Shown piece after piece: positions 1 through 64,000 of a stretch of 64,000 nucleotides of DNA. Origin of the DNA: Bilabrum cf. latius (Eukaryota); the NCBI GenBank assembly GCA_965178125.1, contig OZ237737.1:1612001-1676000 (forward strand), given 5' to 3'. The notes under the pieces were generated by a model. It did no database searches. It was not told the DNA's origin and saw only the letters and a list, made by a program, of their open reading frames with translations. Positions within the stretch are counted from its first letter, which is position 1; the number at the start of each line of letters is the position of its first letter. Position numbers and translations under genes: made by a program.

Positions 1-3000
1 CCGGGCCAGCAGAGGCGCGCATCCATCGCCCGCATGCAGCGCTCCACGCAGTCCAGGAGAGAGGCCGTGGCCAGGGCGGGAGGTTTGCAGGCGCTCGCTG
101 CGGTGGCGCTCGGCTCCACTGGCCTGCTTCGCAAGGCCATCAACGCTGTGAGCCTGAACCGTGCCAGGCCCAAGCGGAGGGTGTACCGGGCCCCGGGAGT
201 GGGGGTGCAGGACATGCCCGCGGTGGGCTCACCGGGCCGCATGTCGCCTGGCCGTTCGTCGTTTGCCGTGACAGGAGGCTCCCCGACCATCGGGCCCTCG
301 GTGTCCGGTGCGGTGGGCAGGGCGCCTGCCCTGAGTCCCGGGCGGGGGGGCAGGCCCCACCGCCACTCGATGCACGACATGTCCGGCCTCAACCTGACGG
401 CCGCGGCCATCCAGGCGCGGTCGGGGCAGGAGACCCAGCACTTGCTTGTAGCTGGCAGCAGCTCCAGCAGCACCGGCAACCAAGGGGCCAGGGAGCGGCC
501 CGTCTCCGGTGCTGCCAGGGGCCGCCGGGTCCAGCCTGGCTTCGTGGCGGGCCCCGGCGCAGATGGCCCTGCCGGCGCCGCCCCGGAATCTCGCAGCCAG
601 GGGGTGATGGTGAGCGAGTCCACGGTGGAGTACCTCAAGGGCCTCGAGGCGGTCGCGGGGGACGCGCTGGCCTGCGCCTCGAGGACGGAGAGCGTGCGGT
701 CCTTCCTGGTGAGCCCGTCGGTGGAGAGGGACCTGGACAAAGCGTGGCAGCACGCCCGTATCACGCCGAGGGCAGAGTCCACCGGGGCTGCGGCGGCTGC
801 GGCAACGGCTGGCGGCGCTAGGGGGACCTCTGTGGCTGGCCAGGACGGCCGTCCCGGCACTGCCGACAGCATCATTGACACGGGCAGGGGAGGCGCCTCG
901 GACGGGAGCAAGCCGGTGGGCGTGGCCCGGATCGACCCCTCCATGGCCCCCGTGTGTGTCCGCGCGGCCATCACCCTGGTGCGCACAAGCCGGGTGGGCG
1001 TGCAGAGCAGCGGGGCAGAGATCTTGGCCAGCCTCTCCGAGCAGGACGACCACCGTGCAGTGTTGCTGCAGCTGCCCACCGTGCCGCTGCTGGCCAAGCT
1101 GGCTAGCAGGCCGGGTGTGCTGCCGCAGGTCAAGGCGTTCTGCGCCAGGACGCTGCAGCACTGCTCGGCGGACAAGAGGCTCCTTGCGGCGCCCCCTGCT
1201 GAGGATGGAAGCGGCAGTAGCGGTGCGGTCGCTGGAGCCGGGTCTGGAGGGGAGGAGGGCAGCAGCAGCCCGGGCTTCAAGGCCGGGTCGGATGGCGCGC
1301 AGGGTGGCGGCAGCAGCTCCTCAATGGGCGCGAGCATCGTGCAGAGCATCCTCATGCTGCTGCCCGCCGCTGATGACGCCGATGAGGCCGACCAGAACGG
1401 GGAGGGTGCTGGCGACGAGGAAGACGAGGACGAGGAGATAGACGATCTGGAGCAGATCGAGACCGGTCCTCTCATGGCAGGAGGCGGCGCTGGGACGCCC
1501 AATCCGGGCGATGACACGCCCGGCGGGACCTCGTACTCGCCCTCGCCCAAGCCGGCCGTGCAGCTGCCACCCGAGGTGCTGGCCAAGCACAGGCAGCTGT
1601 TCCGGCCGCAGATCGCGCAGCTCCACGTGCCGCAGAGGGGCTGGAGGGACAGCAGCGTGGAGCTGCCGGCAGTGTTCGGGGGCCGCGGACCAGACGAGTC
1701 ATCGCTGGACGAGTTTGCCCAGTGTGCGTCTGGCCTGCTGTACCCAGCCAGCGTGGTGACTCGTCTGGTGGAAGGTGTGGAGCTGATGGAGCCCGAGGGC
1801 GGCACCAGTTCTGCTGGCTCCAAGTAGGCCGGCGTGCTTGCAGAGTCGTCTGGGATCTTGGGAGACGGGGAGGAGGGTAAGCAGGCAAGCGGAGTCGAAG
1901 CCGAGCAGGGGCAGGGCGAGGGCAAGGAAGGGGACGAGGACGACGACCTGCTGAGCATCCCTGGCGGCAGCGATGCCGGACTCGGGGACGATGGTGGGGA
2001 GGAGGACAAGCGCGCGGAGGGCAGCGGTGCGAAGGAACAGGACGAGCTGTGGATCGACCCGGACCGGGTCCCGCAGTGGAGCAAAGTGGCCGTCATGCTG
2101 GGCGCACCCCACCAGTTCGCCACGGAGGACACCGTGCCCGGTGGCGGTGCCAGGGCAGGGTCTCCCGGCAGTCGTCGCTCGCAGGGCGCCAGCTCCCCCA
2201 CGCCTTCCATGGCCGCACCCCCCCGGCTGGACACCAGTGCCCGGGCAGAGGAGGACCACAGCGGGCTGAGAACGGCCGGCACGGTCGATCTCCAGGTGGA
2301 CGTGGCGGGCTTCCGGGACGAGGACGACCTGGACCGCGAGCTTGAGGACAGCGACGGGGAGGGGTTGCAGCCAAGGAGGAGGGGCCGGCTGGGGTCCCGG
2401 GGCCTGCGATCCACCGCTGGCGGCATCGACGACGACGACGAGGACGGGGGGCAGCATGCAGCGCCCCCCACGACCGTGGACCAAGTGGCTTCTTGGCTAT
2501 CAGACGAGAGCGGGGTCCTTGGGTACGGCCAGCAGGGCGTGCTGTTCGACATCGAGGAGGCCAGGGACCACCTCATCGTGGCCGCGACATCGGAGAGGCT
2601 GGGCATGGGAGGGCTGGCCATCCGGTCGGCGCTGGGGCCCGCGCACACAGACACCGCGGGCACGGGGCCGGGCCACCAGACGGCCACGGCGGGTAGCGCT
2701 GGCGGCGGGATCATCGGGCAGGCGGAGGAGGCGCTGGCCCGTGTGGGATCGAGTCCGATCCTGTACGTTAACAAGCAGATGCTGCGGCACGCCAGGGGCC
2801 AGGGACCCAGGCCGCACATGCAGAGGCTCTTGGCGCAGGCTGCGCGAGCTGCGGCGGCGGGTGAAGAGCTGCCCGAGGGACTGGGCGTGTCGGGGGTGGT
2901 GATTGCAGGCGGGACAGCTGGGGGCACCATGCGCAGCGCTGCCTCGAGCCCCTCCCATTCTCGTGCGGCAAGCCCTGCGCACTCGAGCGCCGCAGGTGGT

Positions 3001-5799
3001 GGGTTCCATGCAGGGACTGCACCCGCATCTGACGACGATGACGAGGACCAGGACAGGCACCACGCCACGCTGCGGCTGCTCAGCGAGGGCCTGAACCCCT
3101 CCCGGCTGTCTCGGCCGGAGGACAACGTGCTGGTCCTCAAGCTGGGGGGCAAGATCGAGGAGGACGAGGCGGTGGGCGGCGCGGTGTTCCGGCCGGACGA
3201 GACGCAGGAGCGGCTAGAGGTGGAGCGCAAGGCCAGGGAGCGCCTGCCGCCTGCCGTCAAGAAGAGCCAGCCGAGGCAGTTTGGCCAGGCCCAGGCATTT
3301 GGCAAGGGGAGGCAAATCGTGCCCCCTAGGTCCCCCTTGCGCACCGACAGGTCGGCAGGCTCCGACGAGCGTGGCAAGAGCAGGCGAGCGAGGGCAAAGG
3401 GCAAGACCAGGTCACGGAAACCGCAGTGGAGGCCCGGGGGACCCGCTCAGGATCTCCGGCAACAGATGGAACAGCGCGAGAAGCGCCTGCAAGAGGCTGC
3501 AGCAGCGGCTGCGAAGAAAGAGGCCGAGCTGAAGGAGGCGCTGGGGTCCAACTACGAGGTGGCCAGGGGGCAGTACTTGGACAGCAAGTAGCGGGGGCGC
3601 AGGGGTGGCCAGGGGGAGGAGGAACCGCTGTCCCAGTCGCAGGTGCTGCTGCGGGCCGAGGCTTGGGGCAAGGAGAGGGGTCGCGCGGCGCAGCAGCAGC
3701 AAGAGGTGCGGGCGGGGCAGCGGCGCATGAAGGAGGCCGAGGACCGGTTCTGGCAGGCGGACGAAGGCAAGAAGATCGGATCGAGGCTCAGGCAGCAGCA
3801 AGCCCTCTCGGCCTACGTGGCTCCCTCGGCACAGATCTCGGGCCCAGCGCTAGGTGCCGCAGGGAGGGATGAGTTCAACCGAACGGCGCCAGCCAGCAGC
3901 CTGCGCGGGTCTGCGAGTGCGAGTGCGCTGTCTCGGCTGTCGCAGACGCAGCACAATCGGCTGTAGGCCAGCGTGGGCGCTGGCCGGCCGGGCGACGACT
4001 CGATCGGGAGCCAGTTCAGCCGCGCCGACCGCGAGCTGCTGGGTCCGGAACCTGGCCTTCCTCCCAAGCTGCAGCTGCCAACCCGGTCTCCTGGCCGGAC
4101 GGGCAGCGCTGGATTTGCTCTTGGTGCGGCATCTGCGGCGCGCGTTGATGCGCGCGCCTCTGCCAGTCGGCAGGGCGGGTCCCGGAGCGGGCTCGCGAGG
4201 GCAGGTGCGGGCGCTGTGCAAGGCCTTGGCCGCACGTCTCCCACTCCCCTGGGGCAGCCCCAGGGCCAGGGCAGGGGCAGGGGCCGGGGCAGGGGCAGAG
4301 GCAGGACGAGCCAGTCTAGGTCTCGCGGCAACCGGTCGGGTGGAGCACCTCCGCCTGGCCACCGAAGCCGTGTGAGTCGGCGCCAGCAGCAGGCACAGAA
4401 GCAGGCGTCGATGCGGCGGCGGGGCATCGACCCAGAGGCGCAGGCAAGGGAGAGGGCGCGGTTGGAAGAGGAGCGCATCCGAAGGGAGCGCATGCACGTG
4501 CCGGTGGAGGCCGGGGCCGTGAGCGGAGAGTTCGGGGATAGCACCATGAGGCGGCTGCTGGTGGCCACCGCTGCTCCCGGAGATGCGGCGGCTCGCGCGA
4601 GACCAGCAAGCCGCGGGGGCTCGTCGCATGGCGTGGCGCATCCGAGGACTGCGCCGGCCGGGGCGGCCCGTCCGCTGCTGACCGAGGCAGACGGTGGTCA
4701 GGTGAGGGAGCAGCAGTCGGCCGCGCCTCTCCCCGACCCCGGCCTGGTCCCAGACCCGCGGTCCTCGCTCCCTGCCACCACCCCCATGTGGAGAGGCACG
4801 CCCGTGTTCAGCGGGGCCGCCGATGCGGGCTCTCATGACCATCCCGCCGCGGGCGAGAGCCTGCAGACGGCCTCGCAGCGGTCTCGCGTGAAGCAGGCCC
4901 TGGCCGCGGGTGCAAGGGCCGGCTCGGCCTCCCCCACAGGCGACCAGGGGGCTGGCACTCCCGATGGCGGCGGCAAGCCTCCGTTGGTGGACCCGCTGAC
5001 CCGGTCCATGTCCTTCTCTCAGCTGCAGGGGGGCGAGAACCTTGCGCCTGTGGCAGAAGGTAATGAGGACGATGAGAAGGACAGCGCCAGGGGGGACGCT
5101 CCTAGCAGTGTGGCTGCGGCGCAATCGTCGCAGGGGCGTGGCGGCGATGACGTACATGGGCGCAAGGCCGACGGCGATGCCAAGGAGGACAAGGCCGACG
5201 GCGATGCCAAGGAGGACAAGGCCGACGGCGATGCCAAGGAGGACAAGGCCGACGGCGATGCCAAGGAGGACAAGGCCAACGGCGATGCCAAGGAGGACAA
5301 GGCCAACGGCGATGCCAAGGAGGACAAGGCCAACGGCGATGCCAAGGAGGACAAGGCCAACGGCGATGCCAAGGAGGACAAGGCCAACGGCGATGCCAAG
5401 GAGGACAAGGCCAACGGCGATGCCAAGGAGGACAAGGCCAACGGCGATGCCAAGGAGGACAAGGCCAACGGCGATGCCAAGGAGGACAAGGCCGAAGACA
5501 AGCCCGAGGTAGCTGCAGCCGCCGCCATCGCAGAGGCAGCTCCAGAAGGTGCCCAGGCGCTGATCGACGCAGTGCTGAGCGACCCAGCTGGTGCTCTCGC
5601 GGAAAAGCACGCCGAGGAGGACGCCATCGCTGCTGCTGCTGAGGAAGCGAGGGCACATGCTGCAGGGGGGCAGAGCGGTGGCAGTGCGGGACCCAAGAGT
5701 GCTGCGCAGCCTGGCATTTCGGCCGATCAGTTCTAGCAGCAGAAACTGGGAACTGAAGGACAGGCCGAGGGGAAGGGAGAGGGCAAGGACGAATCGTGA
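1..5799 (+). CDS. Large low-complexity hypothetical protein, 5'-truncated by the window edge; possible ARM-like repeat near 950-1170 and a C-terminal KA(D/N)GDAKED repeat
   Basis: Frame is open from position 1. ORFs 34..1827, 1834..3591, 3643..3966 and 3973..5736 share one frame and are separated only by TAG (1825, 3589, 3964, 5734). Read-through ends at TGA 5797-5799 (...DQF*QQKLGTEGQAEGKGEGKDES). Confidence 0.8.
5164..5487 (+). repeat. Coding minisatellite, 12 x 27 bp (aaggccRacggcgatgccaaggaggac)
   Basis: Directly visible: 4 units encode KADGDAKED, then 8 units encode KANGDAKED. Confidence 0.97.
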
Positions 5800-5946
5800 A
5801 TGGGCGTGTTGCCTGGGGGTGGGATTGAACATGCTGAAACGAAACACAATTTGAAAGTCATGGAATTAAGTGCAGAGGCATAGACCACAAGCATGTGCCC
5901 TAACTCAAGCACAAGCGCAGATGCACCATGCGCTCCCTCCCCACGA

Positions 5947-6906
5947 TCACCGCTTTCTCTCCCGCTTCCACCGAAACTGCGCAGGCAGACCACCCTTCGC
6001 GTCTGTAACTTTGACCCTGCTACCCTTCGTCCCCAGGGCCTTCTGGTGCTGCAGATGCGCCACCGCCCGCCCCAGCACCTTGGCTCGTCGGGTCCTGGCC
6101 TCTGCCTCCCGCACCACCTCCTGTCTGCGCACCGCCAGCTTGTCCGATGCTTTCTGACTCAGCCTGCGCCGCTTGGTGACCCGCCGAGTCTCTCGCATGA
6201 TAGATCGGGCTGCATCCTTGGAAATGGGGCCTTCACTGGAGCTGGGGGCCTCGGCTGAGGACGGGCCTGCGGACGCGCCGGGGCCAGACGAGGACTGCGA
6301 CCCGGCTCCGCTGATCACGCCGAGCTGCGCCAGACGCTAGGCGGCTTTCCCCTTGAACGCTGGAGCGTGTCGAATAGATGCAACTGCGGATTCATCGGCG
6401 ATCTGGACGTCGCCATGTGCGCCCACTTGTTGCTCGCTGCGCTTTCGTTTCCTGCCTCTCGCGATGCCTTCGTCAGCTCCTACGAATACTAGCCTAGTGC
6501 TCGGCTTCGGAGCGGCTGTGCCATGAATGCGATCTTTCAACCTCTATGCCTTCTTAAGATCCGCCTACCTCTTGGTGACTACGTATGCCTCGTCCTGTGT
6601 CTTCAGCAGTGCCAGCATGTCCTTGGACAACTTTGGCCCATCTCGCATAGCTTTGTGCACGCCATCCGCTGTTTGTCCCTTGACCATTCCAAAGTAAAAC
6701 TCATCTGGGTTGCGTTCCTGTGCTTTGCGCTGCAAGGCCTACTTTCTCTTCTGCTTCTTGTGGTGGTTTCGTGCTCTCTTAAGATAGTCCTTCTTTTTCT
6801 CGAGCAACCCAAGCTTTGCTCTGTGAGCTGGCTACGCACGTTCCTAATGCTCCCGAGATTGCACAGCATTTTTGAAAGCTGAAAATCCTCCAGATCCTTT
6901 CTGCAT
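5947..6906 (-). CDS. UTP11: U3 snoRNA-associated protein 11 (SSU processome), 319 aa with UAG=Gln
   Basis: ATG 6906 gives MQKGSGGFSAFKNAVQSREH*ERA*PAHRAKLGLLEKKKDYLKRA...RKAQERNPDEFYFGM...LLKTQD...FRWKRERKR, ending TGA 5947. Matches the Utp11 motifs ERxQP, LGLLEKKKDY, NPDEFY and TQD and the C-terminal WKxxRKR. Six in-frame TAGs: 6844, 6832, 6739, 6565, 6544, 6337. Confidence 0.95.
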
Positions 6907-7017
6907 GGTTCAATTTGCGTAGTTGCAGAAGCAAGAACCGGGGCACCACCGCAAAGTAACGTGCTGATTCCAACTGTTGCAAGACGTTGGGTGCATCCAC
7001 TCAAAACGCTAGTGAAC

Positions 7018-9167
7018 ATGGCCTCAATCGATGAAATGAAACAGTTAATGCTGAAGAGTTTGGAACATCGAGGTGTGCTGGGACAGATACGGGTTAGACA
7101 ACTGTTATTGGCTCTCTATTTCCAGTCATTGCTAGAATCTGTCAAGCGTTTCGATTTCCGTTCTCGTAACCGCAATGCACGAGCAGGCACAAGTTCGAGC
7201 TGCCGTATTCACGGCAATCGACGAGTAGGAGAGAGCGGACGGGGTTCACATGGAGAACCTGCGATTGTCAAAGCTGAAAGACTCCAAGCACGGTACGTTT
7301 CTGCAGCTGCAGGTATGGCTGGCATGATGCAACTAGTACTGGTACTGCTGATACAATCCCATGTGCAACACAATTCAATTTCGCAGGTATGCTGCTCTTG
7401 TCGATGGTCGACGACTTTTTAGGATTCTATGGCCTCAGTTACACCAGATCGTGCCTGCTGTCAGAAGCATAGATTGACGAGGAAACCGTGCAAGCTCGAC
7501 CGCAGATGCTGTCGCAACTGCCTTCAGCAAGTAATGATATGGATGATGGCAGCTACCCTGTCTTGCTGCGAGTGCTGGGAGCGGCGAGGGGGGTCGGGCA
7601 ATCTCAGCGCTCCGCTGCCGCTGCTGGCCCCGCCACGCCAGAGCGGTCTTCTGGGGCATTCAGGGGCGGTTTTCATGCCGAGTCCAAAACGCCTGATAGC
7701 CCAGATGATCCTTTGCGAAATACCGTTGGAAAAAAAGCATTTGGAGCCGGGCGGGCAGGTGCAGGATCAGATCTAGGACAGGCCGGGCAGGGCCCTCGGC
7801 TGCACAGCCCACCCGGTGCTGCTGCCACTGCTGGTGCGAGGGAGTATGAGGGGGAGGCAAGCGACATCCAGTATCGCGTTGGCACATCTCCAAAGACGCA
7901 TGGATCCTCGGGCACTGGAGCTGAGCGTGAGCGTGATGAGGGTGAAGGTGAGGGTGAAGCACCCCCTTCCGCGTCTGCAGCAATCGCCGGGCTGGCATCG
8001 CCGGGGGACTACGCCAGCGACTCGTTTGATGACTCCAGCGTGGGAGCAGGTGGCTCTCCGAGTCCGTATCGCCGTACTGACCGGGATCGTCGCGCCGCAG
8101 GCATTAGTGGTGGCACGGGCGCCGCAAGCGAAATGGGTGAGGACCCAACGGAGGATGGGTCTGGCGGTGCTGGTGCCGGTAGCAGGACGGCCCAGCTGGG
8201 TCTGAAGCTGGACCTTAGCTCACTTGGGGGTGGGTCTCCTTCTGGAGCCGGGCCTGAGGGAGATTCGGAGGATGCAGGTGAGAAGGAGAAAGAGAGGGGG
8301 CAGGGGCAGGGGCAGGAAGGGGCAGACGGCTCTGCTGCCACTACGGAGGAGGAAGAAGCTGCCTTGGCGGCCTAGCTGGCCCAAGTGCTGGGCACGAGCA
8401 AAGGACAGGTAAGTGGAGGTGGAGGGGGAGAGGGAGAGGGAGACGGGCCCAAGGCTGCTGATCCCCCCTAGCCGCCTGCATAGTCGGCCAAGCAGCTGCC
8501 TGCTGTCAGTCCGCCGGGCGGGGTCCCTGCCAGAGAGCAGCCGCCCAAGCAGGAGCCTGGGGCACATGAAGGAGGCGAGGATGGCGATGAGGATGACGAT
8601 GATTATGGGGACGATGACTATGACGATGATTTCGATGACGAGGAGGAAGTGCCGGATGAAATTGAAGACGAGGAAGAGGAAGGTGCAGCCGGTGGAGCGG
8701 GCAGCGGCGCGTTGGGCCAGGCTGGGGGCAGCAGCAGCAGATAGCGCTCGCCTGGTGCTTCTGGTGGCATGCCCGACGACAATGACCTTGCCCTTTCCCT
8801 TGGGGAGTCTCGCGACCTGGCTCAGTCGCTGGACGGTGATCTGTCCAGCAAGGAGGGAGAGGGCGAGGGCGAGGGCGGAAGCAAGGGAAGCGGGGCCTCG
8901 TCCTCTGAAGAAGTTAGGGACAGGGCAGCGCACGGGCAGGGGCTCAGCCCGGCGGGCTTCGGGGCCAGCCGACCTGGTACTACTAGCAGCGGCAGCGGCG
9001 TCAGCCATGCTGCGAACAATGGCCGGGAAGCAGAAGATGATGGGCCCCCCATCCCCGCGGGCAGGCTGGTGGAGCTGGTCGGGGACTTGCAGACAAGCAC
9101 CGTCCTGGAGAGCGAGAACCCGAGGTCGGCTGGGTTCGTGGAGGTGCCCAGAGGCGGGGGGGACTGA
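7018..9167 (+). CDS. CEP43: FOP/FGFR1OP-family centrosomal/basal-body protein (LisH + FOP dimerisation domain, long low-complexity tail), ~653 aa; exons 7018-7092, 7187-7292, 7387-9167
   Basis: Spliced N-terminus MASIDEMKQLMLKSLEHRGVLGQIR|AQVRAAVFTAIDE*ERADG...KHG|MLLLSMVDDFLGFYGLSYTRSCLLSEA*...YPVLLRVL matches FOP. Two 94-nt GT-AG introns. TAGs at 7226, 7470, 8373, 8469, 8481, 8742; stop TGA. Confidence 0.82.
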
Positions 9168-9330
9168 CCGGTGTCTGACCTGGTATGGTGTGGTGTGCAT
9201 CGTGTCCTCTAAAGTATGCGTGCTTGATAGAGATAGACTGTGTGTGTGCCTGGACCAAATCAGCGGATGCACGCAACAAACCTATGAGCAACCCTAGCGT
9301 ACGTATCAATGGACCCCCCTTCCATCCAAC

Positions 9331-10410
9331 TCAGGTGGCCAGCTCTGGGTGGGCTGCCTCCACTGCATCGGCGGTCCCGTTGATCGCGGCACACGCGCCG
9401 CCCAGCTCCAGGTCCCACGTAGCCAGCGTGTCCCTGGCCCCTTGTCTGAAGTCCAAGATGCCCTTGAGCTGGTCGATGCCTGCCTCGAGCCGGCCCGCTG
9501 CGATCATCGAGGCCGCCACCTTCTCGGCGTCCTCCGTGCTGCTGGTGTTGATGATGCGGGCCAGCGAGTCCAGGCGGATGGTCCTGTAGACCGCCGAGCA
9601 CGCCGCCACGTTGTGCTCTTGCACGGCCCGGTCCAGTACCGTGGTTGTTCCCTCGATGCGGGCGTCCTGGTGGTCCGCCAGCAGTGCCCTGAACGTCTCC
9701 ACGTCCTCCTTGCGGATGAGCTGCTCCCTGTACATCTTCTCCAGCATGGCGTACTGGGGGATGCCCTCGCTGCGGCTGTCCTTGTAGATCTTGCCCATGA
9801 GGCGCTGCCGCTGCGGCCCCGCCCTCTCCAGGATGACGCACGTGGCGGCGTCCGCCAGCAGCTTGGTGCGCTCCATGGCCACGATCAAGGGGTCTCTGCT
9901 CAGCTCGTAGAACAGAGACGCCGCCTGCTGGAAATTTCGCCTGGCGTCCTGTACCTTGGCCCTGCACACTCTGTATCGCAGCTTGGTTGCGGCATCGTCC
10001 GACGACGACATGCAACGCGCGGCCTTCATAATGAAAGAGTCCGCGTTGCCAGAATCCTCCGCCTGCAGGAAATTCTCCGCCAGAGCAACATTATAATAAA
10101 ACTAATCCTTGGCTGGGACCGCTAGGGCCCGCGTGAACGCCAAAATACATCCCTGCACGTCAGACTTGGCCCATTTAGAATCGTAGAAAAACTTTCGCAC
10201 CTCCCAGTCCTCAGCTCCGACGGCTTCTCCGTGTGTTCGCATAGCCTCTAGGGCTGGCGTGCACGCAAGCTCGACTACTGCGGGCTTTGTTTCAATAAGT
10301 CGCCTGAGGTGTCCTACAAAGTGCATCACGATCTTCTTGACTGTCCCAACATCACCAAGAGTGCACGCATGCGCTACAAGCTTTCCAAGAGAATCACCAT
10401 CCTCCTCCAT
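9331..10410 (-). CDS. COPS4: COP9 signalosome subunit 4 (PCI domain), 359 aa
   Basis: Motifs LRYRVCRAKVQDARRNFQQAA, ILERAGPQRQRLMGKIYKD, LEKMY, TVLDRAVQEHN, AEKVAASMI..GRL...IDQ. ORFs 10102..10410 and 9331..10029 are joined in frame through TAG 10102; stop TGA. Confidence 0.9.
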
Positions 10411-10741
10411 TGCAAACTAATCAATCAACTCTTCGAATTTCTCGCGCTTGGCATCGTTTGACGGCAGCGTATCCACCTGCGATGGAGACGACCAACGCGA
10501 GAACGGGGCATAGACGCTCAGATAGAGATAGACTTCTTCAAAGAACTCCAGCGCGACTCAGCATTGTACATATCTGCTATCTTATTTCATACCTGGGCAA
10601 TAGCAGCGTCAACCATTTCAGTGGGCTTGAATATCTGCAGATGAAAAGCAAATTTTATTTTGGCTATGGTAGCGTGTAATTTAATCGAAAATCAGATCAC
10701 GATGTTGCAGCAAATCCTGCCCAAACTAGGCCGTTCACGCC

Positions 10742-13520
10742 ATGGCTGCCCAGGATCTGCGGGCTATTGTCGGAGATACGCACTACTTTGAGGAAACATT
10801 GGATGTGAGGTCCTTAATACGCATTGTCTTCAATCGCCTGCAATGAATAGCAGCTTTTCTTTGGCGTGAATCCGGGACACGCACACTGCTTGCAGCATCC
10901 AATCCGACTATTTTCTTCGATTCGCAGACTGAAAAGATCAAGAAACTCTTGGACAATGCCCAGCACTCCTCCGCCTCATCCATCTCTCTTGCGGAGAAGG
11001 TAGAGGGGATGAAGTACCTAACAGCCGTGAGACACCGGCAGATTGCTGATTTATCCTTATCTGCTTTTCGCGGCCAAAGATGTGTCCTGTCATAAGATGT
11101 GACCTCCACTGCACGCAGTTCATGGCTCGTGGGCTGGACGTATCTGACTTTTACGAGGACGTCATGAAGAACGTCATTGTGAGATCCGACTGGATCGCTA
11201 GCGTCCTACCATCCCTCCGTGCGTGCTTATTCCAGTTCAATTAGTCGCCAAGCATCCCGCCAACGCAGACAAAAAGCGTAGAGTTGAAGAAGTTTGTGTA
11301 CAACTACTTGGTATACCACGCCGTGAGACTGGGCCCTGGCCCTGGGAATCCCAGCACGCAACGCTTGGCCAACCGTCCCCCAACCCTTTGATGCGGCCTC
11401 TCGCGCCCGCCTTTTCCCTTTCTTTTCACGAGCAGGACACCAATGCAAAGTGCAGGGACCTCGCCATCATGTCCATCAACGCGTTCCAGCGTGACCTGGA
11501 CAACCCCTCCCAGGTGGTGCGCGCCCTGGCAGTGCAGGTCATGTGCAGCATCCGGTCCAAGGCCATCCTCACCATCCAGAACATGGCCGCCACCAAGTCC
11601 GCCCACGACACCTCCCCCTACGTCAGGAAGGCTGCGTGCGCCGCCGTGACCCGCATCTTCCAGCTGGACCCCGGCCAGAAGGACGCGCTCATCCCCATCC
11701 TCGAGAGGCTGCTGGAGGACAAGGCGGTCATGGTCCTCGGGTCCGCCATGCAGACGTGGAGCGACGTGTGCCCCGAGCGCATCGAGCTCATCCACCCCGT
11801 GTACCGGAAGTACTGCCGCGTGCTGGCGGACATCGACGAGTGGGGACAGGTGCAGACCATCGAGGCGCTCCTGAGGTACGCCAGGACCCAGTTCGCGGAC
11901 CCTGTCAGGGCCAAGAGGGAGCTGGAGGAGAGGATGGCGGCGGCTGCCAAGGCGAGGGGCAAGGGCAGGAAGAAGAGCAAGGGCAAGAAAAAGGGCAAGG
12001 GGAAGAAGAAGGGCAAGTCCTCCGGGTTCTACTCGTCGGACGAGGACTCTGACGAGGGCGCCGGGTCGGACGGCAGCGGGAGCGAGTCGGACGACTACTA
12101 CCCCGAGGAAGGGGAGGAGGGTGTGGTGACCCTGGACGCAGACCACCAGGCACTCGTCTCGGCCTGCGTGCCCCTCCTGCGGTCGCAGAACACTGCCGTG
12201 GTGCTGGCAGCCGCCAAGGTGTTCCAGTACCTGTCACCACGCAACCGGCTGGATGCCCAGAGGGTGGGCCGCTCGCTGGTGCGGTCCATGCGCGGGCACA
12301 GGGAGGTGCGGTACGTGATGCTCTCCAACATCGTGAGGCTGGCGGAGGAGAACCCCGGCATCTTCCGGCCGTACCTGAAGGACTTCTTCGTGGCCGACTC
12401 CGAGCCGGGGTTCGTCAAGTCCCGCAAGATCAAGGTCCTCGTGTCCCTGGCGCAGCTGGACAACGTGGCGCTGGTGCTGCACGAGTTCTCGAGGTACGTG
12501 CGCGACGACGACAAGTCCTTCGTCAAGGACTGCGTGCAGGCGGTCGCGCGCATCGCCAACAACCTGCCCGACGTGGCTGACCGAGTGCTCCGTGGGCTCA
12601 TGGGCCTCGTGACCACCAACTGCCCCGACGTGGTGGCGGAGGCCGTGGTGGTCATCCGGTAGCTGCTGCAGCAGCACCCGCAGCACGACTCGGTGATCCT
12701 GCGGCTGGCTCGCATGCTGCCCAGCATCAAGCACCCTAGCGCGCGCGCCGCCATCGTGTGGGTCGTCGGCGAGTTTCAGAAGAAGCCCGCGGTGGCGGCT
12801 GTGGCCCCCGACACGCTCCGTATGCTGGCCAAGTCCTTTCAGACCGAGGCGGGCGAAGTCAAGCAGCAGATCCTCAACCTCGCAGTCAAGGTTGGGCTCA
12901 GGCAGCCCGAGTCTCCCCCCGCCGGCCTGCTGATGCGATACGTGATGGAGCTCGCCCGGTTTGATTAGGACTACGACCTGCGGGATAGGGCCAGGCTGCT
13001 GCGGAGCATGGTGCTCTCGGAGGACGAGGCACTGCGCAAGCGGGCCGAGACGGTGGTCCTGGGCAGCAAGCCTCCCCCCGAGATCGAGACGGCGTTCAGC
13101 GGCAGCGGGCAGCCCCAGTTCGACATGGGCACTCTCTCCTTCACCGTGGGACACTCGGTCAAGGGATACCTGCCCATCCCCGAGTGGACGGAGGAGCCCA
13201 CGGGGGCGGACACGAGGGACCCCGAGCTCGCGGCGAAGAGGAACAGGGCCATGCGGCCGAGGGCGGCGGCGGCGGCGGCTGCGGACCACGGCTCGGGGTC
13301 GGACACGGACACGGACTCGAGCGGTTCGGATAGCGGCAGCGACTCTGGCAGCGATAGCGGAAGCGACTCCGGGTCGGGCAGCGACTCGGAGGACGGGTCC
13401 GGCAGCGACTCTGACGGAGAGGGCGGTGGGAGCGGGAGCGACAGTGGGAGTGGGAGCGGGAGCGATTCGGACGACGGCTCTAGCGATGACGATGACGATG
13501 ACGAGGACGAGGACTTCTGA
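10742..13520 (+). CDS. AP3B: AP-3 adaptor complex beta subunit, ~786 aa; exons 10742-10804, 10928-11026, 11119-11178, 11269-11322, 11436-13520
   Basis: Adaptin N-terminal motifs: GLDVSDFYEDVMKNV, VELKKFVYNYL, MSINAFQRDL, SPYVRKAA, IELIHPVYRKYCRVLADIDEWGQ, ARAAIVWVVGE, D*DYDLRDRAR. Four phase-0 GTGAG...CAG introns. TAGs at 12660 and 12966; stop TGA. Confidence 0.93.
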
Positions 13521-13837
13521 TCGCAGCGTTTTCGAGAGGGACTCGCCGCCGCCCGCTGATCCACCCCGCCCCGCGCCCCGTTCGATTTCTACCCCATGGC
13601 TGGCTATGCGCGTCTGTGCGTGTACCGGCAGGGGGGCGGCGCGCTTGGGCTGGCGTGAGAGTGGGTCGTGGCCTTCTTTCTATTTTTGTGTGGTACTCAT
13701 GCCATCGTCTGTGCGAAGTATGGACGTGGCAGGCGAAACAGGTTTATTCTTTTGTCTGGTGCGTGATCAAGGACAACACCGAGCGCTGCTGCTGCATGCC
13801 GCAGCCAGACATTCATTCAGCAGCCCCGCAAATGACA

Positions 13838-14821
13838 TCAGTGATCTCCTGGCGGGCATTCCATCTCAGCGCCAGTGAACATGTCAACCGCTGCCTTGAC
13901 GAGATCGCTGGCCCCCAACCCCTCTGGCACACGCGCCGCTTGCTCGTACCACCCGATGGCTCGCCTTGCTGCGGCCCTGAATGGATCCAGAGCCTTGTCT
14001 GCGCCTTGACCAGCCGCTGCTCCTTCGCTTGCGCCGATCATAGCTTTTGCTATCTCGCAGATTGACCCGTGCACGTCACGCAGCAGGGCAGCCGCGAAGA
14101 GGCGAGCAAGTGCTCGGTGCGACATTGGCAGCACGGTTCGAGCGATGGGGCCGGACGAATCGCTTCGAACCAAGCGCATGGAAAGACCGTGACAGATTCC
14201 CACGGCAAGAATATCAACCTTTCGGGAAGTGCGCCAGTCCGGCTTGCTTTCCGGAACCGGGGAAGTCGTGCCAACTCTGCGAATCGCCTCTGCTCGCAGC
14301 TGCTTGTGGAACTGCTCAATGCACCGCATGGCCGTCTTTGATGCAAAACTGGCAGGAAAGCTCTTGTATAGTAGCACGCATGGTTTCAGACTGCTTGCGG
14401 ACGGAGTTTCGCGCAGCAGGCGAGCCGAAGCGTCAAATGATCCGTAGCATCGTCGCTCAAGCGGGAACAGCACTAGCAAGCGGGGCGGCTGAGGCTTCGC
14501 CACGAGACGGTTAACTGCCTCTGTAAGTCGTCCTATGGCTGCAACATCGGATGAAGCCTGTTCTTGAGTCAGCGCTACGACATAGAAGGAGGTTCCAGCA
14601 ATCGCCTTTGCGTCAACCGCGTTGCCGTCCAGCACTGGTACTTGCCGCACTGCTGCAGTTCCTGCGGGCCCACCAGTAAGAATGTGTGACGCTTTTCCGT
14701 GTCCAACTAGAAGCTTAAGGCCGGGGGTTGTCATTTGGGCCCTTCGTGTGATGCGAGCACTGATCGCAGCTGCCCAGGCCGCCGCAAAATTTGGTCGCAC
14801 CGTGACAGTCCCGGCGAACAT
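13838..14821 (-). CDS. Hypothetical protein (~300-327 aa; start ATG 14821 or 14734)
   Basis: Long ORF with globular-looking composition ending in TGA, filling the gap between convergent AP3B and the divergent gene at 15028. No family recognised with confidence. Confidence 0.6.
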   Translation of the reverse strand: MFAGTVTVRPNFAAAWAAAISARITRRAQMTTPGLKLLVGHGKASHILTGGPAGTAAVRQVPVLDGNAVDAKAIAGTSFYVVALTQEQASSDVAAIGRLTEAVNRLVAKPQPPRLLVLFPLERRCYGSFDASARLLRETPSASSLKPCVLLYKSFPASFASKTAMRCIEQFHKQLRAEAIRRVGTTSPVPESKPDWRTSRKVDILAVGICHGLSMRLVRSDSSGPIARTVLPMSHRALARLFAAALLRDVHGSICEIAKAMIGASEGAAAGQGADKALDPFRAAARRAIGWYEQAARVPEGLGASDLVKAAVDMFTGAEMECPPGDH

Positions 14822-15027
14822 TTGCCACACAATCAGTCATCGGCCAACGTAGGGGGTTTTCGATTGCACGTAAAGCACGCACTACTTACTGGTTAAGTCA
14901 GTGACCTAGTTGTGTGACAGCAATCACTCGTTCAGGAGCTGGTTGGGCCATTTCTTTCAAATAGCCCTGGCACGGCTCATTTTGAATTTCTGTCATGTCC
15001 GCTTCGGGCAAAAAAAGCCTTACAACC

Positions 15028-18000
15028 ATGGATTCATCAAGTGATGATTCGGATGCAGAACTTGAGGACGCGAGAAAGAAGATGCGCGACGCTTAGAGGC
15101 AAGCTTTGCTGGCGTCGAGCTCGGACAGCTCGGACGATGAAGTGCTAAGCAAGCACCTTTCTGCTGGTAGCAAGTCTAAGTCCAAGCCACCGGTGAAAAA
15201 GTAGCAGTCCAAGCGAGCTGCGCCGGTTGTCGTGTCTGAGATCAAAGTAAACGTGAAGAAAGCCGAGACCCCGTCCATGCTATCGATGCTTACTTCGGGC
15301 GTGGACCCCAGGGCCATCCCATCTGTCGAAGAGCTCGAGGCAAAGGCCTCCAAACCACAGGGTATCAAAATTAACACGGGTCGGCTGCGTGGCAAGGGAA
15401 GCAACAGGCGAGTTGGCAACACGAGAGGCGAGACAGCTCTGGTGCGAGCACCGGTCCTCGAATCCGTCCGCAAGTTCAAGCCCAACGTTCTGCAGAAAGC
15501 TACCAAGGACTACGAGAGGTTGCAGGACCTCCGCACCTCGGAGCAGCCGCGACCCCACCGCAGCCTGTGCAGGAGCATTTCCGAGGCCCCCTCCTGGGCT
15601 GCCACCTTCGGCACAGCGTGCCACGCATCGGACTGCCAGGCGAGCGAGGAGCAGAGGGTCACCCAGTGGCTGGCAACCCACGCGGGCTTCGATGAGGACT
15701 TGTGGATGGCTGTGTACTAGCCGGCGGGCGGTACTGCTCGACATCGTGGCAGCAAGCAGCCGAGTATGCGAGACGGGAACGAAGACGAGGAGGACGAGGA
15801 GCGCGGGAGCGGAAGCGGCAGTCGCAAGAGGCCCCGGGCCAAGGCCACCACATGCCTGTGGGGGCAGATCTTCGCCAAGCTTCCCTCCGTGGCTGCCCCC
15901 CGCGCCGCTGCCATCGCGCTGCGAGGACTGGCAGAGGCAGCGGGTGCCGTACTGAGGGCGGCCCGACTGGGACTGCTGGACGCGGGCAGTCCGCGCGTGC
16001 AGGCGGCCGTGGAGAGGCAGCTGTCCCCGGGACAGGCCCATGGAACCAGAGGTGAAGGTTCCTCGCCCCTGCTGCCAGTGCCTGGCCCCGTGTGTCGCGC
16101 ACTGTTCTTCGCGGCTGCCTACTGGCCAGAGCCAGCCGACGCAGACGCTGCAGCACAAGCTCTGACCGCCTTGATGGAGCCCAGCGCGCTGACAGGGTCT
16201 GGCAACCGCAGCGGATGGGCGGGCGGGTCGTCGTACAGCGCGCTGGACGGACTGCCCATGTCTGGGCACTTTGCTGCGATGCTGCACGGAGCACCTCTCG
16301 CTTCAGCTGGGCTCGGCGTGGTTGCGGGTGGGGTCTCTGAGGGCATAGCCGGCGAGTCGTTCGTGGGAGCGAAGAAGCACCCCGTGCAGGCTGCGGGCAA
16401 GCTTGGCATATCCTCGCTGGTGACGAGTGGGGTGCCACTGGCGGGTTCAGATGAGGTCATGAAGGCCGCCAGCGGTGGGCTGGATGCGAGCGCGAGCAGC
16501 GGCGGCACCGCTGCGATGAGCCACCTGAAGCCAGTGGGCGGGGTCGTGCTGCCCGTGGCCCGCGAGCACGGCATCCTCGCCCCCATCAGCGAGCCCTCGG
16601 ACGCAGAACGGCGTGCGGCAGCGCTGCTGCTAGGACCTGAGGCTGGGGGCGCCGAGGAGAGCACGGTGGACTCTGGCAGCAAGACCGGGTGCAAGGACGG
16701 AGAGCGGAAGGAGGCAGGCGAGGCCAAGGCAGGCAAGGAAGCGGACGAGGAGAACGGGGGCGAGGGCTCGTGGGCAGCCCGGGAGGCCCCGATGCTGGGC
16801 GCCATCTCGCTCGTGCGGCTCATGGCGAGGTGCGAGTGGGTGCCTGGTCCCGGACCCGCGCTGGCGGCCATGCGGGCCATCGGTAGTAGAGGGACGGCTC
16901 GGTGGGATGGACTGCAGGCTGCCATGTCTGCCCAGGCCCAGGCCACTCCGTGGCTGGATGAGGACGTGACTGAGTGCCATGTGGCATCTGCTGGCACAGA
17001 CGCGGTGTCTGGCTCGCTGGCGTGGTGGGTACGGAAAGTGGGCCCTGGAGTGCTGCCATCGGCTGAACCCAAGGGGAGCAGCAGCAGCAGTGGCCCGTCC
17101 ACATCTTCAGCCTCATCATCGTCTCTTAGTCCAGTGGCCGGCTCCAAGCGTTCGGGCGCCGAGGCGGGAGTAGGTGACGCCAGCAGCAACGCCTCCGCTC
17201 CACCCGAGAAGCTCGCCCGTGAGTCGAGCGTGGCATCGTCCGCTACCCTCAGGAATCTGCGAGACAGGTAGGACGACTGGCTGGCGGCCATGGATGCCAC
17301 TGGGATGCTGAGGGCTAGCACAGTGATGCGGCTGGCAGGCGTTTCGTTGGGTATCGCGTGCAGCCTCCCTGCAAAGCACCAGGCCTCCATCCGCCCGAGA
17401 CCGCTGCCTGTAGATGCCGCCTCGCTCGCGCTGCTGGCCCTTGACGCGCTCCCGGAGGACCTTCGCTGCACGCAAGTCACCGCTAGCAGCGATTCCCTCG
17501 CACAGACCGTAGAGTCCGCGAGCACCTCTCCGAAAGCCGCATCTTCTGTGGCTTCCTCCTCCTCGGCGTCGGCTTCCTCTGCCTCGTCAACAGGGTCTAG
17601 CAGCGAAGCCGCAGCCCAAAGCAGCAGCAATTCCCCTGACCGCCCGCCGGTGCTAGAAGCAGACGAGGACTCGGCATCCTTGCTGCAGCTGGCTGCGGCG
17701 CTGCTGGTCACGGACGACGACGCGCGCATCCCTGGGGGTCCAGTGCAGGGGGCGGCAAGGGAAGCTGTGGCGCAGTGCGGGCGGTACTTGCAGATGCAAT
17801 CGGACATGCGGGCGGGTCGCGCGCGGTTGGGTCAGTAGTCGTGGTCGGGCAAGGAGCAGGTAGAGTGGTGGCACAAGCTGTTCTCCCAGAGGCTTCACGA
17901 CGTGTTTGCGACTCCTGTTCGGTTGCTGCAGGCCAAACTGACTCCGTCTGTGGCGCGGCTAGTTCTGTCGGTAGCGCAGTTGGACCGCGACGTGGAAGAA

Positions 18001-20253
18001 CTGTACAAGGAGCTGGGCGTGCCCATGCCGAGGAGCATGGAGGTGAGGCACCTGGCGGGTGAGGGGTCTGGGGGGGCAGCTGGCGGAGGTAAGCCCACGT
18101 CGAAGGCGAAGGCGAAGGCGAAGGGAAAGGCTGGCGGCAAGAAGTTGGCCGATCAGGAAGGCGCAGGGCTGGAGAGCGACGCCAGCGGGGGCGATGAGGC
18201 GCCCTCCTCTGGCGTGCTAGGAGTAGTGGGAGCCAAGGCAGTCACGGGGCCCGCTGCCGATGTGTCGGCTCACGGTATCGATGATCTAAGCTCGGACTCA
18301 GAGGATGGGAATGAGGGTGGCGAAGGGCAGCCGAGGCGCACGCGGAAGAGGCGCGCAATGGAGCCCGTGGCTCGCTCGCTGTTGCTGTCCGCGCACGTGC
18401 CTAGAGTCCAGGACAGCTTCGCGGACGTGCGCGGATCCAGCATGGAGACCGTGATGACCTTCGGGCGGATCGTCCACGCCATGGGCGCGGGCGTGTTCGC
18501 GTCGTACGACAGAGGCGCGGACAGCTCGGAGGACGAGCTGAGTGCGGGGGGGATCCACACGAGGCCAGCCATCGCGGGCAGCGTCTCCGTGGCAAAGCGG
18601 CTGGCTGCGAATAAACCAAGCCGCATGGGCGCCCGCACGCGGTGGATCCAGGTGTGGTCCTCGAAGGAGTGTCGGTTCGAGCCCGCGCAGATCACTGGGT
18701 ATGACGGTGTGCCGCAGGGACGGGACGATGGGCTGTCGGACGAGGAAGATCTGGACGCCAGGGGCGCTTCGGATGAGGACGAAGACGAGGAGGACGAGGA
18801 CGGGGGCATCGTGGGCAAGCGCGCCAGGATGGAGAAAGAGGCCACCAAGCTGTCAAGGCGACAGGCCCAGCAGACTGCCATCGGGGCCAGCGCGAGGCTG
18901 CGCAAGCAGCTTAACAAGAGCAGGGCGGAAGCCAGGGGTGGCAGCACAGTAAGGCTGCTGCAGAGCGGAGGAAGGCACATCCTGCGCATGCCTGCGATCG
19001 ACTCGGAGCGGCAGATGACTCTGTTCGCCAAGCTGTGTCGGCCCATGGCCTCCCCAGACGGTGCTGACCGATACTGGTGCAAGCTTCACAAGCTCACGCT
19101 GTCCGCTGTGAAGAAGGCCGTCCAGTCCGCTCTACGCTGCGCGATTTCGAGGCAACCTCCCAGCTTCGAGGACGTGCTGGCCTGCCGTAGGGCCATCGCT
19201 CTCCTCTCTATGCCGGGGGCCACTGATACAACGGTGAAGGGGGCCCCCGAGCACGTCCGCATGCAGCTGCCGCCCGCCCGGGGCGACGTCACTGGCGCTG
19301 TGCTCTCCATGCCGGAGGATCCCTTCAGCCACCCATCACTGCACCACGCCGTCTCGGTAGTGCAGCAGCTCTCCGACACGGATGTGATGGCGCCTGCCTG
19401 GATGCAGGGCCTCTGGGCGCACACGACCCATTTCCTCGTGGCGTCAGTGACTGCCACAGGCACCAGCTCGGTATCGGATGCGGCCTTGGACAAGTGCAAG
19501 GAGCGGTACATCCGGTCCTTCGACAGCGCCGCCCGCTCGCTGCACCAGGCCGCCAACGAAGAAGCCATCGCGTCAGGCGGCATCGTCGGCATGTTTGCCC
19601 GCCTGTCGTCTGACAAGGGCCAGGTCCATGAGTCGGAGAAGAAGGCGGCAGAACTCACAGAGACGGTGCTGGCCAAGGCGGGCTTCGCGCGCTGCATCCC
19701 ACCGATGGCCTCCTCCATTGGCAGGCCCACCGCCATCTAGCTGGAGAAAGCCGTGGCCAGGCTCCCCACCCGGGACCCCGTGGATCCGTACACCGGGAAG
19801 CGCGGCCACAACGACAGCCTGGACATCCCGCACTCGTGCCGCTTGCTCAGCCTCATCGCGCTCGCCGAGGAGGCGCTGCTGTTCACGTGGAGGAGAAAGC
19901 CGCTCCCTGCGGTCCCCAAGGATCCGCAGGAGGCAGCTGACGTGTTTGCCGCGGTAGCAAAGGGCAGCAGCGGAGCGCACGCCCTTGCCATGTCGCTGGG
20001 ACCCACACGGGTTCAATCCACCGCGCTGGTGCAGGACTCGGTGGCCAACCGTGCGGCCTTCCTAGACAGCCGGTTCGGGAGGGTGCTGCAAGCAGGCGCG
20101 CCGGCCTCCAAGAAGTTCCGACGCAACATTGCTACCCTCGTAGGAAGGTGGGTGGCGGCTCTGCAAGGCAAGTTCGACGCGCCTGCAGTGGCTGCTCGGC
20201 AGCTGGCAAGAGGGCTGATGCAGAGATTTCAAGGGTAGCAGGATCCATTTTGA
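15028..20253 (+). CDS. Large hypothetical protein (~1,741 aa), acidic/basic low-complexity tracts, possibly nuclear
   Basis: ATG 15028 (MDSSSDDSDAELEDARKKMRDA*RQALL). Five same-frame ORFs are linked only by TAGs (15094, 15202, 15718, 17269, 17836, 19738, 20236); first TGA at 20251-20253. Confidence 0.8.
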
Positions 20254-20807
20254 GTGTTGAAGGTTGGATGCAATAAGACACATCAAAAAGTTATAGCAAA
20301 TTCAGAAGCATCTCGGCCCGGGATCGAAGGTACCCTAGCTCAAAATCAGGCGCCTGGATTGCACACCACACCAAGAATCATGCAGGCAGCCGCACTTGGC
20401 TGCAGTCGGAATCCACCTCAAAGTGCGTCTGAATGGCCAGCGCCTGGAGTGCCACTGAAGTCTAGATGCGACTACCCAGTAGCCGGGGGGCTTCCGGACT
20501 CCCAAATTGGTCGGGTGATCCGATCCTTGCTTGGAGACGCTCCGATCACTTGGAGCTGTTCCTGTTCCGGGCCGCTACGCAACCATATTATATAGATTTC
20601 ACAACAGCCCGGGCCTCTTCTTCTTCCTCTTCTGCCCAACGTGCCCACTGGCACTCTCCTTGCGCATGCCTCGCTGACTGTGCCCAATCGCTTAGTCTAC
20701 TCCTGCGCCAAGCTGCGCCACATGCGTTCTTAAATTCTCTCTACACGTCTAGCAGGTGCTATGCCGAACACAAGACCTTGGTAAAGAAGACCACAAGGGG
20801 CTTCCTA

Positions 20808-23800
20808 TCAATCAGTGGCCTGTTGTTGGATCTCCGACCCTGCTGCTCGCCCTTCGTGATTTGTGCCTTGGCTCCTCGGCTCCTACAGCGTCCCGAATCC
20901 GACGGAAACACTAGCAGCTGTAGCAGACCCCACAGCTGCTCGCACGGGGGATAAGCCCTTTCCTGGCTTGAGACTCTGCTGAGTGTCTGGATTCGGCCCT
21001 TTCACGTGTTTGCGTGCTGCCTGGCCAAGTACGCCAGCCAGCTTTTGTGGACGGGAAATCGTCTGTCTAACCCGAGGAGGAGACAGCCGGGTCTCTCGCA
21101 TTGCTCTTCGGCGTTTGTCCTCACCACGTACCAGCCACAGGGTTACTACAAGGCACAGCATGGCCACAAAGTTGACGAGGCACAGGATCACCGTCACTAG
21201 CGTGCCGGTCGTGGCCAGCCGATCGCGCATCGTAGTAGGTGCTTCCTCATCGCCAATCGCGATCGTGCTGTCCCTGGAACTCGTGATATTACCAGTGTCA
21301 TTGGCACTTTCCTCTCCGAGAGTCTATGTTGCCGATGACCCCGCTGCCTCAATATCGGCCTCCTCCTCGAGCACCAGGTCCTCGCTGCGCAGGTACAGCA
21401 CCGACAGGATCTGTGTGACGGTGACTGCTGCCAAGCACAGGGTCTCGATCCGGTTGAAGGCCTTCTCTTTGAAGGGCAGGTACTGCGAATGGAGCACCAG
21501 AGCTAGCACCGACACACAGATGGAGAACAGAACGGCGTTGTAGGCCTCCTTGATGAGCGACCCGATCGCCACGATGGCCACCTTGCGCACCATCCCGATG
21601 GCCTCCCACCACTGCAGGCCCCTTTCCGTGTCGTATCCCTTGTACAAGAATCCGTACTGCTCGAAGAACACGTCATCATTGTCCAGCCGATACTGTGAAA
21701 CGCGTGACAACATGATACCCACCGCAACTGGCAGGCCAAGTCCCAACACCAACAGAACCAGCCCTGCACCGGCCTGCAACGCAACGTGATCTCCAACGTA
21801 GCACTCCACGCGCAGGTCCCTCTTCAGGTAGACTCGACCCCCAATCGGATCGGGCAGGCAGTCAAACACCGACAGTGCCATGGAAGACACCACAGCGTAC
21901 GACAGACACACCACTAGCACGGCAGTCCCCAAGAAGCGCAGCCCGACGAAATAGTCATACACGGCTGCGAATGGGCTTGCCTTGCCCTTGACCGCATGAA
22001 TTGATGTCCGGCGCGACATCCAGGGGGATGATCCTGAGTCCGGAGAGGCTGCGGCGGCTGCGGCTAGACTCACAGCCTTGCCGCTGCGAATCCCGCCCCC
22101 TACTGAGCCTGCATCTTGTGAACCCCGCAGCTGCTGCATCGACATGGGGTTCACAGATCTGAACGAGATGTTCGGCGGCTCCTCTGTCGGCTATAGAGCA
22201 GGCGTTGGTAGCAGCTTGTGATTCGTGTCGTGTCGGATGCATAGGACGAGATTGCACAGCCCACTTAGGTCGCGATGTCTGATCTTAGTCCCCGAGCAAG
22301 CCTCCAACGAGAAGGCCAGCAGGTTGAGCACGATGGCCCCAGCGCTCACCACGAATGGGAAAGCAGCGGCTGTGAAGAAGATCACCGAAAACGATGGACG
22401 CACTGCGCACTGCAGGGGGCTGCCAGCGAACAGGCTAGCGCCGGCTGTCTCGGTCCATCCAACCAGCATCCGGAACGTCTCTGTTCCCTTGGCCTTGTAC
22501 AGCCCTAGGGTGCCCAGCGCGGTGATGTAGTTCATCCCAATGCGGAACACGATCCCCAGCCGAGAGTGCTTGTCAGGCCGCTACAGCACAGCCACGTAGA
22601 AGAGCCCGATTGTCATCACGACGATACCTGCCCCCACCAGGCCCCAGTTCGACCGGTCATCGTAGCACGGCACGCACTCTCCCGGGGTAGAGCTGGCTCC
22701 ATAGTTGAGCTGCTCGTCGCACACGGCGCATAGAGGACCCGTGTGACCCTCTGCACAGCTGAACGCCCGTTTGTCTTGGTCGATTACGCATCCGCTGGGA
22801 TACAAGCACTCATGAAACTCTGCCGCAGCTGTAATCAGCCTCTCTCCCGTGCTTTCGTTTAACAAGGGAGCCGCTTCGTCGTCTGGCACCAGGTACCAGC
22901 CCTGCGACGGCAGCGACAGGAGACCGCCTGCGCAGGACGCGAATCCCAGCTCGTCTGGGCATGACTTGCACTGCTCACCATCCCAGCCCAAAGCATAGGA
23001 CTTTGCCGGACAGTCGTCACACCGGGTTCCGCCTTGCCCTGCGGGCTCTTTGCCCGGACCGCAAGGTGTCATTCGGACGGAAGATCGCAGTGGAGTGCCT
23101 GGCAGCTGGATAGACTCTCCTCTGTAGCATGTCACCTCGATCTCGTATGTCGCTCCTGCCCTGCCCAGTGCGGCGATGGCAGGCCACTCCACCAGTCCAC
23201 CTTTGGCTTCTGCTTCTGGGTTGAACAGCATCACGGAAGGATCATCGGACAGCAGCACGGACTCACACCGAACGTGGATCTCGTCAGTCGCCCTCAAGGG
23301 TGGATCGACCACCTGCTGTCCGTCCCAGACCGTCACCACTTCAACGGCCATATAGAAGGGGTCCTAGGATGAGACAGATGAAGGTGGTTGTCGCAGCCAC
23401 CTACCAAGCTCCCCCTTCATGTGCACTTGTACGGCTTCTATTACGGGCTCTCCTCCTTGCGCCCTGCTGCACTCGATCTCCAGATTCAGCGACATGCCGT
23501 AGTCTGCCTGCAGCACCACCCGATCGATTGGGATCACACCACCTAGATCCAGTACCTACTGCTGAGCAGCTGCATCCATGGCATTGATGCTGGGCAGTAG
23601 CAGGCGAGAAGGTAGCATCGGCACACCCGCAAGCGTCGAGGCGTGCTAGTTGTCAGGATCCATGCCGAGCTGCTCCATCCGGACACGTCGCCTGTCCAGC
23701 TGCAGGTCCTCGGTGTCAAGGTCAATCGTGGGCTCATATCCCGTCGCTGGTGGTACCAGAAGTGCGGGTTGCACCTCGGTTACATCCGGGGACCCATCGT

Positions 23801-26800
23801 ACAGATTGGGCCTGGTCCAGCTCCTGACTACATCGTCCAGCAGCCTTACTACACACTGGGAGGGCACCGGCTTGGCTCCTCCCAATGAATCCTTCAGGCT
23901 GACAGCTCCTGCCGGACGCAGAGGCAAAGCATTCTGCGGCGTGCTCGGTTTCGTAATGGTACCCATGGCCTGCAGGCTGTTGATGCGCAAATTGGGGACC
24001 TGCACGTGCAGGGGTTGAGAGACGACGGAGCGACCAGCAAGCTCGCACTGCACGAACAGCCGCGCCTCCGTGCCTTCCTCCGCCAGCAGCTGCAGACACA
24101 TTGTGGCCACGGCTAGTCCCCCGTCAGCGGCAGAACGGACTACAGGCCGTGATACGGTAGCTGCTGCCCCACCTTTGAGTCTGGCTACGTCCCCGCTGGC
24201 CGATGCACCCTCCACGCTCAAGGTGCACGTTGTACCAGATGCCTCCGACCGCGAGAGCGGGAGCTCGTCGCCATCCAGCGACTGCTTGAACAGTTCGACT
24301 GCCACTACATGTGTGTCGCCGTACAGCACCCGCAACGGATTCTGCTCCTGCACCTACGGATCTGCAAGGCCTAGGGCAGCCCTTGTGGCCGCAGGGTCAG
24401 TCTCGGGGCACGTCAGGGCAAGTGACGGCGATACGTCAACACTTTCCACAGGAGTCCATCGCACCTTGACCTCGCTCATTACAACCTCCAGCATCGATCC
24501 GACTTGCAGTGCGTTCCCAAGCCCGGCGTATGAGCCTAATTGCTACTTGGCTGGTCCATCCTGCGACCGGATGGTACCTGTTGTCAGCCAGTCACACCGA
24601 GCATCCACACGCGTCAAAGTGCCAAAGTCCGCAGCAACTCCCAGAGAGTGCGCATGGGCAATGGACGGCAGGCCCCACCCACCTCCACACGACAAGCCCC
24701 GAAGCGCCGGCCCGACTCCCTGGCTCGCTGCCAGCACACCCGTCATCCATGCAGTCTCGTTCAGCGTGCGCGTGTACGTCTGTGTCCAGCCCACAAGCTT
24801 GCCCGCTGCTGGCACGTCCGGGGCATCCGACTCCACCGTGGACAGGCGGACCAGATTGCACCGCATGCGGCCATCGGCGGCGCACCAGCCCTGCCCCCCT
24901 TGCAGCGAGACCCAGGACCCCATGGATCCCAGCTGCCGATGCCGCAGCAGCAGACGGACAGCTGCATCCTCCGCCTCTGCCACGTCCGCAGGTGCATCCG
25001 GCCGGCAGCTCACAGCAGATGCCACCTGTCCATGGGTCAATGCATCGATGGGCAGTCCGGGCCAGCGGTCCGTCATGTTGCAAGGCAGCACCAGCGTCAC
25101 CACCACCTCGGGGACGGGCTGGGCTGCCTGCAGCTCGGGGTTGTCCAGCACGAGGTCCGGGGCCTGGCCGCTGAGGATGAAGCTCCTGTCCACGCTCGGC
25201 ATAGCCACCGCCTGCACCACCTCGCTAGTGCCCTGCCTGGCGCCATGCTCGCTCGATGTGGTGAGCAGCTCGTGCGCCACATCCACCCATGCATCCTGTC
25301 GGCCCACCCGCGGCCTGTCTGCCACCCGCCATCGCACCACAGTGGGAGGCACCACGGCCAGCAGATCCGTCTCTGCGGCATCCTCCAGCACCTGCGAGAA
25401 GCCGTCGCCTGTGATCCACCGGACCTCGAATCGCAGATACACGGCGCCGCCTCGATGCAGGGCGTCCGATGCGTCGTCCCGTCTGCCGATGGCCAGTCCT
25501 ACGCCGCGGAAGGACGTGCACCACATCCCGGACCGACCGCACTGACGCAGGTCTCTGCTCTACGATGCATTCACCAGCACCATGTCGCCGGCCGGGACGG
25601 GCTGACGATCATCCGCGGATGCGCGATCGGCCACTAGCCCAGGGTACTGCAGGCCCGCGGGCCATCGGGATACCGCGGTAGACCGGGACACCGCCGCCAG
25701 TCTCACGTATGACAGCACCCTGCTGGCCTGTCGGGCGTCCAGTCGGGATGCATTGGGACTCCACGCTGACTGATTGCCGTCCTGCGTGTCCAGCTGCTGC
25801 AACAATCCTGCGAATGGTGACTGACTGTGCATCCTCACGGCAGGTGCCGGCACCATCTCCAGCACCTGCTTCCCTGGCAGCAGATGACCCGCAACATCCT
25901 GCCCCACCGGCGGCGGGTCATCGCCCGTGGTGTCTGACCATGGGGCCAGCACCACCACGGGCTCCTTGTTGTCGGTAGATGCAGGTGCAGTGCTGGTATC
26001 TTGGGTCTGCATAGACAGACCCTGGATCGCCTGCTCTGCCATGGCCTGGCGATCCAGCTGCACGTGGATGGGCAGCACGTCTGCACGCAGCAACGGCCTG
26101 GATCCGGCCGGCGCACGCATCACGTCGTACCTGCCTCCCCACGTGCACGAAGCACCCAGCACCACGGACGCAGATGTGCCGACGCCTGCGATCCCCACGA
26201 ACGGGAACCGGATCCGAGCCAGAGCACGTCTTGCTGGAAGAACAGCCACCGTGCTGCCCGCGGTCCGCAGCTCCTCTCGAGCGGCAGCCAGGCCTGCAGG
26301 TCCAGGTCCTAGACGGGCCTCATCCCACGCCCCGGCGGCATCCTCGACATCCAATGCCACCTGGGATGATGAGCCGCCAAGGATACTACCATTGATAGTG
26401 CCCGGGCCTGGATCGATCCAGTCAGCTTGACCACGCCACGTCACATTGCCCACCAGTCTCGGCGACTGCAAGCTTCCCGACGCTGCGGCATCGGCGGCGT
26501 TTCCTGTCTTCCAGGGAGCCCATGCCTCGACCTGCAGCGTGCATGCTATGTCCATGGAGCTCCTGGACAGGCGCGATGCGGGGATCCCAGGCACCTCCAG
26601 CACCACCTCTGGCGGCGGATGCAGAGGCTGCACTCCCGCATCACCGGATGATGTGCTGGGCAGGGCGGAGGGCCAGGATGGCAGTGATGCCGCATCGCTG
26701 GGCACGGGATCCAGAAACGGCAGACTTGACATAGGGACGTCCTGTCCGCTCCCGCCTGCCGATGCCTAGCTGATGAGCGGGGCCAGCGGATGCGGAGGCG

Positions 26801-29800
26801 TCCACAGCGTGTCGGCATCTCCAGCTGCGGACGACACGAGAATCCAAGGCTGCAGCCAATCATCTGGCATGGCATATCCTTGTCGGATGATTCTGTGGGC
26901 GGCATCGGCATTGATCTAAGCGATGGTGTGGCCAGCGTGCCCGTCAAGGGTATCCCACGCCCTGACAGCCCAAGCAACCACTGGGACATCAACACGGAGC
27001 AGCGGTCTGGATCCTGCCGGCGCCCGCATCACGTCGTACCTGCCTCCCCACGTGCACGAAGCACCCAGCACCACGGAGTGACCTGCAGCAGGACCCAAGA
27101 TACCCACGAACGGGAACCGGATCCGAGCCAAGGCACGCGCGGCAGGCAAATTGGCAGTTGCATTTGCAGCGCCCTGCGCCTGCAAACGGGCCGCTTGTAG
27201 TCGTTCTCTCCCTGGGCCTAGAGCATCCTTGGACCATGCCCCCTATGACACCTCCTGCTCTATGTACTCTAGCTATTTAGTTGGCGTGATGATGCTTCCG
27301 TTGATGCTTGCGCCTTGTTCGGATGGATTAGACCACTCCAACGTGCCGCTCCAAGTTGAGTTGCCCACCAGTCGAGGGGCCTGCGTTGCATCATCAGCAT
27401 CTGCATTAGTGCTAATCACCCAAGGAGTCCACGCCTCAACCTGCAGCGTGCATGACACAGTTGGTGAGTATGTGTGCAAGTGATGGGCGGATATTCCGTG
27501 CACCTCCAGCACCACCTCTAGCGGCGGATGCAGAGGCTGCACTCCCGCACCATTGGAAGACGTGCTGGGCAGGGCGCAAGGCCAGGACGGCACCGATACC
27601 AAACCACCTAGTACTAGCTATGTAAATGGTAGCACAGCGGAGCTTGTTGGCCCCACGTAGTCCTGCTTGATGATTGGGACTAACGGATGGGGCGGCTACC
27701 ATACAGCCTCATCACCTGTGTTCGCTGTGCTTGCAAGCCGCCAAGGCATAAGCCATCTCGTTGGGCTGTCATAGCCTTCAGCAATCAGCCTCTGCTTGAC
27801 TATCTCGGCCAGCTCTGCTTCTGCTGATTGGCCAATCATCGGGCTGGTACTGGTAGACGCGCTGTCCCAGGCCTTTATCGCCCAAGCCACCACTGGTGTC
27901 CTCACCCGCAGTCGCTGCACCTCTGCGAACTGCTCCGATGGACTGGGCCACTGGCATAGGGCGCTCACATCCGCCTCCCAGCCAAAGGGAATCGTGGCCC
28001 CCAGCAGCACTCGAGACGCCCCATACGCAATTTGCGGTTCGATTGTGGGCAATCGAATGGTTCCGTCAATACCTGAAACGGCGCATTTGGCCCCCTTGAG
28101 CTGCGCATCGGCGGCTGCCGCAGACGATGTAGCGAGAAGCCCACCCGTCAACAGTCCGCTAGCTAGTTGTTGATCAAGCAGTCGCACTGTGCATGGGATG
28201 CCAGCCTTCTCAACTGGCAGATCAAAGACCCCTGCTGGACCAGAAGCATCCGAAAGCAGCCTTACTTGTAGATAGGGTGCTGCAGAGGATGCGTTGCCTG
28301 CTCTAGATAGAGGCACATCCCCACAGCTGCTTCCTAATCCAGTCTCAATCATCTCAAGCTAGGAACTAGCCTCTGCGGTTGCAGGCAAGATCATGCCCGA
28401 AGGCATTGTGGAACCACTGGTATCGTTAGTGACAAGACCTAAACTGGCCTTCACAGTCGCCACTCGCGCCAGCACCACCACTGGTTCTGAAGAAACTCCT
28501 AGTACGCTGCTCGAGCATCCAATAGCTAACCGCGCCAATTGACCCATGCTGGATAGCAGCCCAAATGGACGGACGTTAACCAGTCCCGTTGTCAGCCCTG
28601 GGGCATAGGACCGGCTGGAATCCACAGGAAGAATTGCAGCCAAGCTGTCCGTAGACAAGCCTTGCGTTGCCTCCACACTGCACGTGACGCCATACCTTTG
28701 GCTCTCGGAGCCTCCGAGAGGCATTGAGAATGCATCAAGGAGGGCTGCCACTAGAATGGGGTCCTGAGTCTCTAGGCCAGGGAGGAACGGAGTGGCTGCC
28801 TGCAGCACCCCGGCTTCAGTTTCTGCAGTGCGCAGCACGTACTACGCTTCCAGTTGCCGCATGCCCGAGCCAAAAGGTCGCAGTTGCCGCCAGGTGCTAT
28901 CGGGCATGCGCATGGCAGATGCATTCACAGCCGTTGAGATGCTAGACGCGGCACTGGCTAGGCGGGTCAGCCATGACAGCAGCCCTGGTGCATCTACAGC
29001 ACCCATCCCGAAAGTCTCGGGCCCACATACCGAATCGAGCACACAGCCATCGCATGCTGCCTGGGCTGCCCTACCGCCCTCGCAGGTACGTGACTGCCAT
29101 ACAGCTTCAGCACTGCCAAGGCCAGTAGAGACACCAATGCACTGCTAGTTTTGATCACTGCTAGTACCGTTCTGAGCGATTGTTAGTGCGGAAGGTGTTC
29201 CTGCTGCAGCAGGGTCAGGGTAGTACAGGACCGCTCCAGCCTCTGCCTCAAGGCCTAATGCAACCACTTGGGACAGCTGTGTCTAGGTCGGGGATCGGAC
29301 GTCCACAGACACGGCAGCACCTACCCTGGCCCTGGTGTGCTCGATCAATAGGTCCTCAACCACAGCAGGAATGTACAACGCATCTGATGACCGCATACGT
29401 GACACCGACAGTGCGCCACCTTGTCCAGCTAGGACAGGTTCCATGTCAGGATCCAGACTCTGAGCTAATTCGCAGTTCCCAATGCCCAGTCCTCGAATCT
29501 CAAGCTGTGCCATGCTGTCTGCCATCACGCACCCGCCTCGCCCCCATGGAAAACCAAACACCCCTCCATGTGAAAAAGAGCACGTGCCTTTTGGCCTGCA
29601 CTGAGACGTGTTGAGACTGAGCGCCGACGAAGCCGCCAGCAGGCCTCCTCCTGGCAGGATGTGTTGCAGATCCAGCGGCGCAAGCGCCTGGCTTGGCACC
29701 GTTGCAGCTGCAGTCTTCACCTGGCTCAGATTGAGCACACCTCGCTGGAGAGATGGTGCGTCATATTCCTCCGCCAGTACCATACCATCGTGCAATGCAG

Positions 29801-32800
29801 CAGGGCCAATCAACACCGCTCGTGCTTGGTCCCCAATGTGCATCCATGCGCCACCCATGCTGCTGGCCCTACACCCGCTCAACCTTGCATTCGGCCCAAG
29901 CTGCATGCTTGAGCGCACAGATGCGAGACACCCGCCACCGAACTGCCCGTCTCCAGGGGCATGCTGCAAGACCCCACCATTTGCCTTGAAAGCTCCGCAC
30001 CCGTGCAGTATTCCGCCGTCACGGAGCACAGAGATCCCGCTGTCATCGTCTGTGAGAGCGACACACCCGCCATAGCCATCCAAAGCTAGCCCCGCACCAA
30101 TGGATGCCCCCGCAATCGTCAAACTAGACTTTGATGTCAGAACCAGTCCGCCTGCGCCACCAGATGTCCCCCTCTCTAGCAAGACCCCGTCCAGCAGCAT
30201 CACACTGGCACCCTGGGAGTAGAGGGCTCCGCCCCCTGACCCTGCCGCGGACCGTGTGCCCGGCCTTACTGCCACGGCGCATCTATCTATTTTGGATCCA
30301 GCTCGCACTATCACGGCGACCAGCGGCTTCGTCGGGTCTATATCGGCCTCTGGGGTTGCAGTCGTCCTGTAGCTGCTGGATACAAGAGCCATCCACTCCA
30401 TCACGCTGGGATGAGAGTCTCGACCACTCGATGCCCACGGAAACAATTGACGGGACAACGCGCAAGATAGCTTGGACATAGTCGTACGCAGTCGCACTTC
30501 GAATGGCACTATCTGGGCTATCGTGCCTGCAGTGCTGTTCTTGGTACAGTTGGTGCAGTTGGTGCCGCCGAGGGGAGTAGAGATGTTGCCAGCTAGGCTG
30601 CGCAGGTGGACATCAGCACTTTCATTCTGAATCATGCAGTTGGTGATACTCGTGGGTGATGAGCACGCTAAAGCTGCCTACATTGCCGTGCGTGCTAGAG
30701 CTTCTGCTTGCGGTGCCAAGCCCCCCTGCGCCTAGTCTAAACGAGTCCACCAGGTTCCGTTCAGGAACTGCAGACACGCGTCTGACTCTGGGACGAAAGC
30801 AGACAGATGATTGCTGCTGGATGTTGATTCATTCTAGGCCTAGCCGGATCTCACACCCACACCTACTGCAGTAGACTCATCGAAGGAGACGAAGCGCTGC
30901 AACTCCTCACGGACCTACGGTCCAGCTGGTCCTGAACCGCTGATTGCCACAAAGGTGCTGCTTCTGCGTGGCTGACCGAGGATTTGTGCATCCCTAAGCA
31001 GTCTATACATATCCTTGAGACCATGAAAGCTCGCCCAGCTGGATAGCATTCCTACCTGAAGCCACATGTCAGCTGTGGTGCGCCCTGCCAGCTTGATGGC
31101 AGAGATAGCACCCCCCCTTGCAGGCACTACTGGGGTGCTGTCGTAGTCCGCTTTCAGAAGGCCCACACCAGTGTTCGATACGCTTGATTGTCGGTACTGG
31201 GGAGCCCCTGCTCCATTGAAGTGGCTTGCATCCATGCTGACGAAAGCATTGGAAACTGCCGCCAGTAGCAGCGCACCTCCCATCCTTGCACCGAGTACAT
31301 GGGCAGCTGGAGTAGAACCACTTAGGATGCCAGGTAGCAGTACAGCCTGGGGCAGCGAGCCGCACGAAGGCAGTGCGTCCTTCCAGGGTACCTTGCTTCC
31401 GTTGTAAGCATCAATTAGCGGGGGCACTCCGCCTGCTGCTGATTGGTTCCAGGGCAAACACGGGTGCGTCCAGTCCGATTCTAAATGGGGTGGACAGACT
31501 GCCTGACCTCCGTGTTGGTCCGTGGCTGTGTCTACACAGGCAAGCCTACCAACAAATGCATGGCTGATGCTCGACCCTTCCATCTAAATGCTGGACTGAG
31601 GAACGGGTCGCAGAAGCGTATCGATGATTGGACCTTGTCCCATGCCCCAACCGTTTGATGCCGCGACCCCTCGGCTGCTGCTGTTAAGTGGGTCCCAGCT
31701 GGCCTGCATGAGTCCCGTGATAGTATCCACAACTCTCAAGGCCAAGCCTCCTTGCACGCCCAGAGCCTCAGCAGCATCGTCGATCTCAACCATGGACTGC
31801 AGCTCGGTGACATTCCCGAGAGAGCCCGTGCCCAGTGGACCAAGGGCCAGGTGCTGACTGGCCATGGCAGGAGGCATACTTTCTGCCTGCAGACTTGCAG
31901 GAAACTGCAGCACCCCAATAGCTCCGCCAGAAGACCCGGCATATGCTCCGTTGATTTCCGACCGCCGCAGCTGGATGGAAGCCACCGTACCATCCAGTCC
32001 TACCATCGCGGCGGCTCCTCCTAGTGTGCCGGCAGCGCATCGATTTAGTGTGCTGTCTTGAACTTGTACAGTCAAGGTGGGGCGGACAGTCACAGAACTG
32101 ACCAGAGTCCATGGAAAGTGGGAAGATCGAGCAGCAGCAATGCACCCTCCCGCGCCTCCCGGTGCCACGCATCCCTCCACCTGTGAAGCTCGCAGCAGAA
32201 CGTCGATGTCTTGCACTGATGCAGCAGATGACTGCACTGACACCAGCCCCCCAGAGCCTAGCAGGCTCGCAGTATTCCAGAATTGACTTGATGTCACCGT
32301 GAGCCGCGCGCTTGATGTGGTGTAGGCTGGGTCTGCGTGGCCCAAGTAGGCCGACAGGGCGATGGCGCCCCCGTCCCACATGGATGGTAGAGGATTGTAG
32401 ACTGCCACATTAGACAAGCTTGCTTCGAGGCCACGCACCGCCATCCTCATTGATATAATGCCACCAGAGGCATGCATTCGAGTTCTTCTAGCTCTGGCCA
32501 TCTCAAGCAAGGCAGTGGCAGTCTCGTTGAGCAACCGGTCCTGCGCCTGTGTCAGCGGAACAACTGTAGCTGCTACGCAAGTAGACAAGACGGTCGCTTG
32601 CTGTTTCAAGGTGTCAGATGTGATTGATATTTTGGCGCGAAGATCCACCGCTCTGTCTGTCAGTATGGTCACATCGGCCTCGGCGCCAGGGAGAGCTGCC
32701 ACGGCCGTCTTCTCACACGAATGCACCAAGTGCAGCTGCTGGTCATTGAGGGGTAGTAAGGTATCATCTCTCCTACGCATGGCATCCCACAGAACAGATC

Positions 32801-35800
32801 GACTGCCAATACACGGCAACAGCGAGCTAGTACACGAGAATGGAATGGGAGCAATTCTGGCGAGTCCGGTATCCAACACGGCAGCATTCCCTTGGGAGAT
32901 GGCGGCATAAATCACGTGGGCCTGCTACTCCAAAGAATGGAGAGCATCAGGCAGGGGCTGGTCCTTTCTAGCTCTAATCATGGCCACATTAGCGAGTGAC
33001 AGCATGGACGGGATTCTCACAGCCTATTCCCGGCTTGGCTGCAGCGGAAGATTCCCGCCGGATCCACTCAGCACGCGACCACCACCAGCTAGACTCGGCC
33101 ACCATGCAGCAGATGCATCCATGGGGAATAGACTCCCATCGTGCAATGCATCTCTGCCCGCAGATCGTACCCAGGCAGATTCGTCGTGGAAAGCGAGCAA
33201 GCGAGGGGGGAGCAACGCGCGCCCAACGGTCACATTCCCATTGTTTGAGACCATATCAAGCACCCCACCTGCATCACCTAGCCGCCAATTATCACGAATA
33301 CTCCCGTGCTTCGATAGATCCACGTCAGTTACTGTCGTGACAGATACTCTGTCGACGTCATGCACCCGCAACAAACTGCCCTGCTCGTCCCCACAGGGAC
33401 TCGATAGCCCAGCAAAGTCCGATTCGTTGCCACCTGCCCTAGCCTCTGCCATTCGCATTCCTTCCCGCACCCCGCACCAGGCAGGCACATTGGATCGAAG
33501 GATCAGAATCTGTGTCATGGTTGTTGCTGTAGCACCTGACACAGATACTGCGGCTCCTACCGACTCCGTATGCCTGTTTTCGGTCGATGTAGATCGCTGA
33601 AGCCCCGTTGAGTCCAGAAGGATCAATCTGGTAACATCTACAGTGGCCTCCTCAGCCTCATAGGATCCCATGGGATTGTACATTCCCAACAGCGATCCAG
33701 ATAGCTGTGGTGTCGTGCCAGAAGTAGGCGCAAGCTGCGACTAGATCTAGCCGCCCTCAGTGATGTTGTAAGTTCGCAGGTCATCCAGAGCCAGGGGATT
33801 CGGACCTGGTGGGGTCTTCAGGAGCAGATCGTCCATAAGAGCGTGGCACCCACTATACACAGCACTACAGCCAGCCTGAACAGCCGCATGCATTGCCTAT
33901 CCTATATTGGCGTCCCCTCGTCGCCCCAGGGCAGGCAGACCTGTTCGTGCGGCGACCACTACGACGTCTGCGATTTCCACCCGTGATACCCGTCGCAAGG
34001 CTAGCACCTGCATCGGCTGGGCCATCCAAGAGGCATCAAGCACCAGTGATGCCTCAAGTCTCACCCGCGACGCCCCATCGATCACTGCAACGGCTGGTGC
34101 TGCTCGAGTGGCTATAGCTCGTAGCAGGGCCCATCGGGCATGTTGGTGATTCGAAGCATTGGCTGCTACGCCCAGGTGACGGAAAGGGAGGGAAGAGCCA
34201 AAGGGTGGCTGATCTTCGTGTATCTCAAAAGGGAGAAGATCTGCATCGGGCTGTTGCAGCACGTCCCTGTCCATGGCCACGCAACTCGGGTGCATTCCCA
34301 CATCCTGCATGACCACATCGATTGACGCTCCCTCCTGCGCAGTGAGGTTTTCCGTGTCAGGACACGACCTGCTGCCGTCCATGGCCACCTGGCAGTTCCT
34401 GCCCGACAGGAGTAGGGCAGCTCCCGATGTTCCCTGGCTCTGCTAGACGACGAACGCCGGTGGGCTGTCCGATGCTTTGCGAAGCTTGGAGGCGGTGCGG
34501 GCGGTGCAGCTGACGATTCGCAGCTTGGACGCAGCGTTCGTACTGGGATCAATGATGAGCGGGGAAATACCATGGTGGAGGGTCAAGTTGCCACTACCCA
34601 GATCCACGCGCAAGAAGTCTATGCCCACGACCCGCACTTGGGTTTCGACGGCTAGCTCGAGCCTGAGAGCGTCTGCCCCCCCCCACAGCATGGGAGTGTT
34701 GTCGAAGGCGAATTCCCACCTGGGATCTGCCGATGTGTTGTAGGACGTCTGCGAGTTGTATACCTCTTGCAAGTCTGCTTGAGCAGCGGCAGGACCGCAG
34801 ACGCTGATGGGATACCGAGAAGTGTTGGCTGCAGCTGGTGGAGCAGACCTGGCAAGGGCGTTCTGAATAGGAGCTGCGCCCATTGCGTGCCTCGCCCAAT
34901 CTAACCCCTGCATCGGCGACTCGCTTTCCGCTACAAGTGCTCGTCGCATCTCGTTGGATACCCAAGCGTCTAGGTACTCGTCGGTGCATGCGATACACCC
35001 CCCCTTGGCCGCATTCACAAAACGAACCATGCTCCTCCACGCACCTACCCCCATTATGTCGACGCTGCTGATCGGTAAATGCAAGCTGCTAGCGTTAGCT
35101 GTCTCCACAGACACTCCATCCGAACGAATTGTGCGGATGCTTGTCCCCTCTGTGTGTGTGGAGCTGGTGATCTGGGACGTATTTGGACTGAGAATGACAA
35201 CACGCAATCCAACGCCACCCTCCTTGCCAGTGTTGTACCTATAGCGCGCAAACGTGGTTGCAGCCGCTTGAATGCTGGGACATACCGGCATGGCCTGCAG
35301 AAGAGCTACTGGGTCGTCATACAGTGCAACAACCGCAGCATGTACACTGTCGGAGCTTGAGTTCTGCCCCCTCCGGATCGCTTCCCGCTCGAAGTACTGC
35401 AATGGATCGCGGTTGCACGGGTCCGGCTCCCCCGGGGGCGATGCTACTGCTGGGTCCACGAAGAAAGTGCGTTGCACATCCACATGGAAAGACTCCCGCG
35501 AATGACGGTCCGGTTGGCGAACTAACTTGTTCGTGTCCCTGCTCTCGGACTCATCCGTTTCTCCCTAAAAGCACCTGAAGCGGTTTGTTGCGGTGCTGTC
35601 CATCATGACGCAAGTCGCCAGCTTGCCCGTGGCTACTGCGACTGCACCTGCAGGACTCGAATGGAACGAAGCGGTGTCACTGCTCTAGCAGGCAAACCCT
35701 TTCCTGATCGCCAGCAAGTGAGCCTGTGTGTCTTCGTCGGACATTGAAGCAGCGAAGCACACCGGACAGCCTGACTCAGTCACCACGCAAACGTGCGAGT

Positions 35801-38270
35801 CGCTGCAATCGATGAACCTGCCAGGACTGGCCGGTATTCCATCCATGACACCTGGCTGCAGCAACACTGGGACATGTACTTCAGACCCCCCAGCGCCTGC
35901 ACATCGCACACCCCCTGCGTCGTCCAATGAGCACACAGTGGCATCAGCGACGCACAAACCAGACACGGTGGCGGTCGGAGGCACACTAACCTGATGGCCC
36001 ATTGCAGCTGCCTAGGATGTTGCAGATCCTGCGTCCTTAGACCAGCAGTAGATGGCAGACCTGTTGGTAGCCGAGGCCACGCAGCAGATTGTGGATCCGC
36101 AGTCAACTGCCGCTCCCTGCACTGGGATCGAGGGACTGGTTGGCTCAGTCGGCACGTTGCTGGCCATTCCAAGAGCGCTCGATGACGTCCCAAAGCATGT
36201 GATATTCTAAGACCCTGCATCGAGATCGAGTGACGGCAAATAGGGCTGCTCACTGGCAGCCACCGCGGCCGCTACGTTCCCTTGCTCCACCACGACGGCG
36301 CACGCCACGCCGCCTGCTGCCACCGCGACTGGCCTCATGGGCCCGCGACCACTTGGCATTGCCAATGCAGGCGATAGCAAGGCCGGGTGAATCTTGACGT
36401 CACTGGTTGGGATGGGACTGCACTCTAGCTTGAAGCCGGCTGCAGCATTGAGCACGTGACACTGGCTGTCGCTGCCAGTGACCAGAGCGACCACCCCAGT
36501 TGGAGTGTAGCTGGATGGTGGGGTATTAAGGGCATTTGTGGGAGATATTGCCTCTAGCCACGAGCTGTTGGGGCGAATTGATGCCTGGAGCGCGGCTATG
36601 ATGAGGCTACCAGAAGGTGCGGCCGCAACGGCTAGCTCCGGAGCGACGTCAAGGTGCAAGTCGGAAGCAGTAGAGTCGGATGCCACGACGCGGACAGGAA
36701 AGTGGACGCCGGTCCCGGTTATCAGAATGGACCGAGAGCCAGAGTTGCTGCCCCAGCATGCAACGGAGGACCTGCTTGTAGTAACGCAGGTAGCTAAATC
36801 ACCCGTCGTGATCTGCGAGAGGAGATGACACTTGGTGGGACCGGTTGCATCATGGCCCTACGAAAGATACTATGAGTCGCCGAGATACCTGGCACGCCCA
36901 TGCAGCTCACTTGTGTGAAGTCACCAGCAATGGCAGCTGGTGCTTGGTAGAGGCTCGCTGCGTCCCAGCAAGCGATGCTGCCAGACCGCTTCAAAGCACA
37001 TGCGTGATTGGGGCCACGCGTAACCTGCAGCAAGTGGGGAGTTTGTAATCTCATTTGGTCGCTATCACATGTGAAAATGCCCCACAGGCTCATCCGTGCG
37101 TAGGTCCTACTCACTTGCACAAAGTCTGCCCCAATGGTGACCGGATCCTCGCCGTCCCTCCTACAGAGCACCGTTCCACTTTTGGAAACGGCGCAAACAT
37201 GGATTCCATGCTGGAATTCCTGATACATCGCGACCTATACGTAGTTGCCAGGAGCCCTGAAACTATATCTTCCTTCAAACCGGCGGCATGCGACTCCTCT
37301 GTCATCGTCATGAACACCACATGCTGCTTTCCACCCTCCAGAAGCCACCTGCAGGAGTCGTGGGGGTGCATCTAGCGGAGATGTGCACCCGGATTCTGAT
37401 CAATAGTATTATTGAGGTGCTGTTATACAGCCATGTAAAGCATTTCTTACATCCACATAGGTCCCCGCCTCCCATTCCCCGTTATGAGAGCAGATGATCC
37501 TACCCGCTTGCGTAAGACCGCAGTCATTATTGTTCCCACCTACCACCTGCGATAGAGAAGCGACTCAAATTATAGCGCGACCCCTAGCGATCTCGTGTTG
37601 TACTGAGTCTAGTGGGAAGGCAATACCAAAAAGCACGCATTGTTGTGTTGTTGCACAATCATGATGGTCCTCACTTTCGTATACGCAAGGTCGCCACTTA
37701 GGCCTAGTAGTCCACTGCATGCAGCGCTGCCATCCTTGCGCAACCTGCATCCGGTGCCCACCTGCGAAGCACGACGTCTTTGCCTGACTTGGTTCGGCTT
37801 GGAGGAAGTAGTAGGCGAAACCTGCTGTCAGTAGTATTGATTGCACTGCTTGTACTAGTAGCAAAATACTCACTTGGACGTAGTCGCCGGGGTAGTGCCT
37901 CGGCGTGCCACCCCAACAACGCACGTCACCTCCACGCTCGATAAGGCATGTCTACTAGGTTCTGGCTGAAATCTGTGGGTAGTGAGTTGGTGAATAAGCT
38001 TATCTTCAAGTTCGACTCCATGGCACCAATCCTTCATGCTAGGATTTTATCACCCTACTAGTAGTAGGGGATACTCACAGTGGTCTAGCCGAACGCGCAG
38101 GCAACGAGAAGGACACTGCAACCAAGGGCGCACCATGCACAATAATTACGGCAAGAATGGGCCTGCCTATGATATCGCAGCGATGTTTGGCTGCATGTCG
38201 TCTCCGTTCCACCTGACAAATGCTGCAAAGCTACGCCTCGCACGCTTGCTCTCGGCCCCATGCTGCTCAT
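20808..38270 (-). CDS. Giant (~5,600 aa) secreted/multi-pass membrane protein: N-terminal hydrophobic leader, RCC1/BLIP-II-like Cys-containing blades, GGA-rich beta-helix (pectin-lyase/Pmp-like) repeats, Cys-rich (CxxC) juxtamembrane region, ~7 C-terminal TM helices; exons 38270-38079, 37972-37874, 37761-37675, 37546-37451, 37348-37115, 37024-36911, 36812-20808
   Basis: Twenty minus-strand ORFs between 20883 and 36686 share one frame and all end in TAG. I read the gaps by hand and found only further TAGs, no TAA/TGA, until TGA 20808-20810. Motifs: HACALKRSGSIACW, GGAIAL/GGCIAA/GGALY repeats, CAEGHTGPLCAVC, YGFLYKGY...WWEAIGMVRK, PFKEKAFNRIE. Start ATG 38270 or 38261 is uncertain. Confidence 0.85.
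26080..27900 (-). repeat. Diverged intragenic tandem duplication, period ~909 nt (~303 aa)
   Basis: Near-identical blocks: ~26100-26225 vs ~27010-27135 (LARIRFPFVGI...GASCTWGGRYDVMRAPAGSRPLLR) and ~26510-26680 vs ~27420-27590 (PSWPxALPSTSSxxAGVQPLHPPxEVVLEV...CTLQVEAW). Confidence 0.9.
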
Positions 38271-38832
38271 TTCAGCCACTCAAGCTGCGCAAAAACCTGA
38301 TAGATACTCTGATAGGTATTTATTGTGATCAAGAGTAGTGCCCGCTGCCCCCAGTACTAGATGCACGCAAGGAAGACGGACTCACTTCCAGCTTCCACAA
38401 CTGCCACTGACTTGGCAATTTACTATCAGCAGGTAGTTCAAGTTGCTTTCCAACTCCTGTTCTTGATAGGAGTGGCTGGGACTATCTCAGACAGGTGCGC
38501 TTTTTACTCGCGTAAGTTTGAGTCAAACAAATTGCAACCGACGTCACGCCGGCGGGTGAAAGTTCCAACCGGTTGATGAATTTTTCACCCATACTCGCCG
38601 TAAGCAAGGGGGCTTCCAGCAGTGCTACAGGGGTTTCCAGGGCAGCAAAATCCTACTGCTATACTTTTAGGGAAAACACCTTCACTCAGTATGAGACACA
38701 CTAGAGCCCGATCATATATCAGACACTTAGTAGGCTACCCCAAAAGTCTTCAGGTTGTACTCGCTGCCGCCGTCCACCTGAGTGAAATTGACTGGACCGT
38801 AACGTGTTGGACTCAAGTATGTTCAGTAATAG

Positions 38833-41346
38833 TCAAACTTCCCCACCAATGCCGCTTTCCTTGCCAGCCACTGCAGCGCGAGGCCGAATGGGAGACGCCA
38901 GAAGAGGCAACAGACCCGAAGCTCGCTTGTTGGTTCGAGTCTTGAAGCGCACCCGAAGTGGAGAACCCTGCACAGCGGGGCGTTTTGCGGATGGACGGCG
39001 GCTAGTTCCTCTCTGGTCGAAAGCGCCGATTGGTCGAAAGGAGAGCTAAGGGGGCTCAGCCGCGGGACGAAGCAAGCCATCGGGCGATTGTTCATCCCGC
39101 CTCATCTGCGCCAGTATCCCCATGGAGGCAGGCGACCCGCTCGCACGACGGCTGGTTGGGCTGCGCATGTTGGCTGACCTTGCGTACCCGAGGGCCTCGG
39201 GGCGCTCCCTGACGTCCCAGCGCTTGCCATCAATTGGGCCAGGAATCCGCCCCACTGCCCTGCCAAGATCCACCGCAGTTTGGCTCAAGGCAGCATCTGT
39301 GCTCACAGGCGACAGGTGGCCCTGTGCCTGGGCGAGGCTCCATGCATTCTATCCCGGGCGCAGAAATGAATCGGCTCCGGGCATCTGCGGAGACAGCGAC
39401 ATGGATACGCTGCGCCGTAAGCCCCGACGCGGACTCGTGCTCGGGCTCGGACTCCTGCGCGCCAGTTGCGCCGATAGCTGCTTGTTGTAGGCACGCAGCG
39501 CCGCCAGCTCGCTCTGCATCTCGCCGCTCTCCTGCTCCCTGCGTGCAAGCCTCTCCCTCGCGATGCGGAGCTGCGTCCTGAGTGCCATAGAGCCCTGCCT
39601 CACGCGGGTGATCTAGCTCGCGTACGCACCGTCGAGCAGCACCAGATTCACGCCCTTTGAAGGGACAGGGGACCCGTGGAGGGGCCCAAGCTTGCTGTCG
39701 TCCGCAAGTCCCGGGCCATCAGACCCTCCATCTGCGCCATGCGGCTGCTCGATCGTGCCAATTCCTTGCGCAAGATCTACGCGCCCGCGCTTGGCACCAC
39801 TGTGCGAGGCCACCGCCTCGCCACCCTTGGGCTCCCTCCGGTCCCCGACATGGTCGAGCATGGTGGTTCCGTGCTGGCCGTGGCCGTGGCCCTGCGATAT
39901 GGCAGTGCGCCGAGCCTTCCTGGCGGCTCGCATGCTGTGCGCCAGCGTGACTCGCACCTTGGCAGCCGCGTGTCGAGCAGCTGCTCGGACGGCGTGCTCA
40001 TCAGGGCGGGTCACCAGCATGGGCTTGCCTGGCAGTGGCGTCGTCTGCAATCCATGCCCGGTTGTCGGCTTGGCTGAGGGTGGCCTACGCTCTGCTTTTG
40101 GCCGTTTCTATGGATGATTATGATGCGTAGAAGCAATAGATAGTGATTCTACCGCTTTTTTACCCTGATCGTGGCCTTTGCTGTCCGCTGGTTTCGCAAG
40201 CTCTACTGCCGGTTCGTCTGGCACGGTGAGGCGTTGCACAGCTGGCATCTTCTTCATCTTCTCTGTTGTGGCGGCGTGGTCGTTGTCTACAGCCTCTCCG
40301 TCTCCGAATCCATATCCCACCTGCTGCACATACCGCAAGCCCCCAGCGTCCTCGCCTATCCGCTCTAGAGCCCGCATGATCTTGTCGTACCTGTTGGCAG
40401 ACTGCTCCGGCCGAGATCGCTCCAGCTGCACTTTTGCGTCCTGCAGTACCTAAGACGCCCCGACAAATCTGTGAAGCCTCTCCTCTGCAGACGCGAGTCT
40501 TGCCTGAAGCTGGTGTGACACTCCCCTGTGCCTGTCGCGCTCCTTGTGGGCCTGCTGCAGCTGTGACCGCAGGCGCCCGGCCTACTTTCGGTGGCGGCTC
40601 GCCTCGAGCTCCTTACCGTGAATTTTCTAGTAAGGGTAGTTCCGCTTCATGAACGCAAGGGCTGCTCTGCTTTCTGCCAGGGCTTTGTTTGTCCTGTCGA
40701 ACTAAGAACGAAGCGTCTGAAGCTGGCGGGCCTTCCGTGTAGCGTCGCGCTCATTTCCACTTGCCTTTGCTTTCAAGGCACGCTTTTGCTGTTCTGATGC
40801 GCCCACAAACGCCAAAATGTCTAACGCTTTAGCATCTAGCAGCCGCTCTAGAGTCTGCACTCTCTCCTCCACCGGCTTCCGAGATGCGTTTGCGATGGCC
40901 GCTGGTGTTGAGGAAAGGTAGTCATCTAGGTACTTGTCCGGGTCGCTGGCAATTCTGTCCGCATCGAGTTGGACTTTTCTAGGAATGGTTACAGGCAGCC
41001 TACTCTTGGATGGCACAGAGCTCCGCCGAGGCCGACGCGGGCGCGTTTGGCTTGGCTTGTGCGTCGCCGCGTTGCTCCTCTCGAGGGTTGCACGCACGAC
41101 GTGGCGCATGACACTGTTGCCGACACGAACGTTAGATTCCTTGATCGCCTGCATCCTTAGGTGGGCAGCCAGCATGGCTCTTTCGTGCTCGGCCTCCATT
41201 TGTCGCTTGGCCTCTTCGATCCGCTTCGCTGCATACTCGAATGCTTTTTTTCGTTGTGCCTCAATAAATTCTGGAACAAGGTCATTTGTGCCCCACTCTC
41301 GTTTGATTTCAGACTGCTACTCTTTTGCGGGATCGGCCTCATCCAT
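38833..41346 (-). CDS. Hypothetical coiled-coil protein (~837 aa)
   Basis: ATG 41346 (MDEADPAKE*QSEIKREWG...). Five same-frame ORFs are linked by nine TAGs (41317, 40702, 40627, 40582, 40450, 40108, 39613, 39349, 39046); first TGA at 38833-38835. Confidence 0.75.
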
Positions 41347-41506
41347 TGCAAAATTGGCGGGAGGGGAGCGCTGTTTCGAGCTCCCTGGTCCATTCCGAGT
41401 CAACACAAAAGTTTTGAAATCATCGTGCATTTTGTTGTTTATTGCGTCGTTGATGTTATATGCCATGCTGGCACCATCCTGGACAACACAAGCAAGCCGC
41501 TCTTAC

Positions 41507-44500
41507 TCACTGCAGGTACAGCGAAGCGCAGAAGATTACGCCCCTGCGCACCGCCGCAGACGCAGCGTCCATCTTCCGGAAGAGCACCGGGTCACCGACC
41601 ACCCGTGCAATCGAGCGCACCTCTCTGCAGCACTCATCTACGCGGGTCATGACTCGCACGATGCTACCCTCCTGCACCTCGGTGATCCTCGTCAGCGCCA
41701 TGAAGGGCGCCCCAGCGGCCCACTCGTGCACCACCTCGGCCAGCTCCGGGTTGAGCGTAGACTCCACGAACTCGCTGGGAGCCAGGCCCTTCTGCAGCCC
41801 GCAGTCCTCCTGGACGGTTGCAACCGCATGCGCGATCTCCTGCACCTTGCTCACGGCCAGCTCGAGGGCCTTGGTCAGCCTCGGCTCGCCCCTCCTTTTC
41901 TCCTGGCACACGAACAGGGAACACACGGCCGCGCACTCGGCAGGGGTCAGCGGCCCGAACACGCCCGCCAGCACGGCCTCGGGCAGCGTCAGCTCCTCCG
42001 AGGTGCTCACCTCGCAGGCCACCCGCCCCTTGAGTGTCACTACGTGCCGCGACAGGACCCCCGGCAGAGCCCCGCCGCCGTCTCCACCCTCGCCGTCCTC
42101 TGCGGCTCCGGATCCGCTCCCATCCGCAGCCACGTAGCCCAGTCTCCGCAGCACGCTGAACCTGGCCAGGCAGTCCTCGAACTGCGTCAGTCCCTCGGCA
42201 CCCACGCGCGAGGACAGCTCGGCCAGCTGGGTCTGCAGGCGCCGGATCCGAAGGGTCTGCTGCCAGCGGGCGGGCAGGCCTGGGCAGCTGTGGCAGCCGT
42301 GCCGCTGGGCCCTTGCGTCCAGCTCACGGGCCTGCCTGTGGACCGCGTGCAGCTCCACCGCAGAGGCCGCCCGCTGCAGCCCCAGTGCCTCCGTGGTGGG
42401 GTCAAGGGGCTCCAGCGGGGGCAGGTCTCGCTCCAGGGCACCCTCCTCGCCCTCGACCAGCTGGGAGACGCAGGAGGCCACGCACTCCTGGAGAGCATCC
42501 TGAATCAACTCGGCCACCGTGGTCGGTGAGGGTCCTCCGGCCCCCGGCGGCGGGGCAGGGGCGGCGGTTGGCGTTGCAGCCGACGAGGCGGGTGAAGGGC
42601 TGTCCCCTCCTCCTCCTCCTGGCATGAACGCACCAAGCCCCCCTGCCGAGTCGCCGCCAATGACACCACCTCCTTTCCCTTTCTTACCCTTCTTGCCTTT
42701 CTTGTCCTTCTTGCCCTTGCCCTTGCGCTTGCCGCCAGTGTTTGCCGCCAAGGCCCCAAATAGCCCGCCCCCGTCTCCCGCACCGGCCCCTTTCTCCACT
42801 GCCATTGGTGCAAGAGGACCGCCAAGCAGTCCACCTCCCGCTGGTCTGCCCCCCGCTGGCACCTCCCTGCCGACCTCGCGGAACAGTCCTTGCCCGCCAG
42901 CCGAGCCTCCAATTGCGAGAGTGCCAGCACCAGCCCCAGTCACAGGGCCGAATCTAGATCCAGATCCAGATCCCGCTTGCTGCGACTGCAATTCCTCCAG
43001 GGCGGCCTTGCGCTTGCTCTTGCGGGCATGGGACACCTCGGGAGCCCTCCCCAGCAGCACCTCCGGGTCACACCTGGCCTTGGCCTAGGCGACCAGCAGC
43101 AGCTCGGGTGACAGCCCCGGGCCACCGTCCTCCTCGGCGCCCTCCATGCTGAGCTGCAGTCGCGCGTCTGCCCCGCCCACTGCCGACAGTGGCAGCGAGA
43201 CGCACACCACGGCGCGCCCTTCCACCACCCCGCACCACCCAGGCCGCAGGAATGGAGGGCTCACCTATGGGGACGCAGGACCAGCTTCCCCATCCTCCGC
43301 GGCATCGCCCTGACCGGCACCGCCCGCCAGCAAGTCTGCAGGTACCTGCAGTGAGGCAGGCAGCACGACCAGGACCACAGCATGTAGCTCGGCAGCTGGC
43401 GTGTCGGCTGCCCCGGGGCCCGACGTGCCTCCCGACGGGTCAGCTGCCGCTGCACCTGCCAGGGGCCCGAGCGTCAGCAGCGGACCGGCCCCTGCCCCCG
43501 AGGCGGCCTGGCCTGTCTCTCTCTGCACCCCGCCGGCACTGGCCCCTTTGTCCTCGCTTTTGAGCCCTTCAGTGGCCGTGCTGGCTCTGCACACATCGAG
43601 CACAATACCCACAGCCTGGTGTTGCGCCACGCGCCGAGAGCTGGGTCCGCGTCTCGCTGGCTTGGGAGAGGAAGACGGCCCCTCGCCAGTGGTCGGGGCC
43701 TCGGCAGCCGGCTCGCCCTCCCCGAGCAACCAGCGGGCCAGCCCACCGGCCGTGCCGCCCACGTCCCGATCTCGCCAGGCGCTGTCGCCGGCGGCGCTGG
43801 ACCAGCGCTTCCGCTGCTCGATCCAGGCCTGTAAGGGTGCGTGCAGCCCAACCAGCCGCCCCGCGCACAGCGCCTGCGAGAGGGCCTCCCTGCCAGAGCG
43901 CAGCACCAGCGCCTCGTTCACGTGCCGGTGCAGTCGCGAGGCCTCGGACACTAGGTCCCAGTACCCGCGCACGTCGCACGAGCGGGCCGCCTCCTCCACC
44001 GCCACCTCCACGTCTGGCGCGTCAGCCCCCGGCGATCCCCTGAATGATTCCTGCGCCTGCTTCCGCAGGTGCCCGCATCCAGTCCGCTGGCTCTCTGCCT
44101 CGAGCTTGCGCAGCCGCGCCCTACCCCTGGATATGACCACCCTCACGGCTGCCTCAGCCTCGGCCGCGCCCCCCACCTCGTCGGCGGTCAGGCCGCCGCC
44201 ATCGCCCCCCCGAGTGGAGGCCAGCGCCTCTGCCACCGCCCCCACCACGCCCTTCTGGGCCCCCCACTCGCCGTAGGAGCGCCGCAGCACCCCCACGACG
44301 CTGACCTCTTCGCTTCGCAGCAGAGACAGCACCATGCCGTAGGTCAGCCGGAAGCGGCTCTTGAGAGGCGCGGGCTGTCCCGCCATCATGGCCTGCAGGC
44401 GAGCCGTCTCTGGCACGGCCCGCATGCCCTTGTGATGCTCCTCGAAGCAAGCCATGATCACGGTACCCTCCGTGTCCAGCCCTCGGCGGCCCGCTCGCCC

Positions 44501-47500
44501 CGCCATCTGCGTGTACTCGCCGGGGGTGATGTCCCTCCAGCCGGTACCGTCGTGCTTGCGGATCTCGGAGAACACGACGGCCCTTGCTGGCATGTTGACG
44601 CCCATGGCGAACGTCTCCGTGGCGAAGAGCACCTTGATGAGTCCTCGGGCGAACAGTATCTCCGTGCACTCCTTTAGGACCGGCAGCAGCCCGCCGTGGT
44701 GCGTCCCGACGCCCACCGCTGCCAGCTGGCGCACCTCCTCCACCTGCGGCAAGTGCCTGTCATGTGGCTCCAGCCGACCGATGGCCCTCCGCAGGAACTG
44801 CAGCGCTTGCTGTCTCTCGGCGGGGCTTGTGAGTCCGCCCCCCTTCCCTTTCCCCTTGCCCTTCTTGTCCCCGTCACTGCCCTCGGCAGCTTTACCCTCC
44901 TCCTCCTTTTCCTCCTCCTTTTCCTCCTCCTTCTTCTCTGCATCCTTATCGTCTTCGCCCCCATCGGCTTTGGAGCGCCCCGCACCGCCCCCAAGGTTCG
45001 CACCGGCAAGGTATCCCCCCAGGCGGGCGCACTGCTTCCTCGAAAAGCAAAACACCACCACTGGGAGGTGCTTCTCCCGGCCCAGGAAACGCACCAGGGT
45101 GCGCCACTGCTGTTGCGCGGTGGGAGCTTGTGTGCCTCCACCACCGCCTCCCCCTCGTCTACTCCCCCCACGCCCTCGCCCCCCCCTGACCCCGATACCG
45201 CGAGTCAGCTTGCGCTGGTTCTCGCACACCCTCCTGGCCTCGTTGACCCTCTCAAAGTTGATGTGCCCACCCCCCGCGCCCGCGGCCCCGCCCTAGGACC
45301 GCATGATGGGCCACAGCTGCTTGTGCGCCCACAGGTGGTGCCGCAGAGGCACGGGCCGCTTGTTGGTCTGGATCACCCGCACCTTCCTCCTCTTGGTGCG
45401 GCCGATCCACTCGGCGAACTCATGCGTGTTGGGCGATGTGGCGCTGAGCATGAGCAGCCCGCAGTGGTCCGGCAGCGTGATGATGGTCTCTTCCCACACC
45501 ACTCCCCTCTCCGGGTCGCTGATGTAGTGGCACTCGTCCATGATGCACCACTCCACGTCGCGGACCAGGTCAGCACCGCGGTACAGCATCGACCGCAGGA
45601 TCTCAGTCGTGCACACCAGCAAGGGGGCGTCCCCGTCGATGCACACGTCCCCCGTCATGATGCCAACGTTTCCTCGGCCGAACTTGCGCCTGAAGTCCCT
45701 GAACTTCTGGTTGCTGATGGCCTTGATGGGCGCCGTGTACACGCACCGCGTGCCGTGCCGGATGCACAGAGCAGCGGCGTACTCGGCGCACACGGTCTTG
45801 CCCGCGCTGGTGTGCGCAGCCACGAACGCGCTCTCGCCCTCTTCCACGCACCGCACCGCCCGCTTCTGGAACCCGTCCAGCTCGAACGGAAACTCGAGCG
45901 CGGGGCGCCACCCTTCTGCCCTCCTCGCGCGGAACCAGGCCTCCACCTGCCGGTCGTCCCCCTCCCCCCCACCCCTCGCGGCGGCAGCGGCGGCCAGCTC
46001 CCTCTCTTGCCTGCGGATGCGCGCCACCTCCTCCTGCTCAAGCCGAGACGCGTCTCCACCTGAACCGGAACCGGGAGCAGCCAGCCGCACCGCCCCGCCG
46101 TCCTGCATGTCCCGCAGGCGATCCAGTTCCCCCAGCAGCGCCCCAACGTCGTCCTCGGCCGACGCCCCACCTCCCTCTCCCACCCCCCAGGACCCATCCC
46201 CGGCCTCCCCCTCCTCCCCCCTCGAAGCCTGCCGCACAGCGGTGATCACGGCACGCGTCTCCTCCGTGGCCTCCAGCGGGACCTGGTGCTTCAGGTCCTC
46301 CAAGTCGCGGTCCAGCCGAAGCGTCTCGCTGCCACCAATCGACGTCGAGTCTCCAACGCTCCTAGAAGGCAGGCCCGCCCGCCTGGCCCGACGCACGGCG
46401 GACCTCGCCCGGTCCTCGGGTCGGGCCACCAGGCCGCGCCACAAGTCGGCGTCGGCCGCGGCTGCACCCCCGTGCGATGCACCCACAGCACCTCTAGGCA
46501 CGCGCCCCGCCGCTCCGATCCCCGCGGCCAGCGCCTCCCCATCGTGCCTGGCTGCGATGCCCCTGACCCACCGCTCGAATGGGGAGGGCGGCTGCGGCGG
46601 CTGCTGCCGCTGCTAGGCACCCGTGGCAGAGGCCCCCTGCTGCGTCCATCGCCCCTCCGCGTCTGCGACCCCGCCCGCCTCGCTCACCGCGCTGCTCCAC
46701 GCGCTGGAGCTGGCTGCGTCGTCCTCCGCCTCGCCCGCCGCACCGCGCTGCAGCCCAGCTCCCACCTGCGCTGCCACGTCTGCCATGCCAGTGCCGGGCC
46801 CAGCCTGCTCCAGGAGCACCCCCACAGCCCCCAACATGGGGTCAACCAGACCACTCCCTGGACTGGCAGGGGGTGTGCCCGTCTCACCAGTGGCCGGCTG
46901 GATCGCAGTGGCACCGGGCCCCAGCGCACCCACGGTGAGGGCCTCGAGCACGGGGCGGGGCAGGGCCAGGCCTCCCAGGGACAGGCCGGCCCTGCCGCGA
47001 GGGTGCATCGCACGGCTGTGCACGGCTCGCAGCAGGGCCGTGACTGCCATGGCCTCGGGGCTGGGGGCCCTCGCTAGCAGGCTAGCGGCACCACCGTCAT
47101 CGCTGCCGTCCCCACCACTGCCGCTGCCACTGCCTCTGCCACTGCCACTGCCACTGCTGCTGCTGCTCCCTTCCTGCCCATGCAACACCACGGGCCACAC
47201 GCCTCGCGCGACTGACGGTGGCAGGCTGCCGCTCCCGGCCCCTCGCGCGACCAGAGCCACGCCCAGTCCGCCCTGCACCCCTGCTCCACTGCCTACCGTA
47301 CCGCCATCATCGTCATCTTCTCCCACACTCGGCTCCGAGTCGCTCGAGGCAGCCGCCAGCCGAGACCGGCCGCCCGCGAGCCACGCCCACTCAGACCCCG
47401 CGCCACTCGTCACACCCGTGCCATCCCCTAGGATTGAACTGCGCGGCGCCAGCGAGAGGGTGCCTCCGCCTTCGCCGCCGCCGCCCGCCCCAGACACACC

Positions 47501-47830
47501 CACCCCGCCGCCACCCGCGCCGCCGCTGCGCCCCGTGCCCCCCACGACCGGTGCCGCCCGTCCGGCCGGCGTCACCGAGGCAAGCGCTCCAGAGACCGGG
47601 CGGCGGAGAGCACTCACCTGATTCACCATGTTGATGAGCTCATCGGAGCAAAGTGGCAGCAGCGGCTAGCACGGAGCATCCAGACCAACCGGCGGCGGCG
47701 GGAGCGGCCGCACCGGGAGACCTTGCGGGCCTGGTCCGGCCATCGGCGTCTACCTTGACCCGGCTTCTGTAGAAGTTTTTAATTTGCGCATGCTTGCAGC
47801 GTCTGATTCGAACTGCAGAGCGGGATTCAT
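41507..47830 (-). CDS. SKI2: Ski2-like DExH RNA helicase (SKI complex), ~2,100 aa with long low-complexity insertions
   Basis: Motifs [98 protein letters not shown], and the C-terminal DSHCT domain (EGSIVR...[12 protein letters not shown]). TAGs at 47750, 47666, 46613, 45293, 43265, 43085; stop TGA. Start may be 47830 or a later ATG. Confidence 0.93.
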
Positions 47831-48500
47831 AGGCGTGGCAACATTGGTAGATCTATTAAACCCAGCGAGCTGAGACTGTCCCGCAACAAATTCCCCCAAT
47901 CATCTCACAGATAAAGACGAAGGAACGGTAAAATTATCGTAGGGCGATCCTAATGCGAATCTTGGCGTGATTTCGCTGATGCAGGACGCTAGAAGTCCGG
48001 GATCGCCAGGCAACTACTCAACCACGGGCCATGATGCCACAGGTGCCGACGACGATACCTTCTCGTTCGGGACACAGTTGAACAGCACCGAAAGGGCTGT
48101 CGGACTCGTACAGGGGGCAAGCTCCGCCATTGTACAAGACCTAAGTGCGCGTTGCGACCATCCGTGTTGGTTCAATTAGGTTGCGACCGCCGAGACTCCC
48201 AATTCGGAGCCGTAAAATGCCGCGCCAAATGTCCGTTCTGGCATCCAAGCATCGCAGCCGGTTGAGTGAGTCGACAGGATTGCCCGAGTCCAGAACCAGC
48301 CAATAGTATCTACGATTGCATAGCTCTCGTCGCATGAAAGCCTGAAGTCGTCGGTCTAGATGCAAGCCACTCTTGGTTTGGGTTCTTGTGTTGCCCTTGC
48401 TATCCATTGCAAAAATATGTTTGATTTGCCGCCCTACTCTTTCGCAGCCCACCAGCGTATCATGTATCGCTCCCATACACAATGCGATAGGGCAATCTCC

Positions 48501-49382
48501 ATGACGGGAGAAAAGACACCGTATCTGATGAGGAAGAAGATTCCCGAGTACGACAAGGACAACCCGCCAGTCCCCGACTACGAGCCGGCAATCCCCAAAA
48601 AGCCCATCAAGTACAAGGATCCTGAAGTCAAGAAGATGCTCGACTCGCGACCGAAGCCAATGCATATCGGTGTGATCCCGAAGCCCTACGGCCGCCAGTC
48701 CAGCATCCCCGGAGCCGAGGTCATCTTCCTGACCGACGCGAAACACAAGGAGGTTTACTAGGACAGGACGACGTATAACCAGAAGCAGTTCCTGCCGAAG
48801 CACCGCAGGGACGAGGAAGAGCCGCGCCGCCCCATTGCGTTCGGCTCCCGTGGCCCGGACGACCGCGACAGGTTCACTAGGCACATTGAGACGGAGCGCT
48901 ACCGCGAGTCCATGCGGAGGGAGCTCAAGGCCACGGACAAGGCCTTCGAGGAGCGAGTGAAGCAGGTCCTCGCCGAGGACGAGGGCGCCGCTGGGGCAGC
49001 AGGCGGGCCTCCCAGTGCCACCACCGCGACGATGGGCCGCCGCCGCAAGGGCAAGGCGCGGGGCCCCCCTCACTTGATCGAGGAGCAGGAGAGGCAGGCG
49101 GAAGCAGAGGGCAAGTTTGGGGCCAAGGGGGTGGGCATGCGGGCGTGGACCACTGGGGACGTGGCGGCGCATGCGGCTCGTCGGGCCGGGGTGAAGGAGG
49201 GGAGGAGGGACCCGGCCGGCAGGCGGGTGGGGCCATACGACCTCGCTTCCACCGAGGTGGGGGCCATGGCTGTGGGGCTGCGGCCCAAGGTGCCCGAGCA
49301 CCGCGTGACTGCGGCCACGAGGCACTTCGAGGACGCGGGGCACTTGTTCGGGGGCGAGCACACGATGGTGGGCGTGGACTGA
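48501..49382 (+). CDS. Hypothetical protein (~293 aa), possibly flagellum-associated
   Basis: ORFs 48360..48761 and 48912..49382 are in frame, joined through TAG 48759 (KEVY*DRTTY...AFGSRGPDDRDRFTRHIETERYRESMRRE). Strong GC3 bias from 48501; stop TGA. Start uncertain. Confidence 0.7.
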
Positions 49383-49556
49383 TCCTGTTTTGACCAAAAT
49401 GGGAGGATGGATGGATGGGCCCGAGTTGTGCTGGGTTGCAATGGACAGCTAGCGGAGCCGGGTCATGAACGGATGCATGCGAACAAACTACATTCCTATT
49501 ACCACTCTCTCCCACCCTCTCCCTCTCCCTCTCCCCACGGTTTGTCCAGGTCCTGC

Positions 49557-52500
49557 TCAGTCGTGCAGCGCCCCCTGCACCGCAGCCACCGTCTCCTCTG
49601 CCTCCAGCAGGGCATCCACGTACTGCCTCCCCGCCCCCTCCACGGTCTTGGGCTGGAAGGTGCACTCACCCTCGGCGGCCTCTCGGGCCTCCCGCTCCGT
49701 CCGGAGCCTCCGCGCATCCCTGCGCGCCGTCTCCTCGGCAGTGGTGAGCCGGGGCCCCTGGGGACGGGTGGGCGCCCACCCGTCCTCGCCCAGGACCGCA
49801 GCTCCTGCCGGCCGCTTCACCGCAAACGCCTCCTCCTCACGCCGCTGCCGCTCCCTCCTCTGCTCCTCTGCTCGCCGCCGCGCCTCCATGTGCCGCCCCA
49901 GGCCGCGCACCACCACGGGGCCCTTGGGCTGCGCCACCGGCCGCGGCTTGTCCGACCCCTGCCCCGGCTGAAAGGGGCACGCCTCGAGCTCCTTGTACTC
50001 CGCCTCCCTGCGCCGCTCCTCCACCCTCCTCGCCCGGTCCTCCTGCAGCCTGCGCACCCGGTCCGAGATGCCCTCGGGGTCCTCCCGCACGCGCAGCCGC
50101 CGCGAATCCGCCCCTGGCCCCGCCCTCCGCAGCACCCGGTCCGGGTTGCTCTCCAGCGTGGGCCTGAAGGTGCACTCCTCCCTCTCCCTCTCCTTGGCCT
50201 GCAGACGCAGGGCCTCTCGCCGCTGCCTCGCCTCGGCGTCCTCCGAGTGCTCCTCCACGGTGCGCGCCCTGCCGATGGCCCTAGAGACGCCGTCGATCTG
50301 CGGGCGGTGCTCGAACTGGCCGTAGTACTCCTCCTGCATGGCCTGCCGCGCCCGCACCACCCGCTCGGCCTCCTGCTTGGACATGCGCTCCGCCCTCTCC
50401 TCCGGAGTCTCCTTGTTCCCTCGGCCCGTGCGACGGAGCACGGCAGCCGCGTTCCCGATGTCTGGCTTGAAGGTGCACTGCCTGTCCTGCGCCCCCTCGG
50501 CCCTCCTCACCGCGGCCCTCCGCTCCCTCTCCCGCTCCATCACCTCCAGCCGGCCCTCGAAGCCCCTGCTGCCCAGCGTGGCGCTCTCCTCCACCATGCG
50601 CTTGCTACGGGCATCGATGCGCGGCTGAAACGAGTGCTGCTTGGCCTGCTGCAGGGCACGCTACTGCTGCCTCGCCCTGTGCCGTTGTTCCCTGCGCCTG
50701 GCTTCCTCCTGCAAGCGCTGCTCCACCGGCACCTGCTGCCCCCCGTCGGAGGCGCCCTGCCCCCGGATACCCCTGCCCCTGCCCCCCTCCTGGGTCGCTT
50801 CTTGCCTCTGCTCTGCCAGCGCGGCGCTCTTGCGGTTGATGGCCGGCTGGAAGCGCAGGTCCTTGTCCTGCACCAGCCGCTCCATGCGCATGCGGTGCAC
50901 GTTGGCCGCCCGCGCCCTCTGCAGGTCGTCGATCCGGTCCCTCAGGGGCACGTACTGCTCCATGTCCAGCACGGCCGTGCTCGTCGAGTGCAGGCGGGGC
51001 TTGAACGTGCAACCCTCCGTTTCGGCTGCGCGACGCTCGTCCAGCAGCCGCTGCCGGCGCCTTCTCCGCTGCTCGGCCTCTCCGTACAGCCGGCTGGCCG
51101 CCGCAGCCGCCGCCCTCTCCGGGTCCTCCCCTCGGCCTCGGCCTCGACCTACTCCTGTTCCCCGACTTCGCCCCATGGACCTCCTGGAGCTTCGCACCAC
51201 CGCGAGATCCCCGGCCATGCCCCCGCTCGGGGCCGTCCTTGCCCCCCTTGTTCCCCTGGCCCCGCGGGAGGGGGACTGCACGGAGGATGAGCGTCCCGCC
51301 CGGCTGTGCCTCTGCCCCTCTACACCTGCTCCCGCTCCCGCTCCTTCTCCCGCCCCAGACACGCCCCCTCCCCCCTTGATCCTCCGGAGCTCCTCCGCCT
51401 CTTTTTTGCGCCGCTGCGCCTCCCGCTGCGCCCACACGCCCCGCTTGTCGCCGTACAGCCTCGCCCTGGCCGCTCTCCGCTCCTCCTCCGTCACCTGCTG
51501 CTGCGGGGGCTGTTCCCCGCCATCGCCCGGGCCCTCTCCCCGCCTGGCCCTGGCCCTGGCCGTGCTCCCAGCACGCCCGGTCCTGGAGCTGGCTGCCTCA
51601 GATTTCGCCAGCACGGCACGCAGCGCGCCCCCGCCCGCCGGCCGCCTGCCCGTCCCCGCTCTTCCTGCCTGGACCGAGGCAGATCGCCCTTGCGACCCAG
51701 AATTGCGAGTTCGGAGCGTGCCTCCAGCCGCCGCGCGTTCTCCGTTGATTCCACCCTCCCCACGGCTTGGCAGCGCCGGGGGCTGCACCTCTCGGCTGCG
51801 AGCCGCGCTGGCAGAGCGGCCCGCCCTTGGGCTAGCCCGGTTGCTGCCGGCGATGCCGCTTCTGCCGACGGCCGCTGGGCTGTGCAGCCTTGGGCTGAAG
51901 GTGTGTTCCCTGCGAAACCTTTCCTCTGCCTCTGTCTTGATCTCCTGCTGGGTCTTGCGACGGAATCGACCAGGTGCCGGGTTGATTGGCAGCAGCTCCT
52001 CGTCCTCGTTTGCCCCCCCTCTTGGCACGTCGTCACCGCGCTCGCCGCTCTTGCTCTCCTGCTCCCGTCCCAGGCCCATGCCCCAACCCTTACCACGATC
52101 GCTGCCCTGCCCCTGCCCCTGGCCCTGCCCCTGGCCCTGCCCCTGGCCCTGGCCGTGCCGCATACTCCCCGGACTCCTGCCCACCTGCCAGCGGTCCCCA
52201 GCACCACCCCTCCCCCCCCCTCGGGGACCCGCACCCCCCGTGTCACCCATCCCGCCCCCTGCCCCGTAGGAGGCTCTCGGGGGAGATACCTCCTGGGCCC
52301 GCCACGGCATGGTGCCAGAGGGGCCCAGGGAACCGTCCATCGCGCCAGGCCCGCGACTCCCCCCGGGCAGGTCCCTGTCGCCCGACTCCTCCCTCGCAGC
52401 TGCCTGCCGCTCCCGCAGGATGCGGCGCATGGTGGCTGCGCGCTGGGCGCGGGCGGCGTCCGATTCTGAAGGAGAGCTCGAGCCGGTACCGCCGCTGGTG

Positions 52501-53779
52501 GCCGGGGATGCTGCTGCCGGTGCCTGCCGCTGCGGCACCGGCGCGCTGTCTGCTGCCTGACCTGCACGTGTCGTGGGGGCAGCATTGCTCTGTTCAGCCC
52601 GCTGCTTCCTCTCCGCTAAGAGCCGGTCTACAAGGGCGTCCCGCTCCACGCGGCTCATGCCCAGCCGGCTCGCGGCGCTGCCTGCCAGGCCCACGCTGCT
52701 GCTGGCCCCCTCTGCTAGCCTGCCTGCCGGTGACGATCCGGTCGTTGAGACGGCAGCAGCCCGCGATTGAGATGCACTGCCATCATGGTCTGCCCCACCC
52801 GCCGTGCGTGCAGCACCGGAATCGCCCCGGGCTTGCACCAGGCCATCCGCGGCTGACAGCGCAGCGCCCAGGGCTGCATCGGCTGCCTCTGCGGATGCAG
52901 CCCGCCTTCCAGCCTCGTCCGACCTCGGTTCGACACCACCAGCTTCAAAGTCCCTGCGGCCAGCGCCCTGCACCAGCGAGGCAGGCCCCGAGCCACGCGT
53001 CGCCCCGTCGCCGTCCTCGCCCGGCAGGGAGCCCGTTGCTCTGGCGCTGGCGGGCTCGAAGGCTGGGGCGGAGGAGCGCCCGCCGGTGCGACTCAATGCA
53101 TCGCTACCTTGCAGTGGATGGCTGGCATCCGACGCCCCACTCGCGCTGTCGAGCCCGCTGCGATCGGCGGCGCCCTGGGTGTCTCCATCGTCGGCTGCCA
53201 TAGCGCTGAGCTCAGCAGCAGATGCCGACCCCTTTCCAGCAGACGACTCAAGGAGATGCCGAGAACCTGGCATACCTCCGATTGTGGCTCCTTGCAATGC
53301 TCCAGGAGCCGCAGTTTGCAGTCTTTTTTCGCGGTCTGTCGCGAATCCGCGAGCCTGTGCGCGCTCGGACGCCAGCTGGGCCAAAATCTCCTTCCTTCGC
53401 TCTTCCTGCGATAGTGTTAATAATTCGTGTATGATCTTGAGTGCACATGCATGCTTTTCTGATCTGTCTAACTCGGTATTCTCCGACCGAAATGCTACAA
53501 TTTGCACCGTGCATGGTTGGTCTTACTGAGATCACTGGTCTTGAGGGACGGCCGGTTCCTCCAGTCGGTGTTGGGATTTGCACCACATCTTCTGCTAAAC
53601 AAAGAAAACTTGCACCGAAAAGGGAACTTATTGGCATTGTCTGTGGCCTGACTCCGCAGACTCGAATCACCGGCCATCTTACCCTCTTTTGGGTCAGTGC
53701 TTCGATGTTTACGAGCCAAAACAGATGTTGCTCGTTGTATTTCGCGTTCTACTAGCTCGAGGGTGTTGTCGGGTTCCAT
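49557..53779 (-). CDS. Charged coiled-coil protein with ~9 (C/H)TFxPxI-type repeats, ~1,336 aa; exons 53779-53683, 53591-53527, 53405-49557
   Basis: Repeats HTFSPRL, CTFKPRL, LRFQPAI, HSFQPRI, CTFKPDI, CTFRPTL, CPFQP, CTFQPKT. One TAG at 50661 in a Gln-rich context (RARQQ*RALQQAKQ). Two GTAAGA...GCAG introns (91 and 121 nt) restore an ATG; stop TGA. Confidence 0.78.
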
Positions 53780-53895
53780 TTCAGAAACTAATCGCGCAAT
53801 GTTCGATTTTGCCAACGGTAGGGAAGTTGCGAGTAGTTACAAGCCGCTCAGTACGATATTAATTGCCTCGGCGATTGAGCCACAGCCACTGCAGC

Positions 53896-56019
53896 ATGCC
53901 ACGGACTCTTCTCGGAGGCATGAAACGTGGCAGGGCGACTTTTGATCCTACTAAAGGCAGTGGGATGCGGCCGAGTTATGAGAAGCTGCCACAGAAGCGC
54001 TCCAGACAACCAGCATTCTCCATGGCGTCTCACGCTCTGAGGATCGCCAAGGTCCTCCAGCATAAGCTTGGAAGCACTCATGCGATCATGAACGGAGTAG
54101 CAGACCACGTGGAATTGAAAAGGGTCGCCAAGATTGGTGTACCAGCGCTTAGTTCTGGCGGTACACCAGTTGCTAGTGCAGCATCGCCGGCTGTGCGGGC
54201 GGTAGAACCGCACCCGAAAATGGTGGGCAGCCAGGGCGCGTTCGACCTTGTGCACGAGTTTCTGTCTGAAGTTATTTGTGGCGGCGCATCAGACTCTCTT
54301 CTGCTCGTCGGGCCTCGAGGCAGCGGCAAGACGGCCGTCCTAGAGTGCGCGCTCCGAGCAGTTGCCGACGAGGCGAGCAGACGTGGATCCAGCGCCCAGC
54401 AGCCCGCGGCAGCTGGGTCGGAAGGACCCCTGCAGGTCGTTCGTCTGCACGGAAGCACAGTCGGCGACGATGCGTCCGCAGTGCGGGAGATTTCTCGCCA
54501 GCTGGCCCTGGACCAGGAGGTAGAGGCCGCCGGGCTGCAGGCCCAGGCCCATTCCGAGGGCTCCTCGGGGGAGCGTGGATCCGCCACTGGGGCAGCCTCA
54601 CGGGGACCGGGAGCAGCTCGGCGGCAGCTGTACGAGCAGTACGTCGAGTTCGTGGTGGGGGCTCTGCGGGACGGGAGGCGCGGGGGGCGGCCGGTGCTGC
54701 TGGTGATCGACGAGTTCGACGTGTTCGCGAGGGGCTCGAGGCAGACGCTGCTGTACACGCTGCTGGACCTGACGCAGTCGCACTCGGCTCAGTTCGGGAT
54801 CATCGGCGTATCGGCTCGGCTGGACGTGGTGGAGCTGCTGGAGAAGCGGCTGCGGTCCCGGTTCTCCCACCGGCGCGTGTTCCTCGGCCCCCCTGGATCG
54901 GAGGAGGAGTGCCTGCAGCTGGCAGCGCAGGGGCTGGGCTTGCATGTGCTGGAGGAGGATGGGTCCACGTCACAGGGCGAGGAGGAGGGCGAGGAGGAGG
55001 GTCGAAGCAAGCGCAGGCGCGCTGGGGCGGCCGGCCCTGGCCCAACCTGCGTTGCGGGGGTGGACTGGCCTGCGTTTGCCAGCCGCCACAACACGCAAGT
55101 GGCTCAGGCGCTGGGGAACAGATAGGTGCAGGATTTCCTGCGGCGCTGCTACCGGCTGGGCAGATCGAGGGGCTGGATATGGAGGTGGCTGCGGGTGGCA
55201 GTGGCGGAGGGGGCGAGGGCTTGCCGGGAGGAGGAGAGGAGGAGGGGGCGGGGACAAGGACAAGGGCGAGGGGGGAGTGGGGGGGACAGCGGGGCCTCGG
55301 CATTACAGAGGGCAACTAGCAGCAGCAAGGCTAGCAGTAGCAGCAGCAGTAGCAGTAGCAGTAGTAGCAGTAGCAGTAGCAGTAGCAGTAGCAGCAGCAG
55401 CAGCAGCAATAGTCCTGCTGATCAAGCCGGCAGTGATGACCAAGCCCTTGTGACGAGTGCGGTCCTTCTCCGAGCCGCGGAGCAGTGCTGCCAGGACCCG
55501 CGACTGCTGCTGGCCAGCTCGGCACCCATGGGATCCGCCATGCTGCTGCTGGCCATGGCACGGGTGGAGGACTCGCTGGAGGCCGGGGCCACGTACACGC
55601 TGGCTCGCGCGCATCACGAGTACCTCGCGTTCGCGGGGCGGGAGGGGGCCAGCTCGCGGCCCATCGGCATGTCCCTGGCCGTGCGCGAGCTCGCGCGGCT
55701 GCTGGAGCAGGGTCTCATTGAGACGGTGGGTGCAGCGGCGCACGTGGCTGCCACCGGTGTGGTCCCCCTCGAGGGGGGTGGGGCGGGCGTGGCGGGGACT
55801 GGCAAGGGGGGTGCAGGCAAGGGCAAGGGCAAGGGCAAGGCGGGGGCTGGCGCGGGGAGGACCAGGATGATGGGTGCTTCGGATGCGGCGGCCGTGCCTC
55901 TGGAGCTGCAGCCGCTTCGGCTGGCCGTGGAGCCAGTGGCCCTCCGCGCTTTGGTGAGGGACGGGCGGCTGCCGCTGCCCTCGGATGCGAAGAACTGGGC
56001 TCTCGGTGGGGGATACTGA
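53896..56019 (+). CDS. ORC4: Origin recognition complex subunit 4 (AAA+), ~707 aa
   Basis: Walker A SLLLVGPRGSGKT, Walker B VLLVIDEFDVFA, then RQTLLYTLLD and RLDVVELLEKRLRSRFSHRRVF. One TAG at 55123; stop TGA. Start 53896 or 53920. Confidence 0.9.
55318..55407 (+). repeat. (AGC/AGT)n coding microsatellite, poly-Ser inside ORC4
   Basis: Directly visible; about 28 Ser codons in the ORC4 frame. Confidence 0.9.
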
Positions 56020-56425
56020 TTAGATAAATCCGGTTCCGAACGACGCCGGGTCTCCGTTTCAGGCGCGAGTAGCTTTGAGGCTCGAATACCAGCGTGTTTA
56101 ATTTCGTGTGATGCGTAGTGAATCTCGGAAGCCATAACCGCCTTGGATCGCTTGAGGACCAAATCATTGCTGGGCGCAAATCACGCACAAACTCGCCGGG
56201 CAAAGCGCATCGCAGCAGTCGCCCCAACCCGCCCGTGAATCGTCCCTCGGGACCCCCGGCAGCCGAGAAAACAGCCGGGACCGGGGCCGAGACGAGCGTC
56301 ATGGAGCGGGAAGGGACCGTGAGACAGCTGGGTGGGCGCATTGGCCACATGCTCGTTTGCTTGCTAGCAGTACGTCAGCACCAACATGCAGATACTGCCC
56401 GCAGGAGGGCACTCCCAGCCCCCGC

Positions 56426-57421
56426 TCAATTCCTGAAGTGGATGATCTGGTGCGAGGGCGAGAGCACCTCGGTGTGTTCCTGGCACTGGAGCTTCTCGGC
56501 GGGCTGCGGGTTGACCTGCCACTTGGGCTGCACGGACTGCCCCTGTCCCTCCAGGATCATCTTGGTGAACTCGCAGGGCTTCTCGGGGTACGTGGAGCAC
56601 CCGTTGCACCCGTAGCACTCGAGGGTCGTGTAGGCCCACGGCTGCTTGGCCAGCCGGGGGTTGGCCGCCTGCTGGGTGGTGGTGGCTCCCGTCTGCCGAG
56701 AGGTGGACACAACGGCCCAGCTCTCGGGCCCTGTCCGGGTCATGTTCCCGAAGATGACGTCCCCGGGCTGCGCCCCGATGGGCTCAGAGGCGAGGGCTCC
56801 CGCCTTGAGCGTGACGTACCACGACCGCACGGCCCAGCCGGACTGGCCGAACCCGGATGGGTACTGCAGCACTGGCTGAATGATATCGAAATCAGCCTAT
56901 GGCTCAGGATCGACCTTTGGGATCCAGTCGACGTTCTGGAGGCCGGTGAACAGGTAAAGAACCTGAGGATCGGCAGAGGGCGCGTCCGGCACGCTGAAGT
57001 AGCCTGTGAAAATGTCGAACGTATCGGGGCTCTCCGTCTTATACGCAGTGTACTGCTCCCAGCCATCATAATCCTGCGAAAAAATCCAATCATACAAAGG
57101 AGCTACACATGGGAGGGCAGCAGCAATGTGATGACGCACTGGAACTGATCATCGAAATCTGTGGCTCACTGCCGGCAGCCCGCCAAGCATTGGGATCCCG
57201 CCGAGGGATGGCGCGCAATGCGGGTACTCGAATTGGGTGCCATTAGGGAAGGTCAAACGGATGGTAGACTCCAGCTCTTCCACGTTCGTTCCGCTTGGGA
57301 TCTCGCGAACGCAATCTTTGCGAACGAGGCCGACCCGAGGGACAGGCACGTGAGTCTCTGCGAACCGGGAAGCAGCTGCCAATGCACCGAGTGCGGCAAC
57401 AATAGAGGTAAACGTGCGCAT
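56426..57421 (-). CDS. Secreted beta-rich hypothetical protein (~299 aa); exons 57421-57170, 57073-56426
   Basis: Signal-like MRTFTSIVAALGALAAAS. One 96-nt phase-0 GTGAG...CGCAG intron. Conserved-looking FSVPDAP...LYLFTGLQN...*ADFDIIQPVLQY...W...SWY. TAG at 56897; stop TGA. Confidence 0.8.
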
Positions 57422-57570
57422 GCTGCGATGGATTGTGGTGTAGTGCGCAGAGCAGCGCGCGGCAGTGCAAATATTGGATTCGGATCCTCCCGGCGGGCAG
57501 TCCGACTCTTTCGTAGGTTCACAAGCGTCGCTTTTCACAAGGCTCGATAGCAATCAAGCGAATTCTTGCC

Positions 57571-59067
57571 ATGATGATTCTTCTCAATGTGGCAGCACTG
57601 GCGGCTGCTGGCTTGCTTACAAGCGCCAAGGCTGCGTTCGATCCGCCGATCCCGAGCAAGCAGCAGTTAAAGTGGATGGATTGGGAAGTAGGAGCCATGA
57701 TAACCTACTCGATGCAAACGTACAGTCACAGTATGAAGCAGGGCGACGTCGTCCCTGCAACTCGGTTCACGCCCGTGCAGACGGCCTTCACAGATACTTG
57801 GGTCGATGCCGCACGTTCGTTCGGGGCCAAGTACGCGGTTGCAGTGTTTGACCATTTCAGTGGCTTCGTCGGGTGGCCCACCAATGTTTCTGGGTACGAG
57901 TACGGCGTTCGACAGGCGACAGGCTGGCGCGGCGGGAATGGGGATTACGTTGCAGACTTCATTTAGAGTTGCCAGGCGGGGGGAATCGCTCCCGGAGCGT
58001 ACTACAGCCTCCACAACAACTGGTACATGGACGTGGAGAGTTTCCACACCAAAGATCCTTCCAAGCAGCAGGCCTACAACGCGATCGTGATGCAGCATGT
58101 CCGGGAGCTCTTCGACCCGGCTGGCCCGTACGGCGCGCATTGGGAGGAGGTCTGGTTCGACGCGGGCATCGGGGCCACAGAGTACAACGACACTGCGCCG
58201 GTGGGGCCGCTGGTGGACCAGCTGCAGCCGGATTCCATCCTGCACTCGACCTCGCCCTACGCCTCCCGCAACGGCGTGCGCTGGGTGGGAAACGAGAACG
58301 CGATCACCCCGCTGCCCAACTGGCTCTCGGTGCAGGACGCGGCGCAGTGCGGGCAGTCCACGCTGGGCGTCCCGCAGGGCACAGTGTTCTGCCCTCCGTC
58401 CTGCGACACCGTGCTGCGGGAGCACTACTGGTTCTGGAAGAACGGCACCGCGGGTACCATCAAGTCCACGCGGGAGCTCGTGGGCGAGTACGTCTCATCG
58501 GTGGGCAGGGGCTGCACTCTCATCATGAACATCAACCCGGACCCCACGGGGACGGTGCCCGCCGCTGACGTGCAGGCATACGAGGCCTTTGGACGGGCCG
58601 TGCAGCTGCTCTTCGGCCCCCAGTCCCGTGTGCAGCAGTGGGACAGCCCAGCCCTCTCCCCGCAGCCATGGGCGGGCGGGCTGCTCGGCGTGGAGCTGGC
58701 CGTGCAGGGTGGGGGAAGCGGTGCGCTCACCAACGCGTCCATCGTGCTGCAGGAGGACCTTGGAATGTTCGGGCAGCGCGTGGCTGAGGTGAATGTCAGC
58801 GTGCTGGTCTAGCAGCACAAGCAGCAGCAGCGCCAGCACGAGGCTGCTGCAGGGCACACGGAGGGCCAGCAGTGGTAGAGCTGGTCGCAGACGAGCACCA
58901 TCGCGCACAAGCGGATCCTGCTCATGCCGCAGGCTATGGGTGGGGCCGACGTGCAGGCCATTCGCGTGTCGATCAAGCCCGTCGAGGGTACCGCGGCGCC
59001 CGGTGCGCTGCGGAGCGTCTCGCTACAGAACCACAGCGGCGAGGATGCCCTGCGTGTGCTGCCGTGA
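57571..59067 (+). CDS. Secreted alpha-L-fucosidase (glycoside hydrolase family 29), 498 aa
   Basis: Signal peptide, then PSKQQLKWMDWE, DHFSGFVGWPT, GDYVADFI*SC, nucleophile motif EVWFDAG, VRWVGNE, CDTVLREHYWFW, SVGRGCTLIMNINPDPTG, and the C-terminal beta domain QEDL..FGQRV...W*SWSQTSTIAHKRIL. TAGs at 57964, 58810, 58876; stop TGA 59065-59067. Confidence 0.9.
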
Positions 59068-59225
59068 GGACAGGGACCATTGCGGCGAGGATGCCCTGCG
59101 TGTGCTGCCGTGAGGACAGGGACCATTGCGGCGAGGATGCCCTGCGTGTGCTGCCGTGAGGACAGGGACCATTGCGGCGAGGATGCCCTGCGTGTGCTGC
59201 CGTGAGCATCCTGTGGACAGGGACC
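59036..59225 (+). repeat. 46-bp tandem repeat, 3 perfect copies plus a 4th with a short insertion, spanning the fucosidase stop codon
   Basis: Unit gcggcgaggatgccctgcgtgtgctgccgtgaggacagggaccatt starts at 59036, 59082, 59128 and 59174. Confidence 0.95.
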
Positions 59226-59363
59226 GACCAACATGGTGGCTAGCAAGGCTGGTCTCGTTTGCTTATTGAATGAATGCTTGTTCAGTGTAGCTAGTTCCAT
59301 CTTTTCGTCGCGCAGGTCATCCAAAGCCTGCTTCCTCTGTGCAAGTGGGTCACTGTATCCCGC

Positions 59364-60630
59364 TCATGTCCTGCCGTCTGAAGACTCGTCTTGGCTACTG
59401 CCCGCCGCATGACCCCCGCCGGCAGTGGGCTTGCTCCCCTGCCCTGCGTAGTCCTCCGGGGCCCCTTCCCTCCTCCCGATGGCGTCGTGTCTCATCTTCT
59501 TCCTCTGCGCCCGCACCTGGATCTTGAGCATCTCGAAGGCCAGCATGCTCACCCCGAACAGTGCCCCCACAACGACCATGCGGGGCACCAGCCCGGCCCA
59601 CAGAGCCATGAAGCCCTCTGCCTTGGTCACCTTCTTAAAGCAGTCCACCAGGCCGTCGTACTTGGCCGCCTGCTTGCCCTGCACCCTCGTCTTGATCACG
59701 TCCATGGGTGTCACCAGCCCGCTGCCCAGCGAGCCCGCCACCGCGCCCGCCGTGAAGGTGGCCAGCACCTGCTGCGTGTTTGACAGCTCCGTCTGCCCCG
59801 CTGGCAGCTGCGCCTTGAACCTCTCCTGGATGGCCGCCGCCGTCATGGCGTACCCGGGGAACATGATGACGGAGAACGGTATGTCACGCAGCAGGGTGAT
59901 GTGCACCCCGCGGTACAGCCCCGTGAGCCCCAGCTCCGACACAGCCTCTATGGTGGTGCCTGTGGCCGACTCCTGCATGTGAATCTTCGATACTTCCATA
60001 GGATTCGTCGCAATGCACTGCGCGAGCCCAGCACTCGCCCCCGCCAGCACCTGCTGCAGCACAGAGAGCTGCGACCCGTGCCCGGCCCGCTGGTTGCTGG
60101 CCGTCATCCAGTCCCTCATGATGTCGTTGACGCCGAGCTTGATGGCCTTCTCGGGGGTGACACCGATCAGGTTGGGGAACAGGCCCCGGTAGAACGCAGC
60201 GGCCCTGCCCTCGCTGTAGACCAGCCGGGCCACCTGCATGGGACCCATGCCTGCAGGGGGCGGAGGCGAGGCGAGGCGAGGGGAGTTGGGGGGAGAGGTG
60301 AATGGAGGGGGGGGGGGGTTCGGTGGGGTGCCAGTGGGGCGGGGAGGAGCGGTTTCGGAGTGGGAGGGGGATGTAACAGGCAGGCACTTGTCAGTGGAAC
60401 AGAGAGCCGAACGGCAGCCGCTCGCCCCCACGTATTGCTCGCCGCTCACCGGTGCCCATCATCCTCGTCTTGATCGTGTCCATCGGGAAAATCACGCTTG
60501 TGCCTATCACACCCGCGAGCCCCCCTACCACGATCTTGTACTGCCAAGCCACTGGTTCATCCCGAAGCTCCGACTTCTAACTCCCTGCCTCCGGGGCATC
60601 TTTCACTAGTGGCGCCGCTGGCTACACCAT
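59364..60630 (-). CDS. Mitochondrial carrier (SLC25; glutamate or aspartate/glutamate carrier-like), ~355 aa; exons 60630-60450, 60250-59364
   Basis: Three carrier signatures (FPMDTIKTR, NPMEVSKIH, TPMDVIKTR) plus YRGLFPNLIGVTPEKAIKL and LLRDIPFS. One 199-nt GTGAG...GCAG intron. TAGs at codons 3 and 18 (60622, 60577); stop TGA. Confidence 0.9.
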
Positions 60631-61231
60631 AACGTGCAAAGAGTCGCGTGAAGTGCCACCGCACGCCAAATTGCAGCTGCAAGAGACTTATCCGATCTAC
60701 GAGCAGCGGGCGAAAGAACTACACATACCAATACATTAGCATCGCTCAGTTGGTAGGGATGAAAATCACTGCCAGTGGGCAAACATTTCGGCCGCACCAC
60801 CTCAAGAAGGGCGCGTATAACGCAGATGTCTGGAGGGAATTCAGGCCACCTTTTCGCCCGAAAATGATGTAAAAACAACGTAATCATGCATACATTGGGG
60901 GTGGGAGGACATCAACCTGAGAAGGCACCATATACAGCGCAAGCGGTTGTGGCCCAAGTCATCAGGCGCTTGAATGCACAAGAAATAAGCTTAACTGAGA
61001 GGAATCAGTAAGGCCGAGGCTACCTTACCAAAGTATACGGATAAAAGCAGGCGAAAATTCGAATAAAACTGGAAAATGCACCCGAAATTGCCCACAGATC
61101 ACTCCCCGCGAGTTCACTTCGGCACATGCAGCGCATTGTAGCGCACGCACTCATCCGTTCGGCATCGTCATTCAATCCTGTGCACCACCCCAAATCAGCG
61201 GATCAGCACCCGCGTCACTAAGCATACCACA

Positions 61232-61720
61232 ATGTCTAGTATTTCAGCATCCTAGAGGCTTGCTCGAGGGACCAGAACCAACACCGTTAAGAGTTATTTT
61301 GGTGCGCTGGACGACCCGCGAATCGCAGATGAGGGGGCCGATGTAAAACCGAAGCCGTACAAACGATCGGTAGGAGCGTATGCCGCGGATGCATTGCAGC
61401 ATGGCGAGCTCATGCCCCCGAAGCCGGCGCCAGAGCCGGAAGAGGTCCCACCACCGGAGGAAGAGGACCCGAGGGCGGGCTTGCCGCCACCGTCAATGAC
61501 GACTTCTCAGTCCGCGAAGGAATACATCGAGGCAATGAAGAAGCACACAGCTGTTTCATATGACCCAGAGGATCGCTTCAGCGAGCCGCCAACCTCAAGC
61601 ATGGTGACGGGCTGGGGCGCGCGCAAGGCCCCGCGCGAGCGCTGTCGGCACCCAAAGGTGATCTCAGAGGTGGCCAAGGCGCATGCTTAGCTCATGGCCA
61701 TGCACTCCCAGCACAGCTGA
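61232..61720 (+). CDS. Small protein (~162 aa) with a P.ERF..P.TSS...GW motif, resembling FAM183/SPMIP-type flagellar microtubule inner proteins
   Basis: MSSISAS*RLARG...DPEDRFSEPPTSSMVTGW...AKAHA*LMAMHSQHS then TGA. TAGs at 61253 and 61688. Start and family assignment are tentative. Confidence 0.55.
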
Positions 61721-62650
61721 GGGGGTGAGAGGTGGATGCGCCCCCCTTTCCCTTTCCCCATCCCTATACGCTCGCTAGCACTTGCACTTGCAATGGCAAT
61801 GGCATCGGATGCAGTCGCAGCAGTGGGCCACTGGCAATGGCAGTAGGTCTGGGGGGGGAAGAGCGATCGTCCGCCCTTAGCCCTAGCCCTTCTACGATAG
61901 CTAGAGAAGACCACTGGTCTCTTGCCTTGAATCTGCCGGTAGTGCTAGTAGTGCTAGTGCATGGTGCGGGTGCGGCGTGGCGGGCCAGCCCTCAGTGCCG
62001 ATGGACGCGGAAAGTTGGTGCTAGTAGTTTGCAGTGCAGTCCAAGCTCAGGTATGAAGGTAGTTGCAGGCACGTAAGGACAGCAGCCTGCAGCAGCTCAC
62101 ATATCTGCATGCGTGCACGGTGCATCTGGGCTTGCTTGCTGGCTAGCTGGTTGGCTGCCTTGCTTGCTCTTGCTGGCCGCACCAATCTAGGGTTGATTGC
62201 CTCTCGATCGGTCCGGATGGTATCGGCTCGGCCATGCACCGCGGACAATGGGTTTGCGGGCATGCAGGTGCCAGTGGTCGCTGCGGTGAGCCGCCGCAGC
62301 ATCGAGAAGAGCAGCGCGCACTGAGACGTTGCCGGTCGGTGCGTGCCGCCGGTGTCTCTTCGTGTATATCGTGCATGATTGCATTCGGAACCCATCGAAG
62401 ATTCGCTCGTACTCATTTTCGAAGGTCAAGCGCGCCACGAAAGGCAGCAAGCCACTCGCACCAGCTGCACCACTCCACCGCGCCTGCTGAGGGGCAGCCC
62501 CAGGGGCAACTCTGCTCAACGAACCTTGCGTACCGAACGTTCTCCTTCGGGACAACTGCAACTTGGGGTGGTGCAGGCCAATTAGTCGACGAATCGCCGC
62601 ACGTCTCACGGAATCTGGTAGAATTTTGTTGATCAAGTGGATTCTGTAGG

Positions 62651-64000
62651 ATGGCGTCAGAATCCAAGAGCCAGAATCTGTTTGATTCCGACAGCGAAAA
62701 CGAGACCAAGGGGACAGGGCTGCGCATCAACCAGCGCTATGCTCGGCATTTCGACAAGAGCAGGCGAAGGATGGAGCTCGTCCGTGCCAGACACCTGGGT
62801 CTAGATGTGGACTCGCAGTCGTCCTCTGGCGAGGATGGCAGCGGCTCGTCCAGCGATTCGTCCCTCGATACGGAGGACGAGGAAATGGCCTACAGCAACC
62901 CGCTCACAGACATGAAGATTTTGAGGACCATTCAAGCGATCAGAAACAGAGACTAGCGAATCTACGACCCCAAGGTTGCGTGGTTCGACGGAGAGACCGA
63001 TGCGCTGGGTCCGGGCGCCCTGCCGGCCGAGCGCGAAGGGGACGGCAGCGACGGCGACGAGCCGCTGGCCGCAGCGGGCCGGCGCAAGCGAGTGACGGCC
63101 CGGGATCTCGTGCGTGAGCAAGTGCTGAGCGCGGCTGCCGATGGCCGGGAAGACGCCTTTGCCTCGGACAGCGAGGGCGAGGGCGAGGGCGAAGACGAGG
63201 GCGGCAGCGGCAGCGGCCCCGCCCCCGGCGCTTCCTCTTCTTCCTCCGCGTCCAGCAGCGCCCCCGCCCCTCGCCGCGGCCTGCCCCGGCAGAGCGACAT
63301 GGACGCCCTCGCCTACGACGAGGAGCAGCGGGCCATCCGCGCCGCCTTCTTGCAGTCGGCCGAGGACACGGCTCGGCTGGCGGCGGAGAGCGGGAGCCGC
63401 GCCAGGGAGGGGCCCCCGGAGCGGCGGAGGGAGGACGCGCCCGCGGCCACGGGGCCCAGCCAGGTGCGGTCGGTGGCGGCGGTGCCCCGCGCCGTCCTGG
63501 AGGCGGGTGGGAGGGACGTGGCCGACCTCGTGGGTGGGGGCTCGGCCGGGGCCGGGGCCGGGGCCGAGGACGACGGGGACGGGGCGAGGGACGGGCTGGG
63601 CGGGCTGCTGCGGCCCCGGCGCAAGTCGGCCAAGTCGCACCGGTCCGCCATGGCGCTGAGCGCCCAGCGGTGGCTGGAGTCGTCGCAGGGCAGGGAGGAG
63701 CTGAGGAGGCTGGGGTCGCAGGACCGGCGGCAGCTGGCGGCCTACCTGCAGGAGGGGCCCAGCGACGAGGGGGACGCCTTCTTGAGGGCCTTCCTGCTGG
63801 GCGGGGCCTGGCGCAAAGAGCAGCCGGGTCAGGCGGGAGGCCGTGGGTCAGGCGGTGGGGGCGCGTTCAGGGGCGGTGGGCGCGCGGGCGAGCCGGGGGT
63901 CGGGGGCGATGGTGATGCGGACGAGGACGAGGACAAGGACGAGGACGAGGAAGACGACGGAGGGATGGAGTCGTCCTCTCTGCTTCGCGCCAAGAACAAG
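62651..64000 (+). CDS. KRI1: KRI1 homolog (40S biogenesis), 3'-truncated by the window edge
   Basis: LRINQRYARHFDKSRRRMEL, ILRTIQAIRNRD*RIYDPKVAWF, KRVTARDLVREQVL, AYDEEQRAIRAAF, DEGDAFLRAFLL. After TAG 62954 the frame stays open to the window end. Confidence 0.85.

Follow-up and report, generated by a model that had tools for sequence, protein, structure and literature searches.

The question raised by this locus is whether UAG has ceased to terminate translation and, if so, which amino acid it now encodes. The window, by which we mean the whole 64-kb stretch analysed, is nuclear DNA of a flagellated eukaryote, with a GC content of 63% and few introns. A sequence-only reading had counted about 93 in-frame TAG codons in 17 of 18 gene models and had proposed that UAG, alone of the stop codons, is read as glutamine.

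TAG interrupts nearly all reading frames in the window

The earlier count proved essentially right, with the correction that a few of the TAG triplets are noncoding. Seventeen stop-to-stop candidate ORFs hold 94 in-frame TAGs, with at least one in 16 of them; after trimming to 16 gene models (17,728 codons), the in-frame counts are 86 TAG, 0 TAA and 0 TGA, and TAG is present in 15 of the 16 refined models, the exception being the mitochondrial carrier. The TAG at codon 18 of the AP3B-frame ORF lies inside intron 11179-11268, and the first TAGs of the fucosidase and FAM183 frames fall upstream of the likely start codons; the TAG in FOP exon 2 is one beyond the 86. Read-through of TAG alone opens ORFs of 5371, 2131, 1933 and 1756 codons, and read-through of TAA has a near-zero effect (longest ORF 1148 codons). 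Per 1000 triplets, TAG, TAA and TGA occur in frame at 4.85, 0 and 0, and off frame in the same genes at 6.9, 2.1 and 14.5, respectively. The in-frame TAG pattern is far above chance. The gene models are listed below, in window coordinates.

1..5799, plus strand: large low-complexity protein, 5' end open; 4 in-frame TAG; TGA end; no Pfam family.
5947..6909, minus strand: UTP11; 6 in-frame TAG; TGA end, immediately beyond the family's conserved C-terminus, where the alignment to solved homologues also stops; Pfam Utp11 (E 3e-57); PDB alignments; 120 homologues.
7186..9167, plus strand: FOP-like centrosomal protein; exons 7186-7291 and 7386-9167, with an additional upstream exon whose 3' end is at 7091; 6 TAG, 1 of them in exon 2; TGA end; Pfam FOP_dimer, weak (1.7e-4).
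9331..10557, minus strand: CSN4 (PCI domain); 2 in-frame TAG; intron 10475-10590; TGA end; Pfam PCI (5.4e-13); PDB CSN4 (3.6e-45).
10928..13520, plus strand: AP-3 beta subunit (AP3B); 5' exons 10928-11026, 11119-11178 and 11269-11322, main exon 11436-13520; 2 coding TAG; TGA end; Adaptin_N (5.6e-87); PDB AP3B1 (3e-129).
14986..20253, plus strand: 1755-1756-codon ORF of no known family; 7 in-frame TAG, one of them 5 codons upstream of the TGA stop; TGA end.
20808..36920, minus strand: giant ORF of 5370-5371 codons; 38 TAG stop-to-stop, 36 in the trimmed model; TGA end, with a TAG as the next codon.
38833..41502, minus strand: 889-codon coiled-coil-like ORF; 9 in-frame TAG; TGA end.
41507..47899, minus strand: SKI2-type helicase; 6 in-frame TAG; TGA end, immediately beyond the conserved C-terminus; DSHCT (7.9e-53) and DEAD (2.5e-22); PDB Ski2 (7.9e-177), with the alignment reaching the last residue.
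49557..53522, minus strand: 1321-codon Arg/Glu-rich ORF; 1 TAG, in a Gln-rich stretch; TGA end.
53863..56019, plus strand: ORC4; 1 in-frame TAG; TGA end; AAA_16 and ORC4_C; PDB ORC4 (3.5e-28).
56426..57148, minus strand: Peptidase-A4-like ORF (weak match); 1 TAG; TGA end.
57412..59067, plus strand: GH29 alpha-L-fucosidase; 3 coding TAG; TGA end; Alpha_L_fucos (2.4e-21); PDB alignments.
59364..60458, minus strand: mitochondrial carrier; 0 TAG; TGA end; Mito_carr (4.8e-42).
61067..61720, plus strand: FAM183/SPMIP11-like axonemal protein; 2 coding TAG, one of them 10 codons upstream of the TGA stop; TGA end.
62633..64000, plus strand: ORF named KRI1 in the sequence-only reading; 1 TAG; 3' end open.

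Pfam and PDB matches span the TAG-bearing genes for Utp11, AP-3 beta, SKI2, CSN4, ORC4 and the GH29 fucosidase. Among the gene names assigned from sequence, UTP11, AP3B, SKI2, ORC4 and CSN4 are borne out by Pfam and FOP is weakly so, while the putative KRI1 ORF gave no Pfam or PDB match. Database relatives of the giant protein are fragments, and a homologue search with its residues 3190-5369, at shorter lengths, returned nothing that scored. A side observation that goes beyond the sequence-only reading is that TGA, and never TAA, closes the 15 complete genes; for the 14986..20253 ORF and the FAM183/SPMIP11-like gene, termination may instead lie at the near-terminal TAG.

A regression of per-gene TAG counts follows general use of A/T-ending codons, which shows only that TAG acts like a non-preferred codon and does not discriminate the amino acid. 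In nearly all genes of the window UAG is a sense codon; that the code extends across the genome is extrapolated from these 64 kb.

Glutamine is the best-supported meaning of UAG

The amino-acid assignment draws on only 8 deep columns in the alignments of 2 genes. In the Utp11 ER.QP column TAG stands where 117 of 120 homologues have glutamine and none has lysine or glutamate, and AP3B column 1095 has glutamine in 83 of 120; the sequence-only reading was right to place TAG at conserved glutamines in Utp11 ERxQP and in AP3B YDQNYDIRDR (83/120). For its third example, AVFxAxxEQE in FOP, the motif is present in the sequence and its glutamine is putatively conserved. At AP3B column 917 the weighted glutamine frequency among the nearest 30 homologues is 0.70. 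When column log-likelihoods are summed over the 8 columns, glutamine ranks first and leucine trails it by 13.5 ln units.

The strongest competing explanation is that UAG is sense but specifies lysine or glutamate. A single base separates TAG from AAG and from GAG, and UAG is known to encode glutamate in a ciliate and in Blastocrithidia. Lysine is the most frequent residue at 3 of the 8 deep columns (102/120, 49/120 and 91/120) and glutamate in one (102/120), with a further column mostly asparagine (108/120), and on raw counts lysine lies just 0.26 ln units behind glutamine. This deficit grows to 2.06 ln units with sequence weighting and to 2.58 for the nearest 30 homologues, while glutamate is 3.0-4.45 ln units behind (3.77-4.45 if weighted or restricted to the nearest 30), and the Utp11 column admits neither residue. 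Fragments from relatives are divided: the closest, P0246 (83% identical), has E and L at two TAG columns and P0247 (46% identical) has E at one, whereas P0121 has Q, D and Q at three, in a pair that keeps 2 of 9 ordinary glutamines. Solved structures offer a K at the CSN4 TAG column of one homologue, where the alignment is weak and close to its edge; the CSN4 PDB alignment otherwise does not reach the TAGs, nor does that of ORC4 reach its TAG, the sole aligned TAG of SKI2 borders a variable insert and faces a yeast N, and a PDB search with FOP exons 2 and 3 found no match.

Variation between the window and closely similar contigs also bears on the choice between these residues. We compared the window with contigs 95-99% identical to it, and 40 of the 80 variants are listed. 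Among these 40, 29 are synonymous, 9 are nonsynonymous and 2 are changes from CAG to TAG, at codons 5146 and 4191 of the giant ORF; the excess of synonymous over nonsynonymous changes among the variants listed shows that the genes carrying UAG are under purifying selection. Both TAG variants listed thus pair TAG with a glutamine codon, and at the rates of the variants listed this pair is 49 times likelier as synonymous than as nonsynonymous change, which argues against lysine and glutamate. The same holds for the TAGs that sit inside glutamine runs, which are present as the sequence-only reading quoted them; the glutamine fraction next to TAG is 0.076, compared with 0.070 next to glutamine itself and a background of ~0.044.

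Two other approaches were set aside. An internal repeat of the giant protein places E, T, Q, D, S and A at six TAG columns and, at 50% identity, is too diverged to serve as amino-acid evidence. A classifier based on neighbour composition does not discriminate, its top rank shifting between Met, Lys, His and Leu with window size.

Glutamine is most likely the residue inserted at UAG, as first proposed, and has the best support of any amino acid in these alignments, by a moderate margin. Because only 8 columns are deep, lysine or glutamate keeps a small share of the probability, and we regard either as unlikely.

UAA is not a sense codon

In frame, UAA is absent from all 17,728 codons. CAA and CAG are used at a ratio of 126:661, from which ~16 TAA codons would be expected beside the 86 TAG if the two were synonymous (P=3e-7 for the observed zero); A-ending members of such codon pairs account for 14-18% of use (CAA 126/787, GAA 186/1048, AAA 99/559). 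The change is confined to UAG, and does not extend to both UAA and UAG as glutamine, because TAA is missing in frame; on this point the sequence-only reading is upheld.

The alternative, in which UAA and UAG both encode glutamine (NCBI table 6) and UAA is simply too rare to be seen in 64 kb of GC-rich DNA, could appeal to TAA being the rarest of the three stop triplets (284 over six frames) and to its absence from the 15 gene ends. With the off-frame ratio of TAA to TGA in the same genes as a guide (75:512, or 13%), the chance of finding no TAA among 15 ends is ~0.13, and UAA may still act as a terminator. The same genes nevertheless contain those 75 TAA triplets off frame, the in-frame deficit is as given above, and read-through of TAA does not lengthen the ORFs, so that we judge this alternative very improbable. 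Codes in which all three stops are reassigned or context-dependent, such as those of Condylostoma, Blastocrithidia and Amoebophrya, do not describe the window either, as neither TGA nor TAA occurs in frame.

UAG is retained in spliced transcripts

Seven exact GT..AG splice joints, missing from a DNA run (X1), occur in contigs of runs X5, X6 and X7, which come from two studies. None of the runs listed is recorded as RNA, and it is from these joints that we infer an RNA origin for X5-X7. The joints include 7091/7186 and 7291/7386 in FOP (X5-X7), 10474/10591 in CSN4 (X6) and four in AP3B. Over UTP11, FOP, CSN4 and AP3B the contigs show 0 differences from the window and cover 16 TAG codons. Because the spliced contigs match the DNA exactly, these 16 UAGs are kept in mRNA, and neither miscalling nor editing nor introns account for them. 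Retention in mRNA was a check that the sequence-only reading had asked for, and together with the read-through of the DNA it bears out UAG as a sense codon. An artefact or lack of translation, whether through CAG miscalls, mRNA editing or splicing, pseudogenes or low-level readthrough, can be dismissed as extremely improbable. We found nothing in its favour, four runs from three studies carry TAG at every position compared, the spliced contigs neither differ from the window in any letter nor have a joint at a TAG, the genes are under purifying selection, and leaky readthrough could not pass 38 TAGs in a frame of 5370 codons.

In an AP3B tree the organism groups with a bicosoecid

In a tree of AP3B (41 rows) the query falls in a 12-row clade (SH-aLRT 99) with the sequence of Bicosoecida sp. 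ms1 (P0012) and unnamed sequences, and this clade adjoins oomycetes and brown algae/ochrophytes; the top named matches of AP3B and UTP11 are likewise oomycetes and ochrophytes. On this single-gene tree the organism is probably a heterotrophic stramenopile that groups with a bicosoecid, in keeping with the earlier statement that it is neither Iotanema nor a ciliate. A scan of metagenomes with AP3B recovered distant relatives only, at 31% (L001) and 43% (L002); the first, a eukaryotic metagenome contig, uses the standard code, with no lengthening of its ORF on TAG read-through. Among prokaryotic genomes searched with the fucosidase, no match was confirmed.

Database proteins of relatives (P0121 and P0246-P0254) are short, Met-started ORF fragments. 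Standard-code gene callers fragment the genes of this organism, and the relatives' database proteins look so cut. Annotation, phylogenomics and metagenome binning of the lineage depend on the right code. No nuclear code change in stramenopiles was reported in the literature covered, with subscription journals outside that coverage, and the undescribed origin proposed in the sequence-only reading is consistent with this.

A model for UAG decoding

Taken together, these results make it highly probable that the window is GC-rich, intron-poor nuclear DNA of a bicosoecid-like stramenopile in which UAG alone has been reassigned to an amino acid, most likely glutamine, and in which UGA ends all complete genes seen. 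Cytoplasmic ribosomes would then decode UAG as sense, most likely as glutamine. By analogy with such codes (PMC5304391), this would need a CUA-anticodon tRNA charged with glutamine, together with an eRF1 whose recognition of UAG is weakened. The tRNA-Gln(CUA) would probably have arisen from tRNA-Gln(CUG), and its anticodon would be unable to pair with UAA. ARAGORN and Rfam found no tRNA genes in the window, and the 64 kb hold no eRF1 gene.

A bolder interpretation, which we put forward tentatively and consider rather doubtful, is that this is the first variant nuclear code in stramenopiles and that UGA is also the sole working terminator. GC pressure would have cleared reading frames and gene ends of UAA, eRF1 would no longer need, or no longer read, UAR, and UAG would have been captured by tRNA-Gln(CUA), leaving UAA effectively unassigned. 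If true, the unassigned UAA would be a natural 'codon capture' intermediate, and the organism a natural eukaryote with one stop codon. The short fragments of relatives suggest, in addition, that the code is common to at least one related species; were it shared, its origin could be bracketed inside a small clade.

If the UAG-only glutamine code itself arose independently in this GC-rich, stramenopile-like flagellate, that would be a new data point at the supergroup level and would bear on the uncoupling of UAG from UAA. Such a case would also allow a test of whether GC pressure, under which TGA is the dominant stop and TAA is rare, eases the reassignment of UAG.

Comparison with known variant codes

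To our knowledge, nuclear code changes are confined to a handful of eukaryotic lineages. Codes in which UAG and UAA differ in meaning are rarer still, with examples in Iotanema, in a single rhizarian and in a few ciliates (PMC5304391, PMC11687900). The pattern found here, with a sense UAG, glutamine as its best-supported meaning and a non-sense UAA, is of the Iotanema type (NCBI table 15). In Iotanema spirale (Metamonada, Fornicata) UAG encodes glutamine and both UAA and UGA remain stops, with UAA primary (PMC5304391). The two systems share a change limited to UAG, glutamine as the best-evidenced residue, a UAA that is not sense, and the same predicted tRNA-Gln(CUA) and eRF1 change. They differ in that Iotanema belongs to another supergroup, favors UAA as its stop and is represented by a transcriptome only in that account, whereas the AP3B tree of the present organism indicates stramenopiles, 15 of 15 ends are UGA, and the evidence includes GC-rich genomic DNA with introns.

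Among phyllopharyngean ciliates, Hartmannula sinica and Trochilia petrani also read UAG alone as glutamine, with wide use as a sense codon and a firm preference for UAA as the stop (PMC11687900); the window is by contrast non-ciliate, and UGA is the sole stop seen. The more common code in which UAR encodes glutamine (table 6) is found in many ciliates, hexamitin diplomonads, oxymonads, some ulvophytes and an aphelid, as listed in PMC5304391 and PMC11687900. It resembles the code described here in turning a stop to glutamine and retaining UGA as terminator, but has UAA as a sense codon, in contrast to its absence from the frames of the window. Finally, the rhizarian exLh and a TARA ciliate clade read UAG as leucine (same sources). 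They share with the present code a change restricted to UAG and a predicted CUA-anticodon tRNA, and are set apart from it by the amino acid, leucine standing far below glutamine in the column likelihoods of the window.

In-frame UAG codons and gene termini

With standard stops, the longest open reading frames (ORFs) in the window are 1148, 954 and 676 codons; reading through TAG gives ORFs of 5371, 2131, 1933 and 1756 codons, and reading through TAA instead leaves ORF lengths almost unchanged. TAG read-through brought no ORF gain in a control, a distant eukaryotic metagenome contig matched via AP3B (31%). The window, at 63% G+C, has eukaryotic housekeeping genes on either strand. Pfam matched Utp11 (E 3e-57), AP-3 beta adaptin (E 5.6e-87), a SKI2 helicase with a DSHCT domain (E 7.9e-53), ORC4, CSN4 (PCI), a GH29 fucosidase, a mitochondrial carrier, a FAM183/SPMIP11 axonemal protein and, weakly, the FOP dimerisation domain. 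The ORF named KRI1 in the sequence-only reading matched neither a Pfam family nor a PDB entry, and no tRNA or other Rfam RNA was found in the 64-kb window.

Counted stop-to-stop, 17 candidate frames hold 94 TAG codons. The earlier figure of about 93 in 17 of 18 gene models was thus essentially right in total, while a few of those codons are intronic or lie upstream of start codons. In frame, 16 trimmed gene models (17,728 codons) contain 86 TAG, 0 TAA and 0 TGA, and off frame the same genes contain 243 TAG, 75 TAA and 512 TGA; FOP exon 2 has one additional TAG. TGA is the stop of all 15 complete genes, and in UTP11 and SKI2 it comes after the last residue alignable to solved homologues. Two TAGs stand 5 and 10 codons ahead of TGA and may be terminators. 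A trap when counting TAG is the (TAGCAG)/(AGCAGC) repeat of ORC4 (55318-55412), whose true frame is a long poly-Ser tract; another frame, with 12 off-frame TAGs, looks like a poly-Gln run.

A-ending twin codons are used at 14-18% (CAA 126/787), and about 16 TAA would be expected beside 86 TAG if the two were synonymous, compared with none observed (P=3e-7). The common code in which UAR encodes glutamine therefore does not apply, and reassignment of UAG only, as originally proposed, is supported. That none of 15 genes ends in TAA is compatible with the TAA share of 13% expected if UAA were still a terminator. Translation proceeds through UAG and ends at UGA, and UAA is kept out of reading frames.

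Several further features of the window were observed:

5163-5493, tandem repeat of a 27-base unit (12.3 copies, 99% identity), encoding a KADGDAKED-type repeat in the C-terminal region of a 1932-codon protein
13838-14836 (-), 332-codon ORF, low in GC3, lacking TAG and any family match, possibly no gene
13868-15195, transcript-contig depth down to about 1-4, with DNA depth still 12-22
41466-41509, very compact: about 40 bases between the SKI2 stop TGA (41507-41509) and the first ATG (41466) of the next same-strand gene
57412-59067 (+), GH29 fucosidase
59036-59206, perfect 46-base tandem repeat, 3.7 copies, beginning within the final fucosidase codons and duplicating the TGA stop and the bases after it

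The best solved relatives of the fucosidase (5.2e-39), which we take to be bacterial, were named generically by their depositors ('putative alpha-L-fucosidase', 'glycoside hydrolase'); the match may reflect horizontal transfer or merely what was crystallised.

UAG in mature mRNA

Seven public sequencing runs contain the greater part of a 7.7 kb stretch used as a test. A DNA-like run (X1) and three runs from two further studies (X5, X6 and X7) were aligned to 5900-25800. Exact GT..AG joints were found in X5-X7 in FOP (two) and AP3B (four), as was one joint in CSN4, CT..AC on the + strand; X1 is without any of these joints, and X5-X7 therefore hold spliced transcripts. Their contigs carry 0 letters differing from the window over these stretches, which include 16 TAG codons:

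5944-6904, UTP11, 6 TAG
7186-7291, 7386-8294 and 8325-9222, FOP, 6 TAG
9282-10601, CSN4, 2 TAG
11436-13754, AP3B, 2 TAG

Mature mRNA therefore contains UAG, a point that the sequence-only reading had left to be checked. With this sequence reproduced in three studies, the identical spliced contigs rule out that the TAGs are artefacts, edits or introns.

Within CSN4, the X5 contig reads through an intron (10475-10590) that X6 splices, reflecting either intron retention or some DNA in X5. At 13260-13514 and 18100-18800 the transcript contigs show numerous anomalous long-range joints as well as loose ends; these coincide with Ser/Asp/Gly-rich low-complexity coding repeats and are most likely assembler chimeras.

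Identity of the encoded amino acid

Alignments of 120 Utp11 and 120 AP-3 beta homologues, with TAG coded as X, gave eight TAG columns.

Table. Residues of homologues at the eight TAG columns (n=120 per column).
Column 1: K 102
Column 2: Q 117 (Utp11 ER.QP motif)
Column 3: K 49, Q 21
Column 4: Q 45, A 42
Column 5: E 102
Column 6: N 108
Column 7: K 91, Q 24 (Q in 10/10 nearest relatives among those listed)
Column 8: Q 83

Gln ranks first when all eight are scored with residue-specific substitution profiles derived from these two alignments. Leu trails by -13.5 ln units and Glu by -3.0 to -4.45; Lys comes closest, at -0.26 for raw counts, -2.06 once sequences are weighted and -2.58 ln units when the 30 nearest homologues are used. 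K, E, Q and L each have a codon one base away from TAG. One weakly aligned CSN4 TAG column has K. A Utp11 fragment from a relative (P0121) reads Q, D and Q at three TAG columns, even though the pair shares only 2/9 ordinary Gln.

Further data come from the giant ORF.

20808-36920 (-), giant ORF of 5370 codons, with no Pfam family within the N-terminal 2,700 codons scanned and a C-terminal stretch that is hydrophobic by eye in translation
codons 3004-3300 / 3308-3603, internal duplication of about 300 residues, 50% identity
36722-37399, RCC1-like repeats just upstream

At 21370-25236 all four runs, including X1, have contigs 95-99% identical to the window, representing another haplotype or a recent paralogue of the giant gene. 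A list of 40 of the 80 variants comprises 29 synonymous and 9 nonsynonymous changes plus 2 CAG->TAG; the latter are 49x likelier at the synonymous-transition than at the nonsynonymous rate. TAG is found within Gln runs, and Gln is as frequent beside TAG as beside Gln. At TAG columns the closest fragment (P0246, 83% identical) has E and L, a second fragment (P0247) has E, and the internal repeat has E, T, Q, D, S and A. The column pattern fits young TAGs, some derived from CAG without changing the residue and others replacing another residue where the site tolerates it. On balance, UAG very probably means glutamine.

A 1200-residue stretch of the giant protein has nine relatives in the databases, every one a short fragment (111-284 residues) with Met at its start, and P0121 is without either conserved end of Utp11. 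Such fragments would be expected from standard-code gene calling in a related species if it had the same code.

Placement and comparison with known codes

The best named matches of AP3B and UTP11 are from oomycetes and ochrophytes. An AP3B tree (41 rows) sets the query within a 12-row clade (SH-aLRT 99) of Bicosoecida sp. ms1 and unnamed sequences, adjoining oomycetes plus brown algae; this single-gene tree provisionally suggests a placement among stramenopiles, on the bicosoecid side. The available text on the bicosoecid Cafeteria gives about 70% G+C and 1.7-1.9 introns per gene (PMC6972860), and in the window, too, G+C is high and introns are short and few.

A tRNA-Gln(CUA), one base off tRNA-Gln(CUG), would decode UAG and is expected because CUA is the only anticodon that reads UAG without UAA; by analogy, one would also expect an eRF1 that recognises UAG less well, along with a glutaminyl-tRNA synthetase accepting the new anticodon (PMC5304391, available text).

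No nuclear code change in stramenopiles was found in the full-text literature searched, coverage of which leaves most subscription journals outside. The code would be of a known type, in a lineage apparently new for code changes. According to the available text of the sources, UAG encodes glutamine in Iotanema spirale (PMC5304391), as well as in Hartmannula sinica and in Trochilia petrani (PMC11687900); all three retain UAA as the main terminator, whereas only UGA is seen here.

Follow-up and report, generated by a model that had tools for sequence, protein, structure and literature searches.

The window, i.e., the whole 64,000-nucleotide stretch of DNA analyzed here, is compact, GC-rich (63%) and intron-bearing eukaryotic nuclear DNA, with a coding GC3 of 0.6-0.86. 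The following genes and frames were recognized, together with their in-frame TAG and TAA triplets and their stop codons.

1..5799, + strand: gene 1, low-complexity protein, 1932 codons, 5' end beyond the window; TAG 4, TAA 0; stop TGA 5797-5799
5947..6906, - strand: UTP11 (U3 snoRNP protein 11), 319 codons; TAG 6, TAA 0; stop TGA 5947-5949
7018..9167, + strand: FOP-dimerisation-domain protein, exons 7018-7091, 7186-7291 and 7386-9167, GT..AG introns of 94 nt each; TAG 5, TAA 0 in stop-to-stop frame 7278-9167; stop TGA 9165-9167
9331..10557, - strand: COP9 signalosome subunit 4 (CSN4, PCI domain); TAG 2, TAA 0; stop TGA 9331-9333
10862..13520, + strand: AP-3 beta adaptin, exons ...-11026 (5' end not reached), 11119-11178, 11269-11322 and 11436-13520; TAG 3 in frame 11148-13520, TAA 0 in the exons; the TAA at 11093-11095 is intronic; stop TGA 13518-13520
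14986..20253, + strand: frame without a known family, 1755 codons; TAG 7, TAA 0; stop TGA 20251-20253
20808..36920, - strand: giant membrane protein (the '16-kb exon'), 5370 codons; TAG 38, TAA 0, CAG 155, CAA 58, GC3 0.62; stop TGA 20808-20810
38833..41466, - strand: coiled-coil-like protein, 877 codons; TAG 10 in the stop-to-stop frame, TAA solely 5' of Met 41466; stop TGA 38833-38835
41507..47899, - strand: SKI2-type RNA helicase (DEAD, Helicase_C, DSHCT); TAG 6, TAA 0; stop TGA 41507-41509
48270..49382, + strand: frame without a family but with a strong coding signal, 370 codons; stop TGA 49380-49382
49557..53531, - strand: Arg/Glu-rich protein, 1324 codons; TAG 1, a single TAA at frame codon 3 (53525), preceding any Met; stop TGA 49557-49559
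53893..56019, + strand: ORC4-like AAA ATPase; TAG 1, TAA at 53596 and 53860, both 5' of Met 53893; stop TGA 56017-56019
56426..57148, - strand: 240-codon frame with a weak, below-cut-off Peptidase_A4 match; stop TGA 56426-56428
57571..59067, + strand: alpha-L-fucosidase; TAA 57409 upstream of the start; stop TGA 59065-59067
59364..60687, - strand: mitochondrial carrier protein, last exon frame 59364-60458 and a likely upstream exon frame 60391-60687; TAG 0, TAA 0; stop TGA 59364-59366
61232..61720, + strand: FAM183/SPMIP-like ciliary protein, 162 codons; in-frame TAG 3' of Met, TAA at 60986, 60992 and 61064 all 5' of Met 61232; stop TGA 61718-61720
62651..64000, + strand: acidic low-complexity protein, 3' end beyond the window; TAG 1, TAA 0

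The 5370-codon protein had no match in Pfam; its translation, read by eye, contains a Cys-rich stretch as well as C-terminal hydrophobic stretches that suggest membrane spans. An apparent N-terminal signal peptide was seen in the same manner in the alpha-L-fucosidase, the TGA of which recurs inside a tandem duplication.

TAG and TAA within reading frames

In-frame triplets were counted in conservatively trimmed cores of 13 genes, which amounted to 16,395 codons and held 78 TAG, 610 CAG and 119 CAA, with neither TAA nor TGA, so that UAG made up a minority (78/807, 9.7%) of the glutamine codons. In line with the roughly 93 sense TAGs and the lack of in-frame TAA stated in the original prediction, 94 in-frame TAGs were present in 15 stop-to-stop frames, and the four longest TGA-to-TGA frames, taken untrimmed (5370 + 2130 + 1932 + 1755 = 11,187 codons), harbored 55 TAG and no TAA. 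Nine TAAs do lie within stop-to-stop frames, all in the first 134 codons of their own frame, and each is placed either 5' of the first plausible Met or within the adjacent gene.

The missing TAA was then compared with the expectation from base composition. A-ending codons are well represented in the two-fold R boxes of the window (CAA 16%, GAA 19%, AAA 19%, TTA 15%), and comparison of TAG:TAA (78:0) with CAG:CAA (610:119) led to an expectation of approximately 15 TAA (15.2) in the cores (P = 9e-7 for none, given a CAA share of CAR of 0.163 and 78 TAR codons). The 16-kb gene alone, with its 38 TAGs and a CAA share of 0.27, gave P = 5.7e-6, and the off-frame TAA rate (145 in 81,923 triplets) predicted 29 TAA in the cores (P = 2.5e-13). 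Chance is thus excluded as the reason why TAA is missing from the reading frames of the window.

As an independent replicate with a much weaker GC bias, we employed L001, a metagenome-derived sequence of a related species in which a 3114-codon frame is the orthologue of gene 1. Its 3,841 in-frame codons (GC3 0.56) contained 39 TAG, 102 CAG and 42 CAA, i.e., CAA amounted to 29% of CAR, and still no TAA was present, although the off-frame rate would have yielded 14.2 (P = 6.7e-7) and CAA:CAG about 16-17. In both the window and L001, UAA is therefore kept out of reading frames to a much greater extent than base composition would lead one to expect. Judging from these two sequences, the split between UAG and UAA, which had been proposed as a decoupling of the two codons from the window only, is common to at least two species.

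These counts bear directly on the ordinary UAR = Gln code (NCBI table 6), under which TAA would also be glutamine and would be rare through GC richness. With TGA as the sole stop seen, the organism resembles those that use table 6, and A-ending codons are indeed a minority at the coding GC3 of the window. However, their frequency in the other boxes predicts the TAAs that are not there, and, with the window and L001 taken together, TAA makes up at most 2.5% of TAR codons at 95% confidence (n = 117). Since TAA is absent from L001 despite its GC3 and CAA share, GC bias is not the cause of the missing TAA, in agreement with the original prediction, and table 6 is a very unlikely description of this code.

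Meaning of TAG and termination of genes

The amino acid inserted at TAG was approached by comparison with homologues. Residue 25 of UTP11, encoded by TAG, is aligned with Q in 146 of 146 homologues, and Q is the commonest residue in both TAG columns of AP-3 beta (28/61 and 19/61). In addition, close relatives represented by database fragments of 99%, 93% and 66% identity carry Q at four TAG sites of the window. Among 33 well-aligned codon pairs between the window and L001, TAG stood opposite CAG in 20 cases, opposite CAA in one and opposite other residues in the remaining 12; this TAG<->CAG exchange was reciprocal between the two species, and at 21485, a CAG in the window, a diverged copy from the run contigs carries TAG.

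Assignment of TAG to a residue different from glutamine (in other lineages it is Lys, Glu, Leu or Tyr) would be favored by columns in which homologues mostly have K or E, such as UTP11 residues 21 (K in 96/146), 56 and 121 (E in 71/135), or CSN4 residue 151 (K in 33/45). Canonical Q columns, examined for comparison, had a mean Q share of only 0.24 (12 columns), similar to that of the TAG columns. Against any such assignment stand the invariant Q column of UTP11, the Q residues of the close relatives and the orthologous pairs, where glutamine codons account for 21 of 33 and no other residue for more than three, which renders it highly improbable. On this comparative evidence, TAG is shown to be read as glutamine.

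It could also be argued that the code is standard and that the TAGs represent lesions in pseudogenes, misassembled bases or positions that are edited at the mRNA level; public gene catalogues do contain pieces of these genes that break off at TAG (P0355 and P0289), as a standard-code gene caller would produce. Nevertheless, 78-94 TAGs are distributed over at least 14 conserved genes without TGA or TAA lesions or frameshifts, the letters were concordant in four run sets, and both the pattern and the reciprocal exchange recur with the second species. No differences were observed between the window and the run contigs over UTP11 (5934-6911), nor with contigs of three runs from which five GT..AG introns had been spliced out and which span TAG-bearing genes. 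These spliced contigs retain the TAGs, so TAG is not edited, and an artefact of any of these kinds can in practice be dismissed as the least credible of the explanations weighed here.

With regard to termination, the claim that all 17 gene ends are TGA held for the 13 coordinates originally listed, each a TGA that closes a long frame. Together with three further TGA ends at 49380 (+), 49557 (-) and 56426 (-), the ends definable in the window came to 16, all of them TGA, and no seventeenth end was found. Most of these ends are TGA by frame construction, while three are anchored by the C-termini of homologues: in UTP11 the TGA immediately follows the conserved C-terminus ...KRERKR, in CSN4 it lies at most one residue from the C-termini of the homologues, and in the SKI2 helicase it is found six residues past the end of the DSHCT model. 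All three anchored C-termini lead to TGA and none to TAG.

Both complete genes of L001 also end with TGA. Within the limits of a sample of 18 ends (16 from the window and two from L001) that includes no highly expressed gene such as one for a ribosomal protein, UGA was the terminator at 18/18, in agreement with its proposed role as near-sole terminator. TAA was used at 0/16 and 0/2 ends, respectively, which corresponds to a 95% upper bound of 15-17% on its share of stops. In many organisms, TAA stops concentrate in highly expressed genes. Open reading frames ending with TAA were also considered as genes and discarded: the two that scored highest over their last 60 codons (12.0 and 11.8) ranked below most accepted gene ends. 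Of these, 10847-11095 (+) extends into an intron that the run contigs splice out, and 35995-36210 (+), 71 codons long, lies opposite the 16-kb gene on the other strand.

A context-dependent code of the kind found in Condylostoma, Blastocrithidia and Amoebophrya-Kv, in which stop triplets are translated within genes and cause termination solely in the vicinity of the 3' end, would allow TAG and TAA each still to terminate some genes. Such a code would be in keeping with the position of the organism in a SAR-like clade of the AP-3 beta tree (one gene tree), with the ambiguous code reported for one syndinean alveolate (PMC12005148), and with the presence of a TAG a few codons 5' of the TGA in some genes (e.g., 20236-20238 and 61700-61702). 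By contrast, no in-frame TGA or TAA was found in 16,395 + 3,841 codons, whereas genes of Amoebophrya sp. ex Karlodinium veneficum are described as holding all three stops in frame, UAA being the most frequent (58% of in-frame stops; PMC12005148), and the homologue-anchored C-termini end with TGA rather than TAG. A code of this kind is consequently unlikely, albeit the least so of the alternatives considered, and TAG may occasionally terminate.

Proposed nuclear code, its mechanism and its precedents

Taken together, the organism very probably has a nuclear code with UAG as a glutamine codon, UAA without any amino-acid meaning and UGA as the terminator in practice. In the mechanism we propose, UAG would be decoded by a tRNA-Gln(CUA) that differs from tRNA-Gln(CUG) by a single mutation. 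The C34 of this CUA anticodon would be unable to pair with A and would leave UAA unread; a tRNA with anticodon UUA would not exist, and recognition of UAG by eRF1 would have been lost or weakened. An in-frame TAA, with no tRNA to read it, would be harmful and purged, which would account for the free CAG<->TAG turnover and the lack of TAG->TAA and CAA->TAA changes. The CUA-anticodon argument was set out for Iotanema and for the rhizarian exLh (PMC5304391). tRNA genes were looked for in the window and in L001/L002, and none was found there.

Given this code, UAA has close to an even chance of being a functional stop that is seldom used; that it is effectively unassigned, with eRF1 shifted towards UGA only, is a serious possibility too, and an intermediate or context-dependent status seems rather unlikely. 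More tentatively, UAA may be truly unassigned in this nuclear code, without a tRNA and with an effectively UGA-specific eRF1, in a lineage of at least two species stably half-way between the standard code and UAR = Gln. UAG would then have been captured by tRNA-Gln(CUA) with UAA vacated and waiting. For a nuclear stop codon, this would be the first natural case caught at the stage of 'codon disappearance', and it would show that capture of UAG precedes that of UAA.

The UAG/UAA split as such has precedents, the closest of which are found in Iotanema spirale and in some phyllopharyngean ciliates. A UAG-only change from stop to Gln corresponds to the pattern of NCBI table 15. In the nuclear code described for the fornicate Iotanema (Panek et al. 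2017, PMC5304391), only UAG is reassigned, to Gln, UAA and UGA are stops with UAA never sense, UAG is likewise a minority Gln codon (~8%, compared to the 9.7% of the window cores) and tRNA-Gln(CUA) is the predicted decoder. Unlike here, where UGA is found at all 16 (+2) ends, UAA is the predominant terminator there; furthermore, Iotanema is an anaerobic metamonad known from a transcriptome, whereas the present genome is GC-rich, compact and intron-bearing and groups with SAR in one gene tree. Phyllopharyngean ciliates, according to McGowan et al. (2024, PMC11687900), also reassigned UAG without UAA, to Gln in two lineages, and such changes are reported as independent and repeated; UAA is their main stop, the reverse of the situation here, and the present organism is not obviously a ciliate.

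Table 6 itself has been reported from many ciliates, dasycladalean and other ulvophytes, hexamitin diplomonads, Streblomastix and Amoeboaphelidium (PMC5304391, PMC11687900). These codes share with the present one UAG = Gln and, as far as the 18 sampled ends show, UGA as the only working terminator, but UAA is also Gln in them. Amoeboaphelidium was rejected as the source of the window, as its genomes are reported at ~40% GC (PMC10608142) vs. 63% here. UAA and UAG also differ in meaning in exLh, where UAG is Leu (PMC5304391), and in Oligohymenophorea sp. PL0344, where they are described as encoding different amino acids (PMC10553269). The former thus differs from the present code in the amino acid assigned to UAG, and the latter in that both codons are sense. 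The residues in PL0344 are reportedly Lys and Glu. Amoebophrya sp. ex Karlodinium veneficum, a non-ciliate alveolate, similarly deviates from standard stop usage, UAR probably being Gln, but is described as having an AT-rich genome and contextual termination (PMC12005148).

Only a handful of eukaryotes are known in which UAG and UAA differ in meaning, and the coupling of both codons has been regarded as a constraint that follows from the single release factor eRF1. In the present case, the split occurs in a GC-rich, compact, non-ciliate-looking lineage, in at least two species, and with UGA rather than UAA terminating. This makes it directly testable whether eRF1 can lose UAG alone or loses both UAR codons, whether UAA is left unassigned thereafter, and whether table 6 codes originate in this manner. 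At a practical level, standard-code gene callers fragment the genes of this organism, and public protein catalogues hold pieces cut at TAG; assemblies and metagenome bins of the lineage therefore need annotation with TAG = Gln.

Termination codons and in-frame TAA and TAG in the window

The window has a GC content of 63% and, with TGA as the sole stop, contains frames of 5370, 2130, 1932, 1755 and 1324 codons; once TAG was counted as a stop, the longest frame was 1148 codons. The encoded proteins are of ordinary eukaryotic nuclear kinds, among them a SKI2-type helicase, ORC4, an AP-3 beta adaptin, a FOP-domain protein, an alpha-L-fucosidase, a mitochondrial carrier, a FAM183/SPMIP-like ciliary protein, UTP11 and subunit 4 of the COP9 signalosome (CSN4). 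The following genes are referred to by short names:

1-5799 (+), gene 1
5947-6906 (-), UTP11
7018-9167 (+), FOP-like gene
20808-36920 (-), 16-kb gene, the frame of 5370 codons

In the FOP-like gene and in that for AP-3 beta, five GT..AG intervals (90–113 nt) were bridged by contigs of three public runs from two studies; these runs are presumed to be RNA, no run being labelled as such. The same five joins were absent from the contigs of the best DNA-matching run set. The simplest reading of the bridged intervals is spliced mRNA, and the window is therefore regarded as nuclear DNA, compact and with introns, from a flagellated protist.

According to the original prediction, genes end in TGA, TAG is a sense codon and TAA never appears in frame. 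All 13 stop coordinates that it listed were TGA triplets closing long frames, and three additional gene ends recognized by codon-usage score, at 49380 (+), 49557 (-) and 56426 (-), were also TGA, which gives TGA at 16 of the 16 gene ends defined in the window. UGA terminates: in UTP11 and CSN4 it lies right after the conserved C-terminus, and in SKI2 six residues past the end of the DSHCT model.

With regard to in-frame triplets, the 15 stop-to-stop frames held 94 TAG and nine TAA, the latter all within the first 134 codons, where they either precede the first Met that could plausibly be the start or fall within an adjacent gene. The four largest frames, left untrimmed (11,187 codons), contained 55 TAG and no TAA, and the cores of 13 genes, trimmed conservatively to 16,395 codons in all, contained 78 TAG, 610 CAG and 119 CAA, with neither TAA nor TGA. 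When the TAG:TAA ratio was compared with that of CAG:CAA, 15.2 in-frame TAA were expected in the case that TAR is used like CAR, and none was seen (P = 9e-7). Off-frame reading of the same 13 cores yielded 145 TAA in 81,923 triplets, a neutral rate at which 29 would be expected in frame (P = 2.5e-13 for none). Taken by itself, the 16-kb gene, with 38 TAG and a CAA share of 0.27, gave a P value of 5.7e-6 for zero TAA. The observation that TAA is missing from reading frames and that TGA stands at gene ends is hence confirmed, and in-frame UAA is under strong purifying selection.

No ORF ending in TAA with a convincing coding signal at its end, scored over the last 60 codons, was present in the window. 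The two top-scoring candidates were discarded: the ORF at 10847-11095 (+) enters an intron (11027-11118) that is spliced out in run contigs, and that at 35995-36210 (+) is short and antisense to the 16-kb gene. Similarly, a TAA at 38729 (-), which appeared as coding upstream only in a sliding coding-score scan, closes a 32-codon frame whose score is borrowed from an overlapping real frame.

UAG in the window and in a second species

As judged from alignments, UAG is a sense codon that corresponds to glutamine. The TAG at residue 25 of UTP11 falls in a column with Q in 146/146 aligned homologues; at the remaining TAG columns of UTP11, which vary, the commonest residue is K, E or Q/A/S, and canonical Q columns of UTP11 vary as much, their mean Q share being 0.24 (n = 12 columns). 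At both TAG columns of AP-3 beta, Q was the commonest residue (28/61 and 19/61). Database protein fragments of close relatives also carry Q at window TAG sites (P0003, 99% identical; P0289, 93%; P0290, 66%), and the fragments P0355 and P0289 start or finish beside such sites, as expected from gene calling under the standard code. Public catalogues carry UTP11 of this lineage solely as fragments bounded at TAG (P0355, P0289, P0290), broken gene models made under a standard or bacterial code.

Over the TAG-bearing genes, 0 differences were found between spliced contigs and the window, and therefore TAG is not edited away. At 21485, the CAG of the window corresponds to TAG in one diverged run-contig copy. 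The internal repeats of the 16-kb gene were too diverged to serve as a guide to TAG, as six pairs comprised one CAG, one GAG and four others.

A search of JGI metagenome contigs with P0290 provided a contig of a relative, L001 (12,584 bp, 59% GC), and a near-identical one, L002 (4,579 bp, 99.6–99.9% identity). L001 keeps the gene neighbourhood of window positions 1-9167, i.e., the FOP-like gene, UTP11 and the gene 1 orthologue, with protein identities to the window of 51%, 73% and 62%, respectively. No relative was recovered via the last gene of the window in the metagenome scan, nor via the UTP11 alignment or CSN4 in scans of a genome-contig collection.

A 3114-codon frame of L001 contained 33 TAG and no TAA, and its 3,841 in-frame codons altogether comprised 39 TAG, 102 CAG and 42 CAA, without any TAA or TGA and with a GC3 of 0.56. 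Off-frame, 71 TAA occurred in 19,193 triplets, from which 14.2 in-frame TAA would be expected (P = 6.7e-7). As A-ending codons make up 29–35% of CAR, GAR and AAR codons in L001, GC bias is not the cause of the missing TAA. Among 33 well-aligned codon pairs between the window and L001, a TAG in one species stood opposite CAG in 20 cases and CAA in one, and any other residue accounted for at most three pairs; TAG is therefore read as glutamine, in free exchange with CAG. None of the 39 TAG positions of L001 was shared with the aligned window genes, so that TAG<->CAG turnover seems fast relative to species divergence.

The original interpretation is thus strengthened by another species, one in which GC bias is weak. 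The proposed decoupling of UAG from UAA is supported in both species, the absence of UAA goes beyond GC bias, and the role of UGA as near-sole terminator is supported by the two complete genes of L001 (TGA in 2/2) in addition to the 16 window ends.

Proposed decoding of UAG and possible fates of UAA

The decoder would be a tRNA-Gln(CUA), whose C34 should be unable to read UAA; a tRNA with anticodon UUA would be absent, and eRF1 would no longer compete effectively at UAG. A tRNA scan revealed no tRNA gene in the window, L001 or L002, and in neither the window nor L001 did any Rfam family reach its gathering score.

From 0/16 gene ends, the 95% upper bound for the TAA share of stops is 17%, and from 0/18, including L001, it is 15%. 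In GC-rich eukaryotes with the standard code, TAA still makes up roughly 10–50% of stops, which renders 0/18 mildly surprising. TAA stops tend toward highly expressed genes, and the genes sampled here for stops are long and probably weakly expressed. Given a UAG-only Gln code, that UAA acts as a working but rarely used stop comes close to an even chance; that it is effectively unassigned, with eRF1 shifted to UGA, is a tentative reading, somewhat on the improbable side. A truly unassigned UAA, which would be new, we consider less likely than not, though a serious candidate.

Codes that separate UAG from UAA are uncommon but have precedents, and the present one is of a kind already known. The literature describes UAG as Gln in Iotanema spirale, where it accounts for about 8% of the Gln codons and termination is mainly at UAA (PMC5304391), UAG as Leu in the rhizarian exLh (PMC5304391), two lineages of phyllopharyngean ciliates with UAG -> Gln (PMC11687900) and one oligohymenophorean ciliate in which UAA and UAG code different residues (PMC10553269). 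The CUA-anticodon argument had likewise been made for Iotanema and exLh (PMC5304391). The sense-codon table found here is that of Iotanema, with UAG representing 9.7% of Gln codons; however, UGA ends 18/18 genes, and genome style and lineage are also different.

Table 6 does not fit, as it requires in-frame UAA and none was found in the window or L001. An ambiguous code of the Amoebophrya Kv type does not fit either, with neither TGA nor TAA in frame. Kv was also rejected as the source organism, being AT-rich with all three stops in frame (PMC12005148). Amoeboaphelidium was rejected as well: its genomes have about 40% GC (PMC10608142), in contrast to the 63% of the window, and no annotated Amoeboaphelidium protein was among the CSN4 or AP-3 beta matches listed. 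A full-text literature search covering main articles found no description of a GC-rich non-ciliate with UAG-only Gln.

Lineage and local features of the window

The lineage is unplaced, and its sequences possibly point to a SAR affiliation. The best named matches were oomycetes and diatoms for SKI2 (46–51% identity), a partial Symbiodinium-labelled protein (51%) and Phytophthora (42%) for AP-3 beta, and a green alga (39%) for CSN4, with no close named relative in the best-match lists of SKI2 or CSN4. AP-3 beta was placed in a single-gene FastTree tree of 55 rows hand-picked from 120 listed matches, and there the query fell within a 16-row clade (100% support) adjoining stramenopiles and composed mostly of sequences without names, plus one Symbiodinium-labelled partial sequence. 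Full-length relatives at 45–56% identity are present in catalogues as complete proteins, which hints that they use the standard code.

Regarding gene spacing, the TGA of SKI2 (41507-41509) lies only 40 nt upstream of the ATG (41466) with which the following same-strand gene begins, implying either overlapping UTRs or a shared transcript. UTP11 run contigs end no more than about 5 nt from the ATG and 13–47 nt beyond the TGA (5900-6911), and a FOP-like run contig begins 5 nt ahead of its ATG (7013-7018). By contig ends, which are unreliable as transcript ends, UTRs look extremely short.

Several repeats were also noted. At 59020-59160, about three tandem copies of a unit of about 45 nt comprise the last fucosidase codons, the TGA and about 30 nt downstream, and therefore the stop codon itself is duplicated. 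The C-terminal part of gene 1 (5400-5700) carries about 13 near-perfect GDAKEDKA(D/N) peptide repeats, an array missing from the viewed portion of the L001 orthologue translation. AP-3 beta has an acidic tail rich in Ser, Gly and Asp (13004-13670), where many false contig joints begin and summed contig depth rises to 200–860 in all four runs because low-complexity GAC/GAT/AGC repeats are common to many other loci; these repeats probably also account for the many runs with a small share of matches. Finally, over the 3' part of the 16-kb gene (21168-24999), the run sets X1, X6 and X7 hold an exact copy together with contigs diverged by 5–8%, whose depth is roughly 3–5 times as high, and 13 third-codon-position changes were counted among 27 placeable rows between these contigs and the window; it seems that this part of the gene is either one of several family copies or present as diverged haplotypes side by side.
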